DNA of 32,000 nt from Candidatus Vampirococcus lugosii. GTDB lineage: Bacteria > Patescibacteriota > Gracilibacteria > Absconditabacterales > Absconditicoccaceae. The stretch spans positions 1 through 32,000 of the forward strand of contig NZ_JAEDAM010000001.1 of NCBI RefSeq assembly GCF_018420025.1. The letters are read 5' to 3'. Positions 1-32,000 of the stretch are shown here, one piece after another. How positions within the stretch are numbered: the stretch's first letter is position 1; each line of letters begins with the position of its first letter. Made by a program: the position numbers and the translations under genes. The notes beneath the pieces were generated by a model. The model was not told the origin of the DNA. It searched no databases and was given only the letters and a program-made list of their open reading frames with translations.

Positions 1-946
1 TTGTATTTATTCTCTCTACCAACTCTACTACATCTATATTTTTTTCTTTTATATAATCCACTATCGCACTCGGTATTCCCGTATCTGACCAGTAAAACTG
101 AAAATTTCTTTTCAAAATTAAATTATTTATATTCCATGGATTAAATATTGTATCTTCCGAATTTCCAAAATTATATCAATTGTAATACAATTTTATTTTA
201 TCTTTTATTTCTTTTTCCTCTTTTCATTCTTGTTCAGCTATTTCTTTTATTTCTTCTTCAAAATTTTTTTCTATATCTTCCCAAGTATATCACATTATAT
301 CATAAACAAAAGGATCATAACTTATATCTTGCAAATTATTCAAACTTGAAAATATATTCATTTTTAATATTTTCGTCAAGCCTGTAAGAAAAAACATTTT
401 TATATATTGATCTGCATCTTTAATTCATGAATAAAAAGCTCCAAAAAATTCTCTATAATATTCTGCTTTTTTTCTATCTTGTAAATGTGTTAATATTACT
501 TTATCATATTCATCTATCAATACTACTACTTGTTTTCCTGTCTTTTCATATATTTCTTTTACCAAATATCATAAATCTATTTCATCTACAAAATCTTCTA
601 TTTTATATATTTTATCTTCTATATATATATTCAAATTATATTTTATAAATTTTTCTACATCTTTAAATTTATTATAACTTGCAAAACTTATATACACTAC
701 TGGATTTGTTTCTTCAAAATTTCGCTTATCATAAATATATGTATTTTTGAATAATTCTTTTTCTCACATATACAAATATTTTATCATTGATAATGTTAAT
801 GATTTCCCAAATCTTCTTGGTCTAGACAAAAAATAATAATTATTACTTATCAACAAATTATATATTATTTTAGTTTTGTCTATATAATAATAATTATCTG
901 TTATTAATTTCTTAAAATCTTGTATTCATATTGCTATTTTTTTCAT
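1..946 (-). CDS. AAA-ATPase-like domain protein (PF09820-type family; partial, 3' end runs off the window)
   Basis: ATG at 946, open with TGA=Gly down to position 1. Translation MKKIAIGIQDFKKLITDNYYYIDKTKIIYNLL..YYFLSRPRRFGKSLTLSMIKYLY.., VVLIDEYDK, YNGYNFG and FNPWNINN match the 'predicted AAA-ATPase' family. That family usually carries a C-terminal PD-(D/E)XK domain, which is not visible here. Confidence 0.75.
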
Positions 947-1019
947 ATCTTTATTTTTTTAATATTACTAAATCTTTTTCATTATATTTTTTTCTTTACC
1001 AAAATCAATATCTTTTCCT

Positions 1020-1029
1020 CGCCCGGGCG
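1020..1029. other. Isolated GC-only perfect palindrome cgcccgggcg in the divergent intergenic region
   Basis: Read directly: cctCGCCCGGGCGgga, embedded in almost pure A/T sequence between the divergently oriented genes ending at 946 and starting at 1120. Function unknown. Confidence 0.3.
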
Positions 1030-1053
1030 GGAATATATTAAAGAAATGTTTAC

Positions 1054-1081
1054 TTGATTTAAACTATATTTTATATATAAT
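1054..1081 (+). promoter_or_regulatory. Candidate sigma70-type promoter for the 1120 operon
   Basis: TTGATT (1054-1059), 16-nt spacer, TATAAT (1076-1081), about 39 nt upstream of the ATG at 1120. This is motif evidence only, and such matches arise easily in AT-rich DNA. Confidence 0.25.
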
Positions 1082-1119
1082 ATGTATTAAATTTTACTTT
1101 TTTATTTTATTTGCAATAA

Positions 1120-2583
1120 ATGAATAATACATTAGATCATTATCCAGAACATTTTAATGAAATTAATTATGACAAACAATTAAATGAACAAATTGTTTCT
1201 ATGCTTATATCAAATTTTGGTGATTGACAGTTTCAATATATTATTGATAAAATTTGAGCAAGTGTAATAGATTTTCATAATATTGATACATATACAAGTG
1301 ATAATATAGCAGAATTTGTAAGATACATTGTTTGAGATGAAAATATAAATGAAAGTGATTGAAATTTTTTTATTAGTAAAGAATGATTTGATATAATATC
1401 TGAATTATTGGAAGATGCATCAAAATATTATAAAAATTTATTTCATAGAGATATACCAAAATCTTTTTGTCCAAATAAATCTTGATATAAATTTAATTGA
1501 TTTGATGATTTTTTTTCTTTTGTAAAATGAAAAACTTCTTCAAATAATTTAAGAAATAATAAATTCAGACAAATTACTTGTAGTTTATTAAAAATTTCTG
1601 TTGTATTGAGTAATATTAGAAAAAGTGGTTTTTTGGAAATGGCAGAAAATGATTATAAACAAATATGTGATGAATATTTTGATGGGAATTGCGATGAATT
1701 TACAAAAATTAAAAAATCTGAAAATGATTATAGAACATTACCAAATAATACTTATGGATTATATCCAGTAGACTTTAATCTTATTTGAAGACCAAAATCT
1801 GAATCAAGTATATTATTAAAAATGTTATCACAATTTGAATATTGAGCAATAGAATCTATAAAAGATTTAGTTTGATTTAAAGCTGAAGTTTCTAATGAAA
1901 AAGAAGCAATTCATCTTATGGAACATATTTATTATCATTTTTTTTCTCAAGACAAACATATTTGAATAATTGCTAAAAATAAATGACTTTTTGATCATAA
2001 ATATTTTTTGGAAAACAAATATTTGTTTTGACAAAAATTTATATCTACTATACAAAGAGATATAGTATGAAAAAAATCTGAAAAAAAACCAAAAACTTGA
2101 GATAATTACAAAGATGTAAAATTTACTTGACCAGTTAAAGTATGAGATAAAACAATAAATTCTGTAGAATTTCAAATAGTTTTGGTAAATAATAACAATG
2201 AATCTTGATATAATGCACATAGTATAATGCATTGAGCAAGAGTTTTGGAATCAATGATTAGATTACAATGATATATTACTATAGCATATATGAAAAGAAT
2301 AATAAAAGAAATTTTGGAAAAAAATGAAGAAATATTACCATGATTAGAAATTGATGTTCGTATAGACAAGATATTTAATGAATTTATGAGAAATCGTTGA
2401 TTTGCATATCTTTATCTTCCTAATTGAAAAAGAAAAAAACAAGAAAAATTTATAGTTTCCAAAAATGATTTTGTTAGATTATCCAAAAATTGATTTATAC
2501 CTCCAGATAGTTTAATAGAAATAAATGATGATAGTTGATACAAAATATATAGTTATGATGATTTAGTTGAAAATAATAATTAA
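1120..2583 (+). CDS. Hypothetical 487-aa protein with a central RelA/SpoT-like (RSH / small alarmone synthetase-like) nucleotide pyrophosphokinase core
   Basis: ATG 1120 to TAA 2581-2583, no in-frame TAA/TAG, many sense TGA. Motif order and spacing resemble RelQ-type synthetases. PVDFNLIGRPKSESSILLKM (from nt 1786) resembles GRVKxxxSILEK. IKDLVGFKAEV (D at 1864) resembles DIAGLRI. NYKDVKF resembles GYRSYH. SVEFQIVL (E at 2167) resembles VEIQIRT, followed by a His about 17 residues later. The N- and C-terminal regions are unrecognised. Confidence 0.5.
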
Positions 2584-2584
2584 A

Positions 2585-4165
2585 ATGAAAAACAATTTAT
2601 CCAAGAAGATTTTAGATTTATCAGATGTAAAAAAAATAAATCCAGATAATGATAAATTAAAAATACTTTCATATTCTATTGCTGAAAAAGCACAAGCAAT
2701 AATTTTTGATGGTGACTCAAAAAAATTACATATACTTACAACTAATAATTATCCATCTATTTTGACACAAATTTTAGATAAAATTGCTGTTAAATGATAT
2801 AAATTTGAATTTTTTTATGTAGATGAAGTGTCTTTTGCTTTTGCTATGAATTGGTATGATAATTTGTATAAAGAAGAAAAAAAAGCAGAAGATTTATTAA
2901 AACAAAGAAAAACAGTTAGATGAAAATATGCGATAGATGTATTAAAAAAATTATATGAAGAAAAATCTAAATATTCTGAACAAGAATTTATTACTGAATT
3001 AATAAGACTTTCTTTTCAATCTAATGCATCAGATCTACATTTTCAACCAGAAGAAAGTGGTATAGTACTTCGTTTAAGAAGGGATTGAATTTTGAAAACT
3101 ATATTAGTTTTTGAATATCAAGAATTCAAAAAATATTTGGTAAAACTTAAATTTATGGCTTGAGTTAGATTAAATATTTCCAAAACTCCTCAAGATTGAA
3201 GGTTTGATTTTGTAAGTTATAATAAAGATGAAACTACAAAAAAAATAGATGTCAGAGTAAGTTTTATGCCTTGACTTAGATGAGAAAGTATTGTTATGAG
3301 ATTTTTGGATTCTACAAATTCTGTATTATGATTTTGAGATATTTGATTTATGTGAGAGACATTAAATGTTCTTAGTAGAAATTTAAAAAAAAAGCACTGA
3401 ATGATATTAGTAACTTGACCTACTTGAAGTGGTAAAACTACAACATTATATTCAATGTTAAACTATTTAAATACTCCCAGTAAAAAAATAATAACTTTGG
3501 AAGATCCAGTAGAATATGAATTACCATGAATTCAACAAAGTCAAATATCTGCAAAAAATTGATATAATTATGAAGATTGACTTAAAGCTGTATTGAGACA
3601 AGATCCAGAAATAATAATGGTTTGAGAAATAAGAAATTTGGAAACGGCAGAAATAGCAATAAATGCAGCACTTACATGACATTTAGTAATATCTACTTTA
3701 CATACAAATAGTGCAATAGAAACAATATCTAGATTATTAAGTATGTGAGTAAAACCTTATATGTTAGCTCCAGCATTAAATTTGGTAATATGACAAAGAT
3801 TATTGAGAAAATTACATACTTGTAAAAATAATAGAAAAGCAAAATTAGCAGAAGAAGAAGATATAAAACAAAATTTAAAATCTATGAAAGATATTAATAA
3901 AAATATAAAAGAAACTTTTGATTGATATGTACCACTACCAAGTGGTTGTGAAAAATGTGGTTCTGATTGATTTATGTGAAGAATAGCAATAGTAGAAACT
4001 TTTGAATTAAATGATAACATAAAAAATACTATATTAAATGATAAACCAGATATATATATGTATTCTGAAGCAAGACAATCATGATTTTTGACTATGAAAG
4101 AAGATGCATATATAAAAATGTTAAATTGACTTACTACTTTGGATGAAATAAGAAGAGTAGTATAA
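2585..4165 (+). CDS. pilB: Type IV pilus / type II secretion family ATPase (PilB/GspE-like)
   Basis: ATG 2585, 1 nt after the upstream stop, to TAA 4163-4165. Motifs include [34 protein letters not shown] and [10 protein letters not shown]. Walker A LVTGPTGSGKTT at 3416-3439 has both leading Gly encoded by TGA. Also present are [39 protein letters not shown] and a Cys cluster GCEKCG. Confidence 0.92.
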
Positions 4166-4285
4166 TTTTTTGAATTACTAAATAAACTATACAAAAAATA
4201 TATTGAAAAATTAAAAAAATATTATATACTAATAAATAATCAAAAAAAATAAAAAAGTATTTTTTAAAAAATAAAATAATAATTA

Positions 4286-5962
4286 ATGAAAAATATATTA
4301 AATTTTATAATTATATTTATGTTTATCACAGTAATTTGAATAATTAGTTTTATTGTTCTTTGATATTTTAAAGAACAAGAATCTATAGATGTAAACAAAC
4401 AAAATTTAAATAATATTAATTTTATTAATTTTTATTTACAAAAAAATTATAATTGAAATTATCCAAAACCATATTGAGATGTTGTATTATTAGATTCAAA
4501 TTTTAATAAAATACATTTGGAAGATTCAACAGTATCTTATGAAAATATTCCTGATTTATATGCTATTCAATGAACTACATGTAGTTTGGGTATAAATGAT
4601 GAAGAATTTAATAAATATAACTATGATATTAGATATTCTGTTTGAGAAAACAAAAGATGTTATTCTTATTCAGTATTAAATGATAATAGCGAATATCAAA
4701 TATGATATATACAAAATATAAATAATCAAAATATATGATATCTTACATGAAGTATAGATATTTCCAAATCTATAACAAAAAGTTATAATTCAAGTAAATT
4801 AGTAAAAAACTCTTCCACACAAACTTTACCATATATGCCATCATTTAATAATAAAATAATATTGGAAAAAATATCATGAAATGCCGATATTGAAGTAATT
4901 GAAACAAGTAAAGATTTAGGTAAAATTGATTTATGAAATTTGAATAATGATATTAATTTAAATGATGATGTTAATATACTTCCTCATTTAGATAATGTTG
5001 AACAAATAGATTTAAGTTTTGAATGAAAAGAATTTGTATACAAAATAATATATCCAAATTGAAATTTACAAATAATTAGTCCAAATAAGAATTCTATTGC
5101 ATCATTATCTATTAAAGATTTTTACTATGATTGAGAAAAATCAAAATTTAAAATATTAGATAATGTTTGAAGAATAGCATATGATTTTGTAAAATTATGA
5201 TGAGATTCTGATTATGAAATTAGTGATTCCAATAGTTGAGTTTTGGTTATAAGATGAACAAAATTTTCTCTTGATTCTGATTCTAAATCAAGTCTAACTC
5301 ATTTATCCAAATGAAGTATTGAATATAATTTAAATTGAAAAAAATATTTAGTAAACTCTCTAGCAAATTTATTCTTTTTTGATCAAAATATGAATTTATT
5401 AAATATAAATGATTTATGAAAAGATTTATCTAATCTTTTATGATATTCAATTGCTGTTTCTTTATTGGATTATGAAATTGACCTAGAATATGTATCTAAT
5501 CATTCTGCTTCACCTGAACTACCTACTATCATCACTGATAATTTAGAATTATCAAAAAATTTTGAATTGAATAATGATTATAATAAATATTGATTTTTTG
5601 TTTTTGATTGAAATTTAACTCAGTCTATTCAAAAAAATCTTGTAATATCTTGAAAATATTTAAATGATGAATTTGACAATATATGTAAATCTAATTGATT
5701 TAATTGACTTGCTAGTATAGATGATGCAAAAAATATATTAGATACTAAAGTTTTTTCTGATGATAAAATAACTTTTGAAATAAAAGAAATATTGAGTGAT
5801 AAAATAAATAAAAATTATGATATAATATTTAATAAAGTTTGAAATAGTCCATCAAATACAAAAATAACTTATTTTAATAGTAGAACTTGATTTATTGATA
5901 ATACTAATTATATAGATTCATCTTGAACTTGAAGAGATTGATCCGTTGTTTTTTGTAAGTAA
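4286..5962 (+). CDS. Membrane-anchored 558-aa hypothetical protein with a pilin-like N-terminal architecture
   Basis: ATG 4286 to TAA 5960-5962, checked codon by codon. N-terminal hydrophobic helix MKNILNFIIIFMFITVIGIISFIVLGYF. It is followed by NLNNINFINFYLQKNYNGNYPKP, which resembles the post-helix DLxxIxxALxxYxxDNGxYP segment of pilin/pseudopilin proteins. There is no canonical G/FTLxE prepilin site. The rest is N/S/D-rich and unrecognised. Confidence 0.45.
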
Positions 5963-6181
5963 ATATAAAAATATTTTTTATAACTTATATAATTTTTTAC
6001 AATATTATTAATATAGTAAAATAAATAACATATAAAAATTTTTAAATTTGATAAATAGCACTTTGGAAAAATATAAACAATCTTAAAAAATAAATTCTTC
6101 TTATTTTTTATTAAATAAATATTGACTTTAAGAATAATATTTATATATATAAACAATATTTTATATATAATAAAAAAGAAT

Positions 6182-7834
6182 ATGTTACAAATTACACACC
6201 AAATTGAAGATGAAAAAATAGAAGAAATTATACAAATAGAAGAATTATCAAAAGAAATTTATATGTTATTGAAATGAGATATTGAAAATATTGAATTAAA
6301 TCCAAATGCTGAATCTGAATTCAAAAAAGAATTAAAAGAAAAATTTGAAGAAAAAATTATATGACAAGAAAAAGCAAAAAAAGCTTTGATAGAAGCTGTA
6401 TTTAATAATATTGCACCTATTAGAAGTAAAAAATGACCATTATGAGTTTTCTTTTTTGCTTGACCTTCTTGAGTTGGTAAAACACAAATTACAAAAGTAT
6501 TAGCTGATATTTTGTTATGATCAGAAGATTATATAACTAAAATAGATTGTGCAGAATTTTCCGAAGATCATACTGCTAGGAATTTATTTTGAGCACCAAA
6601 AAGTTATGTTTGATATTGAGAACCTACCCCACTAAATGATATAAATTTATTTAAATCATATCAAGAATCAAAAAAAAGAAATTTAATTCATAGACAAATC
6701 TCAAGATTAAATAGTTTTTCAATATTATTGTTTGATGAAATAGAAAAAGCACATCCAAATATTCATCAATCATTATTATGAGCAATGGCAGATGGTAAAA
6801 TAAGATTTCCTAGTTGAAAAGAAAGTGATAACAAACTTAAATACAGTCAAGAAACTGATCTATCAAATACAATAATAATATTTACATCAAATGTTTGAAA
6901 TAGAGAAGCAATCAAAAAATCTATCGGTTTTGTGCAAGAAAAAAATGATGAATGACAAAAAGCAGATTATAAAAACAGTTTTAATAAAGTTTTTTCACCA
7001 GAATTTATCGGTAGAGTTGATGAATTTATTACTTTTGAAAATTTGAATAAAGAAGATTTATTTGAAATTTTGAAAAAAGAAGTACTAGATATATCACGAC
7101 ATTTTTGAGTTCTTGAATGAAATTTTAAATTAAATATTAGTGATGAAGTTTTAAAAAAAATTGTTGATAGATCTTTTTCAAAAAAATATTGAGCTAGACC
7201 TGTTATTAATGATTTTACTAAAACTGTTGAAGCAGATATAAATAATATTATAAATTCTTGACAATTAGAAAGTTTGTTTGATATTAAATCATTTTCTTTT
7301 GTAATAAATGTTGATTTAGATCATAATTGAAATTTTAAATATACTTTATCAAAATATAATGAAATATCAGAAGAAAATGATATAAAAAATTCTTTGGATA
7401 AACTTAAAAAATATATAGAATACTCTTTCAAAGAAGATATTGATATTGATGATAAAATTAATAAAATTGAAGAAAAATTATTATCAAAATTTGATAAAAA
7501 AGAAATATCTATAATTAGAAATAAAATTTATTCAAATATGATTCTTGATTTTGATATGATACATGAATTTGATGATTATGAATGAATAAGTATATCAAAT
7601 AAAGAAGAAAAAAATTTATTATGAAAATTTTGACGAAGAAATACAAAAACAATTGTAGATAGAAAATTAGAAATTTATAAATGAAAATTTAATTATAATA
7701 ACGATAAATTTATAGAATATATTTGAGAAATTTTTGTTATGGTAGAAGAGTTAAATGGCGAAGTACTTAACCAAAAACAAATAAAAGAAATAATGAAAAT
7801 GATTGATGCATACAAAAAATCAAGAAAAAAATAA
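6182..7834 (+). CDS. Single-domain Clp/Hsp100 D2-like AAA+ ATPase with an unrecognised C-terminal extension of about 170 aa
   Basis: ATG 6182 to TAA 7832-7834. Motifs include IIGQEKAKKALIEAV and KSYVGYGE. Walker A FFFAGPSGVGKT has TGA Gly codons at 6461 and 6470. Walker B is LLFDEIEKAHPNIHQSLLGAMADGKI. FSPEFIGRVDEFITFENL and YGARPV are also present. Only one AAA+ module is present, and I saw no N-domain, D1 module or ClpP-docking loop. Confidence 0.75.
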
Positions 7835-7875
7835 ATATAAATTTAATAATAAATTACTAAAAATTATTTTTTAAG

Positions 7876-8553
7876 ATGAAAAAAATAAATCCTCAAATAG
7901 ATATATCTTGGAAAAAATTATTAATGAATGAATTTGAAAAAGAATATTTTTTGAATTTAAAAGATTTTTTGTTGCAAGAAAAAAGCAAATATGAAATATA
8001 TCCTCATTCTTCAAAAATTTTTTCTGCTTTTAATAATTGTAGTTTTGATAAAGTAAAAATTGTTATAATATGACAAGATCCATATCATTGAGTTTGACAA
8101 GCAAATTGAATGTGTTTTTCTGTAAATAAATGAATATCATTACCACCTTCATTAAAAAATATTTTTAAAGAAATAAATAATGATCTACAAGTCCAAATGT
8201 GAGACAATGGAGATCTAACAAATTGGGCAAAACAATGAGTTTTATTATTAAATTCAATTCTTACCGTAAGAAAATGACAAGCATCTTCTCACAAAAATAA
8301 ATGATGGGAAAAATTTATTGATGAAGTAATAAATATTATATCAGATAAAAAAAATTGAATAATATTTTTGTTATGGGGAAATTTTGCACAAGAAAAAGAA
8401 AAATTGATTGATAAAGAAAAACATTATATACTTAAATCAGCTCATCCTAGTCCTTTTTCTGCACACAAATGATTTTTTGGAAATAAACATTTTTCAAAAG
8501 CAAATGAAATATTACAAAAACAATGAAAAGAAATAATAAACTGGAAAATTTAA
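7876..8553 (+). CDS. ung: Uracil-DNA glycosylase (family 1)
   Basis: ATG 7876 to TAA 8551-8553. Motifs [38 protein letters not shown] and SAHPSPFSA. Confidence 0.93.
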
Positions 8554-8576
8554 TTATTAATTAATTCTAAATTATA

Positions 8577-9170
8577 ATGGATAAAAAAATATTTGAATGA
8601 CTAAATTTATGAATAAATGAAATAAATTGAGTATGAGTTGTTGTAAAAAATTCTTCAAATGAAATATTAACAGTGTTTGAAAACAATCCAAATGAATCCA
8701 CTTGGAAAAAACAATGACAAGAATCAATAGTATTTGGAAAAATAAATAAATGAGAACAATCAATAGATACTGCTCAAAGAGAAATTTATGAAGAAACTTG
8801 ATTGGAAATTCCAAAACAAAATTTTGATTTTACAGGAAAAGTAAATATATATTATTCAAAATCACATTGAGTAGAAAAAATAAATCTAGATATTTTTGAA
8901 ACAAATTTTGAATGAAATTTATCAAATATTACTAATAATGAAATTATATCATCAAGATTTGTAAATATTCAATCTCTAATAGAAAAATGGAAAAATGATA
9001 AAAGTTCTATAAGACCTATAACTTTTGAAGCAATATTTACAAATATTGTAAGTTGAACACAAAATTTTGCCGCTAAAACAATACAAAATTGAGAATATAA
9101 TAAAGAATATATAAAAGAATTAAATAAAATAATAAAAAATATTGAAAAAATTTTAAAAACTAAAAAATAA
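8577..9170 (+). CDS. Nudix hydrolase
   Basis: ATG 8577 to TAA 9168-9170. Nudix box GKINKGEQSIDTAQREIYEETGLEI fits GX5EX7REUXEEXGU. Confidence 0.8.
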
Positions 9171-9172
9171 TT

Positions 9173-9814
9173 ATGATAGTTTTGAAATTATGATGATCAG
9201 TTTTTGCTGACAAAAATAAAAAAGAATTTATAGATTTTAATCATTTAAAAAAATTTAAAAATATTATTGAAAATATAAATAAAAAAATAATTCTTGTCCA
9301 TGGTACTGGTAATTGGGGACATTGATTTGTAAAAAATAATTGATTAAATATAAATAATTATAAAAAACTTGAAAATAAGTTAAAGATTTTTTTTAAAAAA
9401 ATAGATAATATATTTAATAATTTTGAAAGATTATATTTTGATAGTATAGAAAAAATAAATCTAATACAAAATAATATTATTATATGATGATATATTAATA
9501 AAACGGAAATAATTAGTTCCGATAGAATAATTAGCGATATTATAAAAAATGAAAAAATTGAAAAATCTTTTATATTATCTGATATAGATTGAGTATTGGA
9601 TACTAATGGTAAAATTATAGAATTTATAAACAAAAAAAATATAAAAAATATATCTTTTTGGGATAATGAAAATGATGCAACATGAAGTATGAAACAAAAA
9701 GTTTTGAACTTATTAAATACTTGATACAAAAGCTATATTCTAAATTGAAAAAATTTAGAAAATTTTGAAAACATATTAAATGGGAAAAAATGAATAAAAA
9801 CCCAAATAAATTAA
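9173..9814 (+). CDS. Isopentenyl phosphate kinase-like (amino acid kinase family)
   Basis: ATG 9173, 2 nt after the Nudix stop, to TAA 9812-9814. MIVLKLGGSV, ILVHGTGNWGHGF, ISSDRI, LSDIDGVLD and NDATGSMKQKV are collinear with archaeal IPK motifs (ILKLGGS, LVHGGGAFGH, ISGDDI, TDVDGVL, DVTGGM). Confidence 0.7.
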
Positions 9815-10239
9815 TTTTGTGATTTATATGCCATAAAAAAATATATAATAAATAAATTAATTATTAGCAATAATAATCATATAAATAAAAATAATAAACC
9901 TAAATATTTATCACCAAAATTATTCATAATAACATTATCTGGTTGATTCGGATTACAATATAATTCAACAGTTTCATTTATATTAATTTTTTTTCAAGTT
10001 GTTCAAATTTTTGTAGTATAATTTAATTTTTTTCAAGAACATTCATATTGTATTGAAGGATAAAAACATTCTTTTCAATCAATATAACCAATTTCAAATC
10101 AAATAATCTTTCATTCAATAAGAACTTTATCTTTACTGAAAAACATTTTTATTGCAGGATAACCAAAAATAACTCCAAACATAATAAAAACTATACTCAT
10201 AAAAAACAAAGTAAATATTAACATTTTATTATTACTCAT
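9811..10239 (-). CDS. DUF3592-like two-TM membrane protein
   Basis: ATG at 10239, stop TAA at 9813-9811, which overlaps the convergent IPK stop within ttaa. An N-terminal TM is followed by a beta-rich segment (IEGKIIGFEIGYIDGKECFYPSIQYECSGKK...ETVELYCNPNQPDNV) and a C-terminal TM. Confidence 0.55.
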
Positions 10240-10264
10240 TTCTTACAGATTTTCTATTAAAAAA

Positions 10265-10696
10265 CTAAAATAAAACAAATATAACAAAGATACTAAATAT
10301 AGCAATTAATATACCAAATAACACTTCCAAAGCTGAATGTCATATCAAATGATTTCGTTCTATTTTTTTATTTTCAACAATATCTTGAATAATAATATTA
10401 ATTATATTTTGCTGTTGTGTAGCAAATACTTTATCTCATATTACATCCCTTACAACAATACTTGCAAATACAAATGTTATAATAGAAACTGTATTTACTC
10501 ATTCTACGATAAAAACTCATATACTAAGTGAAACTACAGTTGATGTATGAGAACTTGGCATTCAAGCACCTCTAAATAAAGAACTTCGTTCAAATCTTTT
10601 AGTTTGCAAAACATCAAGCAAGGTTTTTATCAATTGTGCTAATACTGTAGAAAATACTGTTGCAATAAATATTTTATTATAAAATAATTCTAACAT
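10265..10696 (-). CDS. Divergent PAP2 family membrane protein (DUF212 / acid phosphatase-vanadium haloperoxidase related)
   Basis: ATG at 10696 to TAG 10267-10265. Has the RGAGMPSSHTSTVVSL motif (family signature GGMPSSHSA) and a GHSALEV motif, and is multi-TM. Confidence 0.7.
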
Positions 10697-10767
10697 TTTT
10701 GATACTAAAACATATAAAAATTAAATAAAAAATATAATTTTATCAAAATACATTACCCTACTGTAAT

Positions 10768-11610
10768 TTAATTATTATACAATTCTAATATATTTTCAAA
10801 TAAACAAGCAATAGTTGTAGGTCATACTCATCAAGGAACTGGACTAATAGCTTTTACTTTATCTTTTACATCTTCAAAATTTATATCTCACATAATTTTA
10901 TTTCATTTTTTGGAAAATCATACATCTATTAATATTTGTGATTTATCATTTTTTACAAAATTTGAATTTATCAATCAAGCAACTCAAGTTGCACATATTA
11001 TATAATCAGATTGTTTACAAAAATATGCTAAATCTCTGGGGTCTATTTTTTTATTAAAAGAAAAAACTTCTGCTTCTTTTTTCATAAATTCTAATGCAAG
11101 AGGTTTACCAATCAAATTACTTTGTCATATTATAGAAATTTTTTTTCATTCAAAATCATCAAGTTTATAATATTTTAATATATTAATTATAGATTTTGGT
11201 GTAGCAGGTAAGAAATTAGTTTTTCAAACTAAATTAAGTCAAAAATTAATTCATCATAATCAGTCAATATCTTTTTTGCTAGATATTGATGAAAGTATAT
11301 CAGCTTTGTAATGCTCTATAATATTATTTAATGGTAATTGAACTATTATTCAAACACAATTATTATCATTATTTAATTGATATATCAATGACAGTATTTC
11401 ATCTATATTTTCACAATTTATATTTTCTTTTGAAAATATTTTCACACATATTCAAACATCATCTCAAAAATTTTTTTTATGATTTACATATGTTTGACTA
11501 GCTAAATCATCAGATAATAATAATATTCAAATATATATATTTTTTCATAAATTTGATTTAATAATTTTTTCTTTTATCAAATCAGATACTGGTTTTCAAT
11601 ACAAAATCAT
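10768..11610 (-). CDS. folD: Bifunctional methylenetetrahydrofolate dehydrogenase/cyclohydrolase
   Basis: ATG at 11610 to TAA 10770-10768. Motifs LSDDLASQTYVNHKKN, GIIVQLPL, KDIDGL, PATPKSII, IIGQSNLIGKPLA and ISPVPGGVGPTTIA. Confidence 0.92.
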
Positions 11611-11639
11611 AATTTAATAATATATTACATATAAAATAT

Positions 11640-12404
11640 TTAATCTCATTCTATTTCTTTTATTTGATCTCTAATAATAGCAGCAGATTCAAAATCCCGA
11701 TTTGCAATAGCTTGATCAAGTTGAGATTTTAAATCTTTTAATATTATATCTTTTTCTTTTTTGGTCATTCTTTTTAATTTTTTCATCTTGGATTTGGCTC
11801 ATATAGGAATATTTTGCAATTCATCATCACTTTTTACTACATTCAAATCTTTAATATTTGAAATAGCTTTCTGTGGAGTTATTCAATGTTTGAGATTATA
11901 TTCTTGTTGTATTTGTCTTCTACGATAAGTTTCATAAAGTGATTTAGTTATAGAAGCTGTAAATTGTTCTGCATATAAACATACTTCAGAATTAGGATTT
12001 CTAGCTGCTCTTCAAATAATTTGTATCAAAGAAGTAGTAGATCTCAAAAATCATTCTTTATCAGCATCCAAAATTCATATAAAACTAACTTCAGGTAAAT
12101 CTATTCATTCTCTCAAAAGATTAATTCAAATTAAGATATCTATTTGTCATGTTTTAAGTTTTTTTATAATATCCCAACGATCAATAGTATCTATTTCGCT
12201 ATGAAGATAATAAGTTTTATATCATTTGGAAACAAAAAAATTTGTAATTTCTTCAGCTGATCTTTTGGTCAGAGTTAATATTAATACTCTACCATCTTTT
12301 GATATATGATAATCTATTTTGGAAAAAAGATGATCAATAAATTCAGGTTGCTTTTGTGCATTTTGAATATTTGAAACTTGTAAGAAATCTTTAAGATTTT
12401 CCAT
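11640..12404 (-). CDS. uvrB: UvrB C-terminal half only (helicase domain 3 plus UVR domain), as a stand-alone 254-aa ORF
   Basis: ATG at 12404 to TAA 11642-11640. Motifs [77 protein letters not shown] and the UVR-like tail [24 protein letters not shown]. An in-frame stop lies upstream at 12432-12434. The upstream neighbour, 11 nt away, is an unrelated HAD gene. No Walker A or beta-hairpin half is present in this window. Confidence 0.8.
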
Positions 12405-12415
12405 AAACAAAATTT

Positions 12416-13009
12416 TTAAATTAATTTTAAATTAAAATCATTCCAAGAATTTAAACGATGTATTTTTTTAATATTAATTTTTTCATTAATATTCCAATTT
12501 TTTGTTAATAAAAAAATTTTGATATTTGCATTTTCAACAATTTCTTTAGCATATTCAAAATTATCTTCAAACATAAAATCAGTTCATATTCTTTTACAAA
12601 CTTCAGATTTAGGTTTTGAATTTTTAGTAAAATGATTTGTAAAATGTACATCATCTATTAATCAAGGAAAATTTTTTTCTATCCATTTGTAAGTAGAATT
12701 TTTTAAACTTTCTTGTCTAGCTGTAATAACATGTAATTTATAATTATTATTTTTTAAATAAACAAGTTTTTCATAAGATCAATCTACAGGTTTAATATTA
12801 TAAGAATTTTCATGTTGCAAAAAATTATGAAAAAAATCAACAATTTCTTGATTTAAATCTTTAAATTTTTCCATATCAGATATTTTATAAGATGTAATTT
12901 CTTCTTTGTAAAGAGTTCTTCAAGCAATTTTGAATCAATTATGTTCCAATGCAGATTGTACAGTTTCAGCCAAAACTTCATCCATATCTATTCAAACTAT
13001 TTTTTTCAT
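12416..13009 (-). CDS. HAD-superfamily 5'(3')-deoxyribonucleotidase-like protein
   Basis: ATG at 13009 to TAA 12418-12416. N-terminal MKKIVGIDMDEVLAE carries the DxDxV HAD motif in the NT5C-like context. Size (197 aa) and the later ITAR and FEDN segments fit. Confidence 0.65.
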
Positions 13010-13029
13010 AAAAAAACATTATTTTAATA

Positions 13030-14637
13030 TTAAATTAATTCATTTTCTTGATCAATATCAATATCATTTTTTAATGGTTTCATCAATGGAAACAAAACTA
13101 TATCTCTTAAATTTTCTTGTTCACTAAGAATAGTTAATATTCTCTCTATTCACATACCAAATCAAGATTGAGGTGGCATAGCATATTCCATAGCCAAAAC
13201 AAAATCATCATCTCAACTTGTTGCTTCTTCATCACCTTGTTTTATAGCTTCTTTTTGAGAATCAAAATTAGCTTTTTGTATTTCAGGATCTACCAATTCA
13301 CTATATGCCTTTACAATTTCCCAGCCATTAACTACAAGTTGAAATTGTTCTACAATATTGGAATTTTTATCACTTTGTCTAGCAAGTGGTTGCATAGTTT
13401 TGGGATAATTATAAACAAAAGCAGGTCATACTATATTTGGTCTCAAAACTTTTTTGTAAAGATAATCTATCAAAGTAGGAACTGCCATTTTATCCATTCC
13501 AACAAATTCTACTCATACTCATTTTATATCAGAAATAAGTTTTTTTTCATCTCAAAGATTATATTTAGTTACATCTATTCAACAAGAATTTTTTACTCAA
13601 TCAATATAATCAATTTTTTCCCATTTATTAGAAAAATCAATTTCTTTAATTTCTCAATTTTTATTTTTTACTTTTATTTGTTTTTTTAATTCTGGTATAT
13701 TATCAAATAAATAATTAAACATTTTCTCTGTAAAATCCATATTATTTTCAAAATTCCAATAAACTGCATAATGTTCTACCATAGTAAATTCTTGAAGATG
13801 AGATGGATCAGATCATTCATTTCTAAAATCTCTTGCTATTTCAAAAACTTTTTCAAATCTTCATACTGTACTTTTTTTTAAATTTGTTTCAGGAGATATT
13901 CTAAGAAAAAAATCATGATCAAAATCATTATGATAAGTTACAAAAGGTTTAGCCGCTGCTCAACTTGCTGCACTACCAAGCACAGGAGTTTCTATTTCAA
14001 TAAAATTATTTTCATGATAAAAATCTCTCAAAACTTTCAAAAATTTACTTCTAAGTAAAAATCTATTATAAGTTTCTTCATTACTTATTAAATCCAAATA
14101 TCTTTGTCTATAAGAAAGTTCTTTATCTTTTATTCAATGCCATTTTTCAGGAAGAGGTCTTATAGCTTTTGATAAAATTTGAAAATTATCAACAAATATT
14201 GTCAACTCTCAATGTTTTGTAAAAAATAAATCTCATTCAATTCATAAATAATCTCATACATCAATAAATTTTTCTATTATTTTGTATGCAATTTTTTTCT
14301 CTCACTGTATATCTATAGAATCTAAAAAATTTTGTCAATCATTCAATTTTATTTTATCTTTAACAAAACATATTTGAATAAATCAAGTATTATCTTGTAT
14401 TTTAGCAAAAGCAAGTTTTCAATGACTATGAAAAGAAATAATTCTACCTGCTGTTTTAAAATCTCAACTTGCTCAATCTTTCATTAAATATGATGCATCT
14501 TTTATTTTATCTTTATTTTTAAGTATTTCAGATATATCATATTTTTTATCAAATTTGTTAGCATAAACAATTAGTCAAGCATCTTTTAGTTTTTTTATTT
14601 TTTGTATTCTATCCAAAGATTCATTAGTATAATTCAT
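13030..14637 (-). CDS. lysS: Lysine--tRNA ligase (class II)
   Basis: ATG at 14637 to TAA 13032-13030. Motifs [65 protein letters not shown] and PPQSGFGMGIERI. Confidence 0.93.
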
Positions 14638-14789
14638 CAAAAAAATATTAATTAATTAAAATTTAAACAGTTTACTTTATAAAGATTATTTTAATAATAT
14701 CAATATTTAATAAACTAATCTTATGTGTAAACAATGCTACTATTTCTTACAAAGATTTCACAAAATAAAAGTTGTTTAATTAAAATTAA

Positions 14790-16883
14790 TTATTTATATA
14801 TTCAATTTTCAATATCTTCTATAAATTTATGATAAAGTTTAGGAGTTATTATTTCTTTTTCATAAAGACTATTTATTACATTTTCTTCTATTCTTAATAA
14901 AGTTTTTTCAGACAATTTAGTTTCCAAACTCATAATAGTAGTCTTATATTCATTTATAAGTTTTTTATTCTTTTTATCGGATATTTGTAATAAATCTTTA
15001 TAAAGCTCTATTATATTATCAAAATATTTTTTATTAAATTTAAAATCAGTATTTTTTAATTCATTTAGTTGATTTATAGTATCTTTAATTACAATAACTC
15101 TAGCTCTATTTCTAATATAACTATTAATAGGAGAATTTTTATCAAAAGATTTTTCAACTAAATTTTCAAATATATCTTTTTTATCAGTATAATAATCTTT
15201 ATTTCAACTAAATTGTTTTAATCAGTTTTCTAATCTAGTTTTTTGTCTTTGAATTTTTCATAATAATATTCTATAATTATTTTCATCAATCTCATTAGAT
15301 AAAAATAGTTTTTTTAATGACTGTTTTTCTATTCATAAAGCATGTAATGAAAGAGCTTTTGTTATTAATTTATATCAATCTTTTTCCGTTTTTAATAAAT
15401 TTTGCATTCATTCAATAGCAGAATTAAATTTTTTTTGATATTTTATATTTAATTCTTTGTACTCATCTTCTAACAAATATCAAGCTTGATAATTTTGTTC
15501 TAATTTATTAAAAACCTTCAATAAAGCAAGTATTATTCATTCGTAATATTCAAATTTTTCTAATGAATGTATTTCATTAATTTTTAATTTTTTCATTAAT
15601 GGTACTATTGTAAGAGATTTTATTATTAAAGAAAATATTACAGATGAAACAACTAATACTGTCAAAAAATCTTTGATACTGTATTCATATCACCATCATG
15701 ATAATGTAAGCCCCTCTGGTATTATTAAAACCATCATTAATCATAATGCTCATCTTAAACTTCACCAAGCAAGTAAATGTTGCCAACTTATAGGTATTAT
15801 ACTAGATTTATCTATTTTTCATAAAAAGAAAAGTGGAATATAAACACTTAATCATCTAGATATTATTACTATAATTATAGTAATAGCAATAATAGGAATA
15901 AATTCTAAAAAATTTATATCAATATTAACTAAAATTAATCACATAAGTATAAAAACTAAACTATTTACTAACCAAGCAGAATATTCCCATAATTTATCCA
16001 TATGTTCTTCTATTTTTGGACTAATTTTGTGTCTACCATAATTTCAAGCTATAACTCATGCTATAGCTGTACAAACTATTCAAGAAATATCTATAATTGT
16101 AAAATGTGTTATAAATTCTGCCGTTAAAAATGCAATATGTGCAAGTGCTATAGTTAAAGTCATTTCAACTTCTTCTACATTTTTTATTTTTCAAATTATA
16201 TAAGAAAATAAATATCAAATTAATCCTCATAATATAATTCATCAAAACATCATAGATAAAAAAGATATTGATCAGTTTATAAGATGAGTATTAAGTTCAA
16301 ATGAATTTCATATTGATATTTCCCGCAATATACTTACAACAATCAGAAATAATGCTAATGATGTTGCATCATTAAACAAACTTTCTCATTCAAATATTAA
16401 TGACAATTTCCTAGGAGCTCATGATGATTTAAAAAGTGCTAATACTGCTACCGGATCTATTGATGAGATTATTGCACCAAAAAGTATAGTTACTCACAAA
16501 TGAACTTGCATTCATATAAAATTTAATATATAATACAAACTATAAGCAATAGTAAATGTTGATATTAATAATCAAACAAATGCTAAAGTAAATATTGTAG
16601 TTCAATTTTTAAATAAATCTTTATAATTTATATTATAAGCTGATTCAAAAACTAAAATTGGTAAAAATACAAAAAACAATATCTCCGGTGTTAATTGAAA
16701 ACTTGTTATTCGTGAAAATACAGGAAAATAACTTAATGGAACTAATATAAGTCATATAATAAAAAGTAATACAGTATATGGAAAATTAATTTTTTTTGAA
16801 AATAGAAATGCAAATGAAGCAATTATCAATAAAGAAAAAAAAGACAAACTCATGATAATAAAATTTGCCATACTGTCTTCCAT
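14790..16883 (-). CDS. Na+/H+ antiporter (CPA1/NhaP-type) with a long cytoplasmic C-terminal domain
   Basis: ATG at 16883 (alternative ATG at 16871) to TAA 14792-14790, checked codon by codon. Multi-TM N-terminal half with FGAIISSIDPVAVLALFKSSGAPRKLSLIFEGESLFNDATSLALF. The roughly 290-aa charged C-terminal region is unrecognised. Confidence 0.8.
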
Positions 16884-17123
16884 TTTAAATTTTATAATTT
16901 TATTAAATTAAAATAAATCAAGTACATTATATAATCAATTAAATATAAAAATCAATTAAATATTTTATTATACTCTATTCTCTTATCTATTTATAATCTA
17001 TTTAAATAAAATATACAACAATGAAAAAAACAAATATAGAAAATAAAAATAAAATTGATTGAAAAAAAATAATATTTATTTATAAGTAATTTTTAAATTT
17101 AAATTAATAATTAATTTCAAAAT

Positions 17124-17993
17124 ATGTATTATTTATTGGATGGATCTTGATATTTATTTAGATCATATTATGCATTACCCGATATGAAAAATTCTAAATG
17201 AGAAGATATATGAGCAATATATTGATTTTTTAGAATGATTTTAAAACTTTTACAAGATAATCCTGAAAAATTTGTAATAGCATGGGATATGGGTTCAAAA
17301 ACTAAAAGACATGAAAAATTTCCTAAATATAAAGCTAATAGACCAAAAATTCCAAATGAATTTAAAAATCAAATATGAGTAATTAAATCTATAATAAAAG
17401 AATTAAATATTCCTTTTTTTTGATTAGAGTGATATGAAGCTGATGATGTTATAAACACTATTGCTCAAAAATATAATTGAAATATAAAAATTATAAGTTC
17501 TGATAAAGATTTAAAACAATTATTAAATGATAAAATTATATTTTTTGATCCTGTTAAACAAATTATAGAAAATAATATTGATTTTGAAAAAAATATGTGA
17601 TTTCCTCCTATTAATATAATAGATTATTTAGCATTATTATGAGATACATCTGACAATATTCCTTGAGTAAAATGAATATGAAAAAAAACTGCATCTGAAT
17701 TAATACAAAAATATTATTGTATAGAAAATATATATATTAATATAAATGAAATTAAAGAATCAATATCAAAAAAATTAATTGAATGAAAAGACTCTGCTTT
17801 TGAAAGCAAAAGTTTAATAGAACTTATGATAATCCCAAATATACCAGATGTTAATGAATTATGAAAAATAAATATTGATTTTGATAAACTTAAAAATATT
17901 TTGATACAAGAATATAATTTTAAATCTATGGAAAAAATTATTGATAATTTGAAATTATCTTATAAATTCTGAACACAAACAAGTTTATTTTAA
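17124..17993 (+). CDS. Stand-alone 5'-3' exonuclease (Pol I N-terminal / FEN family)
   Basis: ATG 17124 to TAA 17991-17993. Motifs LLDGSGYLFRSYYA, KYKANRP, LEGYEADDVI, SSDKDLKQL and the H3TH motif LLGDTSDNIPGVKGIGKKTA. Confidence 0.88.
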
Positions 17994-18010
17994 AATATTT
18001 AATACAAAAA

Positions 18011-18037
18011 ATATCAAGAGAATAAATCTCTTGATAT
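18011..18037. terminator. Hairpin between convergent genes (likely bidirectional intrinsic terminator)
   Basis: atatcaagag / aataaat / ctcttgatat forms a perfect 10-bp stem with a 7-nt loop flanked by A/T runs. It lies between the stop of the exonuclease gene (17993) and the stop of the VWA gene (18057). Confidence 0.6.
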
Positions 18038-18056
18038 TAAAATAATTAAAATATTT

Positions 18057-19751
18057 TTATTTTTCCAAATTTCGTTTATTTCTATCTGGATTATAATCTT
18101 GTTTTACTTGTTCTCAATTGTTTATTAATTTTATTAACTTATCTATAGTCTTAATTTCTTTTTCAAAAACTTTCTTATCATCTCATTGAAATATTTCTTC
18201 TTTTAACTTTAATTTTTCTTTTATATTTTCCAATATAGAAATATCTCTTTCTTGAATAGATTCTTTTAATGCATCAGTATATTTTACTAGATTTACTCAT
18301 TTTATCATACTTGTATTAGCTGGTTTATTATCAATTTTTATTTCTTGAGATGTTTCCACTTCTTTACCAGTATATTCTTTATAACTTACTTGTATATTAA
18401 TATTTTCTTGTATTTGTTCTTTTAATTTCAAAAGAATTATAGATCATCTATGTCATTCAGTTTTGGGAGGAGTAGGAAATAATGTATTAATAGACATTAA
18501 TTCATTTTTATGATTATCTAATCAATAAACTTTTTCAATATTATCTTCATTATCTATATTCATTTTCAAATTAAATATCATAGGAAAAAAGTTATAATCA
18601 AATTCATCTACAATTCTCTGAGAAAATTCCCAAGCATCAGATATATAAAAATAATTATTTCATTCAAATTTTCATATTTTTTGTACAAATTGTTGTTGAA
18701 AATCTACTGCTACTCAAAAGAAAGAAAAATAAATATTATCTTCAGATGCATCTTTTACCATATTAGCTAATCATCAAGCTGAATAATCTCACATATTTGG
18801 CATAGCATCAGTAATAAAAAGAACTCTATTTTGATATCAACTTTTCATATCATCATCAAATAAAGATAATCATTTTTTCATTCATGATTCCATATTAGTA
18901 CCACCTCAATCTCTTACACTTTTTAAATGTTTTTTCAAAGAAGATTTATCTATATTTTCTACTTTTATAAGTTCATGAGCAATATATGCAGAATCATCAT
19001 ATAAAACAATTCATATTCTATCATCTTCTCTTAATTTGTCCAACATTTTTGACATAGCCTGCATAGCAAATTCCATTCTAGATTGTTTACTAATCTCAGT
19101 ATAATCATCTATAAATATTTGTTTATCTTCTTGAGAAATACATTTTTTTCATGGTGCAAAATATAATTCATTTTGAGTATCACATAAATCACTTTCATAA
19201 ATATAATCTTGAGTATTTTCATAATAATATTGTGATAAAGCTCATCACATACTTCAACTTTTATCTATTACCAAAACAAAATTAGTAGGAGGTCTTTGAA
19301 AATCTTCATCTTTTATATTAGATCATAAAGATATTTGTATCCAGTTTTCATTGTCTACTTGTCAATAATCAACTAAAGGACAAAACATTGTTTCACATTC
19401 TCAACTTGGCTGTTGAAAATGATAATCAGAAAATATACCATTATAAGTTATAGTTTCAAGACTTGGTATATGTCATTTTTCAATATTATCTCTAAAAAGC
19501 ATCATATCTTGATCAGCTCATACTTGAAATCAAATATTTTCTTGTAATGTATTAGTATCATATAAAGCTCATGGTGAACTAGGATTAATTCAAGAATTAT
19601 TACTAAATCATTGTCTATTATAAGTAGATTTAGAAACTTCTTCTTGATATTTCCAATGATCACTTTTTTCAGTAATACTAATTTTATCAATACATCAAGT
19701 CATAAAAATAAATGATAATATTATTGTAAACCATAAAATTGTTTTTGTCAT
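18057..19751 (-). CDS. Lipoprotein with a von Willebrand factor type A (VWA) domain (YfbK/BatA-like)
   Basis: ATG at 19751 to TAA 18059-18057, checked codon by codon. The signal peptide ends in the lipobox FMTGC, whose Gly is TGA. The N-terminal segment is IPSLETITYNGIFSDYHFQQP. MIDAS motif VLVIDKSGSMGG, plus GGTN and VLFITDAMPN. The tail is coiled-coil-like. Confidence 0.8.
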
Positions 19752-19849
19752 TATATTTGTATTTTAATATTTAAATGTAATATATCTTACGGAAGTTTTT
19801 TTATTTTATTACAAAAAATAATTTTTAATACAAAATAACTTACAAAAAA

Positions 19850-20485
19850 CTATAAAATATCTATAATCCTATCAAATACTTCTTCTTGAGTTCAAGAAGC
19901 ATCAATAATAAATAAATTTCACATATTTTGAAAAGTATCAATAACAGGCTTTGTTTCTTCTTTATATAATCTTACTCTTTTTTTAATAGCATCTGGATAA
20001 TCATCCTCTCTTTTTATTAAAGAATCAGATCAACAATATGTACAAGATTTTAATTTTCAAGAAATATTTGAAAGAGTTGCTCAACAATTAGAGCAAATCA
20101 ATCTAGATGAAAGTCTTTCAATAGCTTTATCTTCAGATAAATCTAAATATACTGCTTTATAAGATATATTTTTTTTTGAAGTTAAATCTATAAACTGTTT
20201 CATTTGATTTATTTTTCTAGGATAACCATCAATTAATATATTATCATTATCTGATAATGTAGTCAAAAAAGCATTAAACAAACTAGAAATAAATTCATCA
20301 TTAATTAAATTTCAAGAATCAATTATTTCTTTTACATAATCTCAAAGACAATTTGGTTTTGATTTAATAGCTCTAAGTATATTACCAGCTTCAAAATATT
20401 TATAATTAGAAAATTTATTTAATAACATTTTTGCTTGAGTTCATTTTCAAGCTCACTGTACTCAAAATAATACAATATTATTCAT
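19850..20485 (-). CDS. adk: Adenylate kinase (zinc-LID type)
   Basis: ATG at 20485 to TAG 19852-19850. In the P-loop LFGVQGAGKGTQA, all four Gly (codons 8, 11, 13, 15) are TGA. Also LIDGYPR and the LID CSNCG...CTYCGS. Confidence 0.92.
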
Positions 20486-20558
20486 CTAATAATTTTATTA
20501 AAAATAAAAAAAGACAAACAACACAATTAAATATTGTACTGATCGTCTATGACAAATT

Positions 20559-20981
20559 TTATCTCTTTGTCCATTGAGGTGATTTTCTAGCTTTTTTCAA
20601 ACCAAATTTTTTCCTTTCTTTTTCTCTTGAATCTCTTTTCAACAAACCAAAAGGTTTAAGTTGTAATCTATATTCAGAATTGAAAGAAACAAGTGCTCTT
20701 GAAATGGCAAGCTTAATAGCATCAGCTTGTCATCTAAGACCTCATCAAGAAACTTTAATATCAAGATCAAATCTATCAACAATACCAGAACCTATAGTAT
20801 AAAAAGAATGTAATGCAGATTCTATTAAATAATCATGTCATCCAAAATATTCTTTAATAGAAACTTTATCTCATCACTTATTTATCATAATATTTCAATT
20901 ACCACCTTGAAACAATTTTACTTGAGCAGTAGATTGTTTTCTTCTTCAAAGTCAGTACTCATATTTTTTTTCTTTTATCAT
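20559..20981 (-). CDS. rpsI: 30S ribosomal protein S9
   Basis: ATG at 20981 to TAA 20561-20559. Motifs [36 protein letters not shown] and C-terminal [12 protein letters not shown]. Confidence 0.95.
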
Positions 20982-21436
20982 TAATCAATTTTTTCAGGAT
21001 TTAAATAATCATATTTATTTGAATCTCAAGCAAATATTTTAAGTCTTTTCATTTTTCTATCTCTTAATTTATTTTTTGATAACATTCATCTCACACAATA
21101 CCAAATAACATTTTCTGGCTTTTTTTCCAATAATTCACTAAGAGACATAGCTCTAACATTTCATTTATATCAAGAATACCTATAATATTGTTTTTGATCT
21201 AATTTTTTTCAAGTAACTTTTATCTTACTAGCATTTTTAACTACAACAAAATCTCAACAATCCCAAAAATCACAATTATATTCTTTATATTTTCAAGATA
21301 ATCTATTAGCTATTAATGTAGAAACTTTTCATAAAGTTTTTCATTCCACATCAATTTCAAACCATTTTCTATTTTTCTCAGACCATTCTTTCTTAACAAG
21401 AACAGTTTTGTTTAAATTATTATTTGTAAATTCCAT
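20981..21436 (-). CDS. rplM: 50S ribosomal protein L13
   Basis: ATG at 21436 to TAA 20983-20981, overlapping the rpsI ATG by 1 nt (TAATG). Motifs KWFEIDVEGKTLGKVSTLIANRL, GDFVVVKNA, YYRYSGY and MLSKNKL. Confidence 0.93.
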
Positions 21437-21465
21437 ATATTATTTATTATATTCTAAAAAGAAAT

Positions 21466-21852
21466 TTATACTAATTTTACTAAAACTTCTTCTGCACTAT
21501 CTCACTTTCTATATCATAACTTATATGTAGAAACAAAACCAAACTTTTGTCAAGAATCTACATATTTAGGAAGTATTTCATTAATCATTTTTTTTCATTC
21601 TTCATTTCAAAGAATAGTAGATTTAACATAAGATATTGACAATCTTTTTGCATCAGCTTCATCATATCTTGATGTAAGCCCAACAAGATGAGACAAAAAC
21701 TTATCCGCTTCACTTTTCAAAATTTTAGCTTTTTTTGATGTAGTTTTTATCTGTCAATTTTTAATAAGACTAGTCAATAAATTTCTAATACGTAAATCAA
21801 ATTTTTGAGCTCAAGGATTTAAATCCTTAAGTTTATTATATTTATGTCTCAT
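21466..21852 (-). CDS. rplQ: 50S ribosomal protein L17
   Basis: ATG at 21852 to TAA 21468-21466. MRHKYNKLKDLN..RIRNLLTSLIKNGQIKTTSKKAKILKSEADKF. Confidence 0.88.
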
Positions 21853-21889
21853 TCTTTTTAAATATATTATAAGAATTAAATATTTAAGT

Positions 21890-22888
21890 TTATCAAGCAA
21901 GAGATTTTCAAATATCGTTCAATGAAACAATAATTTCATCAACTGCTTTTCTTCAAACTCACTTCATAGTCAACAATTCTGATCTTCTTTTTTTCTCTAA
22001 ATCTTCTACATACAGAATATTATTTTTAATAAGAGCATTTCTAGTTCTTTCACTAAGTGGAATTACATCAATAGGTTTTACTTTAACATTATCTTGATCA
22101 GAGGATTTATTAATTATATTATCCTTTATATCTCAATATTCTGTCAATAAAGATTTATCAATATAAGCTTCGTCAAAAACAAATAAATTTGAATAAGAAG
22201 ACAAAACTTCTCAAACAAAAGAAAGAATTTGTTTAGGAGTAATTTTATTAGAGATAGTTTTAATATCTATATTTAGTTGATCTTTACTAGATCAAGTAAA
22301 ATCATCAATATGTTCATCTATATCATATTTAACATATTCAACTAACTTAAAATCATTATCTATAAGCAAAATTCATATATCATTAGAATCTAATGTAGAT
22401 TCCCTTTTTTTCAAAAAATCTATACTATAATATGAATATCATTTTTCTATTCTATATTCAACTATCAATTCAATAGATGGATCAGTAATTTCAAACAAAT
22501 ATTCATGTTCATTCAAAATATCTATACCAGAAGGTAGTCTTAATGACGAAGCATCATATTTTCAAACTCAAGAAAATCTATGAAGAACCCAGTTAATTTT
22601 TTCATGATTTATATCAAGATTAAAACGAAGTTTCTTAAAATTTAATATAACATCTAATGCAGATTCTTTAACACCATCTATAGTATCATATTCATGAGGA
22701 ACTCATTTTATTTTTAATCAAGTTATTGCTCATCAAGAATTATAACCCAAGATAGCTCTCCTAATAGCATTTCAAAAAGTATGTCAAAATCATCTTGGCA
22801 AATATTTCACACAAAAGATCGTATTAGTATCAGATACTTCATCTATAACTATTTTAGGTTTTCCTATATAATTTTGGATATCTAACAT
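21890..22888 (-). CDS. rpoA: DNA-directed RNA polymerase subunit alpha
   Basis: ATG at 22888 to TAA 21892-21890. Motifs LPRGFGHTFGNAIRRAIL, ITGLKIKGVPHEYDTIDGVKES and the C-terminal-domain motif LSERTRNALIKNNILYVEDL..LLTMKGVGRKAVDEI. It ends ..LAG with a sense TGA directly before TAA. Confidence 0.93.
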
Positions 22889-22927
22889 AATAATTTAATT
22901 AAGAATTATTTAATAAATTTTTATTAA

Positions 22928-23551
22928 CTAAGCTCTAGCATAGAATTCAATAACTTTCAATATATCAGCAGGTAAAGAAATTTCTTCAGACCTAGGAAAA
23001 TCAATAACTTCTATTTCAAAATTGTCTTTCTTAACATTTAACCAAGTTGGTAACTTATAATTTCAAGAAGATAATGGAATAGAAGAATACAAAGGAGATG
23101 TTATTAATTTTGATTTCAAAGAAATTTTATCTCATACTTTAACAAAATAAGAAGAAGAATTATGTTTTTTTCAATTCAACAAAAAATGACCATGTCACAC
23201 CATTTGTCTAGCTTGCATTATAGTATTAGCAAGTCATGCCCTCAAAACAACACTATCCAACCTCCTTTCCAAAAATTGAATAGCTACCTCATCATGAGAA
23301 ACTCATTTATTTTTGGCATATTTTCAAGCTTCATCAATAACAGTTCTTTTAAATTGCTTTTCAGTCAAAAGATACATTCTTTTAATAACCTGTTTATTTC
23401 TAAGTAATTTACCATACTCAGAAAGTCTAGACATAGTAACTCAGTGTTGTCAAGGAGTTTTTTTTCTTTTTCTTACATCATATTTATTAACTCAAAAAAG
23501 ATTTATTCACTCTCTTCTACAAAGCTTAAATTTGGGTCAATTGTATTTCAT
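22928..23551 (-). CDS. rpsD: 30S ribosomal protein S4
   Basis: ATG at 23551 to TAG 22930-22928. Motifs [59 protein letters not shown] and PTWL. Confidence 0.94.
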
Positions 23552-23589
23552 AATAATAAAGTTATTAACTTAAATAAATTAAACAAAAA

Positions 23590-23985
23590 TTAATTTCTCT
23601 TAGGTCTTTTTCATTTACATCATCAAAATTGTATAGCAGTATTTTCTCTAATCAAAGATATATCTATACCTCACAAATCATTAATAGCTTTAAATACACC
23701 ATCTCTTCACATTCAAAGTCATTTCATATATATAGATATTTCTTTAAGTCAAAAAGAATCTCTAGCTTGTCTCATTATTCAACTTGTAAGCATTTCAGCA
23801 GCATAAGGAGTACTTTCTTTAGTTCACTTAAATCATGCCATTCATGTTCATCATCAAAGAACTTTATTTCATGATTCATCAGTTAAAGTAACTAAAGTAT
23901 TATTTGAACTAGTAGTAACAAATAACTTTCCAACAGGAAGTTTAATATTCTTTTTTTTCTTAGACTTTATATTTTGTCTTGCCAT
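23590..23985 (-). CDS. rpsK: 30S ribosomal protein S11
   Basis: ATG at 23985 to TAA 23592-23590. Motifs GKLFVTTSSNNTLVTLTD, GFKGTKESTPYAA, GLGMGRD and GGCKGKRPKR. Confidence 0.93.
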
Positions 23986-24006
23986 AATAAAAAATTAAAT
24001 TATAAA

Positions 24007-24381
24007 TTATTTCTTCAATACAGGTCTTACCCTACTTCTTCAAAGCAATTTCTTTGCAGTTTTAGCATGTTTAATAGTTTTTTGTCATCTAACTGGTAAT
24101 CACAAATTATGTCTCATACCTCTATAACATTTTATTTCTTTTAATCTTTTGATAAATCAAGTTTGTTCTCTCTTTAGATCACTTTCCAAAAGATAATTTG
24201 ATAATTCATCTGTTATCATTTTTTGTTCTTCGTCTGTTATATCTCTAACTTTTTTTTCAAAAGGAATTTCTAATTTAGTCAAAATTTCTTTAGATCTAGA
24301 GATTCATATTCAATAAACATGTGTTAATCAAACAAATATAACTTTATTATCTGGTATAACATTTCCTTGAAGTCTAAACAT
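24007..24381 (-). CDS. rpsM: 30S ribosomal protein S13
   Basis: ATG at 24381 to TAA 24009-24007. Motifs LTHVYGIGISRSKEIL, IKCYRGMRHNLGLPVRGQKT and KTAKK. Confidence 0.93.
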
Positions 24382-24414
24382 ATATCTAATATACTTAAAT
24401 TATAAATATCAAAA

Positions 24415-24528
24415 TTATCACTGTCTCTGCTTATGTTTTGAATTTGAACATATAACATAAGCTATTCACTTTCTTTTAACTATCTGACAACTAGAACACA
24501 TTTTTTTTACTGATGATCTTACTTTCAT
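24415..24528 (-). CDS. rpmJ: 50S ribosomal protein L36
   Basis: ATG at 24528 to TAA 24417-24415. [37 protein letters not shown]. Both Gly are TGA, including the conserved terminal Gly directly before TAA. Confidence 0.93.
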
Positions 24529-24535
24529 TTATATA

Positions 24536-24757
24536 TTATTTAAATCTATAAATTATACGTCACTTTGAAGGATCATACTCATTTAATTCAATTTGAACCT
24601 TATCACCTTCAATTATTTTTATATTAAATTTTTTCATCTTTCAAGATGAATAAGCAGTAACAAGCATATCCATACCAATAAGTTTAACTTGATAATTTCA
24701 TCATCACAACATTTTTTCAACTATTCATTCAACTACTATAGTATCATTATTTGTCAT
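24536..24757 (-). CDS. infA: Translation initiation factor IF-1
   Basis: ATG at 24757 to TAA 24538-24536. VEGIVEKMLGGGNYQVKL...[26 protein letters not shown]. Confidence 0.9.
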
Positions 24758-25073
24758 TATAATCAATATTATCTACTTTTAAAACTGATTGATTAGCCCT
24801 AAATCATTTTTTCCTAAAATATCTATTTTTATTATGAAACTTAACAACACTTATTTTATCTCATTTCTTATTTGAGATTAATTTCAAAGAAGCTTTTGCA
24901 GAATCAACATATGGTTTTCATAAAGAAAAAACATTTCAAGAATCATCAAAAACTGCCAATATTGAAGAAACAATTATAGTTTCTCACTCATCTACACCCA
25001 TAGAATCAACAACTATTTCATCTCATTCTTTAACAATATACTGATGTCACTTCAAATCTATTACTACATACAT
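24747..25073 (-). CDS. rplU: 50S ribosomal protein L21
   Basis: ATG at 25073 to TAA 24749-24747, overlapping the infA start by 11 nt. MYVVIDLKGHQYIVKEGDEIVV..GKPYVDSAKASLKLISNKKGDKISVVKFHNKNRYFRKKGFRANQSVLKV is collinear with E. coli L21. Confidence 0.88.
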
Positions 25074-25096
25074 TAAAATATTATAATATTATATAA

Positions 25097-25360
25097 TTAA
25101 ATTCTCTTTCAAAATTGTGCCAAAAGATTATATTTTTCTTTATTTTTTCTATAAGCATCTGAAACAATAGCCCTCATTCTTTTATATCTTCTAGCACTAG
25201 GGAATCTATATTCTACAAATTTCCTATACCATTTAGTTCAATAATGCTTTTGTTTTTTAGCTTTATCAAGTATATGAGAAGATCGCAATTCTTTTTTATA
25301 AAATGCAACCATTCTTTCATTAGTATTTAAATCTGCTGTTTTATACACAGTAAATCACAT
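25097..25360 (-). CDS. rpsU: Putative 30S ribosomal protein S21 (divergent, with an insertion)
   Basis: ATG at 25360 to TAA 25099-25097, 87 aa and basic. ERMVAFYKKELRSSHILDKAKKQKHY aligns by eye with the S21 core [26 protein letters not shown]. The FPSARRYKRMRAI tail also fits, as does the ribosomal operon context. Confidence 0.55.
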
Positions 25361-25392
25361 ATCTTATATTTAATATTAAATAAATAAAACTA

Positions 25393-25437
25393 AAGATAAA
25401 AGAAAAACTACACTTAATGCAATCAATCTTTTATCTT
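25393..25437. other. 11-bp inverted repeat between tRNA-Leu and the S21-like gene
   Basis: aagataaaaga (25393-25403) and tcttttatctt (25427-25437) are exact reverse complements with a 23-nt loop. The stem is nearly all A/U, so it is weak. The role (processing site, attenuator or leader) is unknown. Confidence 0.3.
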
Positions 25438-25458
25438 CAATTTAAAATAAAAGCGAAA

Positions 25459-25543
25459 TACCGGGAACCGGACTTGAACCGGTACTCTAAAATTTAGAAG
25501 CGGATTTTAAGTCCACCGCGTCTACCAATTCCGCCATCCCGGC
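25459..25543 (-). tRNA. tRNA-Leu (anticodon UAA), type II with long variable arm
   Basis: Hand fold: GCCGGGA / TGGCGGAATTGGTAGACGC / GTGGA-CTTAAAA-TCCGC / variable arm / ACCGG-TTCAAGT-CCGGT / TCCCGGT-A. Discriminator A73, G1:U72 wobble, no encoded CCA. Confidence 0.9.
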
Positions 25544-25563
25544 AAAAAGAACAAAATCCCAAA

Positions 25564-25911
25564 TTATTTAGAGATTTCTTCATTTATTTTATCAAAAACT
25601 TCAGGAAAAACAACTGCAATATTAGATAAAACTTTTCTATTCATAACCACATTATTAGTTTTCAACTGATTAATAAAGACACTATATTTAGAACCTCTAG
25701 ATCTAAGAGCTGAAGAAAGCCTATCTATCCATAATTGTCTAAACTGTCTTTTTTTCAATTTCCTTCATATATAAGCATTTTGTCATTGTTTTATTAAAGC
25801 CAACCTAACTTGTTTATAAACATTTTTTCTTCAAAGTCTAAATCATTTAGCTTGTTTCAAAAACTTTTTATGCCTTCTATGTCTAACAAATCAATTAGTA
25901 ACTCTTACCAT
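25564..25911 (-). CDS. rplT: 50S ribosomal protein L20
   Basis: ATG at 25911 to TAA 25566-25564. MVRVTNGFVRHRRHKKFLKQAKGFRLGRKNVY...RQLWIDRLSSALR...VMNRKVLSNIAV. Confidence 0.94.
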
Positions 25912-25915
25912 ACTA

Positions 25916-26113
25916 TTATAATTTATAAGGAATTAAATTTCTAACTTTCTTTTCTTCTTTATGAGATAATACTCTACCATAAGGATCCTTTTTAGGTGAA
26001 GAACCTTTATTTGTAAGCAAATGACTAACTCAAGCCTTTTTATGAATAAGTTTACCAGATTTAGTAACTTTAATTCTCTTAGCCATTGATTTATTAGTTT
26101 TAACTTTATACAT
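25916..26113 (-). CDS. rpmI: 50S ribosomal protein L35
   Basis: ATG at 26113 to TAA 25918-25916. MYKVKTNKSMAKRIKVTKSGKLIHKKAGVSHLLTNK. Confidence 0.88.
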
Positions 26114-26114
26114 T

Positions 26115-26660
26115 TTACTTAACTTTAGCAAATAAAATCATACTATATCCTCTTTTTTCTTTTTTAATTCATTGTCATTTACTTATATCAATAAGCAATG
26201 ACATTATATACTCTAATCTAGAATATAATTTATCTGCATAAATATTTTCTCTTCATTTAAGCTGACCAAGAAATTTTACAGTATGTCAAGACTCCAAAAA
26301 CTTTTTTGCTTGAGATATTTTCATTTCCAAATCATTATCTCAAATATTATAAGAAAACTTTATCTCTTTCATACATTTAGATTTTTGAGACTTCTTTTTT
26401 TCTCAATCTTCTTTCTTTTTTGAATACAAATATTTTCAAATTTCCATTATTTTAGCAGTAACAATTTTATCTTTTGGATCAAATCAAACCTGAATCAAAT
26501 CTTTCATCTCTTCTTCTGCCTTCAATAAAGCATCTCTTTTTGAAAAAATTCAAAGATTAACTCATTCCTCATCTATTAATAAAATTTTATCTCACCTAAT
26601 ATACTCATTAGTATACAATTTTTTATCATAATTTTTACTATTAGAAGAGCCAAAACCCAT
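26115..26660 (-). CDS. infC: Translation initiation factor IF-3
   Basis: ATG at 26660 to TAA 26117-26115, 1 nt before the rpmI start. Motifs IRGDKILLIDEEGVNLGI, EEEMKDLIQV, KEIKFSYNIGDNDLEMK and GHTVKF. Classic infC-rpmI-rplT order. Confidence 0.88.
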
Positions 26661-26693
26661 ACAAAAAATTTAAATTATAAATCGCCAAGACCA

Positions 26694-26768
26694 CATCCCT
26701 GGCGGGATTTGAACCCGCGATCTCTGGCATGAGAGGCCAACATCCTAAACCAACTAGACGACAGGGAC
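26694..26768 (-). tRNA. tRNA-Glu (anticodon CUC)
   Basis: GTCCCTG TC GTCTAGTTGGTTTAGGAT G TTGGC-CTCTCAT-GCCAG AGATC GCGGG-TTCAAAT-CCCGC CAGGGAT G. The Glu-type GTCCC...TCGTCTAG pattern is present. G1:U72 wobble, no CCA. Confidence 0.85.
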
Positions 26769-26776
26769 AAATAAAC

Positions 26777-26850
26777 TACACTTGGAAGGAATCGAACCTT
26801 CAACCTACGGCTTAGAAGGCCGTCGCTCTATCCGATTGAGCTACAAGTGC
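26777..26850 (-). tRNA. tRNA-Arg (anticodon UCU)
   Basis: GCACTTG TA GCTC AATCGGATA GAGC G ACGGC-CTTCTAA-GCCGT AGGTT GAAGG-TTCGATT-CCTTC CAAGTGT A. G1:U72 wobble, no CCA. Confidence 0.88.
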
Positions 26851-26872
26851 AAAACAAAAAATTAAAATAAAT

Positions 26873-26946
26873 TGGAGTCGAGGGGACTCGAACCCCTGAC
26901 CCCCTGCGTGCAAAGCAGATGCTCTAGCCAACTGAGCTACGACCCC
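26873..26946 (-). tRNA. tRNA-Ala (anticodon UGC)
   Basis: GGGGTCG TA GCTC AGTTGGCTA GAGC A TCTGC-TTTGCAC-GCAGG GGGTC AGGGG-TTCGAGT-CCCCT CGACTCC A. The G3:U70 alanine identity pair is present. No CCA. Confidence 0.92.
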
Positions 26947-26960
26947 AATAAATTTTAGAA

Positions 26961-27043
26961 TGGGCAGAGTAGGATTCGAACCTACGTAGCCGTGAGGCGG
27001 CGGATTTACAGTCCGCTGCATTTAACCACTCTGCCATCTGCCC
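26961..27043 (-). tRNA. tRNA-Tyr (anticodon GUA), type II
   Basis: GGGCAGA TG GCAGAGTGGTTAAATGC A GCGGA-CTGTAAA-TCCGC long variable arm GTAGG-TTCGAAT-CCTAC TCTGCCC A. No CCA. Confidence 0.9.
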
Positions 27044-27055
27044 AAATTTAAAAAA

Positions 27056-27295
27056 CTATTCAACATTAACATACACATTACTAGATTCAAAATCTAATAA
27101 ACCAAACATAATCATAAAACCAAAAATCATAACAACAAATCAAAATAATATTATAGCTTGTCTAGTTCATCAAAAATATCTATTTGCCCAATCAGAATTT
27201 CATAAAATTTTAGACAAATTACTTGAAAAATAAACTAAAGACATTCATAATAATAAAACAAAAACTCATGCAATAATATTTAACAAAATTGACAT
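27056..27295 (-). CDS. Small (79 aa) two-TM hypothetical membrane protein
   Basis: ATG at 27295 to TAG 27058-27056. MSILLNIIAGVFVLLLGMSLVYF...AIILFGFVVMIFGFMIMFGLL. No recognisable family. It is flanked by tRNA genes on both sides. Confidence 0.5.
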
Positions 27296-27331
27296 ATTTT
27301 TTTATATATTACACAAATAATATAATTACAA

Positions 27332-27405
27332 AGCGGGCAACGGGACTTGAACCCGTACAGGCAGAGCTGAATTCTGCCATGCTACACCAATTACATCATG
27401 CCCGC
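27332..27405 (-). tRNA. tRNA-Gly with anticodon UCA (decodes UGA)
   Basis: Hand fold (74 nt): GCGGGCA TG ATGT AATTGGTGTA GCAT G GCAGA-ATTCAGC-TCTGC CTGT ACGGG-TTCAAGT-CCCGT TGCCCGC T. The anticodon loop has U33, T34 C35 A36 and G37. The acceptor stem G1:C72, C2:G71, G3:C70 and discriminator U73 are bacterial tRNA-Gly identity elements (compare E. coli GCGGGAA...TTCCCGC-U). No CCA. Confidence 0.88.
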
Positions 27406-27529
27406 GACTAAATGTAATATACAATATAATCATTTATTTCAAAAAATCAAGCAAAAATGACTTTAATTTTTTAAAAAATACTTTTTTTGAAAAAAATATT
27501 TTATATATACTATATATTTTATATATATT

Positions 27530-28735
27530 TTATATATATTTTAAAAATTTACTTATAATATCATTGTATACATCCATTCATTTACTTTTTAAAAAAGTTC
27601 TTCAATCTTTTGTTTTCATAAAATTATTTATTTCAAGTTCTTTTTTTATATCTTGCCAATTCTCTACTAATACATCATCAAATTTTTCAAAATTTTGTAA
27701 GCCTTCTTTAGTTCTAAGTCACATAAAAAATTTATCTACTAATAAATCATTTTTTTTCATCTCAAATATGTTTTTGTAATCATAAAATTTATTTTCAAAA
27801 AAAAATTTCCAATTTTTAGTATTTTCAAATCTTACAGCCTTAATTTCAGTATTTAATTTTTTAAATATTTGATCTGCATAATCTCTATACAAAAAAGAAC
27901 TTGCTCACATACCTAATCATAAATATTGTCACATATTCCAATATATCATATTATGTAAACTTCTTTTTCAAGATATTTCAAAATTTGAAATTTCATATCT
28001 TTTATATCAAGAATTCATTAATATTTTTTTGAAATTATCAAATTCTTGATAAACTTTTTCATTATTTGAAGTATAATTACTATACATTACACTACCAGGA
28101 AACAATTCCAATGTATATATAGAAAAACTATCAGCAAAACCAGAAAAAATAAAATCACTCAAAAATTTCTTTTTATAATCAGGAAGCCAGTTTCAAAAAT
28201 CATCAATAGCACCAAAAGCTATAAAATCAAAATTAAAAACATTATTAACTTGTTTATAATCTGTTAAAGTTCTAATAAAAGAAATTAATGTATTATAATA
28301 ATAATTTCTATTGGTATACTTTAATACCTCATCATTCAAAGATTGAATACCAAAACTATATCTAATTCTAAAAAAATTAAAATAAGTTTTATTAAAAGAA
28401 TCTATAAAATCTAAAACTTCATCAAAAGGATCAGGATTTAATTCAAAATTTATTTCTTCACAATTAGATAAATCAAAATTTTCTAATAAATTATTTATTA
28501 TATTAAAAATATTTTCTTTACCTAATAAAAGTGGAGTTCATCAACCAAAATATATAGTTTTTATTTTTTCATTTGCAAATATTTTTGAATAATAATCTAT
28601 TTGATTTAATAAACTTTTATTATATTTTCATATAAAAGTTTTTTTTTCATCAATTTTATCTACAGGAGCAATAAAAAAATCACAATAAGAACATTTTTTT
28701 TTACAAAAAGGAATATGTATATATAAAGATAACAT
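27530..28735 (-). CDS. hemW: Radical SAM family heme chaperone HemW (HemN-like)
   Basis: ATG at 28735 to TAA 27532-27530. Motifs LYIHIPFCKKKCSYCDF, TIYFGGGTPLLL, FGIQSLNDEVLKYTNR, YEISNF, HNMIYWN and GLGMGASSF. Confidence 0.88.
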
Positions 28736-28776
28736 TCAAAATAATAAAAAATAAAATAATATTTTAACGAATAATT

Positions 28777-29757
28777 CTATAAATTCATTTTATAAATTCA
28801 TTTATTTGTATCAATTTCAATATTTCAACCAATAGGAATAGTTTGTATGGGATATATATGTCCAAACTGTGCATTCATAACAACAGGAATATCTAATCAA
28901 TCCACAAAATCATTAATAGTAGTTTCCAAATCTATATCATAATATTTTAAACATTCTTTATTTACTCTACCAAAAACAATTCAAGAAATTTTATTAAAAT
29001 TTTTTTGATTTTTAATATGCATTAATTGCCTCCTAATAATTCATATGTTAGATTCACTACATTCTTCCAAAAATAAAACTTTATTTTCAAAATCTGGAAT
29101 AAAATCAGTTCAAATCAAAAGACAAAAAGTAGAAATATTTCATCATACTATAATTCAATTAGATTTTCAATGTTTAATAATTTTCAATCAATCATCATTT
29201 ACTATTTGTTCTGGATAAGTTTCAATATTAGCAGTATAATCATAATAATATTTATGAAAATTTAATTCACTTGAATTTTGTTCCAATACAGTATTTTTAA
29301 AATAAAGAAAAGTTTCCAAACTTCAATAAGTAAAAGGTCATAAACTTCAAGGTGTAGGACCAGAAAAATTAGTTAATCAAGTTTTAGTAAATATTGCATT
29401 ATTTAATGCAGTAATATCAGAATATCAACAAATTATTTTTGGATTATTTAATAAAGCTTCCCAATCAATATATGGCAAAATTTCATTAGTAAATGCTCAT
29501 CCACCTATAGGCCAAATCATTTTAATATTTGAATCTTTAATAAAACTATTAAAATCTTCTACTCTTTTTGATGGATGAATTCATTGTATAGGAAGATAAA
29601 TATTTTTTCCAAAAATCATTTTATATCAAAGATGTTGTTCAAAAATTCTTTTTACAGTATCAAATTTTGTTGAAATAATTTTTTCTTGCTCTAAATTATC
29701 AGCAATAGAAACTATTCAAATTTTATCTCAAAAAGACAATTTTGGTAATTTTTTCAT
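28777..29757 (-). CDS. LD-carboxypeptidase (peptidase S66, LdcA/MccF-like)
   Basis: ATG at 29757 to TAG 28779-28777. Motifs GDKIGIVS, RVEDFNSFIKDSNIKMIWPIGGGA, the nucleophile motif CGYSDITALNNAI, GGNISTFCLLIGT, LFLEE and FGH. Confidence 0.85.
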
Positions 29758-29780
29758 TATTTAATTTATTTATATTAAAA

Positions 29781-32000
29781 TTATTTTAATTTAAATACTA
29801 TTATTTGAGAAGATTTTCAAATACTATCTTTAATTAATTTAATAACAACAGATTTATATTGTTCTTGATCAGTTAAATAAATATTATATATATTAACTAC
29901 TTGAAAAAGTATTTCTTTTTCGTCATCACTAAGATTAGTTATTTCATCTTCAAAAGATTTTCAAGGATTTTCTAACATATTTTTTAATATTTCTTTAATT
30001 CTATGAGTTTCTATATTTTTTCAGTATATAGAAACAACATCATCTATAAATTCAAAACTTTCTAACCTATTTGTAAATGCATTCAAAACTATATTATATA
30101 ATTGTTCAGAATTCCAATATCTCAAAGTAGCCAAACGAGCACGAAGTAATACAAGTTCATCATCTGTTAATTCTTGACCTATATATTTTTCCAATTCTTC
30201 TTGTGATAAAATAAATCAATATTTAGCACCTATATTATTGCTTGAAACAAATTCAATATATCAATCTTCAATTAATTTAGCAAGCATACTAATAGCTCAA
30301 TGTTCTTCTATTTTTCAATTTGAATCAAGTTTTGCAAAAAATCTATCAAATAAACTCATATTTCACTGCCCCATAACAACTGTTCAAATATTTGGATCAA
30401 TAGCTAAGTAATCCATTTTTTGATCTTTTAATCTAAGATATGAATTACAAGTATCATTATCTGAAAACATTTCCCAAAGCCAAGTAAGAAATTGATCATA
30501 TTTTATATATTTTTGATTATCAACAAAATATCTAGCATAAGTTCATGCAATATATACTCATTCTGATTTATCTCTATTATTTACTAAATTCAAAAATTTA
30601 TAATAATGTCAAAACTGTCTATCAAAAACATCATCAGATGTATAAGGCATAATTTTATTATTTTCAACTTTTCAAGATTCATTATATGTTTGTTCTTGTC
30701 AAATTCATTGTTTGTACCACATAAATGGTCAAGATCATCATTGTTCTTGAATTCTAATAAAATTTAACAAAAGCATAAAAAATCAATAAACCAAAAAGAA
30801 ATATATATAAATATTTAATAATTTATTTTTATCATTATACTCAATTTGTCATATTCTATAAAGAAAAGAAATAAATCATAATATAGTCCATAAAATAAGT
30901 CATAATCAATACCAAAGTATTCATCATCATATAAAAAACCATATAGTCCAAAGCAATAAAGTAACAAATAAAATAGATAACAAATATCTATCAAATTTAG
31001 CTATAGCATAAAGAATAGCAAAAATTAATGTAAAAAGAATAATAAGCCAAATATATCATATATCGGTATAATAACTACTTTCATTACTCAAAGACCAATT
31101 AAAAGTAATATTAAAAGGAACTAAATATTTATATGGAATATGAATATTATCTACACTTATATTTAATTCTTTTAATTCTTGAATTTCTGAAGAAAAATTT
31201 TTAATTATTTCCTCATTTGAAATATTTTCATAAAATCTATTATCATCATTAACTATACTATATAAAACATCATAAACTCTAGATCAAGAATTTACATTAT
31301 TATATAAATTTAATATTTTTTCATAAGTTAATTCATTAATATCATTAATAACAGGATAAGTATAATCTTCTCTCAATATAGAATTATCTTTATAAAAATC
31401 TTCTAATTCTTGAATTTCTCAAGAAAATGTATTAATAATGTCTTTATTTGAAATATTTTCAGAAAAATCATCAGAATTATATATATTAGATACTACATCA
31501 TAAACTTTAGAATTACTAGAAATATTATTATATAAATAAGATATTTTATCATAAGTAATATGATTTTTATCATATAAATTTGCACAAACTAAATTTGAAC
31601 TAGAATTAAATCACATACACTTATTTCAAGAAGGGAAAAATATTCACCACCAAGGATATTTAAATTTTCTCTGACCATATCAAATATATCTACCAACATC
31701 TTCTGCATAAGTATCACCTGGTGCTTTTGATATATTTTCATACAAAGAATCTTTATTATCTAAATTTGATAAACTACAAGAATTTATTCAATTATAAAGA
31801 TCTTCAGGATTATTAGTTGATGCAAACAATACTGGCTCAGTATTTCAAGATTTATTATTTTCTAAATCCTTTTCTAAATCAGTTGATGATTGTGATAAAA
31901 AAACTCTTTCAATAAATTTTACTGCTTCAAAATCATTTCATTTACTATAATCTACATAAAAAACATATGTTCATTTAAGAATTAACAATGTAAAAATAAA
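29781..32000 (-). CDS. Large multi-pass membrane protein, function unknown (partial; 5' end beyond window)
   Basis: Open with TGA=Gly from 32000 down to TAA 29783-29781 (739 codons seen). A soluble N/S-rich region with two repeated modules comes first. It is followed by a cluster of TM helices (IWLIILFTLIFAILYAI, LLSILFVTLLLWTIWFFIGGGILWYGLGLILWTILGFISFLY, IYIYFFLVYGFFMLLLNF) and a soluble C-terminal domain of about 330 aa. Confidence 0.6.
31170..31562 (-). repeat. Internal tandem duplication (period 231 nt / 77 codons) inside the large membrane protein gene
   Basis: ttcttgaatttct occurs at 31176 and 31407, and atttgaaatattttca recurs in both copies. Protein modules: ITYDKISYLYNNISSNSKVYDVVSNIYNSDDFSENISNKDIINTFSGEIQELEDF versus LTYEKILNLYNNVNSGSRVYDVLYSIVNDDNRFYENISNEEIIKNFSSEIQELKEL. 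Confidence 0.7.

Follow-up and report, generated by a model that had tools for sequence, protein, structure and literature searches.

The window, by which we mean the whole stretch of DNA analysed here (32,000 nucleotides), is a 32-kb part of the 1.3-Mb genome of Candidatus Vampirococcus lugosii, with a GC content of 21.8%. With TGA read as a sense codon, we identified 36 protein genes, two of which are cut by the window ends, tiling 92.3% of the window and accompanied by six tRNA genes (Table 1). This gene set consists of the ORFs left after removal of shadow ORFs, with translations annotated by Pfam. The gene ends in the window are UAA and UAG only; of the 35 genes that terminate inside it, 30 are closed by UAA and five by UAG, in agreement with the 36 TAA- or TAG-terminated genes proposed in an earlier note made from the sequence by itself. 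Within the reading frames of these genes we found 506 TGA codons and neither a TAA nor a TAG, while the out-of-frame triplets included 751 TGA, 1175 TAA and 495 TAG.

The organism is readily placed. When translated with glycine at TGA, the ribosomal proteins S11, L20 and S13 and adenylate kinase are exactly identical to the four corresponding NCBI proteins of Ca. V. lugosii, which the NCBI lineage assigns to Candidatus Absconditibacteriota, and GTDB to class JAEDAM01, within the candidate phyla radiation. The nearest homologues of the window proteins come from Gracilibacteria and Absconditabacterales genomes. The link that the earlier note drew to the reassignment of SR1/Absconditabacteria and Gracilibacteria was thus correct, V. 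lugosii being an Absconditabacterium by its exact protein identities and NCBI lineage.

Table 1. Genes, motifs, tRNA and individual codons discussed in the text (positions are those of the window).
Feature	Position	Strand	Remarks
36 protein genes, 2 cut by window ends	1..32000	.	506 in-frame TGA; stops TAA 30, TAG 5
CGA, AAA-ATPase_like protein, codon 75	722..724	-	
PilB Walker A, TGPTGSGKT	3413..3439	+	ACT TGA CCT ACT TGA AGT GGT AAA ACT; Gly 1 and 2 TGA, Gly 3 GGT
Clp-like AAA+ Walker A, AGPSGVGK	6458..6481	+	GCT TGA CCT TCT TGA GTT GGT AAA; two Gly TGA
CGA, Clp-like ATPase (g05), codon 306, Trp-like	7097..7099	+	TGG in all three relatives read at DNA level (L088, L089, L090)
CGA, Clp-like ATPase, codon 485, Trp-like	7634..7636	+	CGA in L088, L090; TGG in L089
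Uracil-DNA glycosylase (Ung), GQDPYH	8071..8088	+	Gly TGA
CGA, DUF212 gene, codon 114, Trp-like	10355..10357	-	CGA in L085, L086; TGG in L087
CGA, DUF212 gene, codon 37, Trp-like	10586..10588	-	CGA in L085, L086; TGG in L087
FolD, PVPGGVGP	10819..10842	-	three Gly TGA
CGG, UvrB C-terminal fragment, codon 236 (UVR motif)	11697..11699	-	opposite Leu
CGG, Na+/H+ exchanger, codon 187, membrane segment	16323..16325	-	clade relatives L, I, F or V
CGA, Na+/H+ exchanger, codon 58, Trp-like	16710..16712	-	TGG in two closest relatives
CGA, VWA protein, codon 560, C-terminal tail	18072..18074	-	
Lipobox-like MTGC, VWA-domain protein (gene start 19751)	19692..19703	-	Gly TGA
Adenylate kinase (Adk) P-loop, GVQGAGKGT	20438..20464	-	all four Gly TGA
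Ribosomal protein L36, last sense codon	24418..24420	-	TGA, then TAA
CGA, 87-aa ORF after rplU, codon 26	25283..25285	-	
tRNA, anticodon UCA, read as tRNA-Gly(UCA), UGA decoder	27332..27405	-	ARAGORN, Rfam, identity set

Under the standard table 11, the window yields just 10 stop-to-stop ORFs of at least 100 aa (3,990 nt in all, the longest of 184 aa), bearing out the remark in the note that the standard code gives mainly short ORFs. Reading TGA as sense raises this number to 59, with a longest ORF of 740 aa, and the part of the window lying in ORFs of at least 150 aa from 3% to 93%. As a control, we read TAA as sense, which opened 87 ORFs of at least 100 aa, the longest of just 419 aa. Since the DNA is AT-rich, and TAA as sense inflates ORF counts as well, ORF length does not discriminate by itself, and we dropped it as a sole criterion. 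What decides for TGA as sense is the tiling of the genes and their homology, which extends over the full length of the window genes and runs through the in-frame TGA codons.

Among the 9,836 codons we counted 506 TGA, 80 GGT, 23 GGA, 5 GGC, 6 GGG and 59 TGG. TGA accounts for 82% of TGA and GGN codons together (506 versus 114 GGN) and about 5% of all codons, ranking seventh in codon use. A recount of pilB gave 26 TGA and 5 GGT, the very figures on which TGA had previously been called the main Gly codon. The TGA share was slightly lower in genes for ribosomal proteins and initiation factors (0.77) than elsewhere (0.83). Glycine makes up 6.3% of residues if TGA is read as Gly and 1.2% otherwise, whereas tryptophan would reach an implausible 5.7% if TGA were read as Trp.

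TGA codons occupy glycine positions in a series of motifs (Table 1). The PilB Walker A lies opposite TGPTGSGKS of Thermus PilF (5oiu), and the FolD motif opposite an identical PVPGGVGP in the FolD structure 3p2o; the Trp of the HemW motif IYWN is encoded by TGG. The motifs quoted in the earlier note (PilB, Clp-like, Adk, Ung, FolD, L36 and HemW) are exact on the sequence, and the lipobox that it placed from 19751 downward was found at 19703-19692, position 19751 being the start of the gene.

We investigated which residues stand opposite TGA in homologues from standard-code organisms, as the note had suggested, using alignments in which TGA was masked as X. A word-index protein search with the Na+/H+ exchanger returned same-clade relatives only, mostly translated with Trp at TGA; as such matches are circular for the TGA question, we used the DNA of the relatives and standard-code outgroups instead. 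The gene order around the exchanger was not conserved in its closest relatives, which prevented the use of a single locus for more than one gene. Against the sequences of solved structures, TGA in PilB, FolD and UvrB was opposite G at 34 of 53 sites and opposite W at none. In the exchanger, 34 TGA columns across 27 standard-code orthologues contained 56% G (background 6%) and 0% W, with G the majority residue in 20 of the 34, and in DUF212 four of the five TGA columns hold G in 114-133 of 136 family representatives. Over pooled conserved outgroup columns, TGA was opposite G in 30 of 36, and all other well-sampled codons kept their standard meaning.

In none of the standard-code comparisons did a TGA column have W as its majority residue. 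Conserved Trp columns carry TGG, and TGA falls on Gly columns rather than on Cys or Sec columns. At codon 94 of the exchanger, we noted a TGA in a column in which TGG is conserved among Gracilibacteria relatives; the nearest relatives carry TGA and TCT there, indicating that this is a real substitution. By comparative alignment, we thus show that UGA is translated as glycine in V. lugosii, neither as Trp nor as a stop, as had been proposed. Proteomic confirmation of this meaning comes from a BD1-5 relative only (Hanke et al. 2014, PMC4032931).

A dedicated tRNA-Gly for UGA lies inside the window itself. The earlier note had held that the want of a UGA-decoding tRNA, together with an intact RF2 gene, would count against its reading, and we identified a tRNA with anticodon UCA, the acceptor end of which (G1:C72, C2:G71, G3:C70, U73) is the bacterial glycine identity set. 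These same positions serve as the criteria for tRNA-Gly(UCA), with G73 as a marker for tryptophan (PMC8629427). ARAGORN labels the tRNA 'SeC' owing to its anticodon, and Rfam recognises an ordinary tRNA (RF00005, 56 bits); its acceptor stem is 7 bp long and its variable loop short. In a Gracilibacteria locus (L017) we identified another tRNA(UCA) that shares this acceptor end. Through its U34, tRNA-Gly(UCA) might in principle recognise UGG as well. Release factor 2 is probably absent from V. lugosii, in line with reports from the clade: prfB was undetected in any available BD1-5 genome (PMC6851277), and the gTranslate preprint describes loss of RF2 as a hallmark of codes in which UGA is reassigned. 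The V. lugosii genome paper makes no mention of RF2 (PMC8080830).

The dominance of TGA is the usual state in low-GC members of the clade, and no peculiarity of the V. lugosii contig. In a comparison of 52 code-25 loci, a lower GC content went with a higher TGA share (Spearman rho -0.87), which reached 0.62-0.83 at 21-24% GC. We also tallied the codons at the 16 columns where 25 or more of the 27 standard-code orthologues have Gly; there, the 52 code-25 genomes contain 565 TGA, 260 GGN and a single TGG. UGA being synonymous with GGN, TGA would be favoured under AT pressure, as just one of its bases is G/C, against two in GGA and GGT; strong AT mutation pressure (21.8% GC) would thereby have shifted most Gly codons from GGN to UGA. 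Heavy use of TGA for glycine has been stated before, as relayed at second hand in PMC10746230.

The codons CGA and CGG tell a different story from the rest of the table. They are rare in the window, where eight CGA and two CGG make up 10 of 9,836 codons; arginine is mainly encoded by AGA. A tblastn search of the 36 masked proteins against 87 loci recovered orthologues for just eight genes and none for g01, g17 and g29, leaving seven of the ten codons for evaluation. At the seven evaluable sites, we found no conserved Arg column under CGA or CGG. Four are opposite TGG in close or standard-code relatives, and the columns of the other three are hydrophobic or aromatic, whereas AGA and AGG columns in the DUF212 and pooled alignments match R or K.

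Two of the CGA codons belong to the DUF212 gene. Each is kept as a codon in three genomes (60-69% protein identity), including Absconditicoccus praedator (L085), while a standard-code relative (L087) has TGG there. Among 136 family representatives, the column of codon 37 is led by W (36), L (22) and F (19), with R not among the top residues, and that of codon 114 by L (86), F (16) and V (11). In the exchanger, codon 58 stands opposite F in 26 of the 27 orthologues from standard-code organisms, and codon 187 aligns with I in 7, L in 5 and R in 4 of the 27, so that a Trp reading of this CGG would be weakly compatible with the column. Codon 306 of the Clp-like ATPase occupies a variable surface position, which in distant ClpC outgroups holds K (40), E (9) or R (7), although the three closest relatives have TGG there. 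Finally, the UvrB codon is opposite Leu in the Protein Data Bank UvrB chains shown, with the motifs AELQFERAA and KALDFERAA.

We additionally observed the same pattern in other members of the clade. In the exchanger alignment, CGA and CGG of Absconditabacterales-type loci (L075, L077, L053, L071, L018 and L049) fall on invariant Trp columns, and CGA stays on invariant Arg columns in the higher-GC loci L014 and L024. A change of CGA/CGG to Trp has been predicted for Absconditabacteria by Codetta (Shulgina and Eddy 2021, PMC8629427) and is taken as established for Absconditabacterales (PMC13092985); in our literature search, we found no paper that applies it to V. lugosii. The seven evaluable codons of the window, placed at Trp or hydrophobic positions and not at conserved Arg, fit this prediction. 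Neither a tRNA(UCG) nor a tRNA(CCG) was found among the six tRNA genes of the window or in the loci of code-25 relatives that were scanned; a reassigned tRNA whose gene lies in another part of the genome would read CGA and CGG as tryptophan. Of the table 25 assigned to the window by the earlier note, UGA as Gly therefore stands, and the Arg meaning of CGA and CGG does not agree with the seven evaluable sites.

Taken together, the reading that we favour, with a probability of roughly 0.93 on sequence comparison, is table 25 extended by CGA/CGG as Trp, in which UGA is read as glycine by a dedicated tRNA-Gly(UCA), and in which AT pressure would have driven codon use and RF2 would be absent. The closest competitor is unmodified table 25, in which UGA is Gly and all other codons are standard, CGA and CGG remaining Arg. 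This is how NCBI translates V. lugosii, whose proteins show R at these codons, and the rarity of CGA and CGG makes the sample small; the K, E and R of the ClpC outgroups at Clp codon 306, and R in 4 of 27 orthologues at exchanger codon 187, would also suit it. We nevertheless regard it as improbable, given that four of the seven evaluable codons are opposite TGG in relatives and the remainder on L, I, F or W columns, that the DUF212 CGA codons are retained over three genomes where a standard-code relative has TGG, and that AGA and AGG do match R or K in the same alignments.

A Trp meaning for UGA, as in table 4 of mycoplasmas and several insect symbionts, has next to no probability and is refuted by the alignments, in which W is never the majority at TGA columns against standard-code homologues. 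The low GC content and small genome recall table-4 organisms, automated pipelines have given Trp at TGA for these very genes (Logan entries), and most relatives in protein databases show W at TGA sites; yet this meaning would leave a proteome with 5.7% Trp and just 1.2% Gly, conserved Trp columns have TGG, and the tRNA(UCA) bears U73 and a GCG acceptor end, the glycine set, in place of the G73 tryptophan marker (PMC8629427). Equally negligible, and already refuted, is an unaltered standard code in which UGA means stop or selenocysteine; the window would then be a field of pseudogenes or its tRNA(UCA) a tRNA-Sec. The ARAGORN output 'tRNA-SeC' and the short ORFs under table 11 point this way, but the 506 in-frame TGA lie in 36 genes with full-length homology and no in-frame TAA or TAG, at Gly and not at Cys or Sec columns, and the RF00005 tRNA, with its 7-bp acceptor stem and short variable loop, is without the long extra arm of tRNA-Sec.

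The recoding of UGA to Gly in V. lugosii is already known, having been given in its 2021 genome paper (PMC8080830), and nothing here is categorically new for Absconditabacteria or Gracilibacteria. The translation table nevertheless decides whether the V. lugosii genome is readable. Public databases hold two translations of the same genes, one with Trp at UGA (table 4 pipelines) and one with Gly at UGA and Arg at CGA/CGG (NCBI), and on our evidence each of the two is partly wrong; such errors affect homology searches, structure prediction and proteomics across the clade. The GC-dependent takeover of the Gly family by a former stop codon additionally provides a clean quantitative case of mutation pressure after reassignment. 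More speculatively, the code may be undergoing serial AT-driven remodelling, the former stop codon having nearly cleared the old glycine box in the clade's lowest-GC members. GGC (5), GGG (6) and GGA (23) are nearing the rarity that preceded the capture of CGA and CGG, so that a change of meaning or the loss of a decoder could affect them next, an outcome that we consider unlikely. If true, V. lugosii would be a lineage in the midst of serial code remodelling, and its public table-25 proteome would be wrong at every CGA and CGG.

For UGA, the window does not differ from NCBI table 25 (SR1/Gracilibacteria), a code reportedly owed to Campbell et al. 2013 and Rinke et al. 2013: UGA is Gly, the tRNA-Gly(UCA) has the same identity set, UAA and UAG are the stops, and the organism belongs to the candidate phyla radiation and has a small, GC-poor genome. 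It departs from table 25 in its CGA and CGG codons, which do not fit the Arg that this table keeps. These codons resemble instead the extended code of Absconditabacteria, being rare and on Trp or hydrophobic columns in a genome of very low GC with AGA as the main Arg codon, and differ from its expectation in that the window has no tRNA(UCG) or tRNA(CCG) of Trp-like identity (G73, no A20). In table-4 organisms, the reassignment of UGA goes together with the loss of RF2. With these lineages (Mycoplasmatales, Entomoplasmatales and insect endosymbionts) the window shares a reassigned UGA, a low GC content and a tRNA with anticodon UCA; unlike in table 4, the amino acid is Gly and not Trp, and the tRNA carries glycine rather than tryptophan identity elements.

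The window has a GC content of 21.8%, and under the standard bacterial code it yielded only ten stop-to-stop ORFs of at least 100 aa, with a maximum of 184 aa, in agreement with the earlier note. With TGA read as sense, the longest ORF reached 740 aa, and 92.3% of the window was tiled by the 36 genes that the note had described (shadow ORFs were dropped, and the short genes for L36, IF-1 and L35 added). The 35 genes with a 3' end within the window stop at TAA (30) or TAG (5). TGA occurs in frame 506 times, and TAA and TAG not at all, compared with out-of-frame counts of 751, 1175 and 495, respectively. The DNA is AT-rich, and a control with TAA as sense opened many ORFs too: 87 of at least 100 aa, yet the longest just 419 aa. 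The evidence therefore lies in the tiling and in homology, and not in ORF length alone. The motifs quoted in the note were exact to the coordinate, except for the position of the lipobox, which lies at 19703-19692, 19751 being the start of its gene.

We identified the amino acid at TGA by comparison with homologues, masking TGA, and later CGA and CGG, as X to avoid circularity. Of 53 TGA sites in PilB, FolD and UvrB compared with sequences of solved structures from standard-code bacteria, 34 corresponded to Gly, and none to Trp. For the Na+/H+ exchanger, a scan of one genome per species gave 80 loci, and the gene was extractable from 77: 27 of standard-code bacteria, and 50 of genomes requiring TGA as sense. 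In the 27 standard-code orthologues, the exchanger's 34 TGA columns hold 56% Gly (background 6%) and 0% Trp; Gly is the majority residue in 20 of these columns, and invariant in most of the 20. For the DUF212 gene, 114-133 of 136 family representatives have Gly at four of the five TGA columns. Across the pooled conserved outgroup columns of three genes, TGA lies opposite Gly in 30 of 36, and all other well-sampled codons keep their standard meaning. Conversely, we took 16 exchanger columns where 25 or more of the 27 standard-code orthologues carry Gly, and counted 565 TGA, 260 GGN and one TGG there in 52 recoded genomes. Residue composition in the window is 6.3% Gly with TGA as Gly and 1.2% otherwise, and Trp would reach 5.7% with TGA as Trp. 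The observation is real and its reading as glycine, not tryptophan, is correct.

A tRNA with anticodon UCA was found by ARAGORN within the window. It matches the Rfam model for ordinary tRNAs (RF00005) at 56 bits; the acceptor stem has 7 bp and the anticodon stem 5 bp, the variable loop is short, and CCA is not encoded. Its G1:C72, C2:G71, G3:C70 and discriminator U73 are the set used by Shulgina and Eddy to call tRNA-Gly(UCA) (PMC8629427). The earlier note had held that an intact RF2 gene together with no UGA-decoding tRNA would speak against its reading; such a tRNA is present, with a glycine acceptor set, and glycine therefore withstands the part of this test that the window allows. In BD1-5, prfB has reportedly not been detected in any of the genomes available (PMC6851277). 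By chance, the Gracilibacteria locus L017 (21944-22022) also proved to hold a tRNA(UCA), whose acceptor end matches that of the window's. ARAGORN calls both genes 'tRNA-SeC', in the window's case because of the UCA anticodon. The anticodon loop of the window's tRNA is unusual (A32, G37, C38); that of L017 has C32, A37 and C38, and its CCA is encoded.

TGA is the main Gly codon and not a rare extra one, as the note had proposed: it makes up 82% of TGA plus GGN in the window (GGT 80, GGA 23, GGC 5, GGG 6), and ranks seventh among all codons. Among the Gly codons in ORFs of at least 150 aa (52 recoded loci), TGA had a share of 0.62-0.83 at a locus GC of 21-24%, 0.35-0.65 at 26-29%, and 0.20-0.65 above 31% (0.20-0.33 in five of these eight loci). 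Candidatus Absconditicoccus praedator, with 28% GC, stands at 0.67, and L021, L069 and L019 reach 0.82-0.83. The share tracks GC closely (Spearman -0.87 locus-wide, -0.56 at invariant Gly sites); therefore, the window is the top of a continuous trend and not an outlier. The simplest reading would be AT mutation pressure, under which TGA, once synonymous with GGN, would be favoured as the least GC-rich Gly codon. A passage on code-25 bacteria in PMC10746230, citing Campbell et al. 2013, mentions 'high usage of TGA as a glycine codon'; our literature search found no paper giving the GC dependence of the share or the 80% figure.

Absconditabacteria have been predicted to read CGA and CGG as Trp too (Shulgina and Eddy; PMC8629427). 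The window contains eight CGA and two CGG codons, and we compared seven of the ten (all except 722-724, 18072-18074 and 25283-25285). None of the seven falls where Arg is conserved; AGA and AGG, by contrast, align with Arg or Lys. Judged by these alignments, the seven appear to behave as Trp rather than Arg, exchanger codon 187 weakly so. No decoder tRNA for CGA or CGG was found within the window. NCBI's table-25 V. lugosii proteins carry Arg at all ten codons. A code of table 25 plus CGA/CGG as Trp thus has good, although not conclusive, support. The note's label of table 25 holds for UGA as Gly; with the CGA/CGG reassignment extending to V. lugosii, both the label and the public annotation would be incomplete.

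Features of the window and residues found at the compared codons
Feature	Position	Strand	Observation
Gene before PilB	1120-2583	+	
PilB-type ATPase	2585-4165	+	
Gene after PilB	4286-5962	+	N-terminal membrane segment
AAA+ Clp-like ATPase codon 306, CGA	7097-7099		TGG in 3/3 relatives read, but mostly Lys in distant ClpC outgroups; variable surface position
Clp-like codon 485, CGA	7634-7636		CGA, TGG and CGA in the same three relatives
DUF212 codon 114, CGA	10355-10357		A. praedator and third genome: CGA; standard-code relative: TGG; 136 representatives: L 86, F 16
DUF212 codon 37, CGA	10586-10588		A. praedator and third genome: CGA; standard-code relative (which also has GGN where others use TGA): TGG; 136 representatives: W 36, L 22, F 19
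uvrB-like gene	11640-12404	-	
UvrB fragment codon 236, CGG	11697-11699		Leu in Protein Data Bank UvrB chains shown
NT5C-like nucleotidase	12416-13009	-	
Na+/H+ exchanger	14790-16883		
Exchanger codon 187, CGG	16323-16325		L/I/F/V in clade; outgroups I 7, L 5, R 4; weak
Exchanger codon 94, TGA	16602-16604	-	TGA and TCT in nearest relatives
Exchanger codon 58, CGA	16710-16712		TGG in two closest relatives; Phe in 26/27 standard-code orthologues
87-aa basic ORF	25097-25360	-	
tRNA, anticodon UCA	27332-27405	-	ARAGORN

In the exchanger alignment, CGA seems to mean different things in different lineages of the clade that reads UGA as Gly. Four Absconditabacterales-type loci (L075, L077, L053 and L071) place CGA/CGG on invariant Trp columns, and two low-GC loci labelled 'Gracilibacteria' (L018 and L049) show CGG or CGA at a column where Trp is invariant. 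In L014 and L024, which have a higher GC content, CGA remains where Arg is invariant; in L016 it meets a column dominated by Lys, and in L015 it falls on columns that are non-hydrophobic or unaligned. At exchanger codon 94, code-25 Gracilibacteria relatives keep a conserved TGG (Trp), where the window has TGA (Gly); the window's codon probably reflects a real change from Trp to a small residue via a single G-to-A step, although ambiguous decoding of UGA and UGG would become visible at just such a site.

We additionally noted several other genes. The uvrB-like gene encodes the C-terminal part alone (helicase C domain, UvrB domain and UVR motif), aligning to about residues 431-656 of full-length UvrB structures; the nucleotidase lies directly upstream, so there is no adjacent N-terminal half, and the gene could represent a remnant, one piece of a split gene, or a fragment standing alone. 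The site directly downstream of rplU (L21) is usually occupied by rpmA (L27); here it holds the 87-aa ORF, with one CGA, for which Pfam gave no match even at E = 1, bar a chance-level GNAT hit. PilB sits between two large genes (region 1120-5962) without a Pfam match, which may belong to the pilus or cell-surface machinery stressed in the V. lugosii genome paper.

Translated with TGA as Gly, S11, adenylate kinase, L20 and S13 exactly match NCBI proteins of Candidatus Vampirococcus lugosii, encoded on a 58,480-bp contig and placed by NCBI taxonomy in Candidatus Absconditibacteriota. Two public translations of the window's genes exist (entries P0001-P0008), with Gly at TGA (NCBI) or with Trp, the latter from Logan assemblies called automatically with code 4; for most clade relatives, the large protein database has the Trp version. 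The genome paper reports UGA reassigned to glycine, like other Absconditabacteria and Gracilibacteria (PMC8080830), bearing out the note's attribution to these groups, and proteomics backs this meaning in a BD1-5 relative (PMC4032931). UGA as glycine is thus already known, and our finding restates a published property of V. lugosii and its clade, to which we add the placement of tRNA-Gly(UCA) inside the window, a quantitative view of TGA's takeover of the glycine family with falling GC, and evidence carrying the CGA/CGG-to-Trp reassignment over to V. lugosii.

Follow-up and report, generated by a model that had tools for sequence, protein, structure and literature searches.

What kind of protein is encoded at positions 1120-2583 (forward strand) of the 32,000-nucleotide stretch of DNA from the predatory CPR bacterium Candidatus Vampirococcus lugosii analysed here (the window)? 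A sequence-only reading had described its 487-residue product as an ORFan hiding the catalytic core of a RelA/SpoT homologue (RSH). Bacterial stress signalling is centred on RSH enzymes, which have recently also entered toxin and anti-phage biology. Our preferred answer, to which we assign a probability of about 60 %, is a three-domain chromosomal protein built around a highly divergent RSH-fold core, in which the donor- and metal-binding half was kept and the acceptor half was remodelled, and which would serve CPR bacteria in a housekeeping or regulatory capacity.

Genetic code and reading frame

The window is written in genetic code 25, in which TGA specifies glycine. With TAA and TAG as the only stops, open reading frames cover ~98 % of it, versus 5 % with three stops, and TGA accounts for 5.2 % of its codons, TGG for 0.6 %, and GGN for 1.1 %. 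Furthermore, TGA encodes invariant glycines in the P-loop of Adk, in two Walker A motifs, in a UDG motif, and in motif 3 of LysRS; together with the codon statistics, these invariant glycines rule out code 4, where TGA is read as tryptophan. The window also carries a UGA decoder, a 74-nt tRNA-Gly(UCA) at 27332-27405 on the reverse strand, which is labelled ‘SeC’ by ARAGORN. Its acceptor stem displays G1-C72, C2-G71, and G3-C70 with the discriminator U73, which we take to be bacterial tRNA-Gly identity elements. As this tRNA decodes UGA, translating the open reading frame at 1120-2583 with code 25 is justified.

Read in this way, 1120-2583 is a single complete frame of 487 codons with 26 in-frame TGA, no TGG, and four GGN codons, closed by a TAA stop at 2581-2583; gene calling with table 11 splits it into fragments. 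The translation is 100 % identical to a ‘hypothetical protein’ of Candidatus Vampirococcus lugosii, which, along with the TGA statistics, bears out the earlier assignment of the genome to code 25 and to the CPR. TGA also encodes those glycines of the protein on which the earlier motif assignment relied. This is of practical relevance, as conserved glycines are hidden wherever a code-25 gene is translated with table 4, which is the case in many public catalogues of proteins. Upstream of the gene lies an AT-rich divergent intergenic region of 173 bp (947-1119), whose promoter-like match at 1054-1081 is statistically not meaningful; in DNA of 20 % GC the promoter scan was uninformative, with 36 sites seen against 37.5 expected.

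An RSH-type core between two flanking domains

A comparison with the RelA_SpoT profile of Pfam (PF04607), as suggested by the sequence-only reading, did find a match, but at 15.6 bits (E = 0.02) for the V. lugosii protein and thus below the gathering threshold of 27 bits. In a family of 64 homologues described below, ten members matched the profile weakly (best E = 3.9e-4). Among eight members translated with the correct code, four reached 16.7-21.1 bits, likewise under 27 bits, and two of them covered profile positions 2-111 of 113. A profile search of the PDB placed a GTP pyrophosphokinase and Rel as the two best matches, both aligned at syn1-syn2 and both non-significant, and a single-sequence search of the PDB gave nothing significant. 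Profile-profile alignment by hhalign to Rel synthetase domains, represented by a comparison profile of low diversity (Neff 3.2), was collinear from syn1 to syn5 over 119 columns (P = 9e-5). Its score of 34.2 compares with 12.5 ± 2.3 (maximum 19.1) in 40 column-shuffled controls, corresponding to a z of ~9, and with 11.4 for the reversed alignment. The profile of correctly translated members improved this to P = 2.8e-6 and a probability of 88 %, with the qualification that its syn4-syn5 conservation is partly by construction, since these members were selected by a syn4-syn5 pattern. The second half of the synthetase domain by itself was not significant in hhalign.

The AlphaFold2 model, computed from an alignment that included rows with tryptophan in place of glycine, has a pLDDT of 86.5 and a pTM of 0.89. 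Foldseek returned almost solely RSH enzymes from the PDB: 49 of the top 50 matches were Rel, CapRel, RelP, RelQ, SpoT, or RelA, with probabilities of up to 0.99, although no E-value came down to 1e-3 (the best being 2.5e-3), and the TM-scores, with normalisation to the small SAS targets, were only 0.34-0.54 with large rmsd. The one exception, at rank 37, was the non-RSH nucleotidyltransferase Tam41. An independent library of viral structures returned phage RelA/SpoT proteins, Tas1, and MuF-type toxins, and the N-terminal domain alone, which serves as an internal control, retrieved nothing in the PDB fold search.

Could this likeness be spurious, due to chance motifs in a low-complexity, AT-rich reading frame or to membership in another nucleotidyltransferase family? 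All sequence and structure scores lie under the usual significance thresholds, Tam41 appears among the fold matches, and the UniRef name of the protein is ‘Restriction endonuclease’. However, four independent methods agree on RSH and on nothing else, the shuffled and reversed controls stay far below the observed score, and nearly all top PDB matches are RSH enzymes. In addition, the motif residues coincide with invariant or near-invariant columns of a family whose mean column identity is 16 %, so that the motif match goes beyond chance. With regard to the UniRef name, neither Pfam nor the PDB fold searches matched any nuclease family or fold, and we do not adopt it. A spurious resemblance is thus largely refuted and scarcely tenable. 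As judged from the sequence comparisons and the predicted structure, residues ~214-405 (1759-2334, forward strand) do form a true synthetase fold of the RelA/SpoT type, albeit a very divergent one, as the earlier reading had proposed. This fold is arranged as beta1-alpha-beta2-alpha-beta3, a helical insert, and beta4-beta5-alpha-alpha.

This core is preceded by a mostly helical N-terminal domain (residues 1-205, 1120-1734), which is conserved in the family (D51 at 95 %, C154 at 98 %, and K158) and is joined to it by a low-confidence linker (residues 194-212, 1699-1755; pLDDT < 50). A small alpha/beta domain (residues 411-487, 2350-2580), equally conserved in the family, follows; all three segments are on the forward strand. 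The earlier reading had left both flanking domains unassigned, and rightly so: the C-terminal domain gave no family match, and the N-terminal one had no PDB match (best Foldseek E = 1.7) and did not resemble the HD hydrolase region in hhalign (P = 0.31), which together rule out a pseudo-HD domain. We do not assert a winged-helix fold for it either, since the matches to MntR, SSo2273, and the PADLOC model WH_III-A (E = 0.0016) are too weak. TGS, ZFD, and ACT/RRM regulatory domains are absent, as Pfam at E <= 10 gave RelA_SpoT only.

Within the core, all peptides quoted by the earlier reading are present, and hhalign reproduced the order and spacing of RSH motifs that it had proposed for residues ~215-370. 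LIGRPKSESS contributes G223, R224, K226, and S230, with K234 following; KDLVGFKAEV contributes D249, G252, and K254; GDNYKDVKF contributes Y330, D332, and K334; and SVEFQIVL contributes E350 and Q352, with His367 17 residues past E350. The syn1-like motif R224-P-K226-S-E-S-S230-I-L-L-K234 (1789-1821), of the type RxKxxxSxxxK, aligns to RPKHIYSIYRK of Rel and, by analogy, would bind the phosphates of ATP; in the 64-member family, R224 is conserved at 98 %, K226 and K234 at 100 %, and S230 at 66 %. The syn2-like D249-L-V-G252-F-K254 (1864-1881), corresponding to DxxGxR, is placed by family conservation and by alignment to Rel. D249 is invariant, G252 reaches 84 % after merging of W and G, and position 254, lysine in V. 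lugosii, is R in 44 % and K in 12 % of members (R/K 56 %, likewise after merging). An insert of ~50 residues (~288-330) separates beta3 from the syn3 strand, where Y330-K-D332-V-K334 (2107-2121) aligns to YQSLH of Rel. Compared with GYxSxH, only the aromatic residue is retained here (Y/F330, 92 %), the serine being replaced by D332 (69 %) and the histidine by K334 (87 %). The syn4-like E350-F-Q352-I-V-L (2167-2184) aligns to EVQIRT; E350 is found in 100 % and Q352 in 61 % of members (otherwise R/K), and V354 and L355 stand where Rel has RT. Finally, the syn5-like N358-x-N360-E361-x-G363-x-x-x-H367 (2191-2220) aligns to AEYGVAAH of Rel, with a family-specific N360 at 100 % and G363 at 91 % after W/G correction; R381, further downstream, is near-invariant. 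All five motifs are on the forward strand. In the AlphaFold model, D249 directly precedes the strand 251-257 and E350 lies within the strand 344-355, and homology with the catalytic residues of Rel predicts that the two are adjacent.

The protein thus resembles RelQ/SAS1 and RelP/SAS2 (PDB 5DED, 5DEC, 6EWZ, 6FGJ) as well as the synthetase domains of long RSH enzymes (6YXA, B. subtilis Rel; 1VJ7, Rel_Seq), with which it shares the alpha/beta fold, the collinear syn1-syn5 motifs, RxKxxxSxxxK, the catalytic Asp in DxxGxR/K, the aromatic stacking residue, the catalytic Glu-x-Gln, and ExGxxxH. In contrast to these enzymes, it has DxK instead of SxH in syn3, VL instead of RT in syn4, and the invariant N358, N360, and R381, and it adds the ~50-residue insert, the 200-aa N-terminal domain, and the 77-aa C-terminal domain. 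Moreover, unlike the long RSH enzymes (Rel/RelA/SpoT), it lacks HD, TGS, and ACT domains.

A family spread across CPR bacteria

The gene is not the ORFan it had been taken for. An exhaustive HMMER search found homologues in 87 cluster representatives at E <= 1e-3, and such a search was needed, as a word-indexed search, started from the single sequence and then from the family profile, returned the query alone. A second search, with a hand-designed, code-neutral DNA pattern for syn4-syn5 on a species-representative genome set, gave 37 matches, 35 of which were verified as true family members. These 35 loci belong to Gracilibacteria, Peribacteria-labelled genomes, Moranbacteria MAGs, and other CPR groups, and the family occurs in recoded and standard-code genomes alike. 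It is hence spread across many CPR bacteria and lacks an annotation in databases. The reference census of RSH proteins relied on HMM searches (PMC7229694), and plausibly missed this family, as its members fall below the Pfam threshold.

A distant sister family was found in TIGR04552/TIGR04562 of NCBIfam, exemplified by MXAN_4858 of Myxococcus xanthus and DOE51_RS08710 of Bdellovibrio sp. NC01, with homology that extends from the N-terminal domain through the RSH-like core. The V. lugosii protein matched it with 19.4 bits (E = 4.9e-4), residues 46-270 aligning to profile positions 11-209, and 19-20 of the 64 family members did so as well (best E = 2.7e-12), other members scoring 22.7-40.7 bits with core matches that span profile positions 162-352. 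Scores of 19-41 bits fall far short of the 125 and 140 bits set by curation and indicate a sister relationship, not membership. Being 352 and 356 positions long, the TIGR profiles stop where the core ends, so that the C-terminal domain (residues 411-487) falls past them. According to the literature, the TIGR family occurs in Myxococcales and Bdellovibrio; the family described here is CPR-centred. The Myxococcus relative is placed beside gliding-motility genes.

In V. lugosii, the gene is followed by a PilB/GspE-type T2SSE ATPase gene (2585-4165, forward strand), whose ATG lies 1 nt past its stop, and no terminator was found between the two. The same pairing, with gaps of 1-25 nt, was seen in A. 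praedator and in two further MAG lineages, that is, in four lineages of ~40 loci, while the other neighbours all differ. This ATPase (526-532 aa) is the sole conserved neighbour of the family, and is so exclusively in the Absconditabacteria-type subclade. In Absconditabacteria, the RSH-like gene is probably co-expressed with that for the type IV pilus ATPase, and the pairing hints at a link between the RSH-like product and pilus function.

The neighbourhoods also bear on the earlier suggestion of a toxSAS/CapRel-type role in phage defence. In such a case, the protein would be a fused toxin-antitoxin whose RSH domain makes (p)ppApp or attaches pyrophosphate to tRNA, restrained by a flanking domain and released upon phage infection. 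The toxSAS enzymes (FaRel, FaRel2, PhRel, PhRel2, CapRel) and the secreted RSH toxins Tas1 and MuF Apk2 are pyrophosphokinases of the RSH fold whose syn motifs diverge and which act on acceptors other than GDP/GTP, namely the 3'-CCA of tRNA or ATP/ADP, and proteins of this kind do appear among the structural matches: CapRel (7ztb_A) is second-best in Foldseek (E = 4.5e-3), and phage RelA/SpoT, Tas1, and MuF-toxin domains head the matches in the viral library. The N- and C-terminal extra domains could in principle autoinhibit the core, and a fused single-gene system requires no adjacent antitoxin. Yet CapRel TM-scores of 0.17-0.22 are not above those of housekeeping Rel, RelP, and RelQ. By definition, toxSAS toxins are encoded with their antitoxin in a conserved bi- or tricistronic operon (PMC7229694), whereas none of nine sampled contexts showed a conserved small neighbouring gene or a bicistronic toxin-antitoxin layout, their flanks varying by lineage. 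Neither were integrases, defence or immunity genes, prophages, or secretion systems found in the sampled contexts, where neighbours were varied and of housekeeping type; PADLOC defence models gave no relevant match beyond the weak WH_III-A, and PHROG gave none. Instead of being patchy like toxSAS, the family is lineage-wide and spans both genetic codes, and its syn3/syn4 residues differ from those of the adenosine type (GxN, YH). A fused toxin-antitoxin of this kind is therefore very unlikely, and we infer that the enzyme has a housekeeping or regulatory role throughout these CPR lineages rather than one in toxin-antitoxin or defence systems.

A kept donor half and a remodelled acceptor half

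If the core works as other RSH synthetases do, R224, K226, S230, and K234 would form the RSH-type basic cradle that holds ATP-Mg2+, with the G252-x-K254 loop lying over the adenine of ATP. D249 and E350, predicted to lie on neighbouring strands, would bind Mg2+, and they would activate the 3'-OH on the ribose of an acceptor that stacks on Y330. Attack of this acceptor on the beta-phosphate of ATP would then transfer pyrophosphate and release AMP. The acceptor itself may be of a different kind. Signatures specific for the acceptor reside in syn2, syn3, and syn4 of RSH enzymes, with SxH of syn3 as the guanosine-recognising element and GxN and YH as marks of the adenosine type (PMC12226406). In the V. 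lugosii protein, the acceptor half is altered (Y-x-D-x-K versus GYxSxH and ExQxVL versus ExQxRT) and is complemented by the family-specific invariants N358, N360, and R381. Given this remodelling, the acceptor probably binds in another way than GDP/GTP does in RelA/RelQ. Loss of SxH and RT could mean that pyrophosphokinase activity was lost, or that the chemistry is different.

The first of these options would make the protein a catalytically dead RSH-fold pseudoenzyme, acting as nucleotide-binding regulator or scaffold, for instance of the PilB ATPase. Such a role would agree with the loss of the canonical acceptor-side SxH and RT, with the tight PilB coupling in one subclade, and with the large non-catalytic domains. 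It is nevertheless highly improbable, because absolute conservation of K226, K234, D249, and E350, with R224 at 98 %, would be expected of a working site in a family of 16 % identity, and because the new invariants N358, N360, and R381 cluster next to the catalytic Glu, suggesting a pocket that was re-tooled rather than decayed.

Conversely, the protein might be the actual (p)ppGpp/(p)ppApp synthetase of the lineage, a functional small alarmone synthetase that diverged strongly, gained regulatory domains, and still makes a canonical alarmone despite the altered acceptor motifs. The fully conserved donor and metal residues, the aromatic side chain on which the base would stack (Y/F330, 92 %), and a lineage-wide, housekeeping-like distribution would all fit, and G-x-R/K in syn2 comes near the guanosine-type signature (PMC12226406). 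The V. lugosii genome paper and the CPR literature, as searched, do not mention a canonical stringent-response gene, and literature searches for RSH or ppGpp in CPR, Gracilibacteria, and Absconditicoccus found nothing relevant. However, with D-x-K in place of SxH in syn3 and V-L in place of I-R in syn4, the protein fits neither the guanosine nor the adenosine type, and we consider an ordinary alarmone synthetase doubtful.

Our reading of a divergent enzyme with a kept donor half and a remodelled acceptor half can be carried further, into more speculative terrain. The family might constitute a CPR-wide deep RSH branch that has so far gone unrecognised, with remote TIGR04552 cousins in predatory Myxococcota and Bdellovibrionota. 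Its acceptor would be neither GDP/GTP nor ATP/ADP, and its product, a new nucleotide messenger or a macromolecular modification, would control the PilB-driven type IV pilus by which predatory Absconditabacteria attach to their prey and feed on it. This scenario as a whole is unlikely. For a catalytic family, the PilB pairing in predatory Absconditabacteria and the context of the Myxococcus relative would offer a testable link between such signalling and the surface machinery of predation.

Should the core be catalytic, it would provide a candidate nucleotide-signalling enzyme for the minimal, host-dependent CPR/Patescibacteria, in which none is annotated. With a syn3/syn4 signature of a third kind, distinct from the guanosine and the adenosine one, it would also widen the range of sequences and substrates known for this fold. 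Furthermore, the uncharacterised proteins related to TIGR04552 gain a fold assignment.

Genetic code and the reading frame

The GC content of the window is ~20%, and under table 11 the region 1120-2583 (+) is split into short fragments. With TAA and TAG as the sole stops, ORFs cover ~98% of the window versus 5% with three stops, and 1120-2583 becomes one 487-codon frame containing 26 TGA, no TGG and four GGN codons. In 30 genes of the window, 5.2% of codons are TGA, 0.6% TGG and 1.1% GGN; Gly and Trp frequencies are normal only when TGA is read as Gly. Furthermore, TGA encodes the universally conserved Gly in the adenylate-kinase P-loop, two Walker A motifs, the UDG motif and LysRS motif 3. 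At 27332-27405 (-) lies a 74-nt tRNA whose anticodon is UCA; it is of normal length and a standard tRNA according to Rfam, and its acceptor stem carries G1-C72, C2-G71 and G3-C70 with discriminator U73, which are bacterial tRNA-Gly identity elements. This tRNA decodes UGA as Gly under code 25, and the ARAGORN label 'SeC' (tRNA-SeC), assigned from the anticodon alone, is a mislabelling. Thus, codon usage, TGA-encoded invariant Gly residues and the tRNA-Gly(UCA) establish code 25 (TGA = Gly) within the window, as a previous sequence-only reading had held.

At 100% identity, the encoded protein (hereafter the query) matches a protein of Candidatus Vampirococcus lugosii, a predatory epibiont of the Absconditabacteria/CPR (PMC8080830), that is annotated as 'hypothetical protein'. 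While NCBI keeps this name, UniRef lists the query as 'Restriction endonuclease'; neither a nuclease family nor a nuclease fold was detected in any sequence or structure search run. Five restriction endonuclease genes were counted in the V. lugosii paper (PMC8080830).

Family conservation and distribution

The query had been described as an ORFan, and a word-indexed homologue search returned nothing beyond the query itself. This description is overturned by an HMMER scan run exhaustively over 1.84 billion representatives, which yielded a family of 87 proteins at E <= 1e-3, of which 29 reach E <= 1e-10. Most members are 440-520 aa long, the aligned span comprises residues ~85-405, and mean column identity is 16% in a 64-member alignment. 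All peptides previously quoted as counterparts of the RelA/SpoT homologue (RSH) synthetase motifs (syn1-syn5) occur in the translation with the spacing claimed, namely R224-P-K226-S-E-S-S230-I-L-L-K234 (syn1), D249-L-V-G252-F-K254 (syn2), Y330-K-D332-V-K334 at the syn3 position, and E350-F-Q352-I-V-L (syn4) with H367 downstream. K226, K234, D249, E350 and N360 are invariant in the 64-member alignment and D51, C154, R224 and R381 nearly so; the proposed motif residues are therefore the positions under strongest constraint in the family.

About two-thirds of the database homologues contain 3-7% Trp and <2% Gly; these are code-25 genes translated with table 4 (TGA = Trp). When W and G were merged in the family alignment, conservation reached 84% at G252, 77% at G337, 91% at G363 and 84% at G384, so that the Gly residues of DxxGxR (G252) and ExGxxxH (G363) are conserved as well. 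Table-4 translation of code-25 genes thus conceals conserved Gly in public protein collections, and probably reduces the sensitivity of homology and Pfam searches for Gracilibacteria/Absconditabacteria proteins generally.

Further loci were sought with a code-neutral DNA pattern spanning E350...H367, in which KGN stands for Gly. The window contains a single match (0 expected), and 185,579 species genomes contain 37; of these 37 loci, 35 encode true family members (family HMM E 2e-14 to 1e-120), and the other two, non-members, are about as many as estimated for chance matches. Most hosts are Gracilibacteria; others are MAGs under Peribacteria, Moranbacteria, Altimarinota and Saccharibacteria labels, plus one MAG each labelled Bdellovibrionales and Gammaproteobacteria. 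Members come from recoded genomes, with 12-25 in-frame TGA, as well as from those using the standard code, with 0-1. Among the named relatives with a member are Ca. Absconditicoccus praedator, Gracilibacteria and Peregrinibacteria. Three loci labelled 'uncultured Candidatus Peribacteria' (L031, L037 and L043, the last on the contig of L003) have 12-24 in-frame TGA in the family gene and 26-28% GC; these features are code-25 Absconditabacteria/Gracilibacteria-like, and hence the Peribacteria labels look doubtful. The loci in MAGs labelled Gammaproteobacteria (L044) and Bdellovibrionales (L045) have standard code and 32% GC and encode strong members of the family (HMM scores 352 and 275); they are either genuine non-CPR occurrences or binning errors.

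Relationship to RSH synthetases

The same reading had placed a hidden RelA/SpoT-like core within the query (residues ~215-370). With the table-25 translation, Pfam RelA_SpoT (PF04607) did match, albeit at 15.6 bits (E = 0.02), below the threshold of 27, and the RSH assignment is to be read as drawing on such sub-threshold statistics. Weak PF04607 matches occurred in 10 of 64 members; among eight correctly translated ones, four scored 16.7-21.1 bits against the same threshold of 27, two of them covering profile positions 2-111 of 113. Searched against PDB sequences, the family profile ranked a GTP pyrophosphokinase first and Rel second (E ~0.3-0.5), both aligned at RxKxxxSxxxK...DLxGxR.

Comparison by hhalign with a profile of 120 PF04607-bearing Rel fragments and E. 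coli RelA gave a collinear alignment of the family core (P = 9e-5), which paired syn1 (R224...K234) with RPKHIYSIYRK, D249 with the D of DLLAVR, Y330-x-D-x-K with YQSLH, E350-x-Q with EVQIRT, and E361-x-G...H367 with AEYGVAAH. Its score was 34.2 versus 12.5 +/- 2.3 (maximum 19.1) for 40 column-shuffled controls and 11.4 for the reversed alignment. With 38 correctly translated genome-derived sequences, the score rose to 43.8 (P = 2.8e-6, probability 88%); this set was picked through the syn4-syn5 segment, whereas the alignment was driven by the unselected syn1-syn2 half.

An AlphaFold2 model built from the family alignment (pLDDT 86.5, pTM 0.89) begins with a helical N-terminal domain that reaches ~residue 190. 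A disordered linker (194-212) leads to an alpha/beta core, in which strands 220-223, 251-257, 284-287, 333-341 and 344-355 are flanked by helices, and the C-terminus forms a further, small alpha/beta domain. In Foldseek, RSH enzymes made up 49 of the top 50 PDB matches, including Rel of B. subtilis (E = 2.5e-3), CapRel, RelP, RelQ, S. aureus Rel, SpoT, Rel_Seq and RelA, with probabilities up to 0.99 and target-normalised TM-scores of 0.34-0.54 for small alarmone synthetases. The best fold matches in an independent viral library were phage 'RelA/SpoT' proteins, a Tas1-like protein and large MuF-type toxins. The N-terminal domain did not resemble the HD hydrolase domain (P = 0.31) and, modelled alone (pLDDT 83.5), had no PDB match (best E = 1.7); the RSH matches thus stem from the core. 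The proposal of a RelA/SpoT-like core is correct and has four independent lines of evidence behind it (Pfam, the PDB profile search, hhalign and Foldseek).

The N-terminal domain and core were both weakly matched by NCBIfam TIGR04552/TIGR04562 (query E = 4.9e-4; 19-20 of 64 members, E down to 2.7e-12). As the scores of 19-41 bits lie far under the cut-offs of 125 and 140, the family is a sister of these. TIGR04552 had two literature mentions only, both on predatory bacteria: a Bdellovibrio gene gained an indel in experimental evolution during long-term co-culture with prey (PMC9888234), and M. xanthus MXAN_4858 adjoins the G1 gliding-motility cluster, with a fitness pattern similar to the glt genes (bioRxiv 10.64898/2026.08.28.747804). 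Vampirococcus and Absconditicoccus are likewise predatory, which may be coincidence; L044 and L045, if genuine non-CPR occurrences, would be of interest given the link of TIGR04552 to Bdellovibrio.

Putative activity and gene neighbourhood

The ATP-phosphate cradle and the Asp/Glu pair are absolutely conserved, from which a functional RSH-type pyrophosphokinase is inferred. Guanosine-type RSH enzymes carry SxH in syn3 and IR in syn4, and (p)ppApp synthetases GxN and YH (PMC12226406). In contrast, the family has DxK and VL, of neither type, along with N358, N360 and R381, which are invariant or nearly so; this leaves the acceptor uncertain. Judged from sequence and model, the family is a previously unannotated, CPR-wide group of predicted RSH fold, with a new domain architecture and a putatively altered acceptor pocket.

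A toxSAS/CapRel-type defence role, also suggested earlier, is not supported: none of its contextual hallmarks (PMC7229694) turned up in the nine sampled neighbourhoods or in the PADLOC and PHROG searches. A fused toxSAS/CapRel-like protein controlled by autoinhibition has a low probability. Family neighbourhoods are instead varied and housekeeping-like (amino-acid biosynthesis, RidA, RNase HII, rRNA methyltransferase, two-component genes). The sole conserved adjacency is a T2SSE/PilB-type ATPase of 524-532 aa, 1-25 nt downstream on the same strand, in V. lugosii, A. praedator and two further MAG lineages (36-40% identity) in which every other neighbour differs. In the window, the PilB ATG (2585) lies 1 nt past the TAA stop of the query gene, with no terminator between. 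In the V. lugosii paper (PMC8080830), type IV pili are emphasised for their part in attaching to hosts and taking up DNA; ppGpp is not mentioned.

Upstream, a divergent gene running off the window start (1-946, -) encodes a 'Predicted AAA-ATPase' (PF09820, E = 2.9e-51) that is not conserved in other lineages. Directly downstream of the PilB-type gene, 4286-5962 (+) encodes an Asn/Ser/Asp-rich protein of 558 aa with one N-terminal transmembrane helix and no Pfam match, which is not conserved beside PilB in relatives and may be located at the surface or associated with pili. Further along, 6122-7834 (+) encodes a ClpB-like single AAA+ module (AAA_2 and ClpB_D2-small) with a C-terminal extension of ~190 aa without family match. 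A tRNA cluster at 25458-27044 (-) (Tyr-GTA, Ala-TGC, Arg-TCT and Glu-CTC, with Leu-TAA separate) adjoins infC, rplT and rplU-like genes; a ribosomal-protein/rpoA/adk block (19850-24381) comes next. Finally, a putative lipoprotein of 564 aa at 18057-19751 (-), with an N-terminal signal containing Cys and a VWA domain, is consistent with the elaborate cell surface reported for Vampirococcus.

Follow-up and report, generated by a model that had tools for sequence, protein, structure and literature searches.

In the genome of Candidatus Vampirococcus lugosii, a predatory bacterium of the Absconditabacteria, the gene for a RelA/SpoT (RSH)-like protein ends one nucleotide before the gene for a PilB-type pilus motor. 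Is this a dedicated device in which a nucleotide-making enzyme controls a motor, as an earlier note on this DNA proposed, or an ordinary pilus gene with an unusual neighbour? We addressed this from the 32-kb stretch of DNA that carries the pair (the window) and from related loci in other Absconditabacteria and Gracilibacteria.

Gene layout and neighbours

Read with translation table 11 the region is fragmented, but with UGA as a sense codon it resolves into three long open reading frames on the + strand, here g1, g2 (pilB) and g3. UGA is assigned to glycine on two grounds: TGA codons occupy Walker A glycine positions in g2 and its orthologs, and a tRNA with anticodon UCA lies at 27332–27405. 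The features are as follows.

947–1119: intergenic region between the divergently oriented g0 (- strand) and g1; putative promoter region of the g1–pilB unit
1120–2583, + strand: g1, 487 aa (code 25), member of an unannotated family
1762–2319, + strand: predicted RelA/SpoT-synthetase-like catalytic core of g1, about residues 215–400
2581–2587, + strand: junction, TAA (2581–2583, g1 stop), A, ATG (2585, pilB start); 1-nt spacer
2585–4165, + strand: g2 (pilB), 526 aa, PilB/GspE-family hexameric assembly ATPase
4166–4285: spacer 3' of pilB, 120 nt, AT-rich; putative promoter-like match at 4203–4230
4286–5962, + strand: g3, 558 aa, Asn/Ser-rich, single N-terminal transmembrane helix

The junction is as the earlier note described it, and because the gap is a single nucleotide, co-transcription of g1 and pilB in V. 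lugosii is near certain and translational coupling plausible. The same-strand unit 1120–4165 is most likely one operon. Upstream of g1, a TTGATT-16-TATAAT match lies at 1054–1081 on the + strand. Since a promoter scan of this 20% GC DNA returned no more matches than chance (57 found versus 63 expected), we can only infer that 947–1119 probably carries the promoter of the unit. No terminator-like hairpin was found in the spacer after pilB.

The protein encoded by g3 had been taken for a giant pilin-like protein, a reading that its sequence contradicts. Its N terminus is MKNILNFIIIFMFITVIGIISFIVLGYFKEQ, in which the first Gly (residue 18) lies inside the single transmembrane helix and the first Glu is at residue 30. 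A class III signal peptide, that is, a short basic leader with Gly at -1 followed by a hydrophobic helix with Glu at +5, is absent. A regular-expression search found no prepilin motif (G/F-x-x-x-E) in the window or in 11 related loci (L001–L011), Pfam and NCBIfam gave neither a pilin match nor any other family match, and related loci contain no homolog and no conserved position for g3. With no prepilin motif and no pilin-family match, g3 was rejected as a pilin, and with no homolog in any related locus it was also rejected as part of a conserved unit with g1 and pilB. The outer genes g0 (AAA-ATPase_like) and g4 (ClpB-D2-like, with PADLOC matches to PDC-M37B/DolB) are likewise absent from related loci. 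We read g0, g3 and g4 as unrelated neighbours of g1–pilB.

Fold and active site of g1

In the g1 protein an RSH-type core lies between a helical N-terminal region and a small C-terminal alpha/beta domain. A full HMMER search found 86 relatives, so that the family comprises about 87 clusters, most of them from CPR bacteria with a recoded UGA. Sequence scores place g1 below every family threshold. Against Pfam PF04607 (RelA_SpoT) it reaches 15.6 bits (E=0.02; gathering cutoff 27), and 13 of 60 relatives match the same model sub-threshold, the best at E=3.9e-4. Over the N-terminal region and the start of the core (residues 46–270), TIGR04552 alone among curated families shows detectable similarity to g1 (E=5e-4, 19.4 bits; NCBIfam cutoff 140). 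Sub-threshold matches to TIGR04552/TIGR04562 occur in 15–16 of 60 relatives and reach E values of about 1e-11 to 1e-12 (best 2.7e-12). These two uncharacterised families come from Myxococcales and Bdellovibrio, whereas the g1 family is mostly one of recoded CPR bacteria; judged by these scores, g1 is a distant relative of TIGR04552/TIGR04562 and not a member.

An alignment-based AF2 model of g1 has a pLDDT of 88 and a pTM of 0.90, and in a Foldseek search of the PDB its top ~49 matches are all RSH enzymes (Rel, RelP, RelQ, CapRel and Tas1). The best E value is 5.8e-4 (Rel) and RelP is matched with probability 1.0; TM-scores are low, target-normalised values (TMt) being 0.39–0.41 for RelP/RelQ. 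A structural search of BFVD also returned RelA/SpoT proteins as top matches, phage ones among them. Searched against the PDB, the g1-family profile matches only RelA/GTP pyrophosphokinase, on the Syn1/Syn2 motif, and hhalign aligns R224...G252 of g1 on R46...G75 of RelQ. RelQ/RelP and the synthetase domain of long RSH enzymes (Rel, RelA and SpoT; PF04607) are thus the best and almost the sole structural matches of g1, whose core, as modelled, has an RSH-type synthetase fold.

The family alignment points to an intact ATP site. Family-invariant or near-invariant residues of g1 are R224, K226, K234, D249, K334, E350, N358, N360 and R381, while S230, G252, Q352 and H367 are well conserved. Among 60 family members that share about 20% identity, K226, K234, D249 and E350 are each present in all 60, R224 in 59, S230 in 41 and Q352 in 35; at position 254, 34 members have R or K. 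G252 is present in 50, counting W as Gly because W at this position is an artefact of UGA read under table 4. These residues make up the ATP-binding R-x-K-x3-S-x3-K, Mg2+-binding D-x-x-G-x-R and catalytic E-x-Q motifs of RSH enzymes, and R-x-K-x3-S-x3-K, D-x-x-G-x-[RK] and E-x-Q align with those of RelQ and Rel. Invariance of ATP and metal residues at so low an identity is typical of an active site under purifying selection. The 'RSH-like' label of the earlier note is therefore partly confirmed, resting on the fold and the ATP/Mg2+ motifs despite sub-threshold sequence scores.

Elsewhere g1 departs from alarmone synthetases. The guanine-acceptor motif Y-x-x-x-H is replaced in the g1 family by Y330-x-D332-x-K334, and E-x-Q-x-R-T by E-F-Q-I-V-L (family consensus E-[IFV]-Q-I-V-L), so that V-L stands in place of R-T; these two motifs were matched to those of RelQ by their place in the motif order, since the alignment from hhalign extends over Syn1/Syn2 only. 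The invariant N358, N360 and R381 are specific to the g1 family. Unlike RelQ, RelP and Rel, g1 has an unrelated helical N-terminal region of ~200 aa that lacks an HD hydrolase motif, and a C-terminal domain of ~85 aa. Since the ATP and metal residues are kept and the guanine-acceptor motifs replaced, we infer that the most likely reaction of g1 is transfer of pyrophosphate (or a nucleotidyl group) from ATP, with something other than GDP/GTP as acceptor. There is precedent among toxSAS-type proteins, RSH-fold enzymes that use such other acceptors, for example tRNA 3' ends or ATP/ADP.

The PilB motor and its pairing with g1

The second gene encodes a full-length GspE/PilB-family ATPase (PF00437, E=2e-106). 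It has the complete T2SSE core with all four nucleotide-binding boxes intact, as the earlier note had read them: Walker A at residues 278–285, Asp box at 302–310, Walker B at 340–350 and His box at 364–373. It falls below the equivalog cutoffs, scoring about 406 bits on either model (TIGR02538, PilB: 406 bits, cutoff 676; TIGR02533, GspE: 405.5 bits, cutoff 630), and its Zn site has three Cys instead of four. A GSPII-type N-terminal domain had also been proposed. Full-length PilB/GspE models do align from residue 12 or 27, but residues 1–135 searched alone match neither T2SSE_N (PF05157) nor MshEN.

It is correct that no PilC, PilM/N/O, PilT, PilD (prepilin peptidase) or pilin is encoded anywhere in the 32-kb window, yet this does not make the motor a special orphan. 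PilB is solitary, with no type IV pilus (T4P) neighbours, in 10 of 10 ortholog loci from Absconditabacteria and Gracilibacteria (the window plus nine loci with about 8 kb around each), and its gene lies away from pilC, pilM and pilT in every lineage genome examined. According to the V. lugosii genome paper (PMC8080830), other parts of the genome are rich in T4P genes. This comes close to the arrangement that the earlier note had set against its own proposal, namely the sole pilB of a dispersed but ordinary T4P system. The g2 protein is an ordinary PilB ortholog of its lineage, for which the solitary state is the norm.

The g1 gene stands directly 5' of pilB in all four genomes of the V. lugosii subclade (the window, L001, L002 and L005), which have diverged to 67–74% identity in PilB and 30–42% in g1. 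The 1-nt junction is not conserved: among the four it is peculiar to V. lugosii, the other spacers being 25 nt (L001), 18 nt (L002) and 20 nt (L005). Genes flanking the pair are unrelated or reshuffled: both flanks are replaced between the window, L002 and L001/L005, and the downstream side differs in all four. Because L001 and L005 have upstream synteny in common, the four genomes amount to three independent flank contexts, and with so few the statistical support for selection on adjacency is modest.

Outside the subclade the genes are found apart. A g1 gene is absent beside the PilB ortholog at five more distant loci (L009, L010, L011, L013 and L014), and at a sixth an unrecognisable ORF stands where g1 would be. 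Conversely, PilB is absent beside the g1-family gene at five more distant loci (L003, L004, L006, L007 and L012); such unlinked family members occur singly, with housekeeping or envelope genes around them. The two proteins clearly work independently of each other. The pairing is real and not unique to V. lugosii, since three further genomes, divergent and with rearranged surroundings, have it too, and it thereby withstands the first refutation that the earlier note had named. It does not extend beyond one small clade.

Origin and role of the g1–pilB unit

We propose that 1120–4165 is a clade-specific two-gene operon in which a novel RSH-fold enzyme is paired with an ordinary PilB, kept together by selection within a shared pilus programme, a reading to which we give an even chance. 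Normally solitary and unlinked in Absconditabacteria and Gracilibacteria, g1 and pilB would have come together a single time, in the ancestor of the subclade, and the pair would then have outlasted the rearrangements that replaced both of its flanks. Persistence of the pair through such replacement suggests selection for co-expression. PilB would polymerise type IV pilins together with platform and alignment proteins whose genes lie elsewhere, and g1 would contribute, in this subclade, to the programme that the pilus serves, be it cell-surface, attachment or DNA uptake, without being an obligatory partner of PilB. On this genomic evidence a functional coupling of the two proteins is plausible.

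The adjacency may instead be neutral, a chance rearrangement in the subclade ancestor whose two genes have not yet been separated; they would be co-transcribed, as any same-strand neighbours are in compact CPR genomes, and have no functional relation. We consider this somewhat unlikely, though a serious contender. The solitary, unlinked state of both genes in all more distant relatives sampled fits it well, as do the variable spacer (1 to 25 nt), the small number of independent flank contexts and the far faster evolution of g1 than of PilB, which gives no sign of co-evolution. Against it, a pair intact in four of four genomes although its flanks have been replaced is the pattern expected of a selected operon. 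Were the pairing merely inherited synteny, the locus would be an ordinary one: the solitary pilB of a dispersed T4P system beside lineage-specific genes.

In its full form, the earlier proposal had RSH-like g1 making a second messenger, a nucleotide, by which an orphan PilB/GspE motor would be gated, with the 558-aa g3 protein as fibre or substrate. Control of PilB/MshE-type ATPases by a nucleotide, c-di-GMP, is established, and the RSH fold with intact catalytic residues and the conservation of the pair in four genomes are compatible with a similar arrangement here. It would also be new: we found no link between PilB and an alarmone synthetase in the searchable literature, nor any description of an RSH-type partner of a PilB/GspE-type ATPase. 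Such a second-messenger-gated device is a possibility, but in that form an improbable one. The fibre is lost with g3, which has no prepilin motif, homolog or conserved position; the motor is an ordinary lineage ortholog, solitary everywhere examined, with T4P genes reported elsewhere in the genome; and g1 has not kept the guanine-acceptor motifs that alarmone synthetases have. The PilB N terminus contains no recognisable nucleotide-sensor domain, and a riboswitch search of the region found none.

It is very unlikely that the block is a defence island in which g1 serves as a toxin of the toxSAS type or as another anti-phage enzyme (compare CapRel, FaRel and Tas1). The RSH fold is common to g1 and toxSAS proteins (CapRel, FaRel2 and Tas1), CapRel and Tas1 and phage RelA/SpoT proteins are among its structural matches, and the neighbours g0 and g4 are non-housekeeping. 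However, PADLOC finds no CapRel, toxSAS or other defence system in g1, its sole match being a marginal one to the winged-helix model PDLC02975 (WH_III-A; E=0.0016, 16.8 bits). Unlike toxSAS genes, g1 lacks a small antitoxin-like or immunity partner, and its surroundings are neither mobile nor viral; its conserved partner is PilB, it is 487 aa long with extra domains, no viral relatives of it were found, and the occurrence of its family members singly among housekeeping or envelope genes, the absence of g0 and g4 from related loci and the uniform GC content across the window all speak against an island. That g1 is a pseudo-enzyme, catalytically inert and using its RSH fold as a structural or regulatory scaffold, would account for acceptor-site motifs that differ from all characterised RSH enzymes and for its fast turnover within the subclade, but is hard to reconcile with the invariance of R224, K226, K234, D249 and E350 across the family and is equally improbable.

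One TIGR04552/TIGR04562 protein, from Myxococcus xanthus, is encoded at the end of the G1 cluster for gliding motility, and its fitness pattern is glt-like (preprint 10.64898/2026.08.28.747804). In a broader version of the shared-programme reading, the g1 family and its TIGR04552 relatives could be an unrecognised RSH branch serving surface-motility or pilus machines, hard-wired to PilB in the V. lugosii subclade, where a non-guanine nucleotide signal, or direct pyrophosphorylation or nucleotidylation of a pilus component, would gate extension in prey attachment or DNA uptake. We regard this as speculative and rather unlikely. Should the two proteins prove to be functionally coupled, this would be the first case of an RSH-fold enzyme tied to a type IV pilus motor and would offer a handle on pilus control in genome-reduced predatory or episymbiotic CPR bacteria, which depend on pili for attachment and DNA uptake.

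Independently of any coupling, g1 defines an unannotated family with a confidently predicted RSH-type fold. With its ATP site intact and its acceptor site altered, the family widens the known RelA/SpoT-like sequence space and merits a curated model. The present UniRef name of g1, 'Restriction endonuclease', is not supported by the fold.

Fold, motifs and family of the g1 protein

The start of the window carries these genes:

1-946, minus strand: g0, PF09820 'Predicted AAA-ATPase' (E=3e-51), oriented away from g1 and truncated where the window begins
1120-2583, plus strand: g1, an RSH-like (RelA/SpoT homologue) gene, 487 aa
2585-4165, plus strand: g2, a PilB/GspE-family ATPase, 526 aa (PF00437, E=2e-106)
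4286-5962, plus strand: g3, 558 aa
6182-7834, plus strand: g4, a 550-aa single-module AAA+ protein (AAA_2 and ClpB_D2-small)

The most solid novelty of this locus is the unannotated RSH-fold family to which g1 belongs. AlphaFold2 prediction of g1 as a single sequence was useless (pLDDT 34) and we used an alignment-based model instead, which is confident (pLDDT 88, pTM 0.90). The top ~49 Foldseek matches of this model in the PDB are without exception RSH enzymes (Rel, RelP, RelQ, SpoT, RelA, CapRel and Tas1), with a best E of 5.8e-4, probabilities of up to 1.0 and modest TM-scores; a viral structure library likewise led to RelA/SpoT proteins. The single g1 sequence found no meaningful match in the PDB. 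The family profile found only RelA/GTP pyrophosphokinase there, weakly (E ~0.5) and right on the R-x-K...S...K...D-x-x-G-x-R motif. The same motif was aligned by hhalign between the g1 family and RelQ (validated against 5DED), but at E=0.078 and a probability below 1%, a match that is suggestive only.

Although family members share only ~20% identity, R224, K226, K234, D249, E350 and N360 are invariant among them. The active site preserves its ATP/Mg2+ half, and the guanine-acceptor motifs are swapped for family-specific residues, Y-x-x-x-H becoming Y-x-D-x-K and R-T becoming V-L. From the model and these motifs, g1 is probably an active, divergent RSH-fold transferase with a non-guanine acceptor, onto which it would carry out ATP-dependent pyrophosphoryl or nucleotidyl transfer. 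An N-terminal HD hydrolase was rejected because that region has neither an HD motif nor a Pfam match; the N- and C-terminal domains are unclassified. Database names for g1 are 'Restriction endonuclease' (UniRef) and hypothetical (NCBI), the former rejected since fold and motifs give it no support.

The g1 protein lies outside all described RSH subfamilies. It reaches no curated family at threshold (RelA_SpoT, 15.6 bits against a cutoff of 27; TIGR04562, 19 bits against 140), and among 60 family members 13 touch RelA_SpoT below threshold and 15-16 touch TIGR04552/TIGR04562. Word-indexed homolog searches returned only g1 itself with g1 as query, and only g1 and the protein P0061 with the family alignment. 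The word filter is saturated by AT-rich sequence, so that a full HMMER scan was required; among 1.8 billion representatives it recovered 86 relatives of ~450-520 aa. A search for related loci with a four-sequence alignment gave only two genome loci and one metagenome locus, and no viral loci.

Reading of these sequences depends on the genetic code. Translation under table 11 breaks the window into short ORFs; with UGA as a sense codon, 59 ORFs reach 100 aa or more. UGA encodes the Walker A glycines (GPTGSGKT) of g2 and its orthologs, and the window holds a matching tRNA:

27332-27405, minus strand: tRNA with anticodon UCA, labelled tRNA-SeC by ARAGORN

Despite its label, this is the UGA-reading tRNA underlying code 25, and together with the Walker A codons it establishes that code (UGA=Gly) here. 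Five further tRNA genes are clustered nearby (25458-27044). Close g1 relatives in public protein sets are table 4 translations and hence show Trp where Gly is the true residue. Trp occupies conserved Gly columns in at least 41 of the 60 aligned family members; as this is UGA read under table 4, the family comes mainly from UGA-recoded CPR lineages. [quoted passage not shown]

Adjacency of g1 and pilB

The earlier note placed the g1 stop at 2583 and the pilB start at 2585, and both ORFs and the 1-nt gap between them (TAA-A-ATG) are present. Recurrence in relatives had been set beforehand as the test of this adjacency. A g1 homolog is followed directly by a PilB ortholog in two GTDB genomes (L001 and L002) and one Logan contig (L005), with identities of 30-42% for g1 and 67-74% for PilB. 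The spacers are 25 nt in L001, 18 nt in L002 and 20 nt in L005; what does not recur is the tight junction, which is specific to the species.

Genes flanking the g1-pilB pair (upstream; downstream)
Window: AAA-ATPase_like; g3
L001: 113-aa ORF; NusA
L002: YkuD; Lgt
L005: same 113-aa ORF as L001; a different downstream gene

Since the flanks of the intact pair are unrelated, the pair has survived rearrangement of its upstream and downstream surroundings in three independent contexts. The adjacency is conserved only locally, within one subclade: g1 is absent within ~8 kb of the more distant PilB orthologs (49-63% identity) in L009, L010 (SR1 RAAC1), L011 (Gracilibacteria), L013 and L014, and PilB is absent near the g1-family genes of L003, L004, L006, L007 and L012. 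The pairing at the core of the earlier note stands, as a clade-specific linkage that passed the recurrence test, but the interpretation built on it was inflated.

The analysis shows the fold, the conservation of motifs, the gene order and the distribution of that order. As to mechanism, g1 and pilB would be co-transcribed from the 947-1119 region, with translational coupling expected in V. lugosii only, and the subclade may have been under selection for co-expression of g1 with PilB. Direct regulation of PilB by the g1 product is possible; the searchable literature describes no such link.

Further ORFs beside the pair or its counterparts are as follows:

L008, 6526-7992, plus strand: 488-aa ORF, 8 nt upstream of a PilB ortholog (62% identical), in the place and of the size of g1
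L001, 9459-9800, and L005, 6873-7217, both minus strand: basic protein of 113-114 aa, divergent and just upstream of the g1 homolog

The L008 ORF contains R-x-K-x3-S-x2-K-K ... D-D-I-L-A-I-Q and N-H-E-I-Y-K stretches colinear with the g1 motifs, and has no significant similarity to g1 (negative with the g1-family HMM; hhalign probability 2%). Either a g1 ortholog that has diverged very far or a replacement could account for it. The small basic protein has no Pfam match and is absent from the window; it is 82% identical between L001 and L005, whose g1 homologs share only 30%.

PilB, the other neighbours and defence

The description of g2 as a complete PilB/GspE-family ATPase was confirmed by its PF00437 match and by the presence of Walker A, Asp box, Walker B and His box. 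The PilB and GspE equivalog models each score it at 406 bits, below their cutoffs. Its N-terminal 135 residues are colinear with these models and, taken alone, have no T2SSE_N match. The 32-kb window holds no PilC, PilM/N/O, PilT, PilD or pilin gene, which had been read as marking an orphan motor. PilB is solitary among housekeeping genes in all ten ortholog loci, however, and solitude is therefore the norm of the lineage and no property of this locus; g2 is most likely an ordinary PilB belonging to a dispersed T4P system. In one locus the gene directly after PilB is split by an intein, which contains a LAGLIDADG homing-endonuclease domain:

L013, 8921-12580, plus strand: GyrA/ParC-type topoisomerase subunit

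The proposed module also lost its giant pilin-like protein and is a unit of two genes, not three. The g3 product has a single TM helix at its N-terminus, and its ectodomain is rich in Asn and Ser; it was rejected as a pilin since it has no prepilin cleavage motif, no family match and no homolog in any of the related loci. A 120-nt AT-rich spacer parts it from pilB, and it is a lineage-specific surface protein outside the g1-pilB unit. Neither g0 nor g4 has counterparts in the related loci. Likeness of g4 to ClpB/ClpA is restricted to the D2 half, and the protein ends in an uncharacterised C-terminal tail of ~190 aa.

A toxSAS or defence role for g1, also raised earlier, was rejected. PADLOC finds no CapRel, toxSAS or other defence-system match for g1, its sole match being a marginal one to the winged-helix model PDLC02975 (E=0.0016, 16.8 bits). 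No antitoxin-like partner accompanies g1, viral relatives are absent, the relatives of g1 sit in housekeeping neighbourhoods, and base composition is even throughout the window. Only g4 matches candidate-defence models (PDC-M37B, 2e-21; DolB, 4e-18), probably through generic AAA+ similarity.

Remaining content of the window

The remaining genes are housekeeping (UDG, NUDIX, FolD, LysRS, Na/H exchanger, 5'-3' exonuclease, ADK, RpoA, ribosomal proteins and IF3). An Rfam scan of 1-8000 found no riboswitch or other RNA family, and a promoter and terminator scan was uninformative at 20% GC. Two further ORFs stand out:

11640-12404, minus strand: 254-aa ORF limited to the C-terminal part of UvrB, with Helicase_C, UvrB and UVR domains
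18057-19751, minus strand: 564-aa protein with a VWA domain and, at its N-terminus, a lipoprotein-like signal (…FMTGC), amid housekeeping genes

No N-terminal half of uvrB adjoins the first, so this gene may have been truncated or split. The VWA protein could be a surface adhesin, a type of protein stressed in the genome paper (PMC8080830).

What the first reader, a model, noticed from the sequence alone, without database searches (positions are those of the whole stretch)
27332..27405. Dedicated UGA-decoding tRNA: UCA anticodon on a glycine-identity body
The 74-nt gene folds into a canonical cloverleaf whose anticodon loop is A-U-UCA-G-C. The acceptor stem G1:C72/C2:G71/G3:C70 plus discriminator U73 are the bacterial GlyRS identity set, and C35 is retained. 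This is the physical decoder that explains the recoding seen in every gene of the window. It stands apart from the 4-tRNA cluster, separated by a 79-aa membrane-protein gene. It has its own upstream AT-rich region, with TTGATT/TATATT-like boxes on the minus strand at about 27450-27423.
Basis: partly seen in the sequence, partly recalled or inferred. Interest (0 to 1): 0.8.

Follow-up and report, generated by a model that had tools for sequence, protein, structure and literature searches.

The report
Known UGA-to-glycine tRNA (code 25)
This is a real, functional tRNA that reads the usual stop codon UGA as glycine, but it is the already published decoder of the SR1/Gracilibacteria genetic code (table 25), in a genome (Candidatus Vampirococcus lugosii) whose paper already reports the recoding.

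Summary
A 74-nt tRNA with anticodon UCA lies at 27332-27405 (-), with G1:C72, C2:G71, G3:C70, U73 and C35. Read as sense, UGA makes up 5.1% of codons, and no gene in the window ends in UGA. Of 166 in-frame UGA codons aligned to standard-code E. coli orthologues, 105 fall on Gly and 1 on Trp. This matches the rate for the window's ordinary GGN codons.

About 89 relatives in Absconditabacteria/SR1 and Gracilibacteria genomes carry an 85-99% identical tRNA. All stem pairs are kept and 7 of 21 show compensatory changes.

These are the roughly 290-nt gap containing a small membrane-protein gene, and the TTGATT/TATATT promoter boxes.

None of the core is new. The window is from Ca. Vampirococcus lugosii, whose 2021 paper states that UGA encodes glycine. 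The tRNA, its identity elements, its charging by GlyRS and the loss of RF2 were described for SR1 in 2013.

Minor additions:
- UGA is the majority glycine codon here (about 80%).
- G37-C38 is invariant in the cellular family.
- All three testable CGA codons sit on conserved Trp columns.

The parts
27332..27405 (-). tRNA-Gly(UCA), 74 nt. Standard 7/4/5/5 cloverleaf with a 4-nt variable loop, discriminator U73 and no encoded CCA.
   Evidence: ARAGORN. Rfam RF00005 at 56 bits. Family covariation: 100% of cells paired, 7 of 21 pairs with double changes, 0 of 500 shuffles as high.
27368..27370 (-). Anticodon U34-C35-A36, within the loop A32-U33-UCA-G37-C38.
   Evidence: Rfam alignment. G37-C38 is invariant in 89 of 89 family tRNAs, while the 119 other A36 tRNAs in the same loci have A37.
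27445..27450 (-). -35-like box TTGATT, part of the conserved CTTGATTTT motif.
   Evidence: Scan. TTGATTT occurs within 150 nt upstream in 80 of 88 loci, against 5.4% of background windows.
27423..27428 (-). -10-like box TATATT, 16 nt after the -35 box and 17 nt before the tRNA 5' end.
   Evidence: Scan. TTGATT-N16-18-TAnA[AT]N occurs upstream in 65 of 88 loci, against 0.7% of background windows.
27056..27295 (-). Conserved 79-aa small membrane-protein gene between tRNA(UCA) and tRNA-Tyr. It contains 6 UGA codons, two of them in the conserved LGGTRN motif.
   Evidence: Translation. The gap is conserved, median 291 nt in 77 loci. The protein alignment is conserved across the family. No Pfam match.
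26693..27044 (-). Downstream tRNA cluster on the same strand: Tyr(GUA), Ala(UGC), Arg(UCU), Glu(CUC). Its synteny with the UCA tRNA is conserved.
   Evidence: ARAGORN. The same order, with occasional Tyr/Ala swaps, is seen in most of the roughly 89 family loci.
1..32000 (.). The decoded substrate: 34 ORFs with 491 in-frame UGA codons. UGA is 5.1% of codons and 82% of GGN+UGA. No ORF ends in UGA.
   Evidence: Gly identity of UGA.

Best explanation
The gene encodes the tRNA-Gly(UCA) of translation table 25, the code of Absconditabacteria/SR1 and Gracilibacteria. The host is Candidatus Vampirococcus lugosii.

**How it most likely works:**
1. It is transcribed from a sigma-70-type promoter (TTGATT-16-TATATT).
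2. It is probably the first gene of a unit that continues into a small membrane-protein gene and the Tyr/Ala/Arg/Glu tRNAs.
3. It is trimmed and CCA is added, because CCA is not encoded.
4. Glycyl-tRNA synthetase charges it with glycine through the acceptor-end identity set (G1:C72, C2:G71, G3:C70, U73) and C35.
5. Its UCA anticodon pairs with UGA, so UGA inserts glycine.
6. Termination uses only UAA and UAG, which requires that release factor 2 be absent.

In this very AT-rich genome (21.8% GC in the window), UGA has become the main glycine codon.

**Shown here:**
- The gene, its fold, and its conservation with covariation.
- UGA is sense and falls at glycine positions.
- No gene in the window ends in UGA.
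- The promoter motif is conserved.

**Taken from the literature for relatives:** charging by GlyRS and loss of RF2.

**Inferred for this organism:**
- Charging and absence of RF2.
- Co-transcription with the downstream genes.
- Base modifications.
- How UGG (Trp) is spared.
For: **Gene and fold:**

**UGA is sense:**
- ORF lengths.
- 491 TGA in 9631 codons, against 109 GGN and 57 TGG.
- Stops are 28 TAA and 5 TAG, with no TGA.

**UGA is Gly, tested against standard-code sequences:**
- E. coli orthologues of 15 proteins: 105 of 166 UGA positions align to G and 1 to W, on a G background of 7.6%.
- Controls: GGN aligns to G at 66% and TGG to W at 44%.
- Aquifex adenylate kinase: 9 of 11 positions are G.
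- AAA-ATPase family: the four conserved UGA columns are G in 103-112 of 119 homologues.

**tRNA body:**
- Identity is 67% to E. coli glyT(UCC), 61% to glyU, 56% to glyV, 54% to trpT and 37% to selC.
- The acceptor stem is identical to glyT's.

**Family:**
- About 89 loci from SR1, Absconditabacteria and Gracilibacteria genomes carry an 85-99% identical tRNA.
- They include the published RAAC1_SR1_1 (L091) and oral taxon HOT-345 (L100).
- Covariation supports the fold.

**Source organism:** LysRS, AAA-ATPase and DUF212 proteins match Ca. Vampirococcus lugosii entries on a 58,480-bp contig.

**Literature:**
- PMC8080830: UGA encodes Gly in Vampirococcus.
- PMC8629427: same identity criteria.
- PMC3812714: SR1 genomes carry nearly identical tRNA-UCA genes.
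- PMC4695839 and PMC13293708: GlyRS charging and RF2 loss, citing Campbell 2013.
- PMC4032931: proteomics with 97 Gly-specific against 3 Trp-specific peptides in BD1-5.
Against: There is nothing substantive against it. The limits are:
- Charging, RF2 absence and expression were not and cannot be tested for this organism with the window alone.
- The genome's canonical tRNA-Gly, tRNA-Trp, GlyRS and prfB lie outside the window. The rest of the genome could not be retrieved.
- Conservation of positions 1-4 and 69-73 among the fetched relatives is circular, because my search pattern fixed them.
- About a third of UGA positions align to non-Gly residues in E. coli. This is the same fraction as for ordinary GGN codons, so it reflects divergence and not another meaning.
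- C36, a glycine identity element in E. coli, is necessarily replaced by A36.
Confidence: 0.95

Rival explanations
1. It is a tRNA-Trp(UCA), as in Mycoplasma-type code 4, so that UGA encodes tryptophan.
For: The UCA anticodon is shared with code-4 decoders. Some database pipelines translate relatives' UGA as W: there are 7-11 W's in otherwise G columns.
Against: - Only 1 of 166 UGA positions aligns to E. coli Trp, against 105 to Gly.
- UGA at 5.1% of codons is about ten times a normal Trp content.
- TGG is retained and still aligns to Trp.
- The tRNA has U73 and G1:C72, not the bacterial Trp set of G73 and A/G1:U72 (criteria as in PMC8629427).
- Its identity to E. coli trpT (54%) is lower than to any Gly isoacceptor.
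Confidence: 0.01
2. It is a tRNA-Sec, as ARAGORN labels it, inserting selenocysteine at UGA.
For: ARAGORN prints 'tRNA-SeC' for any tca anticodon.
Against: - It is 74 nt, with a 7-bp acceptor stem, a 5-bp T stem and a 4-nt variable loop. E. coli selC is 95 nt with a long extra arm.
- Identity to selC is 37%.
- Rfam assigns the general tRNA model rather than tRNA-Sec within the same clan.
- 491 UGA codons spread over every gene, at Gly positions, cannot be SECIS-directed Sec.
Confidence: 0.005
3. It is a glyT-derived UGA suppressor giving partial read-through, in a genome or mobile element where UGA is still mainly a stop codon.
For: Gly-bodied tRNA(UCA) genes occur sporadically in standard-code MAGs. 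Examples are L050 Thalassotalea in the glyT slot, L084, L005, and L028, which has no in-frame TGA. They also occur on viral contigs.
Against: - In this window no ORF ends in TGA, and every gene, including ribosomal proteins, has in-frame TGA at conserved Gly sites.
- Gene content is chromosomal housekeeping: ribosomal proteins, RpoA, IF3, Adk and LysRS.
- The tRNA is a conserved, syntenic, vertically inherited family member.
Confidence: 0.01

Closest known systems
tRNA-Gly(UCA) of candidate division SR1 / Absconditabacteria and Gracilibacteria (NCBI translation table 25; Campbell et al. 2013, Rinke et al. 2013)
   Same: - Same anticodon, same identity set (G1:C72, C2:G71, G3:C70, U73) and same 74-nt body.
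- 86.5% identical to the tRNAs of the published SR1 genomes RAAC1_SR1_1 (L091) and HOT-345 (L100).
- 98.6% identical to L039.
- Same synteny and same lineage.
- It is a member of this family.
   Different: Only in degree.
- The host is at the AT-rich extreme (21.8% GC in the window).
- UGA supplies about 80% of glycine codons here, against 11-81% in relatives.
- It has A32, where most family members have C32 (7 of 89 loci share A32).
E. coli glyT, tRNA-Gly(UCC)
   Same: - Identical 7-bp acceptor stem and U73.
- 4-nt variable loop, a weak AU-rich D stem, and U34 and C35.
- Highest identity among the E. coli tRNAs compared, at 67%.
- Both lie next to a tRNA-Tyr(GUA) gene.
   Different: - A36 instead of C36.
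- G37-C38 instead of A37-A38.
- A different D arm and anticodon stem.
- It reads UGA rather than GGA/GGG.
tRNA-Trp(UCA) of Mycoplasma/Spiroplasma and insect endosymbionts (translation table 4)
   Same: It works in the same way. A UCA-anticodon tRNA captures UGA in an AT-rich, RF2-less bacterium.
   Different: - The amino-acid identity differs, Gly against Trp.
- In code 4, wobble reading of UGG is harmless. Here UGA and UGG have different meanings, so wobble must be avoided or out-competed (a point raised in PMC8629427).
Bacterial tRNA-Sec (selC)
   Same: UCA anticodon; reads UGA.
   Different: No Sec-type fold, no long variable arm, and 74 nt against 95 nt. Decoding is general rather than SECIS-dependent.

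Membership tests
tRNA-Gly(UCA) of translation table 25 | Canonical cloverleaf tRNA with anticodon UCA | tested here: met
   ARAGORN. Rfam RF00005 at 56 bits, full length. Covariation.
tRNA-Gly(UCA) of translation table 25 | Bacterial GlyRS identity set: G1:C72, C2:G71, G3:C70 and discriminator U73 (the criteria used in PMC8629427) | tested here: met
   Read directly from the sequence and the Rfam alignment. The acceptor stem is identical to that of E. coli glyT.
tRNA-Gly(UCA) of translation table 25 | In-frame UGA at conserved glycine positions of the host's proteins | tested here: met
   - 105 of 166 UGA positions align to G and 1 to W against E. coli.
- The rate equals that of the GGN control.
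- Further support from PDB adenylate kinase and the AAA-ATPase family.
tRNA-Gly(UCA) of translation table 25 | UGA not used for termination | tested here: met
   The 33 complete ORFs end in TAA (28) or TAG (5) and none in TGA. This covers the window only.
tRNA-Gly(UCA) of translation table 25 | Sequence homology to the tRNA(UCA) of published SR1/Gracilibacteria genomes, and host in that lineage | tested here: met
   - 85-99% identity to about 89 loci, including RAAC1_SR1_1 and HOT-345.
- The host is Ca. Vampirococcus lugosii.
tRNA-Gly(UCA) of translation table 25 | Release factor 2 (prfB) absent from the genome | not testable with these tools
   Only 32 kb is available, and the rest of the genome was not retrievable. 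RF2 loss is reported for SR1 (PMC4695839, citing Campbell 2013).
tRNA-Gly(UCA) of translation table 25 | Aminoacylation with glycine by GlyRS | not testable with these tools
   Shown biochemically for an SR1 tRNA by Campbell 2013, as summarised in PMC13293708. Not done for this organism.
tRNA-Trp(UCA) of translation table 4 | Discriminator G73 with A/G1:U72; UGA at conserved Trp positions | tested here: not met
   U73 and G1:C72. Only 1 of 166 UGA positions aligns to W.
tRNA-Sec | 13-bp acceptor/T domain (8/5 in bacteria), long variable arm, about 90-100 nt | tested here: not met
   7/5 domain, 4-nt variable loop, 74 nt. 37% identity to E. coli selC.

The most novel reading that the evidence does not exclude
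The invariant G37-C38 may be a specific adaptation of the cellular UGA-glycine decoder.

**What was observed:**
- G37-C38 is present in 89 of 89 cellular family tRNAs.
- Every other A36 tRNA in the same loci has A37.
- The phage-borne Gly-type tRNA(UCA) (L126) and the one in the non-recoded locus L028 also have A37.

**What it might do:**
- It might prevent isopentenylation of A37.
- It might tune the anticodon loop so that U34 reads UGA but not the tryptophan codon UGG.

This would matter most where, as here, this single tRNA supplies about 80% of all glycine codons. The published accounts held here only note that the anticodon arm is 'divergent'. I found no analysis of these positions.
Probability: 0.2. 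Interest if true: 0.45.

Novelty: already known. Interest (0 to 1): 0.12.

Why it matters
For annotation, the finding matters only as a flag. This window must be translated with table 25, otherwise every gene is shattered. Scientifically it re-derives a result published in 2013 for the clade and in 2021 for this genome.

The extras measured here are incremental:
- **UGA share:** in the most AT-rich members, UGA supplies about three quarters or more of glycine codons (76-82% of GGN+UGA). The share tracks GC content (Spearman -0.66).
- **Anticodon loop:** the decoder has an invariant G37-C38 signature.
- **Operon head:** a conserved promoter and a conserved small membrane-protein gene.
- **Second recoding:** GenBank's table-25 translation of this genome probably still mistranslates CGA (and perhaps CGG) as Arg where Trp is meant. 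This agrees with a published clade-level prediction.

Tried and rejected
- **Circular homologue test.** The LysRS homologues are almost all from the same recoded lineages, so I did not use them to infer the meaning of UGA. I used E. coli K-12 regions instead.
- **E. coli blastn.** A search with the tRNA gave only one weak hit, E = 2, to a tRNA-Gly 3' half. I replaced it with an explicit alignment to annotated E. coli tRNAs.
- **Fixed-distance promoter scan.** It gave no peak across relatives, because the leader length varies from 16 to 72 nt. A distance-free motif count then gave a clear signal.
- **Source contig.** An exact-protein look-up found nothing on record. The genome's own tRNA-Gly(UCC/GCC), tRNA-Trp, GlyRS and prfB therefore could not be examined.
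- **Campbell 2013.** PMC3619370 is not held in the library. Its content is cited only through papers that summarise it.
- **Representative search.** The search of protein representatives refuses recoded proteins.
- **Small ORF.** It has no Pfam family, and a SecG guess was not supported.
- **CGA/CGG against E. coli.** Only one site aligned, so this was uninformative. Family alignments were used instead.
- **Tyr-Gly adjacency.** I considered and set aside the idea that adjacency to tRNA-Tyr, shared with E. coli tyrU-glyT, shows in-situ origin from glyT. The gene order differs and I could not test it.

Full report
**1. The observation**

ARAGORN reports six tRNAs on the minus strand. One is a 74-nt gene at 27332-27405 with anticodon tca. 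The label 'SeC' is only ARAGORN's name for that anticodon.

Rfam's general tRNA model matches it over its full length at 56 bits, E = 1e-9. Within the tRNA clan it is preferred over tRNA-Sec.

Read from that alignment, the RNA is: GCGGGCA UG AUGU AAUUGGUGUA GCAU G GCAGA AUUCAGC UCUGC CUGU ACGGG UUCAAGU CCCGU UGCCCGC U.
- The acceptor pairs are G1:C72, C2:G71 and G3:C70, and the discriminator is U73.
- The anticodon loop is A32-U33-U34-C35-A36-G37-C38.
- The variable loop is 4 nt, and CCA is not encoded.

The MFE fold is -30.8 kcal/mol with z = -2.74. It recovers three arms but not the weak D stem.

**2. Is UGA really sense, and which amino acid?**

The window is 21.8% GC. Under the standard bacterial code there are ten stop-to-stop ORFs of at least 100 aa, the longest 184 aa. 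With TGA read through, a dense set of long genes appears.

Codon counts over 34 ORFs and 9631 codons:

| Codon(s) | Count | Share of codons |
|---|---|---|
| TGA | 491 | 5.1% |
| GGN | 109 | 1.13% |
| TGG | 57 | 0.59% |

All 33 complete ORFs end in TAA (28) or TAG (5).

In the raw translations, X (the UGA positions) sits in textbook glycine positions. Examples are the P-loops of the PilB-like, Clp-like and adenylate kinase proteins, and the Ung motif.

Database homologues of these proteins come mostly from the same recoded lineages. I therefore tested against standard-code sequences:
- **E. coli K-12** (regions). 166 UGA positions in 15 proteins aligned to E. coli orthologues. 105 (63%) fall on Gly, 11 on Ala and 1 on Trp. 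The Gly background is 7.6%.
- **Controls.** The window's GGN codons align to Gly at 66% and TGG to Trp at 44%.
- **Aquifex adenylate kinase (PDB).** 9 of 11 UGA positions are Gly.
- **AAA-ATPase family.** This family is dominated by standard-code bacteria. The four conserved UGA columns are Gly in 103-112 of 119 homologues.

UGA therefore behaves exactly like a glycine codon. It does not behave like Trp, and at 5% of codons it cannot be selenocysteine.

**3. The tRNA body**

I aligned the tRNA to annotated E. coli tRNAs. Identities are:

| E. coli tRNA | Identity |
|---|---|
| glyT (UCC) | 67% |
| glyU (CCC) | 61% |
| glyV (GCC) | 56% |
| trpT | 54% |
| selC | 37% |

It shares glyT's entire 7-bp acceptor stem, U73 and the 4-nt variable loop.

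**4. Relatives**

I scanned one genome per GTDB species with a pattern that fixed only GCGG…U33-UCA…T-arm…CCGCU. It returned 110 loci.
- About 89 carry a 74-nt tRNA(UCA) that is 85-99% identical to this one.
- Their titles name SR1, Absconditabacteria, Gracilibacteria, 'Peribacteria' and Patescibacteria.
- They include the published RAAC1_SR1_1 and oral taxon HOT-345 genomes.
- All these loci are AT-rich and yield long ORFs only with TGA as sense.

Across 32 distinct sequences, every one of the 21 stem pairs stays Watson-Crick or G·U. Seven pairs show changes on both sides, and 0 of 500 shuffles reach the observed value.

One caution applies. Conservation of positions 1-4 and 69-73 in this set is circular, because the pattern fixed them.

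**5.

- **The gap.** The distance to the next tRNA is conserved. The median is 291 nt in 77 loci, and it is 287 nt here.
- **The small gene.** The gap holds a conserved small membrane protein with an LGGTRN motif. In this genome the motif reads F-UGA-UGA-T-R-Q. It has no Pfam family.
- **The gene order.** UCA-(small ORF)-Tyr/Ala-Arg-Glu-…-Leu(UAA) is conserved.
- **The promoter.** The TTGATT-16-TATATT boxes are not significant within the window alone.
  - They are the local copy of a conserved CTTGATTTT…TATAxx motif.
  - The full pattern lies within 150 nt upstream in 65 of 88 loci, against 0.7% of background windows.
  - TTGATTT occurs in 80 of 88 loci, against 5.4% of background windows.
- **The transcription unit.** No terminator-like site separates the tRNA from the small ORF. 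The promoter may therefore serve the whole unit. This is an inference.

**6. Source and prior knowledge**

LysRS, the AAA-ATPase and the DUF212 protein of the window are identical, or 99% identical, to GenBank proteins of Candidatus Vampirococcus lugosii on a 58,480-bp contig.

What is already published:
- The genome paper states that UGA is reassigned to glycine and counts 38 tRNA genes (PMC8080830).
- Kantor et al. noted that SR1 genomes share nearly identical tRNA-UCA genes (PMC3812714).
- Reviews summarising Campbell et al. 2013 report three things (PMC4695839 and PMC13293708):
  - GlyRS charges the SR1 tRNA-Gly(UCA).
  - RF2 is lost.
  - The D and anticodon arms diverge from canonical tRNA-Gly while the identity elements are kept.
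- Hanke et al. gave proteomic support in BD1-5 (PMC4032931).
They also raise the UGA/UGG wobble issue (PMC8629427).

The finding is therefore correct but already known.

**7. What I can add**

- **UGA share.** The UGA share of glycine codons rises as GC falls across the family (Spearman -0.66, p = 1.5e-10). This window, at about 80%, is at the top of the range together with a few other low-GC loci. GGA is scarcer than GGT (23 against 75). This is consistent with GGA-to-UGA replacement, which is an inference.
- **G37-C38.** This pair is invariant in all 89 family tRNAs. All 119 other A36 tRNAs (Tyr, Leu, Cys, Phe) in the same loci have A37. Position 32 is C in 82 loci and A in 7, including this window's nearest relatives.

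Whether these loop features prevent A37 modification or limit wobble to UGG is speculation. It is the most novel reading left open.

**8. Verdict**

| Question | Answer |
|---|---|
| Observation | Confirmed |
| Interpretation | Supported |
| Novelty | Already known |
| Interest | Low |

The mechanism is as published for table 25. For this organism, the steps of charging, RF2 absence and UGG discrimination are inferred, not shown.

Noticed in passing
window 722-724 (-); window 10265-10696 (-), residues 37 and 114: A second recoding is likely, CGA to Trp.
- All three testable CGA codons lie on conserved tryptophan columns: W in 86 of 119, 26 of 43 and 28 of 43 homologues.
- GenBank's Vampirococcus and Absconditicoccus proteins show R at those positions.
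- The window has 8 CGA and 2 CGG codons, and no matching decoder tRNA.
- This agrees with the clade-level prediction in PMC8629427.
   Followed up: yes
L126:3965-4039 (viral contig IMGVR_UViG_3300020577_008220): This phage fragment gives long ORFs only with TGA as sense.
- Its UGA codons fall in CxxCxGxG and YopX 'MQFTGL' glycine positions.
- It carries its own Gly-type tRNA(UCA) with G1:C72, C2:G71, G3:C70, U73 and an encoded CCA.
- That tRNA has A37-A38 rather than the cellular G37-C38.
- A second viral contig, L124, has a glyT-like tRNA(UCA) with no recoding signal in the 1.4 kb held.
   Followed up: partly
L028:4485-4558 (JANQMV010000021.1, Ca. Gracilibacteria MAG PL25b_bin.48): This locus has a divergent Gly-type tRNA(UCA). 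It shares the unusual GGTGTAG D-loop but has A37, an encoded CCA and a different neighbourhood.
- About 2000 codons of real genes there, including IleRS and glutamine synthetase, contain no in-frame TGA, and none ends in TGA.
- It may be a lineage with the decoder present but the codon almost unused.
- The sample is too small to be sure.
   Followed up: partly
L050 (Thalassotalea MAG), L084 (Alphaproteobacteria MAG, 70% GC), L005 (Akkermansia MAG): These standard-code genomes have tRNA-Gly(UCC)-like genes that carry a UCA anticodon. In L050 the gene sits in the conserved Thr-Tyr-Gly-Thr (glyT) slot. They are either natural C36-to-A UGA-suppressor alleles or assembly/sequencing errors.
   Followed up: no
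window 27056-27295 (-): A 79-aa small membrane protein with a conserved LGGTRN motif always lies between tRNA-Gly(UCA) and the Tyr/Ala tRNAs in this clade. It has no Pfam family and its function is unknown.
   Followed up: partly
window 11640-12431 (-): The UvrB homologue is only the C-terminal part, about 255 aa, matching E. coli UvrB at 41% identity over 244 residues. No N-terminal part is adjacent. It may be a truncated gene or a remnant.
   Followed up: no
window 1-958 (-): The AAA-ATPase gene runs off the window start. GenBank lists it as 'partial' on the 58,480-bp contig, so the window appears to begin at or near a contig end.
   Followed up: no
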